Source: a virus. Taken from it: DNA of 33,833 nucleotides. This document shows, in pieces, positions 1-33,833 of the stretch. A program made the position numbers and the translations under genes. The stretch's first letter is position 1, and the number at the start of each line of letters is the position of its first letter. The notes beneath the pieces were generated by a model. The model was not told the DNA's origin and did no database searches. It saw only the letters and a program-made list of their open reading frames with translations. The stretch is taken from IMG/VR virus record IMGVR_UViG_3300010331_000009. The stretch is one strand, 5' to 3'.

Positions 1-123
1 CAATCTGACCTGCGCTTATCGTGTCTTGTGATAGACCACACTGAACTATGCAGGACTCCGCCGAACTCCCCACAGGGTTCTGCAAAGCCCTTATCCCCGG
101 TTCGAATCCGGGCGTCGCCTCCA
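1..123 (+). repeat. Left copy of 123-bp direct repeat (att site, attL or attP-like)
   Basis: Bases 1-123 are identical base for base to 33711-33833. The repeat ends exactly at a tRNA-like ...GGTTCGAATCCGGGCGTCGCCTCCA 3' end. Confidence 0.9.
80..123 (+). tRNA. tRNA-Cys(GCA) 3' half only (anticodon loop to CCA); no 5' half present
   Basis: Anticodon loop CTGCAAA at 80-86 (GCA at 82-84). Then a 3' anticodon-stem strand GCCCT, a 4-nt variable region, T arm CCCGG-TTCGAAT-CCGGG, acceptor strand CGTCGCC, discriminator T and CCA. U73 plus a GCA anticodon is the Cys pattern. The partner strand GG[CT]G[AG][CT]G is absent from 1-79. Confidence 0.65.
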
Positions 124-152
124 AGTCATCTACCTGCGGACACGCAGCCGAG

Positions 153-176
153 ACGGTCCCTCCGGGGGCCGTTTTC
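153..176 (+). terminator. Intrinsic terminator-like hairpin just downstream of the tRNA 3' half
   Basis: ACGGTCCC (153-160), loop TCCG, GGGGCCGT (165-172): 8 bp with one G-U pair. A T run (172-175) follows on the + strand. Confidence 0.6.
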
Positions 177-184
177 GCGTTCTG

Positions 185-206
185 GATGTGCACATAATGT
201 GCATCG
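185..206 (+). promoter_or_regulatory. Paired ATGTGCA direct repeats (candidate integrase arm-type site, right of core)
   Basis: GATGTGCAcataATGTGCATCG, with ATGTGCA at 186 and 197 (11-bp phasing). It matches 33618-33639 at 18/22 positions. Confidence 0.5.
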
Positions 207-210
207 CACC

Positions 211-1404
211 TCACGTCTCGGTCCCGAAGGGCACGTCCATCGTCGCGTCGAAGCCGGCCGCCGCCGCCGCATCGTCCATGGGGATCACGTGGGCGTAGTA
301 ATCCAGGGTGATCTGGATGGTCTTGTGACGCAGGCGTTTGGACACGATATGCACCGGCACGCGCTCCCGCAGCAGAAGCGTCGCATGCGTGTGACGGAGC
401 GAGTGGAAGGTCGCTCCGCGCGTCGACAAGGCCCCTGCATCCTCGAGCATCGCGACGGCCGAGCTGACGGCGTAGGACACCTTCGAAGGTCTCATCGGCT
501 GGCCGTGTCCCCCGCAGAAGACCAGGTCGCCGTCCTCCCACGCTTCGCCGAGGAACTCACGCCTTGCGTCCTGCTCCACACGGTGGCAGCGCAGCATGTC
601 ACCGGTAGTCGATCCGAACGACACGACACCTCGCGAGCTCGCGGTCTTGGCGTACGGGACGACGCTCACGCCCGCGTTCGTCTCGATAGCCTGGCTGAAC
701 ACGGCCACACTCCCCCCGCCCTCAACACCAAGGGCGACATGGCGCCACCTCATCCCCAGCACCTCGCCCAAGCGCAGCCCTGTGTAGAGCGACAGTTGCG
801 CGGGTCGCTCCAAGCGAGTGTCCTGCAACGCCCCCAGGAGCATGCTGGCCTCATCACGCTCGAACCATTGGGCGTCGGGTGCCTTGGGCGTCGGGTGGGC
901 CGCCTTGGCCGCCGGATTGATGGTGATGATCGGAGGAACCTGATCGCACGCGTCGTCGAGCGCCTGCTTCAGCACCTTATGCCGCTTGTGTACAGTCTCA
1001 GGAGAGACCAGTCGGCCTAGTCTCGTGACCTCGTTACCGAGACACCACTCGTAGTAGCCCTCGATATCGCGTTTCGTCAGGTCCTGCAACCGCATCGATC
1101 CGAGGCGGGCGGCGAAGGAGTCCAGCAACGACCGGTACCGGCTCAGCGTGGCCGCGCGAGCGTTCCCCATCACGCGACGCTTGGAGATCCATGTGTCGAA
1201 CCACTCACTGACCGTGATGTCGGCCGCCACCAGGTAGGCGCCGCGAGTCTGCGAGTCGATGATGCCGGCACGTACGCGCTTGGCCTCGGGCAGCTCGCAA
1301 TGGACCACGCGCGATCGGCGCTTCTTCGGTGACGCCTCGACCCACCAGAGCCGGTAGTGTCGCCTGCCGAGCTTCTCGATGCCCGGCGCCACAGTGTGGC
1401 CCAC
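211..1404 (-). CDS. int: Tyrosine integrase (site-specific recombinase)
   Basis: ORF track 211..1497 (-). The C-terminal motifs HSLRHTHATLLL and ITLDYYAHV (catalytic Tyr) fit a tyrosine recombinase. The ATG at 1497 would overlap the repressor gene by 92 nt, so GTG 1404 (1 nt after the repressor stop) or GTG 1392 is the more likely start. Confidence 0.9.
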   Translation of the reverse strand: MGHTVAPGIEKLGRRHYRLWWVEASPKKRRSRVVHCELPEAKRVRAGIIDSQTRGAYLVAADITVSEWFDTWISKRRVMGNARAATLSRYRSLLDSFAARLGSMRLQDLTKRDIEGYYEWCLGNEVTRLGRLVSPETVHKRHKVLKQALDDACDQVPPIITINPAAKAAHPTPKAPDAQWFERDEASMLLGALQDTRLERPAQLSLYTGLRLGEVLGMRWRHVALGVEGGGSVAVFSQAIETNAGVSVVPYAKTASSRGVVSFGSTTGDMLRCHRVEQDARREFLGEAWEDGDLVFCGGHGQPMRPSKVSYAVSSAVAMLEDAGALSTRGATFHSLRHTHATLLLRERVPVHIVSKRLRHKTIQITLDYYAHVIPMDDAAAAAGFDATMDVPFGTET

Positions 1405-1405
1405 G

Positions 1406-2035
1406 CTAGAACCTGATTCGATCAGGGAACGTCGCCCATACCACCTTGCCGATGACGCGTACACGGCCGGCTTGGGCCCCGTCGCTGTCAAGCGCACAAT
1501 CCCGGTGCCGCGGGTTCGTGCTTTCGGGATGCAGAATCATCGTGTCACCGGCGAACAAGACCCTCTTGATGGTCGCGTCATCACCATTCACGTTGACCAC
1601 GGCGACGTCTCCGCTACGAACCTCTTCCCTTGGATCGACCAGCACGAGCATGCCGGCCGGAAACAGCCGGTCCATGGAATCCCCGGTCACAGCCAGGAAG
1701 AACGCTTCCGGATGATTGCCCAGCACGGTCGGCGATACATAGGTCCGGTCGCCATCACGCGGTATTGCCTCGACCGCCGCCCCCGCGGAGATGTTCCCGA
1801 TGACCGGCGCCGTCGAGTCACCGGGTTCGATCCCTGTGAGTGATCGATAGGAGACACCGAGAGCGTTGGCGATCTCCTTCAGCTTACCTACGCTCGGATT
1901 CCATTCGGCGTTCTTCTCCCACTGCGATACAGCCTGGGGAGTCTTGCCGAGTTTCTCCGCAAGCTGCGCTTGAGTGAGACCCATCGCCTTGCGAACCTTC
2001 AGAAGATTCTGCGAAATCTCGTTCTCGCTTCCCAT
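1406..2035 (-). CDS. CI/LexA-like repressor (XRE HTH plus S24 autopeptidase domain)
   Basis: N-terminal HTH LTQAQLAEKLGKTPQAVSQWEKN. C-terminal S24 pattern GDSMDRLFPAGMLVLVDP ... ATIKRV (Ser/Lys dyad context). The gene is divergent from the cro-like gene. Confidence 0.88.
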   Translation of the reverse strand: MGSENEISQNLLKVRKAMGLTQAQLAEKLGKTPQAVSQWEKNAEWNPSVGKLKEIANALGVSYRSLTGIEPGDSTAPVIGNISAGAAVEAIPRDGDRTYVSPTVLGNHPEAFFLAVTGDSMDRLFPAGMLVLVDPREEVRSGDVAVVNVNGDDATIKRVLFAGDTMILHPESTNPRHRDCALDSDGAQAGRVRVIGKVVWATFPDRIRF

Positions 2036-2080
2036 CCTGGCCTGCTTCCATGACTGCGGACTCTACTCATGCACAGAACG

Positions 2081-2109
2081 AGTATCGGTTAGCCGCATCA
2101 GAAACTCAA
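2081..2109 (-). promoter_or_regulatory. Candidate leftward (repressor) promoter
   Basis: Read on the minus strand: TTGAGT (2109-2104), a 17-nt spacer, then GATACT (2086-2081). It lies in the AT-rich 2036-2186 intergenic region. Confidence 0.45.
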
Positions 2110-2127
2110 CAAAGTATTGCATTTGTT
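2108..2127. promoter_or_regulatory. Candidate operator inverted repeat between the divergent -35 elements
   Basis: AACAAA (2108-2113), 8-nt spacer gtattgca, TTTGTT (2122-2127). It overlaps both predicted -35 hexamers. Confidence 0.4.
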
Positions 2128-2145
2128 ATCCACTGGACGTAGACT
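2117..2145 (+). promoter_or_regulatory. Candidate rightward early (cro-side) promoter
   Basis: TTGCAT (2117-2122), a 17-nt spacer, then TAGACT (2140-2145). The spacer contains TTATCCACT (2126-2134), an 8/9 match to the DnaA box TTATCCACA. Confidence 0.5.
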
Positions 2146-2192
2146 CCGACTCAACCTATTCCTTGATGTTCAATGAAAGGTAGGAGTTGATA

Positions 2193-2426
2193 ATGAATCT
2201 CTCGAAGCTGCGGTCGACTAGGGCAAGTCAGGGCCTTTCTCAGTCCGATCTCGCCCGAAGCGTAGGAGTCTCTCTCGCTACCTACCAGCGTATCGAGAGC
2301 GACCCGGACCGCACGAGCATTCGCCGGGCTAGGTTAATCGCCGCGAATCTCGGCGTCAATGTCCAGGACCTCTTCTTTGGCCAGGATCCATGCACCGAGC
2401 AAGACGCCAAGTGCAGAGTCTCATGA
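2193..2426 (+). CDS. Cro-like XRE-family HTH regulator
   Basis: HTH LSQSDLARSVGVSLATYQRIESDP. AGGAG (2182-2186) lies 6 nt before ATG 2193; the track start is TTG 2187. Confidence 0.85.
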   Translation: MNLSKLRSTRASQGLSQSDLARSVGVSLATYQRIESDPDRTSIRRARLIAANLGVNVQDLFFGQDPCTEQDAKCRVS

Positions 2427-2644
2427 GCACCACCATCGTGCTCCTCGGCCAGAGAGTCAGACCGCTCGAGTCCATCGCACGAGTGGGCTCTGTGCTGGGC
2501 CTCACTCGGTCCACCGCCTTCAAGATCGCCGAGGATCGGTGGCCGCTGGATGGCGACAAAGGCAGCCGAAAGGTGATCGTCCCAGCACTCGCTAAGCAGC
2601 TGGGAATCCCCTACCGGTGCGTCGTCGACGAGGTCGACAAGTGA
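2423..2644 (+). CDS. Small HTH DNA-binding protein (excisionase/AlpA-like candidate)
   Basis: ATGA overlap with the cro stop (ATG 2423). HTH-like SIARVGSVLGLTRSTAFKIAEDRWPL. Small size (73 aa). Confidence 0.6.
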   Translation: MSTTIVLLGQRVRPLESIARVGSVLGLTRSTAFKIAEDRWPLDGDKGSRKVIVPALAKQLGIPYRCVVDEVDK

Positions 2645-3144
2645 GCCGTCGGCGCTACGTGTCCACCGACATCAGCTTGGACGCGGCGCTCAACCGCGTG
2701 GCGAAGCACTCCGACTTCGCCGCCCTGCTGTACTCGTGGATGATCCCGCACGCGACAGACGACGCGACCATCACCGGCGATCCCGAGACGCTCCTCATGG
2801 AGGTGTTTCCCGGGCGGCGCGACAAGGACATCCATGACGTCGAGAAAGCCCTCGAACTGATCGAGAGCGAAGGCCTCTTCGAGATGTGGTCCCGAATCAC
2901 CCAGACGATCTACTTCTGGCCCGAGACGTTCTACCGCTACCAGACCTACATCAAGCCGAGCGATCGCCGCGTAGAAGAGGCAAACGCCGCAGAACGCCGC
3001 AGAACGCCGAAGAACACCGCTTCTCTTTCACCTTCACTTTCTCTTTCACATACACATTCACTTTCACAATCAAGGTCTGTCCCTGTGGAAACTGTGGATT
3101 CTGTGGATAACTCGCCCAAAACACTGTCGAAGGCGGTTCGTTGA
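2641..3144 (+). CDS. Putative replication initiator/organizer protein with the origin repeats in its 3' end
   Basis: GTGA overlap start at 2641. The 3' third of the gene is built from tandem DNA repeats and DnaA boxes (2981-3110), as in the origin-within-initiator-gene arrangement of lambda O. The function is inferred from context only. Confidence 0.55.
   Translation: MSRRRYVSTDISLDAALNRVAKHSDFAALLYSWMIPHATDDATITGDPETLLMEVFPGRRDKDIHDVEKALELIESEGLFEMWSRITQTIYFWPETFYRYQTYIKPSDRRVEEANAAERRRTPKNTASLSPSLSLSHTHSLSQSRSVPVETVDSVDNSPKTLSKAVR
2981..3020 (+). repeat. 4 x 10-bp tandem repeat (cAAACGCCGC/AGAACGCCGC/AGAACGCCGA/AGAACACCGC)
   Basis: Read directly from the sequence. The period is one helical turn. 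Confidence 0.9.
3027..3067 (+). repeat. TTCAC pentamer cluster (5 copies; three as CTTTCAC)
   Basis: TTCAC at 3027, 3033, 3045, 3057 and 3063, in a locally AT-rich stretch. Confidence 0.85.
3083..3110 (+). repeat. 3 x CTGTGGA at 9-bp spacing; the last copy is a perfect reverse DnaA box TGTGGATAA
   Basis: CTGTGGA at 3083, 3092 and 3101. TGTGGATAA at 3102-3110. Confidence 0.9.
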
Positions 3145-3614
3145 TGCCTAAAACACCATCAAGCCCAGAAGTTATCCACAGCCTCAAGACCCGCGCAGCG
3201 TCACGCAGAGCACTGACCACGGTCGACAACGAACTCCGGACGCACCTCACCTCCGCGATCGCACTGCTGAGCAAGAGCAACCTGATCGACGCCATCCGGC
3301 TCCCGGACGTGTGGGCACTCGAGATCGAGACCCGCGACGGCGTCCGCGTCCGCTTCGAGTCCGGTCAGTCGAGCCCGACCTCCAATCCGGCGGCAACGTA
3401 TACCGCTCAGAAGCCCGTGCCCAAGCGCCTCGAGCAGACCATCGCGCAGCAGACACGCCTAGCCAAGGAACTCAAGGCCTCCGGGATCAGCGAGGGTACC
3501 TACGCCAGCATCCTGCACACGCACGGCGTCACGAACTCCCTCGAGCTCGACCGCCCGACGATGACCTCCGTCATCACCGCGATCGGCGTCGCCGGCAAGC
3601 AGGTCACGGCATGA
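3144..3614 (+). CDS. Hypothetical early protein
   Basis: ORF track 3141..3614. ATG 3144 overlaps the upstream TGA by 1 nt. Third codon positions are G/C-rich. No motif recognised. Confidence 0.7.
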   Translation: MPKTPSSPEVIHSLKTRAASRRALTTVDNELRTHLTSAIALLSKSNLIDAIRLPDVWALEIETRDGVRVRFESGQSSPTSNPAATYTAQKPVPKRLEQTIAQQTRLAKELKASGISEGTYASILHTHGVTNSLELDRPTMTSVITAIGVAGKQVTA

Positions 3615-4024
3615 GAGTCGAGATCCAGACACCGCTGCCCCCCACCGTCAACCACTACTACCGCAACGCCGCGGTACCGGTGCGAAACGCCACCACCGGC
3701 AAGATCGGCATCGTGCGCAAGCGCGTGCTCTCCGACCGCGCAGAGGCATGGATGCAGGGATCCGCACTCATGGCCAGGTGCGCGCTGCGCGTGGCCGGCT
3801 GGGTCATCCCCGAGGCGGGCGACAAGGTCGTCGTCGAGATCCGCGTCGCCTGGCCCGACAACCGATGCCGCGACATGTCCAACCTCCACAAGGCCATTGC
3901 CGACGTCCTCGAAGGCATCGCCTACGTCGACGACCGCTACGCGCTGCTCCGTGACATGGACTATCGCGTCAGTCCCCGAAACCCCGGGCTCTTCCTCACC
4001 GTCCGCCCGTTCGCAAACGACTGA
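3611..4024 (+). CDS. rusA: RusA-family Holliday junction resolvase
   Basis: ATGA overlap start at 3611. N-terminal PPTVNHYY and later R.RDMSNLHKAIADVLEGIAYVDD fit the RusA pattern. The longer track ORF (from 3311) is an off-frame extension. Confidence 0.85.
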   Translation: MRVEIQTPLPPTVNHYYRNAAVPVRNATTGKIGIVRKRVLSDRAEAWMQGSALMARCALRVAGWVIPEAGDKVVVEIRVAWPDNRCRDMSNLHKAIADVLEGIAYVDDRYALLRDMDYRVSPRNPGLFLTVRPFAND

Positions 4025-4069
4025 TCGCTCGAGCTCGTCGACCTGTAGCCCCACAGAAGGGACCGCACC

Positions 4070-4750
4070 GTGAACAAGCTCTCGACCCACCACCGTAAGG
4101 CAGTGCTCGTCGCTGTGAACATCACGCTCGGCCTCGCGCTCGTCGCATCCGTCTTCTTCGCGACGTGGGCGAACGGCTACGGATCGGGACGAGCCTTCGG
4201 GCTGGCCAAGGCAGACACCGCCCACGCCCTGGAGCTGCGCACGCAACGCTCCGCGGCCGAAGCGGTCGCAGAACTGCGCGCCCTCGAGGCGTCGCGCACG
4301 ATCGCCGGACTGGCCGCAGAGGCCAAAGCGGTCGCAGAGGACAACGAGGAGCTCAAGGCGAGGCTGGCGGCGGTCAGGCCGGTGGTCACGAAGACTGCCA
4401 CGACAGCGGCACACAAGAAGAGCACCGCCAAGTCGGGCTTCCAGAAGGCGGGCACGTCGTCGGTCAAGGCCCTCATACGCCGCGTGTGCGCCCTCCGCCA
4501 CCTGAGTGCGGCAGACACCGCCGCGATGCTCGAACTGGCGCGCCGCGAGAGCACGACGGGCCAGAACTCCAGAGCCTATGCCCGAGGACGCGAGTGTGTC
4601 GGACTCTTCCAGCTGGACTCGGACAAGGGCTCGTACGCCAACCGGTGCGACAACCTCTGGTCGGCCGATCACGCGATCTCGTACTGCAGGTCCCGCTACG
4701 GATCCCCCAGCAAGGCACTCGCCGACCACAAAGCGAAAGGCTGGTACTAG
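4070..4750 (+). CDS. Membrane-anchored protein with a C-terminal lytic-transglycosylase (SLT)-like domain
   Basis: N-terminal TM segment (VLVAVNITLGLALVASVFFATW), an Ala/Glu-rich coiled-coil stretch, then ELARRESTTGQNS...GLFQLD, which resembles the E-S...GLMQ SLT motifs. Confidence 0.7.
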   Translation: MNKLSTHHRKAVLVAVNITLGLALVASVFFATWANGYGSGRAFGLAKADTAHALELRTQRSAAEAVAELRALEASRTIAGLAAEAKAVAEDNEELKARLAAVRPVVTKTATTAAHKKSTAKSGFQKAGTSSVKALIRRVCALRHLSAADTAAMLELARRESTTGQNSRAYARGRECVGLFQLDSDKGSYANRCDNLWSADHAISYCRSRYGSPSKALADHKAKGWY

Positions 4751-4753
4751 GCC

Positions 4754-5101
4754 ATGGTCCAGATGACGCTCGACCAGGTCACGGCAGACCCCATCGGCTA
4801 CGTCCACTGCGCGAAGTGGTGCGCAGAGCATCCCGAGGCCACGCGCTACATCGTCCACGCCGCCCGCGAGGTCAACAAGCAGGGTCGGAAGTGCTCCATG
4901 CGCCTGGACTGCGAGCCCGGTCTGGCCGAGAGGGCGCGGGAGTACCACCTCGACGGGGGGACCTACCGCGGCATCGACCACCGGATCACGGCAGACCTCG
5001 CCCGCTACCTCGAGGCGACGCACCAGGTCAGCTTCAACATCCGCGGCTCCAAGCGCGAGCTCACGAAGAACGCCACTCCGACACCAGGGGGATCCCGATG
5101 A
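4754..5101 (+). CDS. Hypothetical protein
   Basis: 115-aa ORF with ordinary composition. The competing 362-aa frame (4165..5253) is Arg/Gly-rich off-frame noise. Confidence 0.7.
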   Translation: MVQMTLDQVTADPIGYVHCAKWCAEHPEATRYIVHAAREVNKQGRKCSMRLDCEPGLAERAREYHLDGGTYRGIDHRITADLARYLEATHQVSFNIRGSKRELTKNATPTPGGSR

Positions 5102-5253
5102 AAGACGCCACGCAAGACTCCGTCATCCCGACCGAGGCGGACGTGCACGACTGCCCGAGCTTCCCGTGCTGCGACGTGGCCGAGTTCGGCCGGTGCTTCC
5201 TTCGTCCCTGCCGGCCCATCGACCCGAACCGTGGTGATGCCGACCAGCCGTAA
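5098..5253 (+). CDS. Small Cys-rich hypothetical protein (51 aa)
   Basis: ATGA overlap with the upstream stop. G/C-ending codons. Contains CPSFPCC...C....C. It falls below the ORF-track length cutoff as an independent gene. Confidence 0.45.
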   Translation: MKDATQDSVIPTEADVHDCPSFPCCDVAEFGRCFLRPCRPIDPNRGDADQP

Positions 5254-5299
5254 TGTCCCGCGTGCAATGTCCCGACACTTCCACCGATTCGGAGAAGAC

Positions 5300-5626
5300 A
5301 TGAACACCGCAGTCCTCATCCTCATCAGCGCGGCAGGCGTCATCGCGCTCGTGAACCTCGTCAAGTCGTTCGGCGTGACCGGTAAGTGGTCCGCGCTGGC
5401 GGCACTGGTCATCGGCATCGCCCTGAACCTCGCGGCATGGAAGGCCGGCGCCGCGTTCGCAGGCGCCGACTGGTTCACCGTCGCGGCCACCGGCGCGCTC
5501 GTCGGACTCGGCGCGAGCGGCCTCTACGACACCACCTCCCCGACGACCATGTCCTACGCCGCCGCCGAACTCGACCAGGTTTCGTTCGCGGAATCATACG
5601 ACGAGGCCAACCGACCCGTCAGATAA
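5300..5626 (+). CDS. Multi-pass membrane protein, holin-like
   Basis: GGAGAAG (5291-5297) precedes ATG 5300. Has 2-3 hydrophobic segments (AVLILISAAGVIALVNLV; WSALAALVIGIALNLAAW; WFTVAATGALVGLGASGL). The pattern K..GV.GKW..LAALV.G resembles small Gram-positive phage holins. Confidence 0.6.
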   Translation: MNTAVLILISAAGVIALVNLVKSFGVTGKWSALAALVIGIALNLAAWKAGAAFAGADWFTVAATGALVGLGASGLYDTTSPTTMSYAAAELDQVSFAESYDEANRPVR

Positions 5627-5636
5627 GCCCCCCATC

Positions 5637-5669
5637 GGGCGCGCCTCGACCCCCAAGCGGGGCGCGCCC
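5637..5669. terminator. GC-rich hairpin/inverted repeat upstream of the ParB-like gene (terminator-like, no U tract)
   Basis: GGGCGCGCC (5637-5645) pairs with GGCGCGCCC (5661-5669), with extra inner pairs. It could equally be a protein-binding palindrome. Confidence 0.4.
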
Positions 5670-5693
5670 ATCCCCGGATAGGAGAAACGCCGC

Positions 5694-8120
5694 ATGGAAC
5701 TCAGGACAGTGAAGCTCGACCTCATCGATCCGAACCCGGACCAGCCGAGGTTGACGCTCCGGACCATCGAAGAGCTTGCCAAGGAGATCACCGCAGTCGG
5801 CTACATCATCCACCCGCCGCTGCTCATCGAAGCCGGTGACCGATTCACCACGATAGCCGGACATCGTCGCATCGAGGCGTGGAAGCTGCTCGGCAACACC
5901 GAGATCGTCGTGCTGGTCAGAGAAGGCTTGGACAAGGCAGCGCAGATCAGCGCCATCATGGCCGAGAACACGTCGAGGGACGACCTCTCCGCGATCGAGA
6001 AGGCCCGCGGATACCAGACGATGTTCGCCACCGGCGTCGAGAAGAAGAAGGCCGCCCGGATCGTCGGACTCGACGAGATGCCCAAGGCCTCCACCATCGC
6101 CACGCTCGTCGACGCCAGCGAGAAGGTCGCCAACGACTCCTACGTGTTCGAGGCCACACTCGACGAGGCAGCCGGCCTGATGGAGTTCGAAGCCGACCCC
6201 GAGGCGTACAGCTCGCTCCTGGGCAACGTCGGTCGCGGGTTCGCCCACGACCTCGAGCGCCGTCGTCAGAACCGTGACCGCGCAGAGAAGCGCGCCGCCT
6301 CGAGAGCCGAGCTCAGGGCCGCCGGCACGAAGATCCACACGGAGAGCCAGCGCAACTGGAGCTGGGCGACGCTCAAGGAAGCCAAGACCACGGCCGAAGC
6401 GCACGCCTCGTGCCCCGGCCACATCGCCGTGGTCGGCTACTCGGGAGACATCGACTACTACTGCACCAAGCCGGCGGAGCACGGACTGGGGACTTCCAGG
6501 ACCGGCGAAGTGAAGGACAAGGCCGCCGAGAAGGCCAAGCGGGAGAACCGCGCCGCCCACAGGGCAGCGACCGCCGTGCGGCTGCGCTTCCTCTCCGGAC
6601 TGCTGCTGACCAAGCGCGACAAGGCGGACTCCGCCATCGTGCTCTGGGCGCTCGCCTACACCTGGAGCCACGGAGTGTTCGCAGGCCCGCAGAGCTGCAA
6701 GGTCCTCGACGAGATCGGCCTCGCGGCAGGCTCCAAGCCCACATCCCCGCTCAACGGCGTGGTCGCACTCGCGATCGCCGCGATGGAGAAGCGCCTCGCA
6801 GACCACAATAAGTTCGACGCCATGGTGCACGCCCTGGCGGACGGGGGCGACGCACCGCTGGACGTCATCACGTACTTCGACGCGCTCACGCACAACCTCT
6901 ACGACCTCGCCGAGTGCGAAGACTCCTTCATCGACGCATGCCTCGCCAAGCGCGCGGACAAGAGCACGAAGCGGATCGACGTCGGAACACCGCTCACGGC
7001 CGAGCGGTGCGCAGCCATCGCCAACCCGACCGACCACGCGCACATCTCGGCAGAGGCCTTCGTCGACGCGATCGAGCCGTTCCTCGACGAGATCGGCGTG
7101 CCTCGCGACGACGGGACCGACGAGTGCGAGAACACCGACGCCACGCCCCTCGTGGAAGAGGGTGCCCACGAAGGGGAAATCCGCACTCCGAGCACGAACG
7201 TCGTCAACCTCGCAGACGCCGTCGCACAGGCCGAAGAGTCGTGGACCACGCCCGAGGTGGGCGGCAACATCATCGCGCTCTCGTCTCCCGACCTCTCGAG
7301 GCTCTGGAAGCGCGCTCTGGACGAAGGCACCGCCAAGCTCAACACCAAGGGCGTAGGCGCAGAGCACTGGGACATCCACCTCACGCTCACCATCGCCGAC
7401 GTGAGCACCGAAGCTGCCACGGTCCGCTTCATCGTCGCAGGGACGCCGGGCAAGTTCCCGACCGACGCGATCGCCATCGCCAACAAGCTCGCCATCGTCG
7501 GCGGCTGCACGTTCGACGCTCCCACGCAGGGACTCGGCGGCCTCTGGAGCTTCGAGGCCCTGCTGGAAGCCGCCGGCGCGGACGCCGATATCGCAGAGTC
7601 CACGGTCATTCCCAACCAGGTCGCCTGCTACCGCAGTAGCAAGGCGTGCAAGTACGGCACCGCCGACCAGCTCTCCGACTGTGATTTCAGCTGCCCCGGC
7701 GGAATCAGCCCATACCCACACTGGCTGCTGGCGAATGACCAACCCGCCGAGGTGGGCGGCATCGAGCCCATCCAGGGTGACACGGAGAACCCCTTCGCCG
7801 ACGCGCGGATCTCCAAGGAGTTCGCCTCCGACGACGCCGATCGCATGCTGGTAGCCGTGTCCGAGCCCTACACGACGGCTCCGTGCATGCACTGGCACGG
7901 CGAGATCGTCTACAGCGTCGAGAAGCGCATGGATCTCGACTGCACGCCGAAACTGCGGTTCGTCGACTTCACCTTCAACGCCCGCCGCCCCGTCGGCGCT
8001 GCGCTCACAGACGCTCGCCTCTTCGCGACCAGGTACGCCGAAGCGCACAACCTGAAGTCGACCATGATCGAGCCCGACGACAGCAACACCATCACCCTGA
8101 CGTTCGTGGCGGTGGTGTAG
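5694..8120 (+). CDS. Large (808 aa) protein with an N-terminal ParB/sulfiredoxin-like domain; C-terminal ~700 aa unassigned
   Basis: AGGAG upstream of ATG 5694. The N-terminus LIDPNPDQPR ... TIAGHRRIEAWKLLG ... ENTSRDDLSAIEKARGY matches ParB N-domain boxes, including GxxRxxA. The remainder is acidic with no motif recognised. Confidence 0.8.
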   Translation: MELRTVKLDLIDPNPDQPRLTLRTIEELAKEITAVGYIIHPPLLIEAGDRFTTIAGHRRIEAWKLLGNTEIVVLVREGLDKAAQISAIMAENTSRDDLSAIEKARGYQTMFATGVEKKKAARIVGLDEMPKASTIATLVDASEKVANDSYVFEATLDEAAGLMEFEADPEAYSSLLGNVGRGFAHDLERRRQNRDRAEKRAASRAELRAAGTKIHTESQRNWSWATLKEAKTTAEAHASCPGHIAVVGYSGDIDYYCTKPAEHGLGTSRTGEVKDKAAEKAKRENRAAHRAATAVRLRFLSGLLLTKRDKADSAIVLWALAYTWSHGVFAGPQSCKVLDEIGLAAGSKPTSPLNGVVALAIAAMEKRLADHNKFDAMVHALADGGDAPLDVITYFDALTHNLYDLAECEDSFIDACLAKRADKSTKRIDVGTPLTAERCAAIANPTDHAHISAEAFVDAIEPFLDEIGVPRDDGTDECENTDATPLVEEGAHEGEIRTPSTNVVNLADAVAQAEESWTTPEVGGNIIALSSPDLSRLWKRALDEGTAKLNTKGVGAEHWDIHLTLTIADVSTEAATVRFIVAGTPGKFPTDAIAIANKLAIVGGCTFDAPTQGLGGLWSFEALLEAAGADADIAESTVIPNQVACYRSSKACKYGTADQLSDCDFSCPGGISPYPHWLLANDQPAEVGGIEPIQGDTENPFADARISKEFASDDADRMLVAVSEPYTTAPCMHWHGEIVYSVEKRMDLDCTPKLRFVDFTFNARRPVGAALTDARLFATRYAEAHNLKSTMIEPDDSNTITLTFVAVV

Positions 8121-8122
8121 CG

Positions 8123-8665
8123 ATGACAGACGCACTCACCGTCCGGGACATGAGCAATACCGATGAGAGAGTGACGATCTCCGTACGCCCGATCGTTGCG
8201 CTACTGGCGCAACAGGTCGAAGCGTCCTTTGCGCGGCACGACGGCGACCATATGAGAACGTCCTGGACAGGCGACGAGACGTTGCACCCATACCTCGTCG
8301 CGCTGAGGGACGCAGGTATCAAGGCCGAGGACAGCATCCCCGGCCACGTGCAGCGCGGGGCAGTCATCCGCGCCGGCGCGTGGGCGGCCTTCGCACTCGC
8401 CTTCCTCTCCGCAGAACTACCGGTAGCACCGGAGCCCGAGGACACCGTCATAGACCTCGCCTCCGCCTCAGATCTCCTCGGCCTCGCAGCCATGGTGATC
8501 GAGGGCAACGCCGCCGACGTCTACGAACTCCACACGATATTCGAGGGCGCGTTCGCTGATGAAGGCACAGGGAACACGGGTCATACCGAGCAATCCGCCG
8601 CCGACCTGCTCATCTACCTGCTCAAGATCGTCGGCCGCCATGAGGCATTGGAGGGCTCGCGATGA
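8123..8665 (+). CDS. Hypothetical protein
   Basis: ATG 8123 lies 2 nt after the ParB-like stop. Coding-like composition. The track ORF (from 7883) extends upstream off-gene. Confidence 0.65.
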   Translation: MTDALTVRDMSNTDERVTISVRPIVALLAQQVEASFARHDGDHMRTSWTGDETLHPYLVALRDAGIKAEDSIPGHVQRGAVIRAGAWAAFALAFLSAELPVAPEPEDTVIDLASASDLLGLAAMVIEGNAADVYELHTIFEGAFADEGTGNTGHTEQSAADLLIYLLKIVGRHEALEGSR

Positions 8666-8976
8666 CCAAGGAATACGACGGCCCTGGAGAGTACGAAGTT
8701 ACCGTCATGCTCACTGGAACGGTCACGGTCACTGTTGAGGCGGACAGCGCGCAGGACGCGTCACGCAAGGCCCGCTTCGCCTACTCCCCGTTCGACGTCG
8801 AGCTGGACATTGAGGACACCGCTGCCGTCTGCAAGTTCCCCGCAGTCCCGGACGAGACCCTGATGGAGCGCATGTCGGCCATCGAGCAGGCGTCATGGAT
8901 GCTCAACGGAAAAGTGCCGACAGCGGCCCGCGAGCGCATCACCCTCGAGGAAAGGCTGGCGGTGATGCAGTCGTGA
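8662..8976 (+). CDS. Hypothetical protein
   Basis: ATGA overlap start; 104 aa. Confidence 0.65.
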   Translation: MTKEYDGPGEYEVTVMLTGTVTVTVEADSAQDASRKARFAYSPFDVELDIEDTAAVCKFPAVPDETLMERMSAIEQASWMLNGKVPTAARERITLEERLAVMQS

Positions 8977-9419
8977 GCGACACCGTCCTCATCGAGTTCG
9001 ACCGGCAGACGCTACATGACACGTTCGCCCGCGACGCCGCCGGCAACCGGCTCAGCATCGAGATCTCGGAGCCCGACACTCGCGGCATCAGCGAGGTCAC
9101 CGTCACGCGGCACCCCGACGACAACCCGATACACAAACAGCGTCACCAGATCGCTCGATACAAGCGCACCGTCGACGCCAAGTCCGCCGAGATCGACGCC
9201 ATGCGCCTGACTATTGGCCTTGCCTGCTGCCTCAACCGCCAGAAGTGGGACACCGAGGAGTGCCAAGAGGACGAGTGCCCGCTGTTCTACATGGTCTGCG
9301 GCACCTGCCACGGATGCTACGACGACGAGGGCGATACCGAGCCGTCTGGCGAGTGCGTAGGCGGCGGCACAGGCGAGTGCCGCCTCGCGGCGTTCACCGA
9401 CGCAGGTGAGCAGTCATGA
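8973..9419 (+). CDS. Hypothetical protein with a Cys-rich C-terminus
   Basis: GTGA overlap start at 8973. The C-terminus CC...C..DEC......CGTCHGC....C...C suggests metal binding. Confidence 0.6.
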   Translation: MSDTVLIEFDRQTLHDTFARDAAGNRLSIEISEPDTRGISEVTVTRHPDDNPIHKQRHQIARYKRTVDAKSAEIDAMRLTIGLACCLNRQKWDTEECQEDECPLFYMVCGTCHGCYDDEGDTEPSGECVGGGTGECRLAAFTDAGEQS

Positions 9420-10063
9420 CTGAACCGCGCCGCATCCAAGAACGCTTCACCGAAGACACCGCCGCTCACGAGCTGACCATCATCCGCGAAGAGGGCCTCT
9501 ACCGGCACCTTCGCCTGCAGCGCCCGGGTACGGGGGCGTGCAGTTTCGACATCATCACGTGGCCCGGCTACCTCGCCTTCGTCGGCGACATGGGCGACTA
9601 CGTGTTCAGCCGCACCGACGACATGTTTGGCTTCTTCGGCGCGGACGGCATCAATCCTGATTACTGGCGGGAGAAGGTCCAGGCCGCATGCGATGACGGC
9701 GTGAGCGAGTTCTCGGAGGACGTGTACCGAGAGCGCGTCGAGGAGTGGCGCGACGAAGTCATTGCAGGGTTCGCCGACGAGTACGAGACGACGGACGAGG
9801 ACAACGCCGGCAAGCGCGACGAGTTCACGTCTGCCGTAGAGGACGAGCTGCTCGACATGAGCGACAGCATCAGCGAGGAATCGGCTCACGCTCGGCTGAA
9901 CGACTTCCGCTTCGGCGATCGTATCGAGTGCGGCGACTCGTGGGAGTGGGACCTCCGCCGCTTCACACGGCGCTACATCTGGGCGCTGTACGCGATCACG
10001 TGGGCGATAGGCGAATACCGCAAAGCGATTGCCCCCACCGCGACAGTAGGTGACGTCCTGTGA
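9416..10063 (+). CDS. Hypothetical protein
   Basis: ATGA overlap start; 215 aa, acidic. Confidence 0.7.
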   Translation: MTEPRRIQERFTEDTAAHELTIIREEGLYRHLRLQRPGTGACSFDIITWPGYLAFVGDMGDYVFSRTDDMFGFFGADGINPDYWREKVQAACDDGVSEFSEDVYRERVEEWRDEVIAGFADEYETTDEDNAGKRDEFTSAVEDELLDMSDSISEESAHARLNDFRFGDRIECGDSWEWDLRRFTRRYIWALYAITWAIGEYRKAIAPTATVGDVL

Positions 10064-10551
10064 GGGCGCTCACCATCTGGCAGCCGTGGGCGTCGTTCCT
10101 CGCACTCGGCTACAAGCGTATCGAGACCCGCTCGTGGCGGCAGCTCGTCATGCCCGGCGAAGTCATCGCCATCCACGCGGCGAAGCGGCCCGAGCCGGAC
10201 CGCCTGTATGGACCCGAGTACAAGGCGCGGCAGGCTGTCCAGAATAGCTACGGTTGGGAGGCCGGGGCGAAGGCATTCCCCCTCGGCGCCGTGGTGGCGC
10301 TCTGCACGTTCGACCGAATCGTCGGCGTCGCCGCGCCTGACATCGCTGCCCTGTCCCGCCGGGAGCTCGCCCTCGGCGACTTCTCGGAAGGTCGCTACGG
10401 CTGGCGCGTCGGGAGTCTCGCGGCGATGCAGGAGCCTATCCCGTGCAAGGGCGCACAGCGGCTCTGGACTCTTCCCGCCGACGTGACGAATGAAGCGATC
10501 CAACAGGCGACGCTCACCGGCTTCTACCACGACTCGAGCGGGTGTCTCTGA
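10060..10551 (+). CDS. ASCH domain protein
   Basis: GTGA overlap start. The N-terminus ALTIWQPWASFLALGYKRIETRSW is the typical ASCH opening motif. Confidence 0.75.
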   Translation: MRALTIWQPWASFLALGYKRIETRSWRQLVMPGEVIAIHAAKRPEPDRLYGPEYKARQAVQNSYGWEAGAKAFPLGAVVALCTFDRIVGVAAPDIAALSRRELALGDFSEGRYGWRVGSLAAMQEPIPCKGAQRLWTLPADVTNEAIQQATLTGFYHDSSGCL

Positions 10552-10739
10552 TGACGACCGCGAATACCTGCGAAGGCTGCATGTTCCTCAAGCGAGTCGG
10601 CGACAGGAGTGAGCACCGAGACCTCTGTTTCGAACGTCCCGGAGAGCCTGTCGTAAGGCAGCGGTCCGACGAGTACTGGCCTGACTACCCGCCCGCATGC
10701 TCAAAGAGGCAAGAGATCCCCAAGCCGGTGCGGTCATGA
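10551..10739 (+). CDS. Small hypothetical protein (Cys-containing)
   Basis: ATG 10551 overlaps the upstream TGA by 1 nt. 62 aa with CEGC....C....C. Confidence 0.55.
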   Translation: MTTANTCEGCMFLKRVGDRSEHRDLCFERPGEPVVRQRSDEYWPDYPPACSKRQEIPKPVRS

Positions 10740-11365
10740 CCGACCAGATACCCACCACGCAGCACTTCCGCTGCGCACGCTGCAAGTCAGTCGCATTCAG
10801 CGATTCCACTTGGCGCATGGCCGACAAACCCGAGCACCGGTGCGCGGACCTGCACCCACAGGTCGGTCACATGCCACCCGTACTCGAGCCCATCGGCGAC
10901 GATGCGTTCCTCGAGGCGATCACAGACCACCAGGTGGTCATCTGGGAACGGATGCGCACCGAGTCTGCCGAGAAGTCGCGCCGCGCCCATGAGCAGGACC
11001 TTCGCACTATCGAGTCCGAGGAGGCGAAGAGAGTCCTCGATGCGATACCGGCCGAGGTGGGCGACATCCTCTCCGACATCACTCCGCTCATGGAGTTCGA
11101 GGGCGGTCAGATGGGCTGGATGGTCAAGGGCCAGCACGTCGACAAGGAACTGTTCATCCGCGCGCTCTACGTCGGCCTGCTCACAGACGAGGTCCCCGGC
11201 TACAGGGACAGTGCGCGTCACCTGGCCAAGCACGCCAACCCCTCCGACCACGTCGTGCACCTGTGGTGGCGAGTCATCCCACAGCCGGGATTTAGCAGCG
11301 GCATGTACTTCGACGCAGTCCCCCACAGCCGCGGTGCCTTCAAGGCCACCGTCTTGGAGTGGTGA
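10736..11365 (+). CDS. Hypothetical protein with an N-terminal zinc-ribbon-like motif
   Basis: ATGA overlap start at 10736. Contains CARC ... HRCADLH. Confidence 0.65.
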   Translation: MTDQIPTTQHFRCARCKSVAFSDSTWRMADKPEHRCADLHPQVGHMPPVLEPIGDDAFLEAITDHQVVIWERMRTESAEKSRRAHEQDLRTIESEEAKRVLDAIPAEVGDILSDITPLMEFEGGQMGWMVKGQHVDKELFIRALYVGLLTDEVPGYRDSARHLAKHANPSDHVVHLWWRVIPQPGFSSGMYFDAVPHSRGAFKATVLEW

Positions 11366-11745
11366 CGATGACAACCTCCACACAGCAGTACGCGGCCCCC
11401 GGCTCGCTGATAGCAGGCAAGAGCGACACCCACGTCGTCGTTGAAGGCCGGCGGCGTGGGAGAAGGGCCGACCACGTCTACGTCGACTCCGCCGCGCTCA
11501 AGCGCGCCGTCGAAGAGCGCATAAGGGATCCCGACAAGCGCGTACACGCCAGCAACGAGGCATTCGGCACGCCATCGCCCAACGCCGGACTGCAGATCAT
11601 CGCCGACATGGCGGGCGTCACCTCACGTCGTATCAACCGACTCATGAGCGGAGACACGCTCAGGACCGACATCTACGCCCTGGACGCGATCGCGGTCACC
11701 CTCGGCGTCCACGTCTCCCGCCTGCTGCTCGAGGAGGCGTCGTGA
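11362..11745 (+). CDS. HTH-containing hypothetical protein
   Basis: GTGA overlap at 11362 (alternative starts GTG 11359 or ATG 11368). The C-terminal LQIIADMAGVTSRRINRLMSG ... is HTH-like. Confidence 0.6.
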   Translation: MTMTTSTQQYAAPGSLIAGKSDTHVVVEGRRRGRRADHVYVDSAALKRAVEERIRDPDKRVHASNEAFGTPSPNAGLQIIADMAGVTSRRINRLMSGDTLRTDIYALDAIAVTLGVHVSRLLLEEAS

Positions 11746-12782
11746 CCCGCGCCATCCAGGCCAACGACTTCTTCGACCGCATCGCAGAGCGTCAGCAGAC
11801 AGCACTAGGCTCCGTAGTCCTGGGCAACGACCGGGGAAGCGAACACACCTGCCCCGTCTGCCACAAGCCCGAGTACATGGCAGGACGCCACGGCTACTGC
11901 TCGAGCTGCAAGCCCAAGCCACCCGAACCCAAGCCCGCCAAGCGACTGACCAGGAACAGGAGAGCAGATCGCATGCCCACTCGAGAGTACAAGCTGTGGA
12001 GCAAGGCCGACGTCAAGATGCTCAGGGACAACGCACATCTCGGCGGCCACGCGGTCGCCGAACTCCTCGGCCGCTCGACCGACACCGTCAAGGGCTTCGC
12101 GGGGTCCAACCACATCTCGCTGAGGAAGCGGCCCGCACCCGAAGCGCCCACGACCGAGGCGAGCGCCGACATCACAACCACGACCACACCCAACGACACG
12201 CTCGCGTTCACGCTCCCGGCCGAGCCGTTCCCGGACGCACCCACGCCCGACAGCGAGGCGGGCGACACGACCACGCTCACCGCACCGCGACTGGCCATGC
12301 CCACGATCAGCAGCGTCTTCCCGCACACGCCCAAGGTCGACCCCAACGCCATCGACTACTCCGAAGCAGACCCGCTCGCCCCGTACCGCACGAACGGCCA
12401 CGCGGGCGGCACCATCGCTCTTCCACCAGAAACGAAGCAGGAGAAGGACTACAGGCTCAACAGGTGGCCCGTAGAGACCACAACGTCACTGCCTGCGGCT
12501 GGCGAGGTGGGCGGCAGTCACGAGTGCGACACGGTCTGTGACGAGTGCCCGGCGGCCTGCCTATCGGAGTTCCTCGGTGTGCGCTCCAGACGTACCGTGG
12601 TGACCCTCAAGAGCACTCCGACGTCCATCGTTGCCGACCACCGCATCGAGCTCATCGAGACCCGCCTGCGCCTCATCTGCGCCACGCTCGAAGCCTCGTC
12701 GTTCCGTGTGCCGGCAAGCGCCCGTGAGTCCATCGAGGGCAACGTAGACCGTATCCGCGAGCTCATCGCCGAGGCAGTCTAG
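11742..12782 (+). CDS. Hypothetical DNA-binding candidate (zinc ribbon plus Myb/SANT-like HTH segment)
   Basis: GTGA overlap start. Contains CPVCH...CSSC, and LWSKADVKMLRDNAHLGGHAVAELLGRSTDTVKGFA. A low-complexity Thr/Pro linker follows. Confidence 0.65.
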   Translation: MTRAIQANDFFDRIAERQQTALGSVVLGNDRGSEHTCPVCHKPEYMAGRHGYCSSCKPKPPEPKPAKRLTRNRRADRMPTREYKLWSKADVKMLRDNAHLGGHAVAELLGRSTDTVKGFAGSNHISLRKRPAPEAPTTEASADITTTTTPNDTLAFTLPAEPFPDAPTPDSEAGDTTTLTAPRLAMPTISSVFPHTPKVDPNAIDYSEADPLAPYRTNGHAGGTIALPPETKQEKDYRLNRWPVETTTSLPAAGEVGGSHECDTVCDECPAACLSEFLGVRSRRTVVTLKSTPTSIVADHRIELIETRLRLICATLEASSFRVPASARESIEGNVDRIRELIAEAV

Positions 12783-13147
12783 TGAAGAAGCCGCGGAGGG
12801 AGCAGGTCACTCACGCCTGCCCTCCGCAGGAGGGATACACCTGCACGCCGCATGCGGCTGTCAGGTACGCACAGCGGGTCTTGGGAATCCCACGTCCGAA
12901 GGCGACCGACGTGTGGGCCGCTGCCGTCTCCGTGGTCGACGCGATCGCCACGGCGAAGGTCTCGCATCGCTACCGCGACAAGACGCGGGTGATGATCACG
13001 GCCGATGGCGTTCACCTCATCGTGGTGGCTGGCGGGGTCGTTGTCACCGTGCTCGCACCCGGACAGATCGTGAGCAAGTGCCCGTGTACCCGCTGCCTAC
13101 AGGCCCGCATGGAGCGCAATCGCCGTAGCAAAGGGAGCCGGTCGTGA
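12782..13147 (+). CDS. Hypothetical protein
   Basis: GTG 12782 overlaps the upstream TAG by 1 nt; 121 aa. H-A-x-x-R-x-x-x-R then a beta-rich ...VVVTVL tail. No confident family call. Confidence 0.6.
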   Translation: MKKPRREQVTHACPPQEGYTCTPHAAVRYAQRVLGIPRPKATDVWAAAVSVVDAIATAKVSHRYRDKTRVMITADGVHLIVVAGGVVVTVLAPGQIVSKCPCTRCLQARMERNRRSKGSRS

Positions 13148-13311
13148 AGAGCAGGCCCAAGACGTGCGGAGAGTGCGAGTGCTGGTTCAAGGACGGGTCG
13201 TGCCTGGTGTTCCGCGACATCGAGACCAAGGCAGGATCGAGAGCATGCAAAGAGGGCGTCAAGAAGCAGGGGCCGCAAGTCGATCGCGCAGAACAGGGGA
13301 CGTTGCTGTGA
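13144..13311 (+). CDS. Small Cys-rich protein (55 aa), not in the ORF track
   Basis: Hand-translated: VKSRPKTCGECECWFKDGSCLVFRDIETKAGSRACKEGVKKQGPQVDRAEQGTLL. It has GTGA overlaps at both ends (13144 and 13308) and fills an otherwise unexplained gap. Confidence 0.5.
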   Translation: MKSRPKTCGECECWFKDGSCLVFRDIETKAGSRACKEGVKKQGPQVDRAEQGTLL

Positions 13312-13796
13312 GTGATTGGGGAACGCTCGACCTCCGGACCCTAAGAACGATGCACAAGAACGGCGCAACCCCAGAGCAGATACACGAGGCGATCACCACG
13401 CATTCTCCCAGGGCCGTGCGCAAGAAGGGGTACGCGCTGGGGCTGTCATGGCGCCTCGCGGGCAGCAGGCGCGGCCTGGTGATCGGGCAGCCACGCAACG
13501 TCTCACTCGTCTCAGATGACAAGACGTCGACGCTGCGGGACCTGATGATCGCGGGCAAGGTCAAGTCATGCGTCGTGGTCGCTCGTCTCGCCCTGGCTGC
13601 ACGTGGCGCGGAGATATGCCCCATGTGCAGCCGCAGGCCGGTCACCGTCGAGCGCACTGGCCTGTGCGTCGTGTGTCACAAGGGAGTGCTCATCGAGATC
13701 CAGACCGAGCAGCTCGCCGCCATCGAGGCGCACAAGATCCAGCAGGTCGTCTGGCAACAGAAGTCCCGATTGAAGAAGAGAGAGCTGGAGAAATGA
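13308..13796 (+). CDS. Hypothetical DNA-binding candidate (Myb/SANT-like HTH segment plus C-terminal zinc ribbon)
   Basis: GTGA overlap start at 13308 (within track ORF 13164..13796). Contains WGTLDLRTLRTMHKNGATPEQIHEAI...RAVRKKGYALGLSWR, and CPMC....CVVCH. Confidence 0.65.
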   Translation: MSDWGTLDLRTLRTMHKNGATPEQIHEAITTHSPRAVRKKGYALGLSWRLAGSRRGLVIGQPRNVSLVSDDKTSTLRDLMIAGKVKSCVVVARLALAARGAEICPMCSRRPVTVERTGLCVVCHKGVLIEIQTEQLAAIEAHKIQQVVWQQKSRLKKRELEK

Positions 13797-13894
13797 AGCG
13801 GGAACACATGACAACTAATCGGGTGCTGCTCATCATTGTGCTCTATCACGTCGTCGTGAACATCATCGACAACGTCTTGAAGGCCCTCAGGTGA
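13793..13894 (+). CDS. 33-aa hydrophobic peptide
   Basis: MKREHMTTNRVLLIIVLYHVVVNIIDNVLKALR. ATGA overlap upstream and GTGA overlap downstream. The stretch is locally AT-richer. Confidence 0.4.
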   Translation: MKREHMTTNRVLLIIVLYHVVVNIIDNVLKALR

Positions 13895-14232
13895 CCAGCC
13901 CATTCGCCCACACCTGCCTTTGCGGCAAGCGCATCGGCGTGGGGCAGCGGTGCCCGGTGTGCGAGAAGCGGCCGACAGAGGCACAACGCTTCGCCCACAA
14001 CCCCAACCGAGCCAGCTACCGAGACCCGGTCTACCGAGCCAACCGCATGGCGCGCTATGCTCTGGCCGGCGGCCGCTGCGAGTGCGGGTGCCGGATGAAG
14101 CTCAAGGGGCCCCTTTGGCCCGAGGGCGCGCGCTGGGAGTGCCACCACATCACCAACCCCGTAGGCAACCGCGACGATGTCGTGAACCTGCGATGCCTGT
14201 ACCACGCGCATCACAGCCGGTACACCAAGTGA
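13891..14232 (+). CDS. HNH endonuclease (packaging-associated position)
   Basis: Cys pairs (CLCG..CPVC; CECGC) followed by WECHHI.....N....LC..HH, an HNH pattern. The gene lies upstream of the terminase genes. Confidence 0.8.
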   Translation: MTSPFAHTCLCGKRIGVGQRCPVCEKRPTEAQRFAHNPNRASYRDPVYRANRMARYALAGGRCECGCRMKLKGPLWPEGARWECHHITNPVGNRDDVVNLRCLYHAHHSRYTK

Positions 14233-14266
14233 TCGGAGTGTCAGAGCGCCCATATATGATGCGACG

Positions 14267-14902
14267 ATGAGTAGATACCGGACACGGACATGCGCGGTGT
14301 GTGGCGACGACTACTCACCTACCTACAAGGCTCAGAGGACGTGCGGTCGCATGTGCGGCAAGGTGCTGAGTCTGGGGCTCAACGGACAGCGTACGGAGTT
14401 GGGCTTGCTGATTCCGTGGTCGGTGTGCCGCTATTGCGGTACCAGGTACGTGGACGTCGGCGGGAGCGCGCGGTGCGAGTGCTGGGACAAGCCAGCATGC
14501 GCGCGCTGTGGTGGACCCCGTGAGTGGAAGAAGCACTACTGCGGGTCCTGCTGGCTGGACGCATCGCTTGAGAAGCTGCGCGAGCACAGGTTGACCCCTG
14601 AGTATCGTGCCGCCAAGTGGCAGCAGAAGCAGGTCAAGCGTGCCCTCAAGGCGGGAGTCCACATCGAAGACGTTGACCCTCGTGCTGTCTACGAAAGAGA
14701 TCACTGGCTGTGTCACATCTGCGGATACCCCATTGATCGTGACGCCCATCCGAGCACGTCACGCGCTGCGTCGATAGATCACGTCATTCCGATCTCCCGC
14801 GGCGGTGTGCACGCGATGAACAACGTGAAGGCAGCGCACTTCGGATGCAACAGTCGGAAGTCAAACCATTTGTCGATACCAGCAGGGGTATACCCCCTCT
14901 GA
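14267..14902 (+). CDS. HNH endonuclease (second, tandem)
   Basis: C-terminal CHICG......SIDHVIPISRGG....NNVKAAHFGCNSRK is a canonical HNH motif. The N-terminus has several CxxC pairs. Confidence 0.85.
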   Translation: MSRYRTRTCAVCGDDYSPTYKAQRTCGRMCGKVLSLGLNGQRTELGLLIPWSVCRYCGTRYVDVGGSARCECWDKPACARCGGPREWKKHYCGSCWLDASLEKLREHRLTPEYRAAKWQQKQVKRALKAGVHIEDVDPRAVYERDHWLCHICGYPIDRDAHPSTSRAASIDHVIPISRGGVHAMNNVKAAHFGCNSRKSNHLSIPAGVYPL

Positions 14903-14945
14903 TTGTCTAGACCCATTCCGCTGCAGACCCGCGTCCTACTAAAAC

Positions 14946-15025
14946 GACACGAGCCCGAAAGTGGGAGTTTTCGCCTGAGGGAGCCGCTGCCGACACGAAA
15001 CGCTTTCGCGGCTGACACGAAACGC
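14946..15025 (+). repeat. Three direct GACACGA repeats in the 134-bp non-coding gap before the packaging genes (candidate cos/terminase recognition region)
   Basis: GACACGA at 14946, 14992 and 15014, spaced 46 and 22 bp apart. The last two extend to GACACGAAACGC. The gap 14903-15036 has no ORF. Confidence 0.5.
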
Positions 15026-15039
15026 ACCATCAAGCCATG
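15009..15039 (+). promoter_or_regulatory. 31-bp conserved leader ending in a start codon (copy A)
   Basis: cggctgacacgAAAcgcaccatcaagccATG is 28/31 identical to 17549-17579. Confidence 0.6.
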
Positions 15040-15384
15040 GAAACCAAGGTGTGTGACTGCGGATGCGGTCGAGAATTCGAGGTAGAGGAAGGGCGCCCGG
15101 GCAGACCGCGACGCTACTTCGCACGTGCCTGCAGGAAGCGCGCCGAGCGCAACCGACAGCAGAACGCCACGTGGATCCGCGCCTACGAGGGCGAGCTCCA
15201 CATCCAGAGCGATGCGCCCACCAAGCAGATCACCAATGCGGTCGCTGAGTCCTCGACTATCGCCGCCGCCTTCCGCCGTCTGGCGATCGAAGAGCCCAAT
15301 CCGCGCCTGGCCGCGGGCTGCGAAGCCATGTATCTCGAGATAATCGCCGCTCTCGAGCGCAACTTCCCCGGGTGGTCGGCATGA
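15037..15384 (+). CDS. Hypothetical protein with an N-terminal zinc-ribbon-like motif; first gene of the late block
   Basis: 115-aa ORF with CDCGCG....ARACRKR. Confidence 0.7.
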   Translation: METKVCDCGCGREFEVEEGRPGRPRRYFARACRKRAERNRQQNATWIRAYEGELHIQSDAPTKQITNAVAESSTIAAAFRRLAIEEPNPRLAAGCEAMYLEIIAALERNFPGWSA

Positions 15385-16025
15385 CGAAGGGCCGCATACC
15401 CAAGGATGAAGCGACTCGCACCGGGCATCGCGCCGCCGTAGGGCAGGGCGAGTCGATCGAGGTCGCCCCTGTGTCCGCGAAACTGGTCGGCGCCGAGCCT
15501 CCGGCCGGGCTCTCCCCGCTCGCCTGCGAGGTCTGGCGGGTGTGTGTCACCGACATGGTTGCGCTCGGCCACCTCAGAGAACCCGATCTGCTGCAGCTGC
15601 GCAACTACAGCGTGCAGGCGGCGATCGCCATCGAGTGCGAGGCGACCATCGAGGAGTACGGCGCGATGATGAAGGAGCCGATCATCGCGACCGATCGGGA
15701 GACGGGAATCGCAGAGGTAGTGGGCTGGAAACTCAAGGCCAACCCCGCGTGCAAGCTGCACCGGGAGTCATCGAACACCGTGCGGCTGCTCGCCTCCGAC
15801 CTCGCGCTCACGCCAATGGCACGTATCCGCGGAAACCTCATGGCCATCGCGACTGCCTCGATCGCCATCGGCATCAAGGACGACCTGGAGGCCGACCTCG
15901 AAGCCGAGGATCTGGCGCTGATGCAGGCGAAGAAGCAGCCCAAGAAGCTGCCGGCGCCCAAGAAGCCCAAGAAGACGACCGCAAAGAAGCGCGAGAAAAC
16001 GACCGCGAAGAAGGACGGCAAGTGA
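15381..16025 (+). CDS. terS: Terminase small subunit (P27-family-like)
   Basis: ATGA overlap start at 15381. Position immediately upstream of terL. Contains ...ACEVWRVCVTDMVALGHLREPDLLQLRNYS... and a Lys-rich C-terminal tail. Confidence 0.8.
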   Translation: MTKGRIPKDEATRTGHRAAVGQGESIEVAPVSAKLVGAEPPAGLSPLACEVWRVCVTDMVALGHLREPDLLQLRNYSVQAAIAIECEATIEEYGAMMKEPIIATDRETGIAEVVGWKLKANPACKLHRESSNTVRLLASDLALTPMARIRGNLMAIATASIAIGIKDDLEADLEAEDLALMQAKKQPKKLPAPKKPKKTTAKKREKTTAKKDGK

Positions 16026-17548
16026 GCGCGGAGAAGACCGCCGCCAAACCACGCCCCACCAAGAAGGCATCCCCGCGTTCACCGGCGCGCAAGCGCCTGC
16101 CGGCCAAGCCGAGATACTCAGAGCTCGGGCTGCACAAGGCACGCATGGTCGCGGCGTTCACGCGCAAGCACCTCATCCACGTCGACGGCGAGCCGCCACC
16201 AAACGGTGTCGCGTTCCAGCCGATCGAGTTCGCGGACTTCCAGCTCGAGAACATCGTCCTGCCGATCTTCGCGAACGTGGACGCGAAGGGTAAGCGACGC
16301 ATCAAGAAGGTCCTCATCGGCCTGTCGCGAGACGGTGCGAAATCTGAGGTAGCGGCGTGTCTGGTCTTGGCGATCGCGTTCCTCGAGCCGAAGTACCAGG
16401 GGCAGTACTACTTCGTGGCCCGCGACAAGCCCCAGGCGCGTGCCGTCTTCAACAAGCTACGCACCATGGTGCTGCACGACCCGCTGCTGCGCCGCGCGTG
16501 CGACGTGCAGAAAGACGTCATCTACATCAAGGAGACCGGGGCCAAGTTCGAGGTCCTGCCGGGCGACGAGAAGAGCGTCCAGTCAAAGCACGCTGACGTC
16601 GTGGTCGTAGACGAGTACCACGTGCACAAGAACGACCACGTCCTCAACGCCATGACGTCGGGCATGATCGGCAACTGGGACCGTGGCGCACTGGTGATCG
16701 TGCTATCGACGGCGGGCCCGGTGCGCAAGGGGCCGCTCTGGGAGCTCATCGCCAAGTGGAAGAAGGACAAGGCCGCGCACGTCTACTGGTGCGGCGCCGA
16801 CGACGAAGACGACATGCACGACCCGAAGGTGTGGCGCAAGGCGAACCCCATGCCGTGGATCTCCATGGCCGCGCTGAGGCACGCGCACGACACGCTCCCC
16901 CCGTGGGACTTCGAGCGGTATCACCTCAACCGATTCCCGTCGACGGGCAAGATGATCGCGTTCGACTCCAAGTCCTGGGACGCGCTGGCCGCCATGTCGG
17001 TCATCGATCCCGCGCTTCCGTCGTACCTGTCCGCCGATGCGTCGTTCTCCCGCGACTCGACGGCCTTCGTCCTCGACCAGGTCGACGAGGACGGCATCCA
17101 CAACTGGGTGGCGTGGATCATCTACCCGGACGAACCCGGTATGCCTATCAATCGTGGGCTGATGATGTCCACGGCCCTCGACATCCTCAGCCAGTTCTAC
17201 GTCGAGCGCATGATCTGCGACAAGAACTACTTCGTGCTCGAGATGATGGAGCTCGCCAACCAGCACGGCATCGACGTTGAGGCCTACCGCCAGAGCGCCG
17301 AGAACATGGCGCGCGCCTACGACGTGACCTGGTCGGTCGTCTCTTCCCAGCGCGCCCGGCACGGCGGGGAAAAGGGGCTGCGCGAGCAGGTGCTCAACGC
17401 CGCTCAGGAGCCCACCGCATACGGCCCGCGCCTCGGCAAGATCGAGGAAGCCCGCAAGATCGACGCTGCGGTGGCGCTCGTCATGGTGACATTCGTCGCC
17501 GAGTCCGAGTGGCAGCTGACGGCCGGCGGCGCGCAGGTCTCGTTCTGA
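16022..17548 (+). CDS. terL: Terminase large subunit
   Basis: GTGA overlap start at 16022 (alternative ATG 16145). The Walker-A-like motif GLSRDGAKSE is deviant, with an extra Ala before the Lys. Walker B is VVVVDEYH. Size and position before the portal fit. The track ORF from 15542 is an off-gene extension. Confidence 0.88.
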   Translation: MSAEKTAAKPRPTKKASPRSPARKRLPAKPRYSELGLHKARMVAAFTRKHLIHVDGEPPPNGVAFQPIEFADFQLENIVLPIFANVDAKGKRRIKKVLIGLSRDGAKSEVAACLVLAIAFLEPKYQGQYYFVARDKPQARAVFNKLRTMVLHDPLLRRACDVQKDVIYIKETGAKFEVLPGDEKSVQSKHADVVVVDEYHVHKNDHVLNAMTSGMIGNWDRGALVIVLSTAGPVRKGPLWELIAKWKKDKAAHVYWCGADDEDDMHDPKVWRKANPMPWISMAALRHAHDTLPPWDFERYHLNRFPSTGKMIAFDSKSWDALAAMSVIDPALPSYLSADASFSRDSTAFVLDQVDEDGIHNWVAWIIYPDEPGMPINRGLMMSTALDILSQFYVERMICDKNYFVLEMMELANQHGIDVEAYRQSAENMARAYDVTWSVVSSQRARHGGEKGLREQVLNAAQEPTAYGPRLGKIEEARKIDAAVALVMVTFVAESEWQLTAGGAQVSF

Positions 17549-17579
17549 CGGCTGACACGCCCCGCACCATCAAGCCATG
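17549..17579 (+). promoter_or_regulatory. 31-bp conserved leader ending in a start codon (copy B)
   Basis: cggctgacacgCCCcgcaccatcaagccATG, immediately after the terL stop. Confidence 0.6.
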
Positions 17580-17885
17580 AACACATCCCTGGTCATCAAG
17601 CTCCTCGTGATCGCTGCCGTCGTCGGGCTGGCGCTCTTGTCCACTCGCGGCGTCTACCTGCACCGGATGTTGCGCAGGACCGTGGCCGTCCACCTGAAGA
17701 GCGGCACGTCCATGCGCGGCGTGCTGCAGGGCGTCTACGTCGACAGCATAGTGCTCGTGCATGCGTCGGCAGCTCCGAGCGGCGCGAAGGAGTTCACGCC
17801 TGTGGACGGCGCCCAGGTGATTCCCAAGGCGAACGTCGACTGGATGCAGGACCTCAACACCGTCGCCGCCGGGGAGGTCTCGTGA
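17577..17885 (+). CDS. Small membrane-anchored hypothetical protein between terL and portal
   Basis: N-terminal TM segment LVIKLLVIAAVVGLALL. 102 aa, with a GTGA overlap into the portal gene. Confidence 0.7.
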   Translation: MNTSLVIKLLVIAAVVGLALLSTRGVYLHRMLRRTVAVHLKSGTSMRGVLQGVYVDSIVLVHASAAPSGAKEFTPVDGAQVIPKANVDWMQDLNTVAAGEVS

Positions 17886-19186
17886 CCCTCCTGCTGAGCA
17901 ACGGCCTGCCTACTTCCATCGCCGAGGTCACCCCGGGCTTCTCCATGGCCCCTCGGGTGTTCTCTGATCCGAGCGACACCTACAAGGCCATGGCATACGA
18001 AGCGATCTACCGCCGCCAGCCGGCGGTGTTCTCGGTCGTGAACCGGCTGCTGTACGGCATGTCGCGTCTGCCGCTCAAGGCCTACCAGTTCGGCGAGGAC
18101 GGCGAGAGCCGACAGCACGTCCGCTCCGGGGATCTCCCGACGCTCGTGCGCCAGCCTTGGCCGCGTCACTCGAGGCGCGACCTGATCGCGGCACTCGGAT
18201 TCGACTTGCTGGTCAACGGCAAGTGCCTCGCGTGGAACTTCCGCGGGCGTGCCGGCATGACTCCCGACCAGGTGTGGCCGGTGCCATGGTCCTGCGTGCA
18301 GCCCTACAGCGACGCGCGCGGGATCTACAACTTCCACATCACGATCGGCGGCACCATCTACGTCGTCGACCCGCGAGATGTCGTGTATCTCGAGCTTCTC
18401 GGCGGGGGCGTGTCTCCCCTCGAGCCGCTCCGCCGCACGATCGGGCTGGAAGAGGACGCCATCAAGTGGCAGTCCGAGGCGATGCACAACTCGTTCTCGG
18501 CCAAGGCCATCTACACGACGAAGGCCAACGTCACCAACGAGCCGGTGATGAAGGCGCTGCGCGCCGGACTCGACGACCTCTACCGAGGCCCGAGTGGCAA
18601 GCAGTACGCGATCTTCGGCGAGGGAAGCGACGTCAAGCCGCTCACTGGCATGTCGGCCGTCGACCTGGACCTCATCAAGCAGAAGCAGTCCTCCATCGAG
18701 GCCATATGCGCGTGCTACGACACCCAGCCTGCGGTGCTCGGCTTCTCGACCACCGGCCAAGCGACCACCTACGCCAGCGCCCGCGAGTGGCGCCAGTCGT
18801 TCTACGTCGACGGCATCGGCCCCAAGGTCGACCTGATCGAGTCTGGCCTGAACAGCCAGCTCGTGTTCCCCGAGGCCGCATGGTCCGGGATGTTCCTCGA
18901 GTTCGACCTGTCCGCGCTGCTGAGCCCGGACAGCGAGTCCCAGGCACGCGCCGCGATGCTCTCCATGCAAAGCGCCAGCTCGACGATCAACCAGCGCCTG
19001 CGCGATCGCAACGAACCGCCCATAGACCATCCCCTCGCCGACACCATCTTCGTGCCGGCCAACATGATCCCGCTCGAGCAGTACGACCAGACGCTCGCGG
19101 CAGATATCGCCGCTACGCCCGCCGCGCTCGCGGCTAAGACCGCCGCAGACAAGCTCGTCTCCGACGCACTGACGGCAAAGGAGTAA
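17882..19186 (+). CDS. Portal protein (HK97-type)
   Basis: 434 aa. Positioned between the terminase and the prohead protease. The composition and length are typical of HK97-family portals. Confidence 0.85.
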   Translation: MTLLLSNGLPTSIAEVTPGFSMAPRVFSDPSDTYKAMAYEAIYRRQPAVFSVVNRLLYGMSRLPLKAYQFGEDGESRQHVRSGDLPTLVRQPWPRHSRRDLIAALGFDLLVNGKCLAWNFRGRAGMTPDQVWPVPWSCVQPYSDARGIYNFHITIGGTIYVVDPRDVVYLELLGGGVSPLEPLRRTIGLEEDAIKWQSEAMHNSFSAKAIYTTKANVTNEPVMKALRAGLDDLYRGPSGKQYAIFGEGSDVKPLTGMSAVDLDLIKQKQSSIEAICACYDTQPAVLGFSTTGQATTYASAREWRQSFYVDGIGPKVDLIESGLNSQLVFPEAAWSGMFLEFDLSALLSPDSESQARAAMLSMQSASSTINQRLRDRNEPPIDHPLADTIFVPANMIPLEQYDQTLAADIAATPAALAAKTAADKLVSDALTAKE

Positions 19187-19191
19187 AGACG

Positions 19192-20055
19192 ATGGATCCT
19201 CTAATCATTCCGAAGGCCATGAGCCGCGTTGGCCGGGCGAAGCTCGCGGACAAGCCATTCCCGAAGGCGACAGGCCCCTGGTACGAGGTCGGGGCCAAGT
19301 CGGTGGATATCGGCGCGACCGTGACCGACATCTGGGTCTACGACGTCATCGGCGACGACTGGTGGGATCCGTCGCTCACAGCCAAGGAGCTATGCCAGAC
19401 CATCGTCGGCATCACGACCGACGAGATAGTGCTGCACATGAGTTCCCCAGGCGGGTGCGTATCCGACGCGATCGCGATCTTCAACGCGCTGCGCCAGCAC
19501 CCGGCCAAGGTGAGCGCCATCATCGAAGGCCACACCGCGAGCGCCGCGACCTACCTCACACAGGCCGCCGATCCGGGCTGCATCACCATGTACGACAACA
19601 CCCTCTTCATGATCCACAAGCCGTGGACGTACGTCTTCGAGGCTGGCAATGAAGACTACCTCGAGCAGGTCATGACCGAGGTAGTTGCTTATCTGCGCAA
19701 GTGCACCTCGACGCTTCTCGGCGGATACATGGCGCGGTGCACCAAGACCGACGTCGAGCTGATGGACGCGCTGGCCGCCACCGTGTACCTGGATGCAGAC
19801 GAGGCGCTCGACTGGGGATTCGTCGACACCATCAAACCAGCTCTGGAAGCGGCGGCATGCGCTCACGTCGGGTCGACCCCGTTCGCGGCCATGGGCTTCG
19901 CTCCCATCCCCGCACGACTCGAGGCGCTCGCGGCTGAAGCTGCGCCCGATAACACCGGAACCACTCCCACGAAGGTGCCGGCTGACACGCCACGCATCGT
20001 GGGTCACGTAGTAGCGACGCAATTGACGTCGAGCCAGCTGAGAGGAAGGTCCTAG
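19192..20055 (+). CDS. ClpP-like (S14) prohead/head-maturation protease
   Basis: AAGGAG upstream. Contains ...IVLHMSSPGGCVSDAIAIFNALRQH...IIEGHTASAATYL....MIHKPW, a ClpP-type Ser/His context. Confidence 0.88.
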   Translation: MDPLIIPKAMSRVGRAKLADKPFPKATGPWYEVGAKSVDIGATVTDIWVYDVIGDDWWDPSLTAKELCQTIVGITTDEIVLHMSSPGGCVSDAIAIFNALRQHPAKVSAIIEGHTASAATYLTQAADPGCITMYDNTLFMIHKPWTYVFEAGNEDYLEQVMTEVVAYLRKCTSTLLGGYMARCTKTDVELMDALAATVYLDADEALDWGFVDTIKPALEAAACAHVGSTPFAAMGFAPIPARLEALAAEAAPDNTGTTPTKVPADTPRIVGHVVATQLTSSQLRGRS

Positions 20056-20057
20056 AT

Positions 20058-21374
20058 ATGAGCAAGTTGCTTAAAGCTCGCCAGCGAGCCGACGCCATGA
20101 CCGCCGAGGCGTCCCAGGCATGGGCTGCTGTACTGGAGGCACGGAAGGTTCTATCTTCCGCCATCATCCCTGAAGGAGCCAAGCTCGAGGATCTGCCCGA
20201 GCTCAAGGCATCCGAAGCCGCGATGGACGCGTTCGACCTTGCGTCCAAGACCGCCGAGGCCGCCGTCGCGGACTACGACCGTCTCGCCGTCGCTCTGGGC
20301 GAGAACGACGTCAAGGGCGTCATCCCCGCTGCGGTGTCGCGCATCGGTCAGGCCGCCGCTACCGTCAGTGTCGGTCGCGAGGCGCTCGACCTCGGCCGTT
20401 CGTTCACCGACAGCGACGTCTTCGCCGAGGTGAAGAAGTCCAACCCGAGCGGCCCCGGTCGCATCGGCACCACCGGATCGTCCATGATCTCCACGCGTGA
20501 GCAGGCTCGTGCCGCCATCACGCTTCCGGTCGGCGACAGCGTCATCGCCCCCGACCAGCTGCCGGGCATCCGCTCGCTTCCGCTCATGCCCGCGCTCACC
20601 ATCCTCGATCTCGTGAGCATGCTCACCACCGACTCGACTCAGGTCAAGTGGGTCATCGAGAAGCTCTTCACCAACAACGCCGCCGGTCGCGCCAACGGTG
20701 CCGCCGCCGCCGAGTCCAACCTCGAGCTGGACATCGTCAAGTACGACGTCAAGAACATCTCGCACTTCACCGCCGCTCCTCGCGAGATCTTCGACGACGT
20801 CGCCGGCCTGCAGTCCCTGGTCGATACGAAGATGATCTGGGGCCTGCGTCGCAAGCTCGCCAGCCAGCTCTTCGTGGGCGACGGTCTCGGCGAGAACCTC
20901 ACCGGTATCTACAACGCCGAGGGCATCGGCTCGATCGTGCGCGCCGGCGTGACCGCCGACGCCCTGATCGGCAGCATCTTCGACGCGCAGCAGGTCGTGC
21001 TCGACAGCTACGGCGAGATGCCGTCCGCCACGTTCCTGTGCCCGGCCGACTACAAGACGCTGCGCTTCGCTCGCGAGAGCTCTGCCGGCGTCGGTACCGC
21101 CACCGGTGGCTACCTGTACGGCCCGCCCAGCCAGAACAACCCGATCGACATCGACGGCGTACTGGTCCTGCGTCACCCGGACATCACCGCGGGCAACCCC
21201 ATCACGGGTGTCTGGCGCGAGCTCGCCGTCTGGATGCACGAGGGCTTCAGCGTCTCGGCGACGGACTCGCACGCGGACTACTTCACCAAGCGCATGATCG
21301 CGATCTTCGCGAACTTCCGCGCGGCCGCCGGCCCCATGTCGACGCAGGCTTTCTGCGAAGTCACCCAGGCCTAG
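20058..21374 (+). CDS. Major capsid protein (HK97 fold family)
   Basis: 438 aa directly after the protease. It has an N-terminal coiled-coil delta-like region, and a hairpin lies downstream. Confidence 0.88.
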   Translation: MSKLLKARQRADAMTAEASQAWAAVLEARKVLSSAIIPEGAKLEDLPELKASEAAMDAFDLASKTAEAAVADYDRLAVALGENDVKGVIPAAVSRIGQAAATVSVGREALDLGRSFTDSDVFAEVKKSNPSGPGRIGTTGSSMISTREQARAAITLPVGDSVIAPDQLPGIRSLPLMPALTILDLVSMLTTDSTQVKWVIEKLFTNNAAGRANGAAAAESNLELDIVKYDVKNISHFTAAPREIFDDVAGLQSLVDTKMIWGLRRKLASQLFVGDGLGENLTGIYNAEGIGSIVRAGVTADALIGSIFDAQQVVLDSYGEMPSATFLCPADYKTLRFARESSAGVGTATGGYLYGPPSQNNPIDIDGVLVLRHPDITAGNPITGVWRELAVWMHEGFSVSATDSHADYFTKRMIAIFANFRAAAGPMSTQAFCEVTQA

Positions 21375-21402
21375 CACGACCCGCTCGCTGAGCTGACGGA
21401 TT

Positions 21403-21432
21403 GACCCCGCCTTGCATCGTCGGGGCGGGGTC
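21403..21432 (+). terminator. Terminator-like hairpin after the major capsid gene
   Basis: GACCCCGCC (21403-21411) pairs with GGCGGGGTC (21424-21432). It is followed by TTCCTC, a weak U tract. Confidence 0.55.
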
Positions 21433-21484
21433 TTCCTCATCCAGCCGGCGCGTCGACAACGAATCGACCGGAAAGGGAGGCCCC

Positions 21485-21919
21485 ATGTATACGACCAAGG
21501 AACGGATCTACGGAACGGACGGCAACGGCCGCCGCAGCCTGCTCCATATCGAGGGCGCGCGTATCTCCGACGCTCGCGCTGCGGAGCTCGGCCTGATCAA
21601 GGGCAAGGCTCCCGCAGCCACGAGGGCCACGGGCGCTGCTCCGGGGACCGAGGCTCCCGCCAAGGTCAGTTACGAGGACCTCAAGACCGAGGCCACCGCG
21701 CTCGGCCTTGAGTTCGCCGGCAACATCGGCTCGGTCAAGCTCACCGTCCTAATCGACGAGGCGAAGGCCAAGGTGGCAGCGGCCGCAACTTCGACAGTGC
21801 CGGCAGACGGCACGAAGTCGACGGTCGACGGCGTAGAGGTCACCTGGAGCGAGGCGGGCGGCCAGTGGATCCGCGACGACGATGGCGAGCCCTTCGTCAA
21901 CCCGGAGCCGCAGGAGTAG
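21485..21919 (+). CDS. Hypothetical head-associated protein (HeH/SAP-like segment)
   Basis: GGGAGG precedes ATG 21485. YEDLKTEATALGLEFAGNIGSVKLTVLIDEAKAK resembles a HeH/Rho-N-type motif. The gene sits after the capsid gene. Confidence 0.65.
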   Translation: MYTTKERIYGTDGNGRRSLLHIEGARISDARAAELGLIKGKAPAATRATGAAPGTEAPAKVSYEDLKTEATALGLEFAGNIGSVKLTVLIDEAKAKVAAAATSTVPADGTKSTVDGVEVTWSEAGGQWIRDDDGEPFVNPEPQE

Positions 21920-21927
21920 GCACACCC

Positions 21928-21951
21928 GCGGGGCTGGTCCGCCAGCCCCGC
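21928..21951 (+). terminator. Perfect 10-bp GC hairpin (terminator-like, no U tract)
   Basis: GCGGGGCTGG (21928-21937), loop TCCG, CCAGCCCCGC (21942-21951). Confidence 0.45.
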
Positions 21952-22022
21952 TCGACGAGCGCACCGCACCCGCCGCCGCAGGGCCGGTGCGTTCACCGAG
22001 CGGGACAACCCGAGAGGACCCG

Positions 22023-22355
22023 ATGAAGCACGTCGACGGACAGCCCTATTGCTCACTTCCCTGGTGCGGTGCCTCGTTCGGGGCCCCGAGCCATAAGCGC
22101 GTGTTCAGGGTCGCCGGCGAACTCGTTGAGCTCACCTACCCGTCGATGATCGAGATGCACGACGTGGTCCCCCGCTCCCAGGGCGGAGATCCCGAGGACC
22201 TCGAGAATAACGTGCCGATCTGCCTCGAGTGCCACCACGCTCACCACTCGACCGGCTCCGGTCGTCTCATCTTCTGCGGCACCGCGGTGTCTCGCGCCGA
22301 CGGCCGCACCGGCACGCTCGTACTCGGCGATCGCGAAGGGTTGGATGCGCTATGA
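22023..22355 (+). CDS. HNH endonuclease (third; free-standing, within the structural module)
   Basis: Contains MHDVVPRSQGGDPEDLENNVPICLECHHAHH, an HNH motif. ATG 22023 lies within track ORF 21882..22355. Confidence 0.8.
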   Translation: MKHVDGQPYCSLPWCGASFGAPSHKRVFRVAGELVELTYPSMIEMHDVVPRSQGGDPEDLENNVPICLECHHAHHSTGSGRLIFCGTAVSRADGRTGTLVLGDREGLDAL

Positions 22356-22672
22356 AGACTGTCCTCACTATCGCCCTGGCGGCTCTTCTCGCAGCCGGCC
22401 TGGTCATCCTCTGTGGCTCGTTCGCTGATCAGCCTGAGCCGCGTGCGATCGCGCCGCTGGACCTTGATTCAACGATGCCGGTCATCGTCCGCCACGAGAC
22501 TCCGGACGGCGTGCAGGTCGCGCCTCCGGAGACCATGCCGCTCTGGAAGTACGTCGAGCAAGAGCGCGGCGGATCGGATACCGACCTTCGGCGCGCGCTC
22601 GAGTGCGACATACACGCGGGCGACACGTCACTCCATCTTACGCACGAACTCATCGACGGCCGGAGCTTCTGA
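22352..22672 (+). CDS. Secreted/membrane-anchored hypothetical protein
   Basis: ATGA overlap start. N-terminal signal-like MKTVLTIALAALLAAGLVILCGSF. Confidence 0.65.
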   Translation: MKTVLTIALAALLAAGLVILCGSFADQPEPRAIAPLDLDSTMPVIVRHETPDGVQVAPPETMPLWKYVEQERGGSDTDLRRALECDIHAGDTSLHLTHELIDGRSF

Positions 22673-24000
22673 TGGGCGCATACATAGGAGCCGCGATCGA
22701 CCTACAGACACAGCCAGATGGCACGATCCGAGACGCTGTGACCGGCGCGCTTGCGGCCATCAACCGCACTGGAAGCGTCTACGGTATCGACCCGATCACG
22801 GGCAAACTCAAGGCGTTTGGTGCCAACCTGCTTGCCGCCGAGAAGTACCCGAACGGTGGTGGCTATTGGGCGGCAGGAGAGAGTGCCGCCACAAACCGAT
22901 TCATCAACTCCATGAACACTTCGGACGTGAACGCTGATGGGTTCGCGGACGGTTTCGTGTTTCAAGGCTATAACGCCACCGACACAAAGAGCCTGATTGA
23001 CGCTTCGGATTTCTTGGACGGAGCGAAGTGGCAACGTATCTCCATGACGGGGACTGCTGCTCAGAGCATCTACAACGGGAGGGCGTCGATAAAGGACGTT
23101 CTGAATGGCTTGGCACTCGCGCCGAGCACCACATATTCGGTCAGTCTCTTCTACCGATATGCGCGGCAGACAGGCTGTAATCCGGGAGCGTTCTGCGAGT
23201 TCACCGACGCGGCAGGAGCGTACTACGGACTAGTGGGTGCGACATCATCTGGCGGCGCGATGGTGCTGGATAACTCCGCTACGATCAGGCGATGCACCTA
23301 CACGATCACTACACCTGCGGCTCTAGGTTCTGCGGCAAAGATAACCCTGAACGTAGGCAACGCAAGCCAGTGGCATGAAGGCGACACGTTCGGAATCGAC
23401 TTCACAGCCATTCAGGTTGAACTCGCATATCCGACCTCGTTCATCCCGACAACGACTGCTCCGGTTCTCCGACCATACGATCAGATAACCTACCCGAGTG
23501 CGGCGCTTGGCTCGGGTAGCCTGACGGTGGCCGTTGTCGCTGTCGTCCCTTGGAACGTCTACGGGACGTTGTTCGATTGGGTTGGCACGGGCGGCCGCGC
23601 GGTTAACGACCAGCAGATAGGCCGACAGGGTACTGGCTTCTGGGCTTGGGCGCGGTCTAACTCTCTGCCGCTTTCTGCTTCGACCATACCAACGGCTAAT
23701 GTCACCGCTGGCGTTCCTCACGTGTTCGCCGGGCGGTGGGACGTGGCGGCAGGGGCAATCAAACTCTCCGTGGACGGCGTTCACAGAACAGCCTCCACTG
23801 GATACACACGGCCACTTGGCTTGGGAGTGAACTTCGGGATTGCGAACTCATCCGGCTACTTGCACCGGATGGTTGCATTCACGTCCCTGCTTTCCGATGC
23901 CGAGATAGCCGCGCTCTCTACATCGCTCCTCGCTGGCACGCTCAACGCACGACGACGACGCCCGATCTTCCGCACTCTCGGTGGAATCACGAAGGGATAG
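22672..24000 (+). CDS. Two-jelly-roll protein: CBM-like N-terminal half plus LamG/concanavalin-A-like C-terminal domain (fibre/receptor-binding or decoration candidate)
   Basis: ATG 22672 overlaps the upstream TGA by 1 nt. The C-terminal HVFAGRWD..GAIKLSVDGV....IANSSGYLHRMVAFTSLLSDAEIAAL matches the Laminin-G_3 pattern. A/T-ending codons are clearly more frequent than in flanking genes. Confidence 0.7.
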   Translation: MGAYIGAAIDLQTQPDGTIRDAVTGALAAINRTGSVYGIDPITGKLKAFGANLLAAEKYPNGGGYWAAGESAATNRFINSMNTSDVNADGFADGFVFQGYNATDTKSLIDASDFLDGAKWQRISMTGTAAQSIYNGRASIKDVLNGLALAPSTTYSVSLFYRYARQTGCNPGAFCEFTDAAGAYYGLVGATSSGGAMVLDNSATIRRCTYTITTPAALGSAAKITLNVGNASQWHEGDTFGIDFTAIQVELAYPTSFIPTTTAPVLRPYDQITYPSAALGSGSLTVAVVAVVPWNVYGTLFDWVGTGGRAVNDQQIGRQGTGFWAWARSNSLPLSASTIPTANVTAGVPHVFAGRWDVAAGAIKLSVDGVHRTASTGYTRPLGLGVNFGIANSSGYLHRMVAFTSLLSDAEIAALSTSLLAGTLNARRRRPIFRTLGGITKG

Positions 24001-24003
24001 ACC

Positions 24004-24894
24004 ATGGGAACACAGACGATTCCATTCTTCATCGACAAGGCAGACGGGACGGGTATCCTCATTGGCGTCGCGGCAACCGCCACAGTCCAGTACGGTTCCG
24101 CCGCCGCCGCTTCCACTCCGGTCACGATTTGCGGAGAGGCTTACAGCGTCACAGTGGACGACACGCAGAATGCCGCCGTGAAGATTGTCGCGGCCGGAGC
24201 AACCACGTTCGGTTTCTCTATTGCCAGAGTCCCGCCTGACATGACCACAGAGGCGAAGGCAACAGCCAACAAGAACACACTTATTCAGGGCGATAACGGG
24301 CTGGCCGACATCTTGATGAATTTGGGTGTTAGAGTCGCCACGAACGCCGACAAGGGCGGGTATACGCTCACGCCTGCTTACGACCGCGCCAAGACAGCGG
24401 CGAAGCCAGAGGAAGTAGCGGTCACGGTGCCTGCGCCTGTCGTGAATCCAACGCCGGTCACGGTCAACCCGACTCCGGTGACAGTCAACCCCACGCCGCT
24501 CACTGTGAATCCCACCGTGTTGGATTCGGCGGAGCGCGCCGCGATCACAGCGGAGATCGAGCGCGCCGGTGGAATGCTTGCTGAGACCAAGGCAGACACC
24601 ACCGTGATCCTCGAAGCTACGACCTTCACGGCCAACGAGGCGATGCTCACGCAGGACTCGCGGGACGTCGATGGATTCATCATCGGGATCACGACTCCTT
24701 CGGCGGCGGTCACAGCGTTTCTGCGGACTGACGTGGCTCGAGCTAACCCGAAGCGCGCCGCGACCGCCGAGACGGACGGCGACTGGCAGCTGCCGGCCAA
24801 GCGCGGCGCCGGCTACACGCTCGTGTTCACACACGATGGATTCCGCAATCCGGACGGATCCGCCGATGTGACAAGGGAGGTCGATGTACCGTGA
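24004..24894 (+). CDS. Hypothetical structural protein with a VNPTPVT tandem repeat
   Basis: 296-aa ORF containing 3.5 copies of a 21-bp (7-aa) repeat at 24442-24518. Lower GC3, like the upstream gene. Confidence 0.7.
   Translation: MGTQTIPFFIDKADGTGILIGVAATATVQYGSAAAASTPVTICGEAYSVTVDDTQNAAVKIVAAGATTFGFSIARVPPDMTTEAKATANKNTLIQGDNGLADILMNLGVRVATNADKGGYTLTPAYDRAKTAAKPEEVAVTVPAPVVNPTPVTVNPTPVTVNPTPLTVNPTVLDSAERAAITAEIERAGGMLAETKADTTVILEATTFTANEAMLTQDSRDVDGFIIGITTPSAAVTAFLRTDVARANPKRAATAETDGDWQLPAKRGAGYTLVFTHDGFRNPDGSADVTREVDVP
24442..24518 (+). repeat. 3.5 x 21-bp tandem repeat encoding VNPTPVT/VNPTPVT/VNPTPLT/VNPTV
   Basis: Units start at 24442, 24463, 24484 and 24505. The units differ mostly at synonymous positions. 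Confidence 0.85.
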
Positions 24895-25541
24895 CAGCCG
24901 AGCTGATCCCCATCGAATCGACCGCAGGCGCGCAGCTCTGCACGCTCGAGCAGGTCAAGTCCCGCCTCGGCATGGACAAGTCCGGCGACGACGACAAGAT
25001 CTCGGCCCTGATCGCGGCCGTCCTGCCGACGTTTTCCAAGCGCCTGCGACGCGAGCTCATGCCGCACGTGACCGCCCCGCGCTCCTTCGACGTCGAGGGC
25101 GCGTTCGTGGCCCTGGGCGCCTCGGACCTGCGCTCCGCGTCCAGCGTCGTGCTCACGCTCGACGACACCGATAGGGTGCTGACCCCCGGCATGGACTACA
25201 TGCTGTGGCCCTTCGACGCCCTGACGGGCACCGCGGGCTACCTCAAGATATCGCGCAACATCAGCCTGCGCTCCACGTGCTTCGATGCGTTCGGCATCGT
25301 GCCGCTCATCGTGACCGGCGACTGGGGCATCTGGGACCGCGTCGAAGACGTACCCGCAGACGTCAACATCGCGGCCATCGAGACCGTGCTCTCCTGGCTC
25401 GATCGCCCCTCGGCCGAGATCGCGATGATGGGCGGCGGGGATCCGCGCTACATGGAGCCGGCCGCGCCTCAGACGTGGGACATCCCCGCAAGCGCGTGGC
25501 GCAAGCTCTCGGCGTACAACCGCCCGGTCGGGGTGGTGTGA
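24891..25541 (+). CDS. Head-tail connector/adaptor (gp6-like)
   Basis: GTGA overlap start. CTLEQVKSRLGMDKSGDDDKISALIAAV resembles the gp6-like connector N-terminal motif. It is the first neck gene. Confidence 0.7.
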   Translation: MTAELIPIESTAGAQLCTLEQVKSRLGMDKSGDDDKISALIAAVLPTFSKRLRRELMPHVTAPRSFDVEGAFVALGASDLRSASSVVLTLDDTDRVLTPGMDYMLWPFDALTGTAGYLKISRNISLRSTCFDAFGIVPLIVTGDWGIWDRVEDVPADVNIAAIETVLSWLDRPSAEIAMMGGGDPRYMEPAAPQTWDIPASAWRKLSAYNRPVGVV

Positions 25542-25542
25542 G

Positions 25543-25992
25543 ATGAAGTCCAGTGTGCCCGCACTCAAGGTCGCGCTCAAGGCGCGTCTCAAGGCTGACC
25601 CCGCCTTCGCCGGCGAGGACACGATGGTATCGATCGGCAACCCCCATCCGGCCCGTGCCACGCGCGAACTCGTCGCCATCGGCAAGGTCTCCAACCGCGT
25701 GACCGAGTACCGAGGCAGCATGTCCCAAGGCCGAGAGACCTACGACATAGCAGTGCTGGCAAGCGTCATCGGGTCCGCGGCCCTCGGTCACGAGGAGCTG
25801 CTCGTCAAGGCATATGAGCTGGCCGCGGATGTGGTGGCGAGCGTCCTGGACTGGCGGAACAACGCCCAGCGATATGACGGGATCGTCGACATCATCACCG
25901 AGGGCGTGTCCGACGACGACGAGGCGGTCGACACAGACGGTCGTGAGGTATCGGTCACGCTCTCGTTCCACGTGACCGCAAGCATCGTCTGA
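25543..25992 (+). CDS. Neck/tail-completion protein
   Basis: 149 aa. Called from its position between the connector and the gp10-like gene. Confidence 0.6.
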   Translation: MKSSVPALKVALKARLKADPAFAGEDTMVSIGNPHPARATRELVAIGKVSNRVTEYRGSMSQGRETYDIAVLASVIGSAALGHEELLVKAYELAADVVASVLDWRNNAQRYDGIVDIITEGVSDDDEAVDTDGREVSVTLSFHVTASIV

Positions 25993-26519
25993 TGGCTGTC
26001 GACCGCGCCGGCGAGGCGAGGCAGTCGGTCTCCGCCTACATCGACCCGACCCAGCTCAAGGCGCTCAAGCGCGCCATCCAGGACGCGGGCAAGGAAGCCC
26101 GGCGCTCCGTGCGCGCACGGCTCAAAGAGGCCGGCACCGTCGTGGCCGTCGAGATCAAGAGCCGCACACCTGTCGGGAGAGTCAAAACAACCGAACGGAA
26201 GCGTGTGGTCGGAGCGACTCTCTCGTCCCGTATGGGAAAGGGAGGCGCCACGCGCACGGCCGCGCACGGCAACGGTCTGCTCAAGCGATCCACGAAGCTG
26301 CGCATGGGATCCCTCTCGGTCGCGGTCTACAACGACGCCCGCGCCGTGAGCCGCAAATACCCCGGCGGATACCGCTACGGCAAGCGCATCGAGTTCGACC
26401 CGAGCTACTCCTCCCGCTACGCGTTCTTCTATCCGGGCTTCGATGCGTCCAAGGACCAAGCCCTGAAGCTCTTCGACAAGCTGCTCGACGACATCACGCG
26501 CGAGTACCTGCGCGGCTGA
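25992..26519 (+). CDS. HK97 gp10-like neck protein
   Basis: Contains LKALKRAIQDAGKEARRSVRARLKEAGTVVAVEIKSRTPVG, the gp10-family pattern. ATG overlaps the upstream TGA by 1 nt. Confidence 0.65.
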   Translation: MAVDRAGEARQSVSAYIDPTQLKALKRAIQDAGKEARRSVRARLKEAGTVVAVEIKSRTPVGRVKTTERKRVVGATLSSRMGKGGATRTAAHGNGLLKRSTKLRMGSLSVAVYNDARAVSRKYPGGYRYGKRIEFDPSYSSRYAFFYPGFDASKDQALKLFDKLLDDITREYLRG

Positions 26520-26558
26520 CACCCCCGCGACTATGGGTGTGAGAGATGGGAGCACGAC

Positions 26559-26714
26559 GTGAAGCTGACCAAAGACCACAAGCGCCTGCTGCGCGAGACC
26601 GGCGGACTGATCGTCGGCGGGCGGCTCGTGACGTATAAGGAGCCCAAGCCCCGCGTGAAGCCCGAAGCGGTCAAGGCCGCAGACAAGGAGACCGGCCATG
26701 ACCCCAAGCTATAA
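26559..26714 (+). CDS. Possible 51-aa Lys-rich small protein (not in the ORF track)
   Basis: GGGAG (26547-26551) lies 7 nt before GTG 26559. Hand-translated: VKLTKDHKRLLRETGGLIVGGRLVTYKEPKPRVKPEAVKAADKETGHDPKL. It overlaps the next gene by 17 nt. Confidence 0.35.
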   Translation: MKLTKDHKRLLRETGGLIVGGRLVTYKEPKPRVKPEAVKAADKETGHDPKL

Positions 26715-27666
26715 CGGCGGAGAGCACTGGTTGGGCTTCAAGCCCGAGCTGGTTCCGGGGGTGGCCGAGGCGACCGTGACCACGTTCCTCGTCACCGAGT
26801 CCGTCTCCATGAACCCCAACCCCAAGCCAATCGAGCGCAAGGCCCAGATGGCGACCGCTCGCCGCCTGCCTTCGCGCCGCGGATGGATCGCCCCGGACGG
26901 CAAGACCAGCTGCGAGATCCACGCCAGCCAGCCCCAGCCGTTCTACTGGGCGCTCGGCAAGGTTGTCAGCACGCAGCCCGCTCTGGCGACCGACCCGTTG
27001 GTATTCCTCCACACGATCACGGACGGTGGGGCCCCCGTCTCGTTGACGGCAGAGGCCGACCAGGTCTACTCGAAGAAGAAGCAGTCCGGGGTGCGCGTCG
27101 ACAAGCTCACCCTCAAGGCCCAGGTCGGAGAGATGGCCGCACTCGAGATCGCATGGTTCGGCCTGACGCATACCGAGGGAGCCGAGCTCACGTCGGTCCC
27201 CGTGTTCCCGACGGCTCCGATGACGTGCGTCGCGATGACCGTCAAGATCGCCGGCCAACAGGATCTCCGAATCCCAGAGGTGGAGATCGTCCTGGACAAC
27301 GCGATCGAGCAGCTCCCCGTGCTCGAGGACGCCCAGGGTGGACCTCACGTGGCGCGCCGCAAGGAGGCGCTGAAGGTCACGGGCAAGCTCAAGTTCATCG
27401 ACTTCCCCGCCGAGCAGCTCGCCGTGATCCGCAACGCGGGCAGCTTCGAGCTGGTCACCGATCTTCTCGGAGACGTCATCAGCAACGAGTACCGCGAGTT
27501 CGTCCGCATCACGCTTCCCGCATGCCAGTACACCGGCGGTCTGGACGCCGAGTCGGGCTCCGCGATCATCACCGGCGATGCCAACTTCGAGGGCTTCTAC
27601 GACGTCGTCACCGGCGAGCAGGTCGTCATCGAAGTCCAGGACACCGTATCCGTCATCACCGAGTAA
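26698..27666 (+). CDS. Major tail protein
   Basis: 322 aa, immediately upstream of the chaperone pair and the tape measure gene. The call is based on conserved gene order. Confidence 0.75.
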   Translation: MTPSYNGGEHWLGFKPELVPGVAEATVTTFLVTESVSMNPNPKPIERKAQMATARRLPSRRGWIAPDGKTSCEIHASQPQPFYWALGKVVSTQPALATDPLVFLHTITDGGAPVSLTAEADQVYSKKKQSGVRVDKLTLKAQVGEMAALEIAWFGLTHTEGAELTSVPVFPTAPMTCVAMTVKIAGQQDLRIPEVEIVLDNAIEQLPVLEDAQGGPHVARRKEALKVTGKLKFIDFPAEQLAVIRNAGSFELVTDLLGDVISNEYREFVRITLPACQYTGGLDAESGSAIITGDANFEGFYDVVTGEQVVIEVQDTVSVITE

Positions 27667-27680
27667 GAGGAGGCCGACCC

Positions 27681-28169
27681 GTGCGCATCATCCGAGACTC
27701 CGACACCGTCGAGTACGTCGACGAGTCGGGCGACAAGCTCGTACTACTCTCCGCTCCGCGCCAGCGCGACGTCGAGTCCTCCGACCTCATCGAGCGCGAT
27801 GAGGCCATGGGCCAGATGCAGGCTTTGAAGAAGAGCGGCATCGACACCGACGCTTTCATGGCCGATGCCAAGAAGGACCGCGACGCGCTCGAGGCCGCCA
27901 AGGAAGCGGTCAAGACCTCGCTGCCCGCGGCCAAGGTGCGAGAGTTCCGGCTCAAGTCGCTCGGCATCAGGCTCGTCATCGGTGGAGAGAACATCGGCGG
28001 AGAAGCCATCGTCACGTCGTACCGCGATATGGACCCGATCTCGGCCGCGTGGATCGACAAGTGCGTCGGCGAGACCTGGATGGGCGCCCTGCCGTCTGAT
28101 GAAGACACACGCGGCGAGGGTGCTGATGCTCCAGTGCCTGTCGGCGCCACCGTCAGCACCCCCGCTTAA
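27681..28169 (+). CDS. Tail assembly chaperone (gpG-like)
   Basis: AGAGGAGG (27666-27673) precedes GTG 27681. 162 aa, acidic, positioned between the major tail protein and the tape measure. Confidence 0.75.
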   Translation: MRIIRDSDTVEYVDESGDKLVLLSAPRQRDVESSDLIERDEAMGQMQALKKSGIDTDAFMADAKKDRDALEAAKEAVKTSLPAAKVREFRLKSLGIRLVIGGENIGGEAIVTSYRDMDPISAAWIDKCVGETWMGALPSDEDTRGEGADAPVPVGATVSTPA

Positions 28170-28347
28170 CGCACTGAGCCGCAACCCGCGCATCGCCTCT
28201 CTGATCGGGCTCTACTCGCAGGCCAAAGACATGGGTGCACTGCCCAACCCGGGCGCGCTGCTCGACCAGAGAGCCGACCACTACGCGTTCTTCGCGATCT
28301 TCTCAGCCGCGATAGCCGAGCACAAATACATCACGAACAAGGGGTGA
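27681..28347 (+). CDS. Frameshift-extended tail assembly chaperone (gpGT-like), requiring a +1 or -2 shift near 28158-28164
   Basis: 28170-28347 is open only in the frame +1 relative to G. That stretch has no plausible start before an ATG at about 28230, and it ends 4 nt before the tape measure ATG. The run ACCCCCG (28158-28164) lies 3 nt before the G stop (TAA 28167-28169). Confidence 0.55.
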
Positions 28348-28351
28348 TCCC

Positions 28352-30346
28352 ATGGCCGCCAACGCACGCATCCTTGAGATCATCCTTCGGGCCAAAGACG
28401 AGTCGAGCAAGGTGTTCGACCAGGTATCGAAGTCGAGCGCGACGTTCTCCGACAAGCTCGGCTCGGTAGGCAAGTCGGCGACGCTGGGCGTGAGCGTCCC
28501 GCTGGCCGGTGCGGGCATCGCCGTGGCCACGCTGGCCGCGAACTTCGAGACGTCGATGAACGTCCTGCAGACCAACGCCGGCGCGACCGGTGCCGAGATG
28601 CAGAAGCTCGAGACGTACGCCAAGAAGATGGGCGCCGAGACCGTGTTCTCCACTCAGGACGCGGCAGACGGCATGCTCGAGCTTTCCAAGGCCGGCATGA
28701 ACACCGAGCAGATCATGGGCGGTGGTCTGGCCGCTGCTATGTCCATCGCCGCGACCGAGGGTATGGCCCTCGGCGATGCCGCGACGGTCACCTCCAACAC
28801 CATGAACATGTTCGGGCTGAAGGCTGGCCAGGCGGCCACGATCGCCGATACGCTGGCGGGCGCGTCGGCAGGGTCGACCGCCAGCGTGCTCTCCCTCACG
28901 GAAGGTCTGGCCCAAGTGGGCCCCGGCGCCAAGAACGCGGGGCTATCACTCAACGAGACCGTAGCCGTGCTCGCGGCGTTCGACGATGCAGGGGTCAAGG
29001 GATCCGACGCCGGCACGTCGCTCAAGACGATGCTCGTTAGTCTCGTTCCCAAGACCGACAAGGCCGCGTCGATGATGAAGAGCCTCGGTCTGTCGTTCGT
29101 AGACAGCAAGGGCAACATCGACGACGTCGCCACGGTCGCGCAGAAGCTCAAGGACAAGCTCGGCCCTCTATCCCAGGAGCAGCGCACGGCTGCCATGGCC
29201 ACCATGTTCGGTTCGGACGCGACGCGCGCGGCCTCGATCCTGATGGACCAGGGCGCCACCGGCATCCAGAAGTACATCGCGTCGACGGAGCAGTCGGGCA
29301 AAGCGGCCGAGATGGCCGGTGCGCGCCAGAAGGGCGCCGCCGGAAGCATCGAAGCGATGATGGGCTCGCTCGAGTCGGCCGGTATCGCGCTCGGGCAGGC
29401 GCTGCTACCGATCATCACCAACATCGCCAAGGATGCGGCCGTTGTCGTCAACAACTTCGCCGGGTGGTGGGAGGCGATCGGTCCGGGCGGGCAGAAGGTC
29501 GCGCTTATCCTCACCGCGATTGTCATCGCCGCCGGCCCGCTGGCCAGCATCATCAGCGTCATCACCGGGGTGGTCGGCCTGCTCTCGTCCGCCTTCGTGA
29601 TCGAAGGCGTCACCGCCGCCGCCGCATGGCTCGCCACGATCTGGCCCGTCGCTCTCGTCATAGCCGCGATCGCGCTGGTGGCAGGCGGCATCTACCTGCT
29701 CATCAAGAACTGGGGAACCATCGGCCCGTTCTTCAAAAAGCTCTGGGCTGGGGTAACCAAGGCGTTCTCGGGATTCTGGAGCGGGACCAAGACGTTCGTG
29801 AAGAAGTGGGGCGTCGAGATTCTGGCGGTCCTCGTGCCCTTCATCGGCGTTCCTCTCTTCATCATCAAGCATTGGAATGTCATCGGACCCGCGCTGTCCA
29901 AGATCTGGTCCGGGGTATCGAAGGGCGCGAAGAAGGGCATCGACTCCGTCGTCGGGTTCGTGCGCTCGCTGCCGGGCAGGCTGCTCGACGCGCTGAAGGG
30001 GCTTGCAGCCACCATCACGCGTCCGATAGATGCAGCCTGGAACGTGCTCCAGAAGCTCAACCCGTTCATGCGGCACTCCCCGTCATTGGTGGACAACGTG
30101 TTGGCCGGAGCCAGCACCATCGCCAGCGCCTACGCGGGCGTATCGGGAATCAGCATCGCCAGCCCGACACTCGGCGGCCTTTCCATGCCGGCGTTCGCCG
30201 GAGCACAGTCGCTGGGGCAGGGGCCCAGTCTGCCCGGGCAGACAGGCGCCGGGGGCCAAGCGTGGCGCATCTATCTGGACGGCCGTGAGCTGACACGTGC
30301 GACCGCTAAGACCACTGCCGCCAACGGGCGCAGCGGGGCGCGATGA
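28352..30346 (+). CDS. Tape measure protein
   Basis: 664 aa with a TP901-type core-like N-terminal region (...AGMNTEQIMGGGLAAAMSIAATEGMALGDAATVTSNTMNMFGL...), hydrophobic segments in the C-terminal half, and the expected position. Confidence 0.88.
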   Translation: MAANARILEIILRAKDESSKVFDQVSKSSATFSDKLGSVGKSATLGVSVPLAGAGIAVATLAANFETSMNVLQTNAGATGAEMQKLETYAKKMGAETVFSTQDAADGMLELSKAGMNTEQIMGGGLAAAMSIAATEGMALGDAATVTSNTMNMFGLKAGQAATIADTLAGASAGSTASVLSLTEGLAQVGPGAKNAGLSLNETVAVLAAFDDAGVKGSDAGTSLKTMLVSLVPKTDKAASMMKSLGLSFVDSKGNIDDVATVAQKLKDKLGPLSQEQRTAAMATMFGSDATRAASILMDQGATGIQKYIASTEQSGKAAEMAGARQKGAAGSIEAMMGSLESAGIALGQALLPIITNIAKDAAVVVNNFAGWWEAIGPGGQKVALILTAIVIAAGPLASIISVITGVVGLLSSAFVIEGVTAAAAWLATIWPVALVIAAIALVAGGIYLLIKNWGTIGPFFKKLWAGVTKAFSGFWSGTKTFVKKWGVEILAVLVPFIGVPLFIIKHWNVIGPALSKIWSGVSKGAKKGIDSVVGFVRSLPGRLLDALKGLAATITRPIDAAWNVLQKLNPFMRHSPSLVDNVLAGASTIASAYAGVSGISIASPTLGGLSMPAFAGAQSLGQGPSLPGQTGAGGQAWRIYLDGRELTRATAKTTAANGRSGAR

Positions 30347-31596
30347 TGGAGACGCTACGGGTCTATAAGGCAGGCTTGGCCGAGTTCTCCGAGATCACCA
30401 GCGCAACGCTCGGGGGGTTCTCGGACCTGACTATCAACCAGGTGCGCAACGGCCCGGGCGGACTGACGGTCGGACTCGCCGCCACGACCATCGCCATGTT
30501 GCACGCGTGGGTGGGCGAAGCGTCCAGGGTGGAACTCTGGGCGGACGGGGTCAGGCAGTCCGCCTACGTGGTGGACAAGCACAGCCCACGATGGGGATCC
30601 CTCACGGCCACGCTCGATTGCGTGGGTGCGATGATCCACGCTCAGACTCCCACCACCACCGTCGACTACGACGCTTTGACAACACCGCTGGCGGCGGCGT
30701 TCCAGGCACTCGTGGCGAAGGTCCCGCAGTGGGTCTGGAATCCTGCCAACGTCAACCTCCTCGACGCTCAGGCGAGCGGCAAGTACGACAAGGCTTCGGT
30801 GCTCACGGTGCTCCAGGACCTCGCCGAGTCAAAGCTCGTGACCGTCTGGATCGATGACGACAACGAGTTCCACGCCGAACGTCTGGACATGGCACCCACC
30901 GCCGCCCTCGAGCTTCGTACGACGGAGTTCCCGGACGGTGCGATCGTCGAGTTCGAGCCCACGTTCACCCTCGCGAAGCGCGAGATGAAGCTCGAGGTCA
31001 TCCACGACCCGACGCTTCGGGTCGGCATGAAGGTCAACGTGCTCGGCGTGGGTGACGGACGGCCTTACCTCGACGTCATACAGCAGATCACGTCGACCAT
31101 CGGCGAGGAGACCGACGAACTGCTGCTTGGCTACCTGCCCCCCGTCATCGTCGTGCAGGATAAGCCCCTACCAACCACAGACCAACCCGGCAAGACGCTC
31201 ACCACAGACGCGAACGGCGACCCTGCATGGACCGACCCTGCGGAGGCGGCAGCCGCGGCGACTGAGGACTACCTCGACGACCTTCCCGACGCCGCAGGAA
31301 ACCCCGGGGGCGGCAGAGCTCCAGATCAGGTACTAACGACCGATGCCGCAGGCAACCACGTCTGGGTCAGTAAGAGCAGCCTGGCCGGCGGAAACAGCCT
31401 GTCGCTCTGGTACGCGCAGATTGTGAGCTGGAACCCCGGCGGCGGCATCTTGGGTGTCAGTCACGGGGGCTTCACATGGGGGATGGATTGCGCCCTCGGC
31501 TGTACCACCGCGATCGGGGTCTGGGTCTGGTGCATCTGGGACCAGGCAGCGGAAAAGGGCCTTGCAGTATCCGAACGCTTCTTCGCTACGGACTAG
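30343..31596 (+). CDS. Minor tail / tail-tip protein (only gene between the tape measure and the lysis genes)
   Basis: ATGA overlap start. The C-terminal half has two copies of a (K/Q)xLTTDAxG(D/N)xxW motif (KTLTTDANGDPAW; QVLTTDAAGNHVW), as seen in actinophage minor tail proteins. Confidence 0.7.
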   Translation: MMETLRVYKAGLAEFSEITSATLGGFSDLTINQVRNGPGGLTVGLAATTIAMLHAWVGEASRVELWADGVRQSAYVVDKHSPRWGSLTATLDCVGAMIHAQTPTTTVDYDALTTPLAAAFQALVAKVPQWVWNPANVNLLDAQASGKYDKASVLTVLQDLAESKLVTVWIDDDNEFHAERLDMAPTAALELRTTEFPDGAIVEFEPTFTLAKREMKLEVIHDPTLRVGMKVNVLGVGDGRPYLDVIQQITSTIGEETDELLLGYLPPVIVVQDKPLPTTDQPGKTLTTDANGDPAWTDPAEAAAAATEDYLDDLPDAAGNPGGGRAPDQVLTTDAAGNHVWVSKSSLAGGNSLSLWYAQIVSWNPGGGILGVSHGGFTWGMDCALGCTTAIGVWVWCIWDQAAEKGLAVSERFFATD

Positions 31597-31673
31597 AACA
31601 GAAGGGCGTTCGGATACTGACCGCCGCCGCATCCTTGACCTAGAACCTAACCCGACCTTGGAGTGAGTGCCTG

Positions 31674-32081
31674 ATGCCCGATTTCTCCGTAGTGATCGAT
31701 TACGCCGCCATACTCTCTGCGGCAGTCGCTCTGCTGGGGGGGCTCTACATCGCCCGAAACAAGGCCGCCATCGAGAACTACCGACTGACGGTCGAGTCGC
31801 AGGGAGTCCGGCTCAAGACCCAAGAAGCAGAGATGACCACGATGAAGGAGTCCGGCGTCGAGATGAGCCGGCGGCTCGACGAGCTGGCGGGCCAGCGCGA
31901 GGGGTACGAGTTCGCCGCCGAGGTGTTCGCCCGAGCAGTCGCCAGCGCGGGGATCTGCGCGATCGCATGGGAGTGCCGCGGCCGCGTGCTACCGCAGTCA
32001 ACAGCGCCCAAGGCGAATTGGCGCGGCAACATGGATGTCCCGCCGCGCGACGTCCCGGGCGCGACAAGCAGCGGAGGCTGA
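31674..32081 (+). CDS. Holin-like/lysis-associated membrane protein (single N-terminal TM plus coiled coil)
   Basis: TM segment VVIDYAAILSAAVALLGGLYIA. The gene lies immediately upstream of the endolysin. The alternative frame 31667..32110 is Arg-rich noise. Confidence 0.6.
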   Translation: MPDFSVVIDYAAILSAAVALLGGLYIARNKAAIENYRLTVESQGVRLKTQEAEMTTMKESGVEMSRRLDELAGQREGYEFAAEVFARAVASAGICAIAWECRGRVLPQSTAPKANWRGNMDVPPRDVPGATSSGG

Positions 32082-32082
32082 C

Positions 32083-32739
32083 ATGCAGTACAGAGCAACC
32101 ACCGGTGTGAACCTCCGCTCGGGAGCGAGCACCAAGTACCGCGTCATCGTGACCCTGCCGAAGGGCACGATCCTCACACGCACCGGTATAGGCAAGGGCT
32201 GGGTGCGCGGCAAGGTCACGCTCGGCGGCAAGATCTACAGGGGCTGGTCGTCCCTCACCTACATGCACCTCGTGGTGGCTCCTGCAACCCCGCCGGCGCT
32301 GGATACCAAGCCGCACCTGCCGCGCAGGATCTCCAACGCGGCGCGCTACCTGAAGTACGGCCTGACGCAGAAGGCCGTCGCTAAGCGCCTCGTGTGGGTC
32401 AACCTGTTCGGACACCGCGTCGCACTGCACCAGGCCGTCGCGGGGCGCTACGCGGCCTGGGAGGCCGATGTTCGCGCATGGGAGCGTGTCCACGGGCTCA
32501 AGGCGTGGCAGCCGCGCGTCGTGCAGACGTTCTGCTGGCGGCTGATGCGTGGCTCCAAGTCGAGATCGCTGCACTCATGGGCACTCGGCCCAGACTTCGA
32601 TCCCGCGACGAACGGGCAGGGATCGCACAAGACCGACATCCCTGACTACGTGCGGGTGCTAGCGCGCCACAACGGCATCATGCCGGGCTACGACTTCAAG
32701 TCCACACCCGACCCGATGCACTTCGAGTACGCCGGCTAG
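32083..32739 (+). CDS. Endolysin: N-terminal SH3b-like domain plus C-terminal M15-family peptidase
   Basis: GCGGAGG precedes ATG 32083. The N-terminus ATTGVNLRSGASTKYRVIVTLPKGTIL...GWVRGKV is SH3b-like. The C-terminus has SLHSWALGPDFD and DPMHFEY, M15 zinc-ligand contexts. Confidence 0.8.
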   Translation: MQYRATTGVNLRSGASTKYRVIVTLPKGTILTRTGIGKGWVRGKVTLGGKIYRGWSSLTYMHLVVAPATPPALDTKPHLPRRISNAARYLKYGLTQKAVAKRLVWVNLFGHRVALHQAVAGRYAAWEADVRAWERVHGLKAWQPRVVQTFCWRLMRGSKSRSLHSWALGPDFDPATNGQGSHKTDIPDYVRVLARHNGIMPGYDFKSTPDPMHFEYAG

Positions 32740-32770
32740 AAGCCTCTCTCGAGGCGGGCGGAATACAAAC

Positions 32771-32805
32771 ACGAAGCCGCTCCACTACAGCGTGGGCGGC
32801 TTCGT
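32771..32805. terminator. Bidirectional terminator hairpin between the convergent endolysin and lipoprotein genes
   Basis: ACGAAGCCGC (32771-32780) pairs with GCGGCTTCGT (32796-32805). There is an inner CCAC/GTGG extension. Confidence 0.6.
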
Positions 32806-32877
32806 CGTAATGAAATGTTCCAGGAGGAATGTCCCGAGACTTTCTGAATTCTTCTAGACACCCGTAACATGCCATTC

Positions 32878-33246
32878 TCAGGGGTTCGGCGTCCACCGAT
32901 CGAAGGGACTCAGGTTCTCGGCCAACACCCATACCGACGTGGCATTCGGGCACCCGGTGACGACATTGAGTGCCATTGCCTCGGCTACGTCGCCGTTCGG
33001 TTCGGTGTCAGCGAGCGATGTCCATACCTTCACCTCGCCCTTGTACGCTGTCACCTCTCGCACGTTCGCGCCTAATCCCTCCGGGCTTCCGATCTTCGAA
33101 AGTGCCCGCTCGGCGAGCGTGACGTCCGCTGTCGCCATGGCGCTCTTAGCACTCTCTGGTGACGACAGGTCCGGCCCGGCGTCACCACATCCCACAAGGG
33201 CCACAACCATGAATAGAGTAGCCACGAGCCTCACGAACATCCTCAT
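32878..33246 (-). CDS. Lipoprotein (moron/lysogenic-conversion candidate)
   Basis: GGAG lies 5 nt before ATG 33246. Signal peptide plus lipobox MRMFVRLVATLFMVVALVGC. Reverse strand relative to the late genes. Confidence 0.75.
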   Translation of the reverse strand: MRMFVRLVATLFMVVALVGCGDAGPDLSSPESAKSAMATADVTLAERALSKIGSPEGLGANVREVTAYKGEVKVWTSLADTEPNGDVAEAMALNVVTGCPNATSVWVLAENLSPFDRWTPNP

Positions 33247-33272
33247 GATTCTCCGATCGTTGCGATGTGGGT

Positions 33273-33566
33273 CTACGGGTTGCAAACGCTGCATGCCGTG
33301 AGCCCAGCAGATTGCGCCTGACCCAGACTCATGGCGATCTTACTTCTGCTGAGGTATCGGCAGCCGTCGGCGTGGTACTTAGCGCCAGTCCGGGTGCCGT
33401 ACACGGTTTGCTCCACCGGAGCCTCGGCGGGAGCCTCGATCGGTTGCGTCTGAACTGCCGGCGCGTTCGACTGGGGAGTTGTCGAGGTGGGCGCCGAAGA
33501 ACAGCCCGGAACAAACATGGCGAACGCGAGACACAGTGCGAGCAACCACCTGTAGGACTGGCGCAT
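33273..33566 (-). CDS. Lipoprotein with a C-terminal YH..GC...(19)..C..C motif (moron candidate)
   Basis: Start ATG 33566 (alternative 33587). Lipobox LAFAMFVPGC. The C-terminus is GAKYHADGCRYLSRSKIAMSLGQAQSAGLTACSVCNP. Confidence 0.7.
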   Translation of the reverse strand: MRQSYRWLLALCLAFAMFVPGCSSAPTSTTPQSNAPAVQTQPIEAPAEAPVEQTVYGTRTGAKYHADGCRYLSRSKIAMSLGQAQSAGLTACSVCNP

Positions 33567-33617
33567 CTTGGTACCCCCGTCGGACATCGAACGCCCGTTC
33601 ACCTCGCACCCCTGCGA

Positions 33618-33639
33618 GATGTGCAACTGATGTGCATCG
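33618..33639 (+). promoter_or_regulatory. Paired ATGTGCA direct repeats (candidate integrase arm-type site, left of core)
   Basis: GATGTGCAactgATGTGCATCG, with ATGTGCA at 33619 and 33630 (11-bp phasing). Same orientation as 185-206. Confidence 0.5.
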
Positions 33640-33710
33640 TAGCGTCACGAGGGCAGTCTACCGCAACTAGACCATTTCGGACTCTTTAGGACTTCACCGG
33701 ACACAACCCG

Positions 33711-33833
33711 CAATCTGACCTGCGCTTATCGTGTCTTGTGATAGACCACACTGAACTATGCAGGACTCCGCCGAACTCCCCACAGGGTTCTGCAAAGCCC
33801 TTATCCCCGGTTCGAATCCGGGCGTCGCCTCCA
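33711..33833 (+). repeat. Right copy of 123-bp direct repeat (att site, attR-like)
   Basis: Identical to 1-123. The window ends at the last base of the repeat. Confidence 0.9.
33790..33833 (+). tRNA. Second copy of the tRNA-Cys(GCA) 3' half (fragment)
   Basis: Identical to 80-123 and lies inside the right direct repeat. Confidence 0.65.

Follow-up and report, generated by a model that had tools for sequence, protein, structure and literature searches.

Mycobacteriophage L5, which integrates into a tRNA-Gly gene, and the phages P22 and P4 are examples of integrase phages that target the 3′ part of tRNA genes. In the phages and genomic islands that use tRNA genes as their targets, the integrase gene adjoins a fragment of the 3′ part of the tRNA, and integration regenerates the complete tRNA gene while displacing the 3′ fragment (Reiter 1989; Williams 2002; Islander, PMC4383910). 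The anticodon-centred class of such elements, in which the identity to the tRNA gene starts at the anticodon loop, accounts for 2,083 of the 3,919 islands in Islander (PMC4383910). Non-canonical tRNA fragments that have been displaced in chromosomes keep the T arm and the 3′ strand of the acceptor stem but have no 5′ half and do not constitute genes (PMC9897764). On the assembly side, de Bruijn graphs are known to yield ‘DTR’ overlaps at contig ends and breaks at shared sequence (COBRA, PMC10914622); in contigs produced by MEGAHIT or metaSPAdes, the length of the end overlaps is exactly maxK.

The stretch of DNA analysed here (hereafter, the window) is a virus contig of 33,833 nucleotides, IMG/VR record IMGVR_UViG_3300010331_000009. 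It is most likely the complete genome of a temperate siphovirus, 33,710 bp in length, opened at attP. Very probably, the window represents one full 33,710-bp turn of this genome followed by a 123-base de Bruijn overlap that is located at attP.

The attachment site resembles those of the described tDNA-targeting elements. The integrase gene adjoins a fragment of a tRNA 3′ part; as in the anticodon-centred class, the anticodon loop is where the identity begins; and the regeneration of the tRNA with displacement of the 3′ fragment is seen in a relative of this phage (genome G098). Two features of the attP of a tRNA-targeting tyrosine integrase, namely, an adjoining recombinase gene and identity to the 3′ part of a tRNA through to its end, are present. 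Compared with the cultured tRNA-targeting phages, the integrase is only 28–31% identical in sequence, and the target appears to be the tRNA-Cys of an uncultured Coriobacteriia-like member of Actinomycetota. The tRNA fragment is similar to the non-canonical ones (PMC9897764) in that the T arm and the acceptor 3′ strand are intact, the 5′ half is missing and there is no gene; unlike the displaced chromosomal fragments, it is a phage-borne copy that lies within attP. Similarly, the overlap shares with the ‘DTR’ overlaps (COBRA, PMC10914622) its exactness, its length, which equals a routine maxK (123), and its association with a fork, but differs from the usual case in that the opening point marks the att boundary to the base instead of being arbitrary.

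The terminal repeat and the tRNA-Cys core

The identical 123-base ends reported in the initial annotation were confirmed: positions 1–123 and 33711–33833 are 100% identical and make up the sole long repeat in the window. Most likely, 1–123 is not a second copy in the molecule, and the segment 33711–33833 has been written twice. The repeat and the att core within it are laid out as follows.

1–123, plus strand: left copy of the terminal overlap, apparently the same attP segment as 33711–33833 written again
33711–33833, plus strand: right copy of the terminal overlap, made up of 79 nt of the phage right arm and the 44-nt att core
33790–33833 (also 80–123), plus strand: attP core, exactly identical to the 3′ 44 nt of tRNA-Cys(GCA)
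33784–33789 (also 74–79), plus strand: partly conserved bases of the 5′ anticodon stem, possibly a core-type integrase site

The source of the core was sought with the T arm and the acceptor strand of the fragment as the query, in a set comprising one genome for each prokaryote species. This search yielded at least 120 loci, and in at least 19 loci the bases 80–123 are exactly the last 44 nt of a tRNA-Cys(GCA) gene, so that tRNA-Cys genes ending in this 44-mer, for which the initial annotation had suggested a search in the host genome, do exist in Coriobacteriia-like Actinomycetota. The matching host genes are 74 nt long and are identified as tRNA-Cys by ARAGORN. The identity begins with the anticodon loop, at its first base, and ends with the encoded CCA; it comprises the anticodon loop, the 3′ strand of the anticodon stem, the 4-nt variable loop, the T arm, the 3′ strand of the acceptor stem, U73 and the CCA; as claimed originally, the repeat contains the 3′ part of a tRNA-Cys only. 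The possibility that the fragment is the 3′ end of a tmRNA was considered and rejected: neither the discriminator nor the acceptor fits, and the call for the host genes is tRNA-Cys.

Upstream of base 80, two mismatched bases come first and five bases in common with the 5′ anticodon stem of the tRNA come next, beyond which there is no likeness. The position of this short segment (33784–33789) fits an anticodon-centred crossover. The crossover probably occurs within the anticodon loop, given that the identity begins there in both this phage and the G098 prophage.

Pairs of tRNA-Cys genes occur in two of the loci, L001 (7100–7376) and L088 (12–430), where the two copies are 237 nt and 375 nt apart, respectively; in L001, both copies have identical flanks. 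These pairs may be small duplications or att remnants.

A complete tRNA gene is absent from the repeat. ARAGORN called no tRNA across the whole window, and the search of positions 1–400 with the Rfam covariance models (cmscan) gave no tRNA match even at E ≤ 10, the outcome anticipated in the initial annotation. The Rfam matches to hammerhead and sRNA families in 113–224 are far under the gathering threshold and were dismissed as chance. The claim that the 79 bases upstream of the core hold no strand able to pair with the acceptor strand CGTCGCC also stood, as its complement is missing from 1–79 even when one mismatch is allowed; the exact complement is missing from 33400–33790 as well. With neither a call by a gene finder or covariance model nor a 5′ acceptor strand, the fragment does not qualify as a complete tRNA gene.

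The attP arms and the phage genome

The att core is flanked by arms that contain repeated words, hairpins and, on the left, the integrase gene.

33618–33639, plus strand: doublet in the right arm (P), with ATGTGCA present twice at a distance of 11 nt, putative arm-type integrase sites
185–206, plus strand: left-arm (P′) doublet of ATGTGCA, with the orientation and spacing of the P-arm doublet, putative arm-type sites
135–148, plus strand: small hairpin located 12 nt past the CCA, identified by folding and kept in the left arm of the relative
about 150–180, plus strand: GC-rich hairpin with four U behind it, which may act as a weak terminator of the rebuilt tRNA-Cys (fold z = −2.5)
211–1404, minus strand: tyrosine integrase (Pfam PF00589, E 7e-18, and PF13102) with a SAM-like N domain
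33273–33566, minus strand: last gene of the right arm, encoding a small protein with a lipoprotein-type signal peptide (from the translation)

Five of the seven matches to ATGTGCA in the window fall within the att region of approximately 350 nt. At the aligned places, each of the two arms of the G098 prophage contains a doublet as well, but of another word, an 8-mer. Arm-type sites that diverge in step with their integrase would be expected to look like this, and it is from such sequence patterns that we infer the role of the arm sites. The doublets 11 nt apart keep their positions in the window and in the contigs L152 and L164, with the word differing (ATGTGCA versus CCGTGTAC).

The hairpin at 135–148 recurs, nearly identical, in the left arm of the G098 prophage (L152, about 2735–2750, minus strand). 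It is also found after the unoccupied host tRNA-Cys of L080 (2488–2503), where an ordinary host gene follows. To judge from these sequences, the left arm of the phage seems to carry a copy of the host tRNA trailer past the tRNA end. At the place that corresponds to the second hairpin (150–180), the relative has a hairpin of a different sequence. The initial annotation had interpreted the structure at 153–176 as a terminator supplied by the phage; the fold is as described, but a terminator role is only plausible, given the weak U tract and the promoter and terminator consensus scan of 1–600, which produced no call, the 150–180 hairpin included.

The integrase, 397 amino acids long as called elsewhere, is encoded such that the 3′ end of the gene faces the att core, 87 nt from the CCA. 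Its 28–31% identity is with the integrases of Thermus phages and of mycobacteriophage Giles, and its relatives in the metagenome and viral contig collections do not exceed 36% identity over long matches, a distance too great for a useful comparison. At the opposite end of the genome, the gene at 33273–33566 is transcribed away from attP, and the end of its protein is Cys-rich. The function of this gene can be suggested from the signal peptide only; its place is typical of genes involved in lysogenic conversion or exclusion. Apart from the integrase, the gene set of the phage includes a repressor of the S24/HTH type, a ParB-N protein, the tape measure protein and a group made up of the large terminase, the portal, a ClpP-type protease and an HK97-type capsid protein.

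The phage was also traced in four glacier metagenome runs (X1–X4), each of which contains 99% of the words sampled from the first 10 kb of the window; these runs may include the source sample and accordingly do not count as independent of it. One stretch of the phage, 2824–3743, is missing from the k = 31 contigs of run X2, a gap that may reflect repeats or strain variation.

Probable integrated copies and the host

The exact integrase sequence (P0003), together with three start-codon variants that are 100% identical to it, is found on contigs of up to 45.6 kb in Logan/ENA and on contigs of 130.6 and 259.9 kb in JGI. These contigs are too long to consist of the phage alone, and therefore, integrated copies of the phage probably exist.

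The junctions of an integrated element can be examined in a relative. A search of 401 genomes from the class of one tRNA-matching MAG identified a prophage in G098 with an integrase that is 50% identical to that of the phage analysed here. At its left junction, the integrase gene is followed by approximately 105 nt, an intact tRNA-Cys on the other strand, 91 nt, tRNA-Gly(GCC) and then tRNA-Val. At the right junction, which is located on another contig, the phage arm is followed by a tRNA-Cys 3′ fragment of approximately 46 nt, for which ARAGORN makes no call, and by host DNA with a terminator hairpin. These junctions are textbook attL and attR.

Both arms of the G098 prophage align with the arms of the window, and this alignment identifies positions 1–79 as phage right-arm DNA. 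In particular, 1–79 aligns with the phage arm that adjoins attR in the related prophage, which bears out the original observation that phage-side DNA precedes the core in both copies of the repeat. The left core of the window is not preceded by the 5′ part of the tRNA, which is present in G098; thus, the window is not an integrated copy, and the left junction, as the initial annotation maintained, is not attL.

The host of the phage should possess a tRNA-Cys that ends in the 44-mer and is located 91 nt after tRNA-Gly(GCC). A 29-mer of the tRNA-Gly recovered from run X3 is present, exactly and at the matching distance, in several MAGs assigned to Coriobacteriia or ‘Actinomycetota’, which points to a Coriobacteriia-like member of Actinomycetota as the host.

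The fork at the CCA end and the origin of the overlap

The list of k values employed in the JGI runs of MEGAHIT is 23, 43, 63, 83, 103 and 123, and the exact terminal repeat of the window, 123 nt, equals the last k in this list, from which we infer the assembler that produced this contig and its k. The length of the repeat does not come from att homology, because the identity to the host covers only 44 of the 123 bases, starting from base 80.

The four glacier runs were analysed through their k = 31 Logan contigs, in which the depths are contig means that allow rough balances, and the junctions on the two sides of the 44-nt core are not phaseable. Each of the four runs with the phage shows a fork of the graph at the CCA, between bases 123 and 124. 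The right-arm contigs of X1, X2 and X4 (27.0, 30.1 and 1.5 kb, respectively) stop exactly at base 123, and that of X3 stops at base 109. After the fork, two contigs start at base 94 (the k − 1 overlap), one of which continues into the phage left arm, whereas the other one continues into a different sequence, with a T where the phage has an A at 124. In X3, there is additionally an entry branch at base 80, and the 44-nt core forms a separate contig with the depth of 123.6. The inputs to this core are, at 47.4, the phage right arm and, at 73.7, a contig of 207 nt, and the outputs are the phage left arm (52.4) and the other sequence (62.5), each pair adding up to approximately the depth of the core. 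The 207-nt contig consists of the 5′ part of tRNA-Cys, which abuts base 80, a 91-nt spacer and the end of tRNA-Gly(GCC); its observed depth of 73.7 compares with 67.5 expected for the host 5′ input. In X1, X2 and X4, the right-arm contig is unbroken through 80–123, with no entry at base 80; the depth balance calls for about 17, 21 and 6, respectively, from the host 5′ side, an input that the contigs do not show.

The second continuation is most likely the host DNA downstream of tRNA-Cys. The 30 bases of it that are known past the CCA were not found in 146 genomes of the order to which G098 belongs, and in the five candidate genomes that contain the exact core, the sequence downstream is a different one and the integrase matches are only weak. 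A degenerate pattern covering both continuations past the CCA has no match in the metagenome contig collection, and neither the two phage arms nor the 44-mer core has an exact match in the viral contig collection.

These observations can be accommodated in a simple scheme. Phage DNA with a continuous attP, whether an excised circle, a replicating concatemer or virion DNA, would form a loop in the assembly graph. The attP in question would consist of the 44-nt core, the putative arm-type sites on both sides and the adjoining integrase gene; integration mediated by the integrase would rebuild an identical tRNA-Cys at attL, with the displaced 3′ fragment staying at attR. The opening point of the loop would then be the 123-mer whose last bases are the CCA, a node with two exits, one of which would lead into the phage left arm (the attP junction) and the other one likely into host DNA (the attR of integrated copies). 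The contig would both start and end with this two-exit node. Among the three explanations put forward in the initial annotation, this one, an excised, circularised or concatemeric genome with attP seen twice, is the best: the length of the repeat, the fork at the CCA and a toy graph agree with it.

The toy de Bruijn graph was built at k = 123 from the window with filler flanks. The circle, by itself or together with an empty attB, gives an isolated cycle without a fixed opening point; a lysogen by itself gives a single linear contig; and the circle with a lysogen, as well as a tandem dimer, gives the contig 80–33833 and a 202-nt piece. Only the circle combined with the attR junction yields a unitig that reproduces the whole window, base for base. 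Hence, to produce the structure of the window, the graph must lack the attL-type entry at base 80. It is plausible that this branch, a short tRNA-rich host unitig, was lost to the pruning of tips or low-coverage paths. With reads of 150 nt, very few support a junction path at k = 123. There is only a slight chance that the missing attL is real, with the join between the right arm, the core and the flank well above its attL partner in abundance. Just as slim is the prospect that such an excess of attR arises from packaging or replication that starts in the integrated prophage and proceeds rightward through attR, reaching the host DNA beyond it, as in lateral transduction.

A comparable break is seen in other assemblies, where six MAG contigs (L109, L104, L076, L017, L088 and L025) begin 53–55 nt before the CCA of tRNA-Cys. 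These starts correspond to a 55-mer stub that ends at the tRNA 3′ end, i.e. to the same break signature at k = 55, which suggests that elements with such an att core break assemblies at one and the same base in many Coriobacteriia-like populations.

Other arrangements could in principle produce a window of this kind. Head-to-tail copies of the prophage at the tRNA-Cys, in which the internal join is attP-like and attR provides the fork at the CCA, would yield the same loop with the same exit; tandem arrays at tDNAs are known, with 125 cases among the 3,919 islands in Islander (PMC4383910), and the depth of the phage tracks that of the flanking DNA in the four samples, which suits a resident prophage. 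However, the ratio of the phage depth to that of the second continuation is 0.65–1.1 in the four runs, not about 2, the tandem dimer in the toy graph breaks at base 80 and does not rebuild the window, and the 130–260 kb contigs with the identical integrase imply that a single copy was assembled through. Tandem integration at one tRNA-Cys, which had been among the explanations proposed initially, is therefore unlikely, and in all cells it is disfavoured by the depth ratio. Integration of the phage beside a tRNA fragment and an arm left behind by an earlier related element, the remaining initial proposal, appears very unlikely even though displaced tRNA fragments do persist in genomes and two tRNA-Cys genes lie a few hundred bases apart in L001 and L088: the right-arm contigs are identical and unbroken over 27.0 kb (X1) and 30.1 kb (X2) up to the core. 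Because the window has no in-branch anywhere, only a complete, identical phage could serve as such a remnant, which is the tandem case again.

An isolated cycle does open at an arbitrary node in the toy graph, such that a plain circular overlap might merely happen to be opened at the CCA, without any fork in the source graph; this is highly improbable, as a random opening would hit the exact att boundary approximately once in 33,710 trials, and the fork at this very base is seen in four k = 31 assemblies. Finally, short exact terminal repeats exist in some phages, but the probability that a packaged linear genome has these 123 bases as genuine direct terminal repeats is close to negligible: their length equals a standard assembler k, they end on the right at the att boundary, the point at which the graph branches off into non-phage sequence, the HK97-type head module and the HNH genes adjoining the terminase are located far from the att site, and a temperate phage needs an unbroken attP for integration. 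An assembly overlap at attP, with the graph forked at the CCA, remains by far the preferred explanation.

With respect to annotation, the 123-base ‘att repeat’ most likely represents a single site, and the record is best described as a complete phage genome opened at attP, not as a prophage with an odd junction; the true att core comprises the 44 bases at 33790–33833. The end of the repeat at the CCA had been taken originally as an argument for a real att boundary and against an assembly overlap. This opposition does not hold, as the repeat is most likely an overlap of length k and, at the same time, anchored at the att boundary by the fork. The overlap would then be informative in that it reports the presence of both the attP and the attR junctions in the sample. 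What is observed here is an ordinary phage att core combined with an assembly signature, and no new mechanism is implied. As a rule, a terminal overlap that has the length of a commonly used k and ends at the 3′ end of a tRNA marks an att boundary and the presence of both the free and the integrated forms of the element in the sample.

Follow-up and report, generated by a model that had tools for sequence, protein, structure and literature searches.

The early region of the uncultured phage IMGVR_UViG_3300010331_000009 raises the question of whether a stretch of stacked repeats (2981-3181), which runs from an initiator-like gene into its downstream neighbor, is the replication origin of the phage and whether the DnaA protein of the host takes part in its firing, as the original prediction proposed. 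The window, i.e. the whole stretch of DNA that was analyzed, comprises 33,833 nt with an overall GC content of 0.646; its 3' end falls within tail genes, and it thus represents part of a prophage only. In the early region the repeat module is accompanied by genes encoding an integrase, a cI-like repressor, a Cro-like protein, and RusA, and the phage is a temperate, integrating, actinobacterial one, whose host was placed at the phylum level as an uncultured Actinomycetota MAG. A blastn search with positions 1400-5000 revealed no nucleotide similarity to cultured phages, tblastn searches with the portal and the integrase gave no pointer to the host, the terminase matches reached just ~26% identity, and scans for tRNA, Rfam families, promoters/terminators, and operator repeats found nothing.

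The product of gene A (2641..3144, plus strand) is a truncated, replisome-organizer-like initiator with a length of 167 aa. Its residues ~1-110 make up a winged-helix N-domain, and residues 111-167 constitute a disordered tail that is encoded by the repeat arrays; in the AF2 model, pLDDT was >95 in the blocks covering residues 11-100, 92 in residues 101-110, and ~50-69 past residue 110. The protein matched the profile phrog_1408 ("replication initiation protein," E=1.7e-3), and its best Foldseek matches in BFVD were annotated as "Replisome organizer" (E=5e-6 to 3.5e-4); against the PDB, Foldseek returned generic winged-helix proteins only (Fur/PerR, cullin WHB) at E>0.1. No Rep-family Pfam match of the RepA/RepE/TrfA type was obtained for gene A or 53 family members, the matches that Pfam returned for this same set did not include PF09681 (Phage_rep_org_N), and the comparison of the family profile with SPP1 G38P by hhalign yielded a probability of 2.7%, with no detectable homology of the N-domain. 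The homologues of gene A (n=58) are mostly 220-290 aa long, and a C-terminal PF07261 (DnaD-like) or PF09524 domain, the latter being the C-domain of SPP1 G38P itself, was recognized in 9 of the 53 that were aligned. In contrast to most homologues, gene A has no C-terminal domain and ends at 167 aa in the disordered tail. Relatives of gene A lie directly upstream of a G39P_N-like loader gene (L064) or a DnaB helicase gene (L065), and the organizer-loader-helicase order found in relatives is the 38-39-40 order of SPP1. Fold, profile, and synteny support that gene A encodes a replisome-organizer-type initiator and, together with the conservation of the repeats at the DNA level, bear out the lambda-O-like anatomy of an internal origin that had been proposed for this initiator-like gene.

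The contiguous tandem arrays detected by TRF in the window were three only, at 2983-3020, 3021-3080, and 3083-3112. The first corresponds to the four 10-bp repeats previously placed at 2981-3020 (plus strand), which are helically phased direct repeats of the form (C/A)A(A/G)AAC(G/A)CCG(C/A) and were called by TRF with a period of 10, 3.8 copies, and 89% matches; we regard them as putative iterons. They are followed by a putative DNA unwinding element (3021..3080, plus strand), a pyrimidine-strand AT-rich tract of TCNCYT hexamers that encodes the peptide SLSPSLSLSHTHSLSQS and whose top strand is 73% pyrimidine. This tract had been described as five TTCAC copies, three of them within CTTTCAC, in the most AT-rich patch of the early region. 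All of the copies are in place (TTCAC at 3027, 3033, 3045, 3057, and 3063; CTTTCAC at 3025, 3043, and 3061, with no others on either strand of the window), the true repeat unit across 3021-3080 being 6/18 bp, and the tract is in fact the most AT-rich 60-mer of the whole window (GC 0.367 versus 0.646 overall), tying with the cI/cro intergenic region when a length of 41 nt is considered. Autocorrelation was best at a period of 10 or 20 bp in 24 of the 27 lineages of the family, which range from 40 to 71% GC and belong to several phyla, and in every lineage with such a period the repeat array adjoins the CT tract. The 10-bp repeats are most likely the cognate sites of the gene A initiator.

The third array (3083..3112, minus strand) is a cluster of three abutting DnaA-box-like 9-mers, GTTTCCACA, GAATCCACA, and a perfect TTATCCACA (3102-3110), with the conserved core CTGTGGATAAC. 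As had been noted, CTGTGGA recurs here with a period of 9 (3083, 3092, and 3101), the two further copies reading as box-like 9-mers on the minus strand, and one inverted copy is present at 3175. The latter belongs to a second perfect box (3170..3181, plus strand; TTATCCACA at 3172-3180), which lies within the 5' end of the downstream gene B. Apart from this box and its facing partner, which reads TGTGGATAA on the top strand at 3102-3110, the window contains no other perfect boxes; 2 were observed versus 0.02 expected, and two were reached in 0 of 100 shuffles. The pair forms a perfect 12-bp inverted repeat (CTGTGGATAACT at 3101-3112 and AGTTATCCACAG at 3170-3181) with 57 nt between the arms, and the repeat arrays straddle, as predicted, the TGATG at which the stop of gene 2641..3144 overlaps the start of gene 3144..3614. 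It counts against host DnaA that the host is an uncultured Actinomycetota MAG, whose DnaA-box consensus may be a different one; many high-GC actinobacteria favor the DnaA box TTGTCCACA, which is absent from the window.

A perfect TGTGGATAA box located 3' of the tract was found in 6 of 11 high-GC lineages; the initiators of these six are just 49-73% identical, and the full CTGTGGATAAC 11-mer is present in five of them, e.g. in L057, L058 (twice), L059, and L060, at the same position and in the same orientation. The box of L053, GTGTGGATAAC, is a perfect 9-mer with a G instead of a C as its 5' flank. The linker DNA around the box could not be aligned between box-bearing lineages, and the contigs that carry the box share gene A and no other phage gene. 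The remaining five high-GC lineages (L054, L061, L064, L065, and L066) make up the part of the subclade that lacks a perfect box. The inverted second box is restricted to the lineage of this phage (the window, L051, L052, and both repeat units of L068) and is absent from the other box-bearing relatives. The possibility that the boxes are a family-wide feature was rejected, since the linker zones of the 26 lineages besides the window, L053, and L054 gave 0 matches at ≤1 mismatch. DnaA is, therefore, not essential to the basic mechanism of the family, because in distant members the iterons and CT tract come without a box. As far as these alignments reach, the DnaA-box element is that of one subclade, and the 10-bp repeats and the CT tract are family-wide. 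A scheme in which the box replaces a phage helicase or loader was also discarded for want of a clean correlation, since L060 has both the box and a loader-like gene and L054 and L066 have neither; with 5 of 11 high-GC lineages box-less and this loader-like gene in L060, the presence of the box does not cleanly track the loss of the helicase function.

We consider it rather probable that 2981-3181 is the phage replication origin, located inside the tail-coding DNA of the truncated organizer gene A. From the layout of these elements we infer the assignment of proteins to repeats, the melting of the tract, the dependence on DnaA, and the origin activity itself. After induction, the winged-helix N-domain of gene A would bind the four phased 10-bp iterons (2981-3020), and the adjoining 60-bp AT-rich pyrimidine tract (3021-3080) would then melt. 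Host DnaA would occupy the tandem cluster (3083-3112), whose terminal perfect box faces the tract just as R1 faces the unwinding element in oriC, and also the inverted box at 3172-3180, and the host would supply helicase loading and the remaining replisome via DnaA. Such a host-supplied helicase loading is suggested because the initiator has no C-domain of the kind that goes with a phage loader or helicase in relatives and no phage helicase, loader, or primase was recognizable. In agreement with the original prediction, profile searches (Pfam and PHROG) recognized no helicase, primase, polymerase, or loader among the scanned ORFs, and gene A is followed in the window by the orphan gene B and then by RusA, with no adjoining loader or DnaB-type helicase gene. 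This result counts as absence of evidence because ~10 early ORFs have no assignment; ORF 11742..12782 gave a weak match to phrog_323 ("D5-like"), ORF 13164..13796 gave a RepB_primase_C match below the cutoff, and PDB sequence searches with genes A and B and these two weakly suggestive early ORFs yielded nothing usable. The claim that replication leans on host DnaA has to be toned down. The conservation of the box in 6 of the 11 high-GC lineages favors it, but the second box is unique, distant relatives are box-less, and the phage has its own initiator, whose sites are probably the 10-bp repeats; DnaA would therefore play an assisting part and not be the only recruiter.

It might be argued that the region is indeed an origin but that the CTGTGGATAAC repeats bind a phage protein, either the N-domain of gene A by a second specificity or the product of gene B, and that their likeness to DnaA boxes is coincidence or mimicry. 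Abutting boxes at a 9-bp period are an unusual spacing for DnaA arrays and give the cluster an iteron-like look, the conserved core of 11-13 bp exceeds the 9-bp box, the match was judged by the universal box rather than by the host's own consensus, and distant relatives manage without any DnaA box. Nevertheless, the N-domain is family-wide and the box motif is confined to one subclade, and the match to the universal high-affinity box is 9/9, with immediate C...C flanks as in R1 and R4 of E. coli; an arbitrary conserved 9-mer would coincide with this box at a probability of ~1e-5 or less. Gene B (3144..3614, plus strand), which encodes 156 aa and whose start overlaps the gene A stop (TGATG), is a poor candidate for the binding protein, since it was not found on the other box-bearing contigs and yet L067 harbors a 74%-identical copy, placed after a different replication initiator (phrog_2447, E=8e-13), without any boxes. 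Therefore, we hold this explanation to be unlikely.

Gene B itself gave no Pfam, PHROG, or PDB match, its homologues amount to just 4 clusters among 1.8 billion representatives, and no relatives were found in viral contigs. Its AF2 model is weak (pLDDT 68), and the fold search retrieved nothing significant, a Red-beta C-terminal-like three-helix bundle appearing at E=1.4. We also considered that gene B could be the split-off C-domain of the organizer, and rejected it, since it resembles neither the C-domains of the long forms nor the genes that lie downstream in relatives; the restriction to 4 homologous clusters and the different initiator that is the partner of gene B in L067 also argue against it. 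Gene B is thus an orphan, for which an accessory role in replication is possible.

A regulatory role of the boxes, in which DnaA bound at the gene A/B junction throttles read-through transcription, couples the replication of the phage to the DnaA-ATP status of the host, or, as at datA, is titrated from oriC, appears quite unlikely. The stop of gene A and the start of gene B do lie between the arms of the inverted pair, and duplicated-module variants would double a titration effect, but what the relatives conserve is a single box of fixed orientation beside the AT-rich tract and not a pair around a gene junction, the box of L059 and L060 sits mid-gene, and a set of two to four boxes is small for titration. 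This role could also draw on a third, 8/9 DnaA-box-like site, TTATCCACT (2126..2134, plus strand), in the early promoter region, i.e. the cI/cro divergent intergenic region, the significance of which is uncertain. The earlier remark that this site is one of three TTATCCAC 8-mers, the only ones in the window, was correct, but base composition predicts ~0.4 of them per window rather than about one. No repeats and no operator-like symmetry were observed around the site at 2126, and the cI/cro regulatory region that contains it is common to no diverged relative.

The missing C-terminal domain of gene A and the lack of a recognizable helicase or loader could likewise mean that the prophage is replication-defective, so that gene A would be a truncated remnant and the repeats what is left of an earlier origin. 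However, short forms of 167-194 aa with different tails occur in at least six diverged lineages (the window, L053, L054, L057, L058, and L066), the stop codon of gene A overlaps the start codon of gene B as in coupled genes, identical copies of gene A exist on at least seven contigs from at least three metagenome samples with the flanking ORFs intact, and the repeats are under ongoing purifying selection at synonymous sites. Such a defect is, thus, very unlikely.

That the repeats are a slippage by-product of a low-complexity Ser/Pro/Leu linker without any DNA function, and that the boxes just reflect the conserved peptide PVDNS, is highly improbable. The tail is predicted to be disordered, and the protein alignment of gene A does keep the peptide motifs ERRKTPxN, SLSPSLS, and VDN(S/P), but peptide selection cannot yield a 10-bp period, and the 10-bp repeats are a DNA-level element because this period is not a multiple of 3. 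Moreover, the codons of the tract and the box run strongly against genomic usage, a feature conserved from 40 to 71% GC. Thus, 15 of 15 codons of the scored SLSPSLSLSHTHSLS core (3022-3066) end in A or T, versus 9% in the N-domain; throughout the family, A/T-ending codons account for 80% in the tract versus 27% in the N-domains of the same genes, and the Ser codons TCT/TCA for 149 of 203 versus 32 of 149. The box codons are always xxT-GTG-GAT-AAC (p ~0.0024 per box given the peptide). The period and the anti-genomic A/T-ending codons, therefore, indicate that selection acts on the DNA, as expected of iterons and an unwinding element. The suggestion that CTTTCAC, one base off the GTTTCAC half-site, provides half-parS sites, as a centromere or loading site, for the ParB-like phage protein encoded 2.5 kb downstream (5694..8120) is barely tenable and was dropped, since the 16-bp parS palindrome (TGTTNCACGTGAAACA) gave 0 matches at ≤3 mismatches in the whole window, every CTTTCAC copy is direct and none inverted, the tract is family-wide, including contigs without a called ParB gene in the stretch seen, and the 808-aa protein matches the ParB N-domain only.

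With the 10-bp repeats, the tract, and the boxes thus read as parts of one phage origin, the locus can be compared with known systems. [quoted passage not shown] The present origin-like module is similarly located within the initiator's own gene, in the linker part that follows the N-terminal DNA-binding domain, with direct repeats followed by a putative unwinding region, and relatives of gene A keep the organizer, loader, DnaB helicase order of SPP1, some of them with the PF09524 domain of G38P. In contrast to both phages, the iterons here are 10-bp and abutting instead of 18-19-bp and spaced, the putative unwinding element is a pyrimidine-strand hexamer repeat, and DnaA boxes have been added; unlike in SPP1, the initiator of the window has no C-terminal domain, its N-domain is not detectably homologous to that of G38P, and no phage loader or helicase is recognizable. 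Origins that combine Rep and DnaA are established in P1, F, pSC101, and RK2, where the position and orientation of the boxes matter and the host helicase is brought in via DnaA and/or Rep (PMC4980987). The locus resembles P1 oriR, F, pSC101, and RK2 oriV in its replicon-encoded winged-helix initiator, its tandem iterons beside a candidate AT-rich DUE, and its DnaA boxes in fixed position and orientation, but its initiator is not of the RepA/RepE/TrfA type, the predicted origin lies in coding sequence, and the replicon is a temperate phage that integrates into the genome of an uncultured actinobacterium.

The likeness to E. coli oriC resides in the perfect box that points at the AT-rich element, in the order DUE, CCCTGTGGATAAC (R1), and GAGTTATCCACA (R4), with box flanks identical to those of R1 (CTGTGGATAAC), and in the second perfect box, which lies inverted on the far side like R4. 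The boxes are, however, 70 bp apart here, versus 189 bp between R1 and R4, the locus is not linked to dnaA/dnaN, and the phage initiator and its putative iterons are placed on the opposite side of the presumed DUE. In chromosomal origins, the best-matching box of a tandem set is commonly the one farthest from the unwinding region (PMC8287927), as in the cluster described here. Basal unwinding of chromosomal oriC involves at least three consecutive DnaA-trios (NAN, consensus 3'-GAT-5') within ~16 bp of a box (PMC8287927). Canonical trios were rejected for the tract, since in the three registers of 3021-3082 the central A occurs in alternate triplets only (CAC/TTT); the loose (NAN)x3 definition finds a single match, at 3071-3079, which may equally be due to chance.

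An origin within the gene of its initiator is a known design, as in lambda O and SPP1 gene 38; the repeats most likely mark such an origin, and what is new here is the joining of putative host-DnaA sites to it. A broader view, which we put forward tentatively and as somewhat more doubtful than the origin assignment, is that in one clade of temperate actinobacterial phages the conserved internal origin of an organizer gene acquired an oriC-like DnaA-box module (DUE-to-R1, with an R4-like inverted partner in this phage); with the organizer deprived of its helicase-recruiting C-domain and the phage of a helicase/loader, the phage winged-helix initiator would hand off to host DnaA. Separately, the same view holds that the organizer family has, in several phyla, an "origin code" within coding sequence, in which phased 10-bp iterons precede a TCNCYT tract and which could be used to predict the origins of many uncultured phages. 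Origins have hardly ever been mapped in uncultured phages, and the present case offers a concrete predicted origin with single-base predictions, in which selection on the DNA of a coding region becomes visible through the 10-bp period, the anti-genomic codons, and an exact 11-mer island in unalignable DNA. The case suggests that some actinobacterial phages rely on the DnaA of their host, and their replication would thereby follow the initiation status of the host. The iteron plus CT-tract signature could mark origins across the family, for which ~50 loci were retrieved from viral and genome contig collections, and could yield replicons on which to build genetic tools for Actinomycetota that are uncultured or difficult to manipulate. 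In favor of the origin reading, variants exist in nature in which a perfect 973-bp tandem duplication spans exactly the origin-like module.

A single place in the window, positions 2983-3112, carries three contiguous tandem arrays, with periods of 10 bp (2983-3020; 3.8 copies), 6/18 bp (3021-3068) and 9 bp (3083-3112). TTATCCACA was found exactly twice in the window, at 3102-3110 (-) and 3172-3180 (+), with 0.02 occurrences expected and two reached in 0 of 100 shuffles, and each of these two perfect DnaA boxes forms the core of one arm of a 12-bp inverted repeat without mismatches, CTGTGGATAACT/AGTTATCCACAG. The lowest-GC 60-mer of the entire window, whose overall GC is 64.6%, is located at 3021-3080 (GC 0.367). 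All the repeats listed in the original prediction of a composite replication origin inside an initiator-like gene were recovered, including an 8/9 DnaA-box-like site, TTATCCACT, at 2126-2134. This latter site does exist, within the AT-rich cI/cro divergent promoter region, but taken alone it falls within chance expectation. Its surroundings show no detectable operator-like repeats, and no diverged relative has this cI/cro regulatory region in common with the window.

The DNA 3' of the part encoding the N-domain of the initiator-like gene (gene A, 2641..3144) was taken from 27 distinct lineages of 40-71% GC, among them a cultured Moorella phage as well as MAGs labelled Coriobacteriia, Thermomicrobiales, Actinomycetes and Ruminiclostridium. 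Of the four arrays, two constitute a family-wide DNA element with the same layout across the 27 lineages. Three to eight direct repeats come first, with the rough consensus C-R-S-C-G-M-R-R-A-A and an autocorrelation that is strongest at a period of 10 (or 20) bp in 24 of the 27 lineages, and they are always adjoined by a pyrimidine-strand tract of TCNCYT hexamers. The conserved protein motif 'ERRKTPxN' corresponds to the 10-bp repeats read in successive frames, and the tract encodes the peptide SLSPSLSPS. Codons ending in A/T account for 80% of the tract versus 27% of the N-domain in the same genes (100% versus 9% in the window), and TCT and TCA make up 149 of 203 Ser codons in the tract versus 32 of 149 in the N-domain. 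The 10-bp period is not attainable through peptide selection and, together with the codon bias, it indicates that the conserved entity is the DNA rather than the peptide, which provides unusually clear evidence of DNA-level selection inside protein-coding sequence and an origin signature, shared across the family, that is usable in prediction. In agreement with the proposed likeness to lambda gene O, these helically phased putative iterons and the putative meltable tract in the linker-coding DNA of an initiator gene match the layout of lambda ori, where phased iterons lie beside an easily melted tract in the linker-coding part of O (PMC3349717), and SPP1 oriL in gene 38 has the same design inside its initiator gene (PMC6316719). 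We favor the 10-bp array as putative iterons and the tract as a putative unwinding element. The N-domain is the only part of the protein that co-varies with both arrays, the C-domains being different or absent, which makes it the likely binder of the array DNA. The ParB-like protein, also put forward as a binder of the CTTTCAC tract, was rejected in this role, since no parS-like palindrome was found, the CTTTCAC copies are all direct, and the tract is present in relatives with no ParB gene called on the contig stretches seen.

Gene A gave a weak PHROG match to phrog_1408 ('replication initiation protein'). Its 58 homologues, mostly of 220-290 aa, have about the first 125 residues in common and then differ in their C-terminal domains, which are DnaD-like (PF07261 or PF09524) in 9 of 53 aligned homologues; the SPP1 replisome organizer G38P has PF09524 as its C-terminal domain. 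Run on the family alignment, AlphaFold2 predicted with high confidence an N-domain of the winged-helix type (block means >95 for residues 11-100, 92 for residues 101-110) and disorder in residues 111-167, which are everything that the repeat arrays encode. The top structural matches among viral models were annotated 'Replisome organizer' (E=5e-6 to 1e-4), and those in the PDB were generic winged-helix domains only. Moreover, the gene A relative is directly followed by a G39P_N-like loader candidate in one related locus (L064) and by a DnaB helicase in another (L065), a gene order equal to that of SPP1 genes 38, 39 and 40; the N-domain of the family has no detectable homology to G38P. Taken together, these matches, C-domains and gene order indicate that gene A encodes a replisome-organizer type of origin-binding initiator, whose N-domain belongs to a family of its own. 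In this phage the protein is cut down to the N-domain and a tail, and because similarly short versions are present in six or more diverged lineages, with identical copies in several metagenomes, the truncation is not a one-off pseudogene.

The DnaA-box element is clade-specific and under strong selection. No DnaA box, even at one mismatch, was found in the linker zone of distant family members; in the high-GC subclade, a perfect TGTGGATAA box is present in 6 of 11 lineages, where it lies 16-60 bp 3' of the tract and keeps the same strand, and five of these six have the full CTGTGGATAAC 11-mer. The window and the related locus L057 have three abutting 9-mers each, the last one perfect; L053 shows the same layout, its perfect last box having a 5' flank G (GTGTGGATAAC), L058 contains a pair of perfect boxes 18 bp apart, and L059 and L060 have one box each. 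The DNA 3' of the tract is unalignable apart from this box island, in which the codons are always xxT-GTG-GAT-AAC (probability ~0.0024 per box given local codon usage). Gene A is the only phage gene common to the box-bearing contigs, an indication that a host factor is involved. At 9/9 positions the motif agrees with the high-affinity DnaA box, the host being known only as an uncultured Actinomycetota MAG whose consensus may differ. E. coli oriC, read directly, runs from the DNA unwinding element to CCCTGTGGATAAC (R1) and on to GAGTTATCCACA (R4); the orientation of the motif relative to the AT-rich tract and its immediate flanks equal this arrangement, and the inverted second box, unique to this phage, completes an R1/R4-like pair. 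The perfect box is missing in 5 of the 11 subclade lineages, its presence does not cleanly track the loss of loader or helicase genes, and boxes that abut at 9-bp spacing are uncommon in DnaA arrays. A DnaD-domain long-form relative of 57% GC has AGTGGACAA (L061:560-568) where the subclade carries TGTGGATAA; its reverse complement, TTGTCCACT, is an 8/9 match to TTGTCCACA, the mycobacterial/streptomycete DnaA-box consensus.

Considered on its own, the assignment of positions 2981-3181 as the phage origin is very probable, and the participation of DnaA is rated as moderately probable. With similarly moderate confidence we propose a mechanism in which the truncated organizer would bind the 10-bp iterons, host DnaA would occupy both the box cluster that faces the AT-rich tract and the more distant inverted box, the tract would melt, and the host helicase and replisome would be loaded via DnaA. 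Such an origin combines two known designs, the origin inside the initiator gene and the Rep-plus-DnaA origin, the latter being well established in P1, F, pSC101 and RK2, where Rep-bound iterons and oriented DnaA boxes share one origin (PMC4980987).

The start of the window is a prophage early region that encodes an integrase (211..1497, -), a cI-like S24 repressor (1406..2035, -), a Cro-like HTH protein (2193..2426), a small ORF with only a weak sub-threshold HTH match (2390..2644), gene A, gene B (3144..3614; TGATG overlap with gene A) and RusA (3614..4024). Pfam and PHROG scans of the early ORFs up to 13.8 kb and ten larger late ORFs, with tblastn for the terminase, detected RusA, a ParB_N-domain protein, HNH nucleases, terminase, portal, protease, capsid and tail genes. 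As anticipated, the scanned ORFs yielded no helicase, primase, polymerase or loader, and two of them gave weak matches. The 210-aa product of 13164..13796 has a sub-threshold match to PF22448 RepB_primase_C (E=3e-4; 21 bits versus a cutoff of 26.1), the window's only sign of a primase-related role. The 346-aa early protein of 11742..12782 is weakly related to phrog_323 ('transcriptional regulator, D5-like'; E=2e-7), which is also matched by the gene directly downstream of L053 gene A (L053:6582-6995; E=3.5e-8); the gene directly downstream of L057 gene A (L057:682-1122) is linked through 48% identity to this L053 gene only. A phrog_323-related protein may be a recurrent partner of the gene A replication module. 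Between RusA and the ParB-like gene, within the early region, lie a transglycosylase-like gene (4070-4750; phrog_3310, E=2e-9) and a holin-like gene (5300-5626; phrog_1299, E=1e-15), far from the usual lysis-cassette location. The ParB-like protein itself (5694-8120, 808 aa) matches the ParB N-terminal domain only over the first ~90 residues (up to ~240 by PHROG profiles), the remaining residues, at least 570, having no family match.

Gene B is an orphan with four homologous clusters only among 1.8 billion representatives and an uninformative fold. A 74% identical homologue (L067:1729-3426) is placed directly 3' of a replication initiator unrelated to gene A (306 aa; phrog_2447, E=8e-13), with no DnaA boxes nearby, and the transglycosylase-like gene seen in the window comes after it here too. 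Gene B is therefore exchanged as a unit among replication modules, and may have an accessory role in replication. Contigs from other metagenome samples show this prophage with a perfect 973-bp tandem duplication of 2801..3773, as in L068:5191-7136, where this segment is present twice; a contig of 130,598 nt carries it, and it is also reported on one of 259,928 nt. The duplicated segment covers the 3' two-thirds of gene A, the four arrays, both DnaA boxes, gene B and the first 160 nt of RusA, its junction lies at the microhomology CTCATGG and generates a chimeric ORF (P0003), and the 6.3 kb that follow are identical to the window. The putative origin module is thus doubled in natural variants.

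Follow-up and report, generated by a model that had tools for sequence, protein, structure and literature searches.

Organization of the late region

The window, a 33,833-nt stretch of viral DNA, represents a 33.7-kb temperate HK97-like siphovirus. Its repressor (1406–2035, minus strand) is CI/LexA-like, with HTH_3 and Peptidase_S24 domains, and its endolysin carries an SH3 wall-binding domain. Close to the end of the early block lies the gene for a 162-aa protein (13308–13796, plus strand). The first gene of the late block, downstream of an HNH gene and near an inferred cos end, encodes a 115-aa protein (15037–15384, plus strand) and stands ahead of TerS. TerL is followed by a 102-aa gene (17577–17885, plus strand) that precedes the portal gene, and the ORF of a ClpP-type prohead protease lies upstream of the major capsid protein gene (20058–21374, plus strand). 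A G+C-rich, terminator-like 12-bp hairpin (21403–21432, plus strand; −35.2 kcal/mol, z = −3.3) is found 29 nt past the capsid stop codon. Farther downstream are a 51-aa gene starting at GTG 26559, the tail tube gene (26698–27666) and the tape-measure ORF.

A 20-base element with GCTGACAC as its upstream half

An earlier note had reported that the 8-mer GCTGACAC recurs at junctions of late genes, always in the sense orientation. We confirmed six copies, five on the plus strand (15011, 17551, 19981, 26515 and 30289) and one on the minus strand (33005), with distances of 26, 26, 77, 44 and 54 nt from the plus-strand copies to the following start codons. The copies lie in non-coding DNA or in differing codon phases (19981, phase 1; 26515, phase 2; 30289, phase 3), and ORF 25992–26519 ends on the TGA of the 26515 copy. 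The note's figure of about 0.5 copies per strand under a uniform model was too low, since dinucleotide-preserving shuffles gave 2.1 copies over both strands, and 3 of 100 shuffles reached the observed 6. On the plus strand, 711 other 8-mers have at least 5 copies, and 326 of these have at most one copy on the minus strand; codon usage is behind these many repeated, strand-biased 8-mers. The number and strand bias of GCTGACAC copies are therefore no proof of function.

The true element is 20 nt long and bipartite, GCTGACAC-N6-[C/G]ANNNT, and GCTGACAC is the upstream half of this promoter-like signal, which stands before four late-gene blocks. The 20-nt pattern occurs at 15011, 17551, 19981 and 26515, always on the plus strand and in the late region, against 0.02 occurrences expected, and none of 100 shuffles reached four. 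Thus, when composition was corrected for, the bare 8-mer lost its significance, whereas the 20-nt element remained strongly enriched and strand-specific. A weight matrix trained on 27 sites from relatives only scored these four positions at 21–36 bits and no other position above 8 bits on either strand of the window. The two remaining copies of GCTGACAC are therefore not members of the set and are chance matches: that at 30289–30296 (plus strand), within the tape-measure ORF, has CCGCTA where the second box would be and scores below 8 bits, and that at 33005–33012 (minus strand), within a minus-strand ORF, has no second box and likewise scores below 8 bits, so that its sense orientation, which the note had counted as agreement, is a coincidence.

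Site 1 (15011–15030, plus strand; GCTGACAC gaaacg CACCAT, 35.5 bits) lies upstream of the 115-aa gene, in the gap of about 134–135 nt 3′ of the HNH gene, with the inferred cos end about 73 nt away. ATG 15037 begins 6 nt past the final T of the element, and a Shine-Dalgarno sequence is absent. Site 2 (17551–17570, plus strand; GCTGACAC gccccg CACCAT, 34.5 bits) begins 2 nt past the TerL stop codon and is also followed 6 nt later by an ATG (17577), that of the 102-aa gene. Together these two sites form a 36-nt repeat of 86% identity that extends through the ATG, and their genes have the poorest Shine-Dalgarno matches of all valid gene calls. Site 3 (19981–20000, plus strand; GCTGACAC gccacg CATCGT ggg, 20.9 bits) falls inside the 3′ end of the protease ORF, and site 4 (26515–26534, plus strand; GCTGACAC ccccgc GACTAT ggg, 23.6 bits) precedes the 51-aa gene and the tail tube gene.

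Near site 1 an additional upstream half-site, GCCGACAC(GAAACGC) (14989–14996, plus strand), lies exactly 22 bp 5′ of the element, and a third GACAC is found at 14946. Equivalent half-sites occur 12–22 bp upstream in relatives, at the site 1 promoter only. The half-site may be a second factor-binding site or a terminase (cosB-like) site. The proximity of site 1 to the inferred cos end and its cosB-like repeated half-sites would also suit a DNA signal unconnected with expression (terminase or packaging, Chi-like recombination, or a restriction-modification target), and the unremarkable count of the bare 8-mer would suit a compositional accident. We consider this whole group of explanations exceedingly improbable, because three of the four sites lie 2.5–11.5 kb from cos and positions are fixed relative to start codons across many genomes; chance is excluded by the four occurrences against 0.02 expected and by the spacing control described below.

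Conservation in relatives

As the earlier note had proposed for a genuine signal, sites recur at equivalent junctions in related phages. The core [C/G]TGAC[A/G]-N7-NANNNT is present in relatives with 31–52% portal identity ahead of the same genes: the gene preceding the small terminase, the small gene preceding portal, the capsid gene and the tail-tube block. In loci L004–L012 (49–52% portal identity), each has 3–6 sense bipartite sites at these junctions and no antisense site, and the DNA flanking the sites does not align. Pooling 59 sequences (58 loci and the window), we counted 155 sense and 23 antisense matches to [CG]TGAC[AG]-N7-[ACG]ANNNT, while the other spacings between 4 and 10 gave 11–46 sites; for TGACA alone the counts were 96 versus 10. 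In loci of similar G+C content with less than 30% portal identity, the motif is at background level.

Individual junctions follow the same pattern. A site lies 33–100 nt before the capsid gene in 27 of 51 loci, and is kept there despite different protease families (Peptidase_S78 in L004, ClpP in the window). Of the 35 loci whose portal identity is 31% or more, 23 have a site before the small gene that precedes portal, versus 2 of 19 below 31%. Where a homologue of the 115-aa gene is present, the site stands directly upstream of it and is usually of the type with a start codon immediately downstream (leaderless type, see below). The more distant L070 has seven sites within the element. The first two carry T at the first hexamer position and stand ahead of the first operon and of the 115-aa-gene homologue; non-structural genes follow one of these two, so that the motif is not late in the strict sense everywhere.

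Distance to the start codon

Among 76 unique sites, an ATG begins exactly 6 nt past the T in 21, with 0–4 sites at each of the other offsets from 0 to 24, and a GTG begins 7 nt past the T in 7. Altogether 28 of the 76 have ATG or GTG 6–7 nt after the second box and no Shine-Dalgarno sequence, an arrangement that predicts leaderless mRNAs. About 60% of sites lie 30–100 nt from a start codon that has its own Shine-Dalgarno sequence. In mapped actinobacterial promoters, TANNNT lies 7–12 bp before the transcription start without a conserved −35 element, and roughly one in four genes that have a primary transcription start are leaderless, with both ATG and GTG in use (PMC3898074; PMC4633059). The geometry of the motif fits these promoters.

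Such fixed distances, on the sense strand and at gene junctions, could also be expected of a signal in the mRNA for endonuclease processing, stability, or translational enhancement or coupling that sets structural protein ratios, and roles of this kind had been put forward in the earlier note. Three junction types have the fixed 26-nt distance to ATG without a Shine-Dalgarno sequence, and cleavage just 5′ of the AUG could likewise yield a leaderless mRNA. Nevertheless we regard an mRNA-level signal as very improbable. RNAalifold predicts no pairs over 24 sites from 8 genomes, single-sequence folds are no better than shuffles (z of about +0.2) and an Rfam match is absent, which leaves a processing or stability role unsupported. 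In the second box, positions 2 (A) and 6 (T) alone are fixed, as in a −10 hexamer, and the combination of TGAC, an isolated A and T, and an unconstrained spacer of constant length is typical of protein–DNA recognition. A general translation role is impossible given the roughly 60% of sites at a distance from their start codons, and coupling finds no support in the fixed 26-nt sites, which have no Shine-Dalgarno sequence, or in the others, 40–100 nt from the start, which have their own. At site 1, about 134–135 nt past the preceding gene and next to the genome end, no upstream ribosome arrives, so coupling there is impossible.

The four sites as probable late promoters

Judged by their sequence, the four sites are probably factor-dependent late promoters of the packaging, head and tail genes, with a proximal element at about −24 and no −35 element. 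A late-regulator binding site, the remaining role suggested earlier, thus came near the evidence in placing the function in the DNA, but the unit is a complete promoter-like one and not the bare 8-mer. The sites would be read by the host multisubunit RNA polymerase, with the fixed A and T of the −10-like hexamer [C/G]ANNNT equivalent to A-11 and T-7, the pair of bases flipped out of the helix by a sigma factor. GCTGACAC would then stand 6 bp upstream of the hexamer, its core TGAC[A/G] at about −24 to −20. The first hexamer position is never T at the four sites of the window or at the 76 unique TGACA-type sites (T is present there in the more distant L070/L071 and L073–L076 loci), and the upstream box would have to lie about 10 bp farther away to serve as a −35 element. 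From these two features we infer that the principal sigma holoenzyme alone cannot use the sites. A putative factor would read the −24 element; it could be an unusual sigma factor, or else an adaptor or activator that works by "sigma adaptation". Such a requirement would make the promoters late and switchable. The canonical promoter of the early cro-like gene, TTGCAT-N17-TAGACT, places the late sites in a separate class.

From the 6-nt distance, transcription from sites 1 and 2 is predicted to start on the A of the ATG, giving leaderless mRNAs, of which the 102-aa gene would be the second. Sites 3 and 4 would give leadered transcripts with Shine-Dalgarno sequences for the capsid gene and the tail block. 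At site 3 the predicted start is at about 20006–20008, with a leader of about 51 nt before ATG 20058, and the site and the hairpin downstream of the capsid gene would bracket one capsid transcription unit. At site 4 the predicted start is at about 26541, with a short leader containing GGGAG before GTG 26559; the corresponding gene of relatives belongs to the leaderless type.

Comparison with known systems

In layout the late sites resemble the "sigma adaptation" promoters of PafBC and SARP, and in sequence they are unlike them. Like the RecA-NDp promoters of mycobacteria, which depend on PafBC, they combine a −10 with a specific proximal upstream element and have no −35. The RecA-NDp consensus, as Gamulin reportedly gave it in 2004, is TGTCRGTG-N8-TANNNT with a conserved GTC. 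The phage motif, [C/G]TGAC[A/G]-N7-[C/G]ANNNT, differs from it, and a scan with the RecA-NDp pattern matched none of the four window sites. The phage −10 is non-canonical in having no T at −12, unlike that of PafBC promoters, the targets are structural genes where those of PafBC are DNA repair genes, and no WYL-domain protein was seen in the phage. PafBC promoters, like those of SARP regulators, offer a precedent for a −35-less promoter in which a weak −10 is paired with a proximal upstream element. Without the factor the housekeeping holoenzyme is inactive on PafBC promoters, and their element is contacted at −23 to −28 (PMC8635444), compared with about −26 to −19 spanned by the phage motif.

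At promoters of the Streptomyces SARPs AfsR and ActII-ORF4, the site bound by the activator overlaps the −35 or takes its place, 8 bp separate the 3′ repeat from a weak −10 of the CACTGT type, and repeats are 11 or 22 bp apart (PMC10936776). The −10 of the SARP-dependent afsS promoter, CACTGT, is of the same type as the phage second box (PMC10936776), and site 1 has its second copy exactly 22 bp upstream. The repeat is found at site 1 only, however, the other three sites being single; the phage spacing is 6–7 bp, not 8; the heptamer sequence differs; and no OmpR/BTA-domain protein was found in the phage. Because this 6–7-bp gap between element and hexamer is tighter than in either PafBC (contacts at −23 to −28) or SARP (8 bp) promoters, the mode of recognition is a guess.

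Redirection of the host sigma holoenzyme to −35-less promoters is also seen with the middle promoters of T4 (MotA box and AsiA) and in Thermus phage P23-45. The MotA box is centred at about −30, and P23-45 promoters have a TG-type extension. Homologues of AsiA, MotA and gp39 were not detected in the phage. In P23-45, the middle and late promoters fall into the extended −10 class and escape the block by gp39 (PMC7403470). Class III promoters of the T7 type are similar in that one sequence of about 20 bp recurs in the sense orientation at several late-gene junctions, the capsid gene having a copy in front and a terminator behind. They need a phage single-subunit RNA polymerase, which is not encoded here, and the A/T signature of the −10 hexamer points instead to a sigma factor.

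The motif further shares with the stoperators of Cluster A mycobacteriophages such as L5 its asymmetry and its several positions in short intergenic spaces, in one orientation to transcription (PMC9283540). In addition, its TGA often equals or closely trails the upstream stop codon. Repressor or roadblock sites of this kind, which would halt elongation in the lysogen and not act as promoters, are nevertheless a very unlikely explanation. Stoperators are 13-mers bound by the immunity repressor, distributed genome-wide, and they double as operators at the early promoter; the phage motif shows none of these properties, being absent from the early lytic promoter region (2036–2192) and the whole early half of the genome. 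The CI/LexA-like repressor of the window is not a monomeric protein with a stoperator domain, and a roadblock leaves unexplained the second box with only A and T fixed and the start codons at 6–7 nt in 28 of the 76 sites. In Cluster K mycobacteriophages, the start-associated sequences (SAS) are likewise conserved repeats in a single orientation, linked to start codons (mostly ATG), and are kept across subclusters before genes of different families (PMC3203893). They lie 3–7 bp from the start codon in the non-structural arm and have the Shine-Dalgarno core AGGAG, whereas the phage motif begins 26 nt before ATG at structural genes where a Shine-Dalgarno sequence is absent.

Candidate factors

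The phage was not found to encode a sigma factor or an RNA polymerase, and no early protein family is common to all motif-bearing relatives. The 115-aa protein combines a zinc ribbon with three helices and is 59–79% identical among relatives; it is a weak candidate for the factor because it is the only non-structural small protein common to most motif-bearing relatives. The 162-aa protein, in which an N-terminal three-helix HTH-like region is accompanied by CxxC...CxxC and a coiled coil, is a second weak candidate for a late activator and is missing from some motif-bearing relatives. Structural comparison of the two proteins gave no informative match.

As to the host phylum, the contig of one relative is labelled as a Coriobacteriia MAG, and the SH3 wall-binding domain of the endolysin goes with this. 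In the more distant L070 element, however, a protein of the host flank groups with one from a MAG that bears the label Deltaproteobacteria.

Results

A bipartite element at four gene junctions

The 8-mer GCTGACAC occurs on the + strand of the window at 15011, 17551, 19981, 26515 and 30289 and on the − strand at 33005; an earlier note on this DNA had placed these copies, and their distances to start codons, correctly. Its statistical case was weak. Dinucleotide-preserving shuffles of the window predict 2.1 copies rather than the 1 assumed, and 6 copies were reached in 3 of 100 shuffles. The window is 65% G+C with nearly all genes on one strand, and 711 8-mers have at least 5 copies on its + strand, 326 of them with at most 1 on the − strand. 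Whole-genome 8-mer enrichment was of no use as evidence, since the most enriched words are codon-driven (CTCAAGGC, for example, with 12 copies). A real repeated element nevertheless exists, as the note had claimed, although not for the reason given: four of the six copies carry a second box, while those at 30289 (+) and 33005 (−) lack it and are noise.

The second box, a −10-like hexamer, lies six bases 3′ of GCTGACAC in four of the five + strand copies (CACCAT, CACCAT, CATCGT and GACTAT), and GCTGACAC-N6-SANNNT is observed 4 times in the window against 0.02 expected. Site 1 (15011, +) precedes a 115-aa gene (15037–15384), site 2 (17551, +) a 102-aa gene (17577–17885), site 3 (19981, +) the capsid gene (20058–21374), and site 4 (26515, +) a block made up of a 51-aa gene (26559–26714) and the tail tube gene. 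Sites 1 and 2 fall within a 36-nt repeat that extends through the ATG. From 27 unique sites in relatives (L004–L012, loci retrieved via the portal protein), with the window left out, a weight matrix was derived that picked exactly these four sites at 21–36 bits; the rest of both strands scored 8 bits or less.

Bases 1–123 of the window are identical to 33711–33833, and the window is therefore a closed genome of 33,710 bp. It is that of a temperate phage, with an integrase gene (211–1497, −), a CI/LexA-like repressor gene (1406–2035, −; HTH_3 and Peptidase_S24 domains), a cro-like gene (2193–2426) and an early block that extends as far as an HNH gene, the end of which is at 14902. Beyond it lie the 115-aa gene, TerS (15381–16025), TerL (16022–17548), the 102-aa gene, the portal, ClpP-type protease and capsid genes, and then connector genes, the 51-aa gene, tail tube, tape measure and endolysin. 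The sites are confined to 15.0–26.5 kb, with none at 2036–2192. Between the divergent repressor and cro-like genes is a canonical promoter-like TTGCAT-N17-TAGACT (2117–2145), and this early site of the cro-like gene contrasts with the late sites.

Conservation in relatives

Megablast against deposited phage genomes found no match and no close relative there, an exact scan of IMG/VR with a 29-nt motif found no match, and single-protein locus searches with the portal as query retrieved nothing. Loci of relatives were obtained through alignment of portal homologues, which are at most 52% identical to that of the window and lie on contigs that keep the gene order. In L004–L012, GCTGACAC is present 3–7 times per locus on the sense strand, with an antisense copy only in L005, and bipartite sites number about 3–5 per locus in the sense orientation and 0 in antisense, at the same junctions. 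The flanking DNA of equivalent sites does not align. Positions at equivalent junctions (L004–L012; capsid and pre-portal loci) are kept in relatives, a conservation on which the earlier note had made its claim depend. In L004 the protease encoded upstream of the capsid gene is a Peptidase_S78 and not, as in the window, ClpP; the site is nevertheless present, and it is therefore part of the capsid upstream region and not of the protease coding sequence.

In more distant clades the architecture recurs, but flanked differently (GGGTGACA, GAGTGACA and GGGTGACG). Pooled over 59 non-redundant sequences (58 loci and the window), [CG]TGAC[AG]-N7-[ACG]ANNNT occurs at 155 sense and 23 antisense sites, or 96 and 10 in a TGACA-only version. 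Control spacings of 4–6 and 8–10 gave 11–46 sites on either strand of the same 59 sequences. A packaging or recombination signal, or chance, is excluded for practical purposes by the positions of the sites and this spacing control, and we regard such readings as exceedingly improbable. The motif falls to background level in loci with less than 30% portal identity and similar G+C. A site lies 33–100 nt ahead of the capsid gene in 27 of 51 loci; one precedes the small pre-portal gene in 23 of the 35 loci whose portal identity is 31% or more, compared with 2 of 19 below 31%. Where relatives have a homologue of the 115-aa gene, a site is found directly ahead of it. Judged from these sequences, the uncultivated phages that carry the element form a broad group. 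One relative that uses the TGACG variant (L022) has tandem CTGACACAAACAC repeats at 5548–5575, just upstream of the gene for a homologue of the window's 162-aa HTH/zinc protein.

Anatomy of the element

When 24 sites from 8 genomes, selected for the TGACA core alone, were aligned without gaps, the only invariant bases beyond TGACA were the A and T of the second box. The first base of this box in 76 unique TGACA-type sites is C in 45, G in 26, A in 5 and T in 0. In 21 of the 76 the distance from the T to an ATG is exactly 6 nt, with 0–4 at every other offset from 0 to 24, and in 7 a GTG stands 7 nt after the T, giving 28 sites with ATG or GTG 6–7 nt on. Counted from the ATG, the motif at these sites spans about −26 to −19, and the genes that start there have no Shine-Dalgarno sequence. 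In the window, matches to the Shine-Dalgarno core are 3/6 for gene 15037 and 2/6 for gene 17577, the poorest among valid gene calls; both genes have the marks of leaderless genes, namely a start at the predicted +1, no Shine-Dalgarno sequence, and ATG or GTG. The remaining sites are followed by leaders of 20–100 nt that end in a normal Shine-Dalgarno sequence.

RNA-level roles in processing, stability or translation, some of which the earlier note had put forward, appear improbable. The conservation pattern does not fit them, the distance to the start codon is variable at most sites, and there is no conserved structure at the sites (0 pairs in RNAalifold, z of about +0.2 for single folds, no Rfam matches). 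Mapped actinobacterial promoters have TANNNT 7–12 bp upstream of the transcription start and no conserved −35, and about one quarter of actinobacterial genes with a primary transcription start are leaderless, on ATG or GTG (PMC3898074; PMC4633059). By this analogy, the geometry of the element is that of mapped actinobacterial promoters, and we read the four sites as promoters for host RNA polymerase. The second box would then serve as a −10 element whose first position is weak. The TGAC[A/G] box, spanning about −24 to −20, would stand some 10 bp too close to serve as a −35, and its recognition would fall to something other than a normally placed sigma region 4. So read, the element predicts leaderless late transcripts.

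Comparison with known promoters and signals

Like a canonical sigma-70/SigA promoter, the element has a hexamer in which position 2 is A and position 6 is T, 6–7 nt from the predicted start, but the hexamer lacks the initial T (0 of 76) and the TGACA-like box lies upstream by 7 bp rather than 17. A consensus −35/−10 scan found nothing at the four sites. TGACA was rejected as a true −35 with a 17-bp spacer, the sequence at that distance being CCATGG or CATGAA. The sigma-54 consensus is TGGCAC-N5-TTGC, with GG at −24 and GC at −12; this class was rejected as well, since the sites have TGACAC, with GA in place of GG, and lack a GC dinucleotide where the consensus demands one. A T7-like promoter was set aside on finding no phage RNA polymerase among the ORFs in PHROGs, Pfam and PDB sequence searches; an 808-aa protein matched only ParB, N-terminally.

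The RecA-NDp consensus is TGTCRGTG-N8-TANNNT, with GTC conserved. A pattern search allowing at most 2 mismatches matched none of the four sites, and the reading was rejected; scans of phage proteins against Pfam and PHROGs found no WYL-domain protein. Separate from the four sites, the only near match, TGTCAGAG-N8-TATGAT at 14239–14267 in the gap before the HNH gene, has leaderless geometry (ATG 14267 six nt on) and is one base off the RecA-NDp (PafBC) consensus; a single match of this sort is not significant by itself (0.41 expected). The PafBC/RecA-NDp promoter resembles the element in having no −35 and a specific element close to the −10: where a promoter has no −35 element, PafBC contacts −23 to −28 and comes to lie between a '−26 element' and sigma region 4 (PMC8635444). 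SARP regulators bind direct repeats 11 or 22 bp apart, with 8 bp between the 3′ copy and a weak −10 element, CACTGT for example (PMC10936776). Here 6–7 bp separate the upstream box from the −10. A further copy, 22 bp upstream, accompanies site 1; none is present at 11, 22, 33 or 44 bp from sites 2–4. The likeness to PafBC and SARP promoters is in layout only. To our knowledge, replacement of a −35 by a proximal upstream element has so far been worked out only for PafBC and SARPs, both cellular. The element appears to be a conserved, promoter-like variant within a known class, that of factor-dependent promoters without a −35, and one for which our literature searches gave no precedent; they likewise returned no earlier description of this motif or of leaderless late promoters in actinobacteriophages.

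Roadblock sites similar to stoperators would account for the asymmetry and orientation of the sites (PMC9283540). We nonetheless consider them quite improbable, because Cluster A stoperators are genome-wide and double as the operator at the early lytic promoter whereas the sites here are absent from that promoter, because the encoded repressor is of the wrong type (HTH_3 and Peptidase_S24, as opposed to a monomer with HTH and stoperator domains), and because a −10 signature with start-codon spacing would be left unexplained. Cluster K start-associated sequences, 13-mers with AGGAG located 3–7 bp before the start, also differ: there is no purine-rich core here, and the upstream box starts 26 nt before the ATG.

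Candidate factors for a proposed late switch

Neither a sigma factor nor an RNA polymerase nor a WYL-domain protein turned up when all early proteins were scanned against Pfam and PHROGs, and clustering the early ORFs of 14 relatives gave no family common to all. Reading the four sites as promoters, we tentatively suggest, as a possible rather than a probable scheme, that a large group of uncultivated high-G+C temperate siphoviruses uses sigma adaptation for its late switch. A small adaptor on the −24 TGAC[A/G] box would enable the housekeeping holoenzyme of the host to fire [C/G]ANNNT promoters, to which it is otherwise blind, yielding leaderless late mRNAs; or a stress-activated host regulator of the PafBC kind would fire them directly.

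One candidate adaptor is the widely shared 115-aa protein, the product of the first late gene predicted to be leaderless, which would make a positive-feedback switch. It has a zinc ribbon, a basic helix and two further helices, and its identity among relatives is 59–79%, against only about 50% for their portals. Its AlphaFold model is good (pLDDT 84.5), with no match in the PDB, and Pfam gave no match. A second candidate is the 162-aa HTH/zinc protein encoded near the end of the early block. Its AlphaFold model is poor (pLDDT 65.6), and none of the structural matches reaches significance: winged-HTH regulators head the list, and the GcrA DNA-binding domain ranks 25th (E = 2.7).

A compact prophage in a 122-kb contig (L070 6700–20351; also L071) combines an integrase and a complete head-tail module with four small non-structural genes. 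On its sense strand are seven GGGTGAC[GA]-N7-NANNNT sites, one ahead of the first operon, and the first two of the seven have T at the first hexamer position. With only four non-structural genes besides the integrase and yet seven sites, this prophage keeps a host factor in play.

Host and significance

A high-G+C monoderm is the probable host. SH3_3 and Peptidase_M15_4 domains are present in the endolysin, and the contig of one relative bears a Coriobacteriia MAG label; for a more distant element, the MAG label of the flank conflicts with this. A prophage copy of the window phage adjoins a tRNA-Cys gene in a 130-kb metagenomic contig, where a tRNA-Cys/Gly/Val cluster (L063 11826–12400) lies beside it.

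If the sites are promoters, TGAC[A/G]-N7-NANNNT, with leaderless genes at an ATG or GTG 6–7 nt on, would be a compact, readily spotted rule for finding late transcription units and true start codons in a wide range of metagenomic high-G+C phages. Phages would be shown to substitute a proximal upstream element for a −35, and the sites would point to a searchable factor. The motif may offer ready-made parts for switchable expression in such hosts.

Other features of the genome

A conserved element, CCCGAAAnTGGnGnTTTC, is present at 14954–14973, and the contigs of six relatives (L005, L021, L032, L034, L040 and L072) start 14–17 nt upstream of it. These independent contig starts suggest that the left end of virion DNA lies near 14938, about 73 nt before site 1, and 14938–14973 is, from sequence, a probable cohesive-end (cos) region. 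Two strong G+C-rich hairpins, one of 12 bp at 21403–21432 after the capsid gene (z = −3.3) and one at 21925–21950 after the next gene, are terminator-like but without a long T run. Two further small HNH-like genes (22023–22355 and 13891–14232), one of them amid the head-tail genes, are additional to the terminase-adjacent HNH gene. Overlapping ORFs at 27681–28169 and 28126–28347 are found directly ahead of the tape-measure gene, the usual position of a tail assembly chaperone pair with programmed frameshift.

Follow-up and report, generated by a model that had tools for sequence, protein, structure and literature searches.

A low-GC3 gene pair between the capsid and adaptor genes of a temperate siphophage: a candidate exchangeable adhesin cassette, probably mounted on the head or neck

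Why would a temperate siphophage carry genes for a lectin-like protein and a fibre-like partner between its capsid and head-tail adaptor genes? The question is raised by a stretch of 33,833 nucleotides (IMG/VR virus record IMGVR_UViG_3300010331_000009), here called the window, which contains an integrated phage with its integrase at 211-1497. The original prediction described a block of low GC at third codon positions (GC3) from 22.0 to 24.9 kb, regarded it as a separately acquired cassette opened by a possibly homing HNH endonuclease, and proposed that its large proteins were either displaced host-range determinants or fibres on the capsid or neck. The features of this region are as follows.

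21928 to 21951, + strand: GC-rich hairpin with a perfect 10-bp stem, GCGGGGCTGG-tccg-CCAGCCCCGC (sequence)
22023 to 22355, + strand: HNH2, a free-standing HNH endonuclease of 110 aa (Pfam PF01844)
22352 to 22672, + strand: g106, 106 aa, with a hydrophobic N-terminal signal or anchor, MKTVLTIALAALLAAGLVILCGS (read from the sequence)
22672 to 24000, + strand: g442, lectin-like protein of 442 aa, core of the island
22672 to 22815, + strand: g442 residues 1-48, conserved N-terminal module (invariant alignment columns)
22855 to 23478, + strand: g442 residues ~62-269, CBM4/9/22-like jelly roll of the 'GTA head spike fiber' domain family (profiles, Foldseek)
23500 to 23904, + strand: g442 residues ~277-411, LamG/pentraxin/ConA-like beta-sandwich (profiles, Foldseek)
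23944 to 23997, + strand: g442 residues 425-442, basic C-terminal tail RRRPIFRTLGGITKG (alignment)
24004 to 24894, + strand: g296, fibre-like partner of 296 aa, second gene of the island
24004 to 24228, + strand: g296 residues 1-75, N-terminal beta domain 'type A', MGTQTIPFFIDK... (alignment)
24451 to 24515, + strand: 21-nt tandem repeat, 3.1 copies, encoding (P)TPVTVN units (Tandem Repeats Finder, score 74)
24634 to 24891, + strand: g296 residues 211-296, CarboxypepD_reg-like beta-sandwich (identity, PF13620)
24891 to 25541, + strand: head-tail adaptor of 216 aa (phrog_442, E=2e-11)

A sliding profile of the window confirmed that a step in composition exists, while narrowing its extent. Total GC falls from ~0.65-0.69 to 0.57-0.61 within roughly 22.5-24.6 kb, and in-frame GC3 falls from 0.85-0.95 to 0.62-0.70 across the island; the right border is sharp, with the adaptor gene starting at 24891 back at a GC3 of 0.93. 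GC2 in the island is raised (0.55) because of amino-acid composition. Measured against the 30 other prophage genes (mean GC3 0.846, sd 0.040), both g442 (GC3 0.661, z=-4.6, binomial p=2e-24) and g296 (0.731, z=-2.9, p=2e-8) deviate strongly, and a CAI-like index gives 0.45 and 0.53 for the two genes and 0.60-0.81 for nearly all others. Chance falls far short of explaining such values, and the step is therefore real. By the same measure, g106 is borderline (0.766, z=-2.0) and HNH2 is no outlier (0.811, z=-0.9), which places HNH2 outside the block and moves the left border from 22.02 kb to about 22.35-22.67 kb. Thus, the low-GC3 island consists of two genes, g442 and g296 (22672-24894), and is narrower than first described.

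As had been predicted from the sequence, g442 combines a CBM-like jelly roll with a LamG/ConA-like domain. Family profiles and Foldseek agree on this, and the all-beta AF2 model (pLDDT 72, pTM 0.71) recovered tandem CBM and LamG/pentraxin folds. Twenty-nine distant relatives were found by exhaustive HMMER searching. The jelly roll, with its C-terminal motif QVE..YPTSFIPTTTAPVLRPYD, scores 39.9 bits against NCBIfam NF048003 (curated cut-off 36, E=6.3e-10, residues 148-268), the family profile matches PDB 6tb9_F3, 'Head spike fiber Rcc01080' (E=2.4e-8), CBM_4_9 was found in 6/30 g442 relatives, and the modelled domain resembles CBM22 and CBM4. For the second domain, Laminin_G_3 was found in 9/30 relatives, profiles match 4qvs and 6er2, and Foldseek returned pentraxins, CBM40 and the lectin-like domain of botulinum toxin (rmsd ~3 A over ~160 residues). 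The N-terminal module (M.AY.GA.IDLQ.Q.DG.I.D.V.G.LA.I.R.G..YG..P.TG.L) is the best-modelled part of the protein (pLDDT 86-90) and also heads the homologues P0012 and P0014, where it is followed by 2-3 tandem jelly rolls; we take it to be a putative attachment region. The basic tail RRRPIFRTLGGITKG is kept in the closest phage homologues, is unstructured in the model (pLDDT <50) and could serve as a docking peptide. Over its whole length the model resembles ConA-like phage fibre proteins in BFVD (TM 0.62-0.67), and the relatives are modular in build, with one N-terminus and one to three jelly rolls. In the comparisons with BFVD and PDB, g442 therefore has the modular architecture of a fibre with a distal carbohydrate-binding domain.

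The second gene, g296, belongs to a currently unnamed family, with the homologues P0003-P0005, L107_340, L108_349, L112_200 and L113_329. Its type A domain, in which beta strands are predicted with low confidence, is common to the phages L009, L108 and L119, and by eye to L111; the protein L119_265 aligns with positions 4-78 of the g296-family HMM (E=7e-23). The repeat character ascribed to this protein was borne out by the (P)TPVTVN units, which sit in the fibrous middle of the chain. The C-terminal domain is the most conserved part of the family (55% identity to P0004 and 43% to P0005), PF13620 was found in 5/6 members, and the best Foldseek match, obtained with a weak model, is a CarboxypepD_reg protein of phage Mendera. 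The model of the whole protein is unreliable (pLDDT 43), and its sole predicted helix is short (residues 175-192).

The block had been described as inserted between head and neck genes; in our comparison with about a dozen genomes, a small sample, it did not prove to be a one-off insertion. A g296-like gene lies directly upstream of a phrog_442 adaptor gene in the window, L009, L010, L107 and L112, directly upstream of a phrog_477 adaptor gene in L113/L114, and in L108 before the first gene past the head block, which makes seven genomes with this address. The capsids of these phages belong to three to four families (PF05065, Mu gpT-like, SU10-type and phrog_422). The gene upstream of the g296-like gene varies: in the window it encodes the lectin g442, in L009 a BNR-like protein of 995 aa and in L112 a protein of 433 aa with YadA-like repeats. 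In L010, a g296-like protein is paired with a jelly-roll-only protein of 189 aa. g442-like and g296-like genes adjoin each other in the window, L107, L108 and L119 and, as judged by eye, also in L111. In unrelated phages, including some with conventional tail tips, the place just before the adaptor gene is thus a recurrent slot for a g296-like gene and a variable adhesin. The pair is absent from seven relatives that share the head module of the window (L013, L037, L041, L043, L045, L046 and L049), which supports exchange of the pair as a unit. In these phages, the distance from the capsid gene to the tape measure gene is 3.8-4.5 kb, and in the window it is 6.98 kb, or 4.1 kb once the block is subtracted. 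The pair therefore both differs in composition from its flanks and is missing from relatives, in the manner of a foreign island.

On balance, we lean towards reading g442 and g296 as a horizontally exchanged two-gene accessory adhesin cassette of the late operon, probably mounted on the head or neck. The site is favoured because of synteny together with the head-spike-fibre domain: the pair sits 4.3 kb ahead of the tape measure gene, in the interval from g144 to the adaptor gene, whereas siphophage tail fibres are encoded past the genes for the tape measure, Dit and Tal. In such a cassette, g296 would be anchored to the capsid, or else at or close to the head-tail junction, and would carry g442. 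The complex might then bind a cell-surface polysaccharide of the host reversibly and through multiple contacts, raising adsorption ahead of engagement by the tail tip, in the manner of the lactococcal collar-whisker (NPS) and the head spikes of RcGTA. The slot upstream of the adaptor gene may be tolerant of recombination, with the receptor-specific partner being swapped between phages of different hosts, which would explain the foreign codon usage. Several observations weigh against this reading: the structural neighbours of g442 in BFVD are often annotated as tail fibres, the model of g296 is poor and the context sample is small, and neither the repeat by which the RcGTA fibre is anchored nor, by sequence, a protein like its base was detected.

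An alternative hypothesis is that g442 and g296 form a displaced tail fibre or primary receptor-binding protein, placed on the tail tip or baseplate and acting as the main host-range determinant, which is merely encoded upstream of the connector genes. As originally noted, g417 (30343-31596) is the sole gene between the tape measure and lysis genes of the window. L112, the window's only relative in the tail module, likewise has one gene past the tape measure gene, so that in this lineage the cassette could be the main tail-attached receptor-binding device; L009 also shows one such gene, but its contig ends within it, and it therefore cannot be counted as a single-gene tip. The tail reading is kept alive by homologues in tail-fibre clusters, namely a g442 homologue past the tape measure gene of L109/L110, in the company of fibre genes, one of them for a Peptidase_S74 protein, and a protein with a g296-like C-domain adjoining an amidase in a fibre-like cluster of L011; the tail-fibre annotations of the whole-length structural neighbours point the same way. 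However, the g296-like gene keeps to the adaptor gene, and not to the tail-tip genes, in all seven genomes. In addition, L010 has a full tip (Dit, a beta-helix protein and Tal) and L107 has two large genes past the tape measure gene, yet both carry the cassette at the head-proximal slot, where it is therefore additional to the tail tip. The L112 homologue of g417 moreover matches a phrog_892 tail fiber at its C-terminus (E=2e-5), so the tail tip may carry a receptor binder of its own. We accordingly regard a displaced tail fibre as unlikely, though it is the most serious competitor of the head- or neck-mounted cassette.

A bolder version of the preferred reading would make the g296 family a previously undescribed and widely mobile neck anchor that uses the head-tail adaptor of siphophages as its docking site and displays adhesins that can be exchanged (head-spike-type lectin, BNR/sialidase-like or YadA-like), with this neck-proximal device, instead of the tail tip, as the main host-range determinant in the lineage of the window. 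We offer this version as a speculation that is rather doubtful in its full extent.

It could also be argued that HNH2, g106, g442 and g296 are non-structural prophage cargo (a moron) with functions in lysogenic conversion or exclusion, for example a surface lectin and a membrane protein. An unusual composition is characteristic of morons, g106 carries a signal or anchor and lacks homologues, and the slot holds clearly non-virion cargo elsewhere: amidase/endolysin-like genes in L033, L028 and L030 and a methyltransferase-glycosyltransferase fusion in L112. Some g442 relatives are also fused to type IV pilin signals and are therefore cellular surface proteins. By contrast, g442 and g296 themselves have no signal peptide and are translationally coupled within the late structural operon (the g106 stop and g442 start overlap by 1 base, the gap between g442 and g296 is 3 nt, and the g296 stop overlaps the adaptor start by 4 nt, GTGA). 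Scans found no promoter or terminator bracketing the pair, a defence-system search gave no matches, and the pair recurs at the same structural position in viral contigs that are not integrated. A moron is thus improbable.

Separate acquisition, as originally proposed for the whole block, was supported for g442 and g296 and not for HNH2. In L107, L108 and L012, no neighbouring gene has a GC3 as low as that of the g442 homologue, while in L109, a phage of low GC, the homologue and its two neighbours reach 0.42-0.51 vs ~0.21; the homologues thus deviate both downwards and upwards from the genomes that carry them, which supports horizontal exchange. The least probable of the readings is low GC3 that arose without transfer, through (relaxed) codon selection in low-copy accessory genes or the constraint of repeat-rich proteins rich in Gly, Thr and Ser: a shared expression-level effect would also yield the low values in L107, L108 and L012, and the raised GC2 does reflect amino-acid composition, but weak codon bias alone does not predict the upward deviation in L109, which fits incomplete amelioration after transfer, and the slot genes of L009 and L010 are compositionally normal, the pair is missing in head-module relatives and its partners are swapped.

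To our knowledge, sugar-binding accessory fibres of the head or neck are known from few systems: the RcGTA spikes, the lactococcal NPS and the head fibres of phi29. Fibres at these sites influence adsorption, host range and the binding of capsules or biofilms, and an exchangeable sugar-binding host-attachment device is of an already known kind. The closest comparison is with the RcGTA head spikes (base Rcc01079 and fibre Rcc01080; GhsA/GhsB), whose fibre shares a jelly-roll domain family with g442. Rcc01080 has been shown experimentally to be a capsule-binding head fibre anchored by its N-terminus (PMC7296036, PMC10218006), where an (I/L)-Gly repeat (residues 2-10, IALGLGLGL) docks into the pentameric base (PMC7296036). 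These spikes bind capsular polysaccharide reversibly and raise adsorption without being essential (PMC7296036, PMC10218006, PMC5026251), and rcc01080 homologues in phages have carried annotations as tail proteins (PMC5026251). Both systems are two-gene modules from patchily distributed, horizontally exchanged families, with a lectin-like body after an N-terminal anchoring region (putative in g442). The g442 N-terminus, MGAYIGAAIDLQTQPDG, differs in lacking the IALGLGLGL five-point-star repeat, in place of which it has its own 48-residue module, and g442 has an additional LamG domain and C-terminal tail. Neither the g296 family profile nor g144 matched the 6tb9 base chain in PDB by sequence (the g296 structural model being of pLDDT 43). 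In RcGTA, the spike genes are found away from the structural cluster, whereas g442 and g296 lie between the capsid and adaptor genes. The RcGTA spikes sit on capsid pentons; for g442 and g296, a site on the head or neck is probable.

The NPS of lactococcal 936 and P335 siphophages consists of an N-terminal beta-sandwich, a fibrous shaft and a distal binding domain (PMC6669499). It resembles the present pair in ending in carbohydrate-binding modules, in its swappable distal domains and in being carried by only some relatives; it is an accessory, non-essential fibre of the head-tail junction, the corresponding site for g442 and g296 being deduced from synteny. However, NPS is made as one chain of ~500-900 residues that comprises a BppU-like N-domain, a long trimeric coiled coil and a C-terminal CBM, whereas here there are two polypeptides with one short helix. 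As the pair also showed no sequence match with BppU/BppA structures, identity with NPS was rejected; the function may still be analogous. The ConA-like/LamG 'tail fiber protein' of Escherichia phages EdH4 and NBEco002 shows the same two-domain beta-sandwich over the whole of g442, but with an identity of only 11-18%, a larger size, annotation as a tail component and another gene position.

The locus suggests a recurrent two-gene version of such fibres, whose address just before the adaptor gene is fixed and whose binding partner can be swapped; the phages that carry it have capsids of several unrelated types. If this address is general, it would provide a simple annotation rule for host-interaction genes outside the tail-tip region, as well as a natural plug-in site for engineers who wish to retarget phages.

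The two genes upstream of the pair are best regarded as separate neighbours in the same slot and not as parts of the adhesin. The hairpin, which begins 9 nt past the stop of g144, marks the upstream edge of this variable slot; its RNA fold is of -28.4 kcal/mol (z=-2.0 vs shuffles), and it could be an attenuator or a terminator without a U-tract; the terminator scan found no canonical terminator. At the downstream edge, the adaptor, the first backbone gene past the island, shows a weak match to gp6-like connectors. The signal-peptide protein of the original prediction corresponds to g106, probably a small protein of the membrane or a secreted one, for which Pfam, PHROG, NCBIfam and PADLOC gave no match and homologues were undetected. 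Its start overlaps the stop of HNH2 (ATGA). The HNH domain of the latter was likewise verified (PF01844, E=3.8e-6, 27.4 bits against a cut-off of 21.4, together with PHROG HNH families), and its nuclease motif is intact (CxxxxC...CxxC and HD...N...H). Like the free-standing homing endonucleases of phages, HNH2 is a small stand-alone gene between conserved structural genes. It differs from them in its normal composition and in having no relatives in isolated phages: tblastn gave zero matches among 50,697 phage records, and the gene is missing from L112 and every other phage that carries a g442/g296-like pair. The 17 contigs of the same prophage all carry it in identical form, so that among them it shows no presence/absence polymorphism. 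Neither composition, nor the 17 contigs, nor the other pair-carrying phages thus provided evidence for the suggested homing. A separate, packaging-type HNH gene is located at 14351-14902, beside terS.

The record holds a complete integrated temperate siphophage of ~33 kb with 65% GC, and no tRNA genes were found in the window. The late operon begins with terS, terL, g102, portal, ClpP-type protease, capsid, g144, HNH2, g106, g442, g296 and adaptor, and continues with g149, an HK97 gp10-like gene, a Phage_tube_2 tube gene, chaperones, tape measure, g417, a small membrane protein and an M15/SH3 lysin. The main features are as follows.

211-1497, minus strand: tyrosine integrase
5694-8120: ParB-domain protein
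14351-14902: HNH gene (HNH plus HNH_5 domains), directly upstream of terS
20058-21374, late operon: HK97-fold capsid protein
22023-22355: HNH2, a small free-standing HNH gene
22352-22672: g106, a 106-aa signal/anchor protein
22672-24000: g442, a lectin-like protein
24004-24894: g296, its fibre-like partner
24891-25541, late operon: phrog_442 head-tail adaptor, directly after g296
28352-30346, late operon: tape measure gene
30343-31596: g417

The same prophage, with identical gene content, is carried by 17 metagenomic contigs, the longest on record being 260 kb, and on these contigs a host GT4 glycosyltransferase gene lies downstream of the prophage. The host is probably actinobacterial, since the closest relatives of the capsid protein (42-48% identity) are found in metagenomes and in MAGs bearing the label Thermoleophilia or Actinomycetota. 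A megablast search of 50,697 phage records with the structural half of the window returned no match, nor did a single-protein scan of IMG/VR with the capsid protein. At 27681-28347, upstream of the tape measure gene, the contig gene calls contain two overlapping reading frames (products of 162 aa and about 73 aa), which look like the usual tail assembly chaperone pair produced via a programmed frameshift.

Between about 22.5 and 24.6 kb, total GC falls to 0.57-0.61 and in-frame GC3 falls from 0.85-0.95 to 0.62-0.70. Compared with the 30 other prophage genes (GC3 0.846 +/- 0.040), g442 has a GC3 of 0.661 (z=-4.6, p=2e-24) and g296 of 0.731 (z=-2.9, p=2e-8), while the values for g106 and HNH2 are 0.766 (z=-2.0) and 0.811 (z=-0.9), respectively. 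On the right, the drop ends abruptly where the adaptor gene starts (adaptor GC3 0.93); on the left, the edge is soft and begins in g106. Given the GC dip and the per-gene z-scores, the low-GC3 island is real and spans 22672-24894; the original prediction had it open at 22023, and its step is confirmed, but the HNH gene lies outside. HNH2 and g106 are joined by ATGA, g106 and g442 overlap by one base, g442 and g296 are separated by 3 nt, and g296 and the adaptor are joined by GTGA, with Shine-Dalgarno-like motifs inside the upstream genes at these coupled junctions. No canonical promoter or terminator was found bracketing the block. A perfect 10-bp, GC-rich hairpin without a U-tract (21928-21951; -28.4 kcal/mol, z=-2.0), 9 nt past the stop of g144, may act as an attenuator of transcription passing from the capsid genes to those that follow.

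The g442 protein had no match in Pfam or PHROGs, and neither a single-protein scan of IMG/VR nor a tblastn search of phages (in which g296, the L107 partner and HNH2 were also queried, with 0 matches) returned a homologue. A word-indexed search was insufficient, recovering only g442 itself, and exhaustive HMMER was required to obtain its 29 relatives (27-42% identity). Across this family, Laminin_G_3 was detected in 9/30 members, CBM_4_9 in 6/30 and a type IV pilin N-methylation signal in 5/30. The family profile matched the 'Head spike fiber Rcc01080' (6tb9) of RcGTA, the Rhodobacter capsulatus gene transfer agent, with E=2.4e-8 across the jelly roll and its terminal QLE.G...S.IPT...VTR..D motif, and more weakly matched baseplate proteins and LamG-like domains. 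In addition, g442 alone as query scored 39.9 bits against NCBIfam NF048003 ('phage head spike fiber domain'), above its curated threshold of 36. The AF2 model, built on a 20-sequence alignment, is all-beta (pLDDT 72, pTM 0.71). Its matches in the PDB were tandem CBM22/CBM4 folds as well as pentraxin/LamG/CBM40 folds, and full-length matches were obtained to ConA-like phage proteins (TM 0.62-0.67), several of which are annotated as tail fibre. On these profile, NF048003 and model matches, the predicted CBM-like jelly roll plus LamG/ConA-like domain of the 442-aa protein proved correct, and its lectin domain is a member of a named, known family.

The N-terminal 48 residues of g442 form a conserved module that also heads relatives with two or three tandem jelly rolls, and a basic C-terminal tail is common to g442 and its closest homologues. 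In five relatives (P0017, P0019, P0022, P0023 and P0032), the jelly-roll plus LamG body is fused at its N-terminus to a methylation signal of type IV pilin kind (GFTIVELLVVIVVIGILA); cellular pilin-like surface proteins therefore also make use of the phage lectin module. Scans with alignment A6 found nothing in IMG/VR and a single match in JGI metagenomes, apparently the L109 phage itself.

Relatives of g296 were few in the initial search, and more were found among the fetched comparison loci. Conservation is highest at the C-terminus, in a CarboxypepD_reg-like beta-sandwich of 85 residues; g296 shares its 'type A' N-terminal beta domain with L009, L108 and L119, and the middle is variable and fibrous, with a 21-nt x 3.1 repeat in the window copy. 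The family profile had no sequence match in the PDB. The AF2 model, built from four sequences, is unreliable (pLDDT 43), and Foldseek recovered only the CarboxypepD_reg domain from it, the search otherwise carrying little weight given the weak model.

Synteny provides the main new evidence: the g442/g296 pair, or a variant of it, sits at the same place in each of the following phages.

Gene order around g442-like and g296-like genes in comparison phages
L107 (HK97 capsid, S78 protease): capsid, 158 aa, g442-like 435 aa, g296-like 340 aa, phrog_442 adaptor
L108 (Mu gpT-like capsid): capsid, two small genes, g442-like 448 aa, g296-like 349 aa, connector-sized genes
L010 (SU10-type capsid): jelly-roll-only 189 aa, g296-like 334 aa, phrog_442 adaptor; later a full Dit, beta-helix and Tal tip
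L009: capsid, 995-aa BNR-like protein, g296-like 249 aa, phrog_442 adaptor
L112: capsid, methyltransferase-glycosyltransferase fusion, 433 aa with YadA-like repeats (GC3 0.48), 103 aa, g296-like 200 aa, adaptor
L113/L114: g296-like 329 aa directly upstream of the phrog_477 Ad1 adaptor
L119: g296 N-domain protein, followed directly by a g442-like protein of 1652 aa, a few genes past the capsid gene

The 995-aa protein of L009 shows no similarity to g442 and was therefore treated as a replaced partner. Genes of the g442/g296 type are absent from seven head-module relatives (L013, L037, L041, L043, L045, L046 and L049; capsid identity 30-36%). Six of the seven include a tape measure gene, which lies 3.8-4.5 kb from the capsid gene; in the window this distance is 6.98 kb, or 4.1 kb without the block. 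Thus, a comparison with related phages does yield relatives lacking the pair, but the slot itself recurs elsewhere. Because the pair or its variants occur in L107, L108, L112-L114, L119, L009 and L010, with other or no genes at this place in the head-module relatives, the position just upstream of the adaptor gene is a recurrent variable slot, in which the g296-like gene is the most constant occupant and its partner is exchangeable. However, a g442 homologue lies among fibre genes after a 2513-aa tape measure protein in L109/L110, and in L011 a g296 C-domain protein belongs to a fibre-like cluster that precedes an amidase gene; therefore, these domains are general fibre building blocks, and position alone is no proof of the mounting site. 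Searches of the PDB with g144 and the adaptor gave no match.

Three other head-module relatives have an amidase/endolysin-like gene in the slot between g144-like and connector genes (L033 11845-12540, L028 12630-13226 and L030 9329-10066; PHROG endolysin/amidase, best E 1e-16), a long way from where a lysis cassette normally lies. In L112, the 768-aa fusion directly after the capsid gene (5711-8017), again in this slot, joins a methyltransferase, a CTP-dependent riboflavin-kinase-like domain and a GT2 glycosyltransferase, and could be a virion- or host-glycan-modifying enzyme.

The window is itself a mosaic. Its packaging/head genes (15372-21919) have many IMG/VR relatives (L027-L049; capsid identity 30-48%), whose connector/tail genes are unrelated to those of the window. 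Only L112 has connector and tail genes homologous to the window's, at 24891-31596 (adaptor 2.6e-37, tube 1e-73, g417 7.6e-41), and it shares only terL with the head module; a tube-protein scan (alignment A9) again retrieved the L112 contig alone. The head/tail junction coincides with the variable slot.

Between the tape measure and lysis genes, separate Dit and Tal genes are normally expected. As had been predicted, a single gene, g417 (417 aa), occupies this region of the window (28352-32739, lysis genes from 31674), and it had no match in PHROG, Pfam, NCBIfam or the PDB. The same layout is found in L112 (13431-16918), with a 511-aa g417 homologue bearing a weak tail-fibre-like C-terminus, and in L009 (12422-15257) one gene follows the tape measure gene, the contig ending within it. 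The single tip gene favours an alternative in which g442/g296 is the tail-mounted primary receptor binder, which we regard as doubtful. That the block is non-structural prophage cargo seems quite unlikely.

We infer instead that the pair is an accessory adhesin carried on the virion. The g296 protein would form the shaft and anchor the device to the capsid or in the region of the head-tail junction, and g442, attached to it via its N-terminal module or C-terminal tail, would bind host surface polysaccharide, so that adsorption would be raised ahead of tail-tip engagement. In RcGTA, the head spike consists of a pentameric base and one N-terminally anchored capsule-binding fibre, and its loss cuts transfer by about two-thirds (PMC7296036, PMC10218006, PMC5026251). 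The lactococcal neck passage structure is a non-essential collar with fibres ending in CBMs and weak host binding (PMC6669499). The proposed adhesin would work like the former and would resemble the latter. The cassette would thus belong to a known kind, accessory carbohydrate-binding head or neck fibres, with the g296 pairing and address as a new variant. Pfam, PHROGs and NCBIfam contain no name for the g296 family, for its pairing with head-spike-type lectins or for the fixed adaptor-side address, and no description was found in a full-text literature search.

In high-GC phages, the GC3 of the g442 homologue lies below that of its neighbours (L107, 0.71 vs about 0.8; L108, 0.51 vs 0.55-0.76; L012, 0.64 vs 0.69-0.86), whereas in the low-GC phage L109 it lies above (0.44 vs about 0.21). 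Incomplete amelioration after transfer fits this two-way deviation better than a codon-bias effect, and codon-usage selection without transfer is a very unlikely source of the low GC3. In L109 (43% GC), GC3 reaches 0.42-0.51, vs about 0.21 in the neighbours, across three consecutive fibre genes at 10001-15531, which encode the g442 homologue, a 664-aa protein and a LamG protein of 750 aa. This high-GC island mirrors the low-GC island of the window. The terL of L012 (1311-4280) contains an intein with a LAGLIDADG homing endonuclease domain.

In other phages, the cassette occurs without HNH2 and without g106. HNH2 is a small, intact HNH nuclease of normal composition without relatives among isolated phages, and the suggestion that it is a homing element found no evidence of mobility, all 17 contigs carrying it identically. 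A defence-system reading of the block was rejected, PADLOC giving only trivial HNH-motif matches. The g106 product is a predicted orphan membrane or secreted protein, perhaps a small moron. Of the two HNH genes in the prophage, the packaging-associated one is that at 14351-14902, not HNH2; an HNH gene directly upstream of terS is also found in HK97-like packaging systems.
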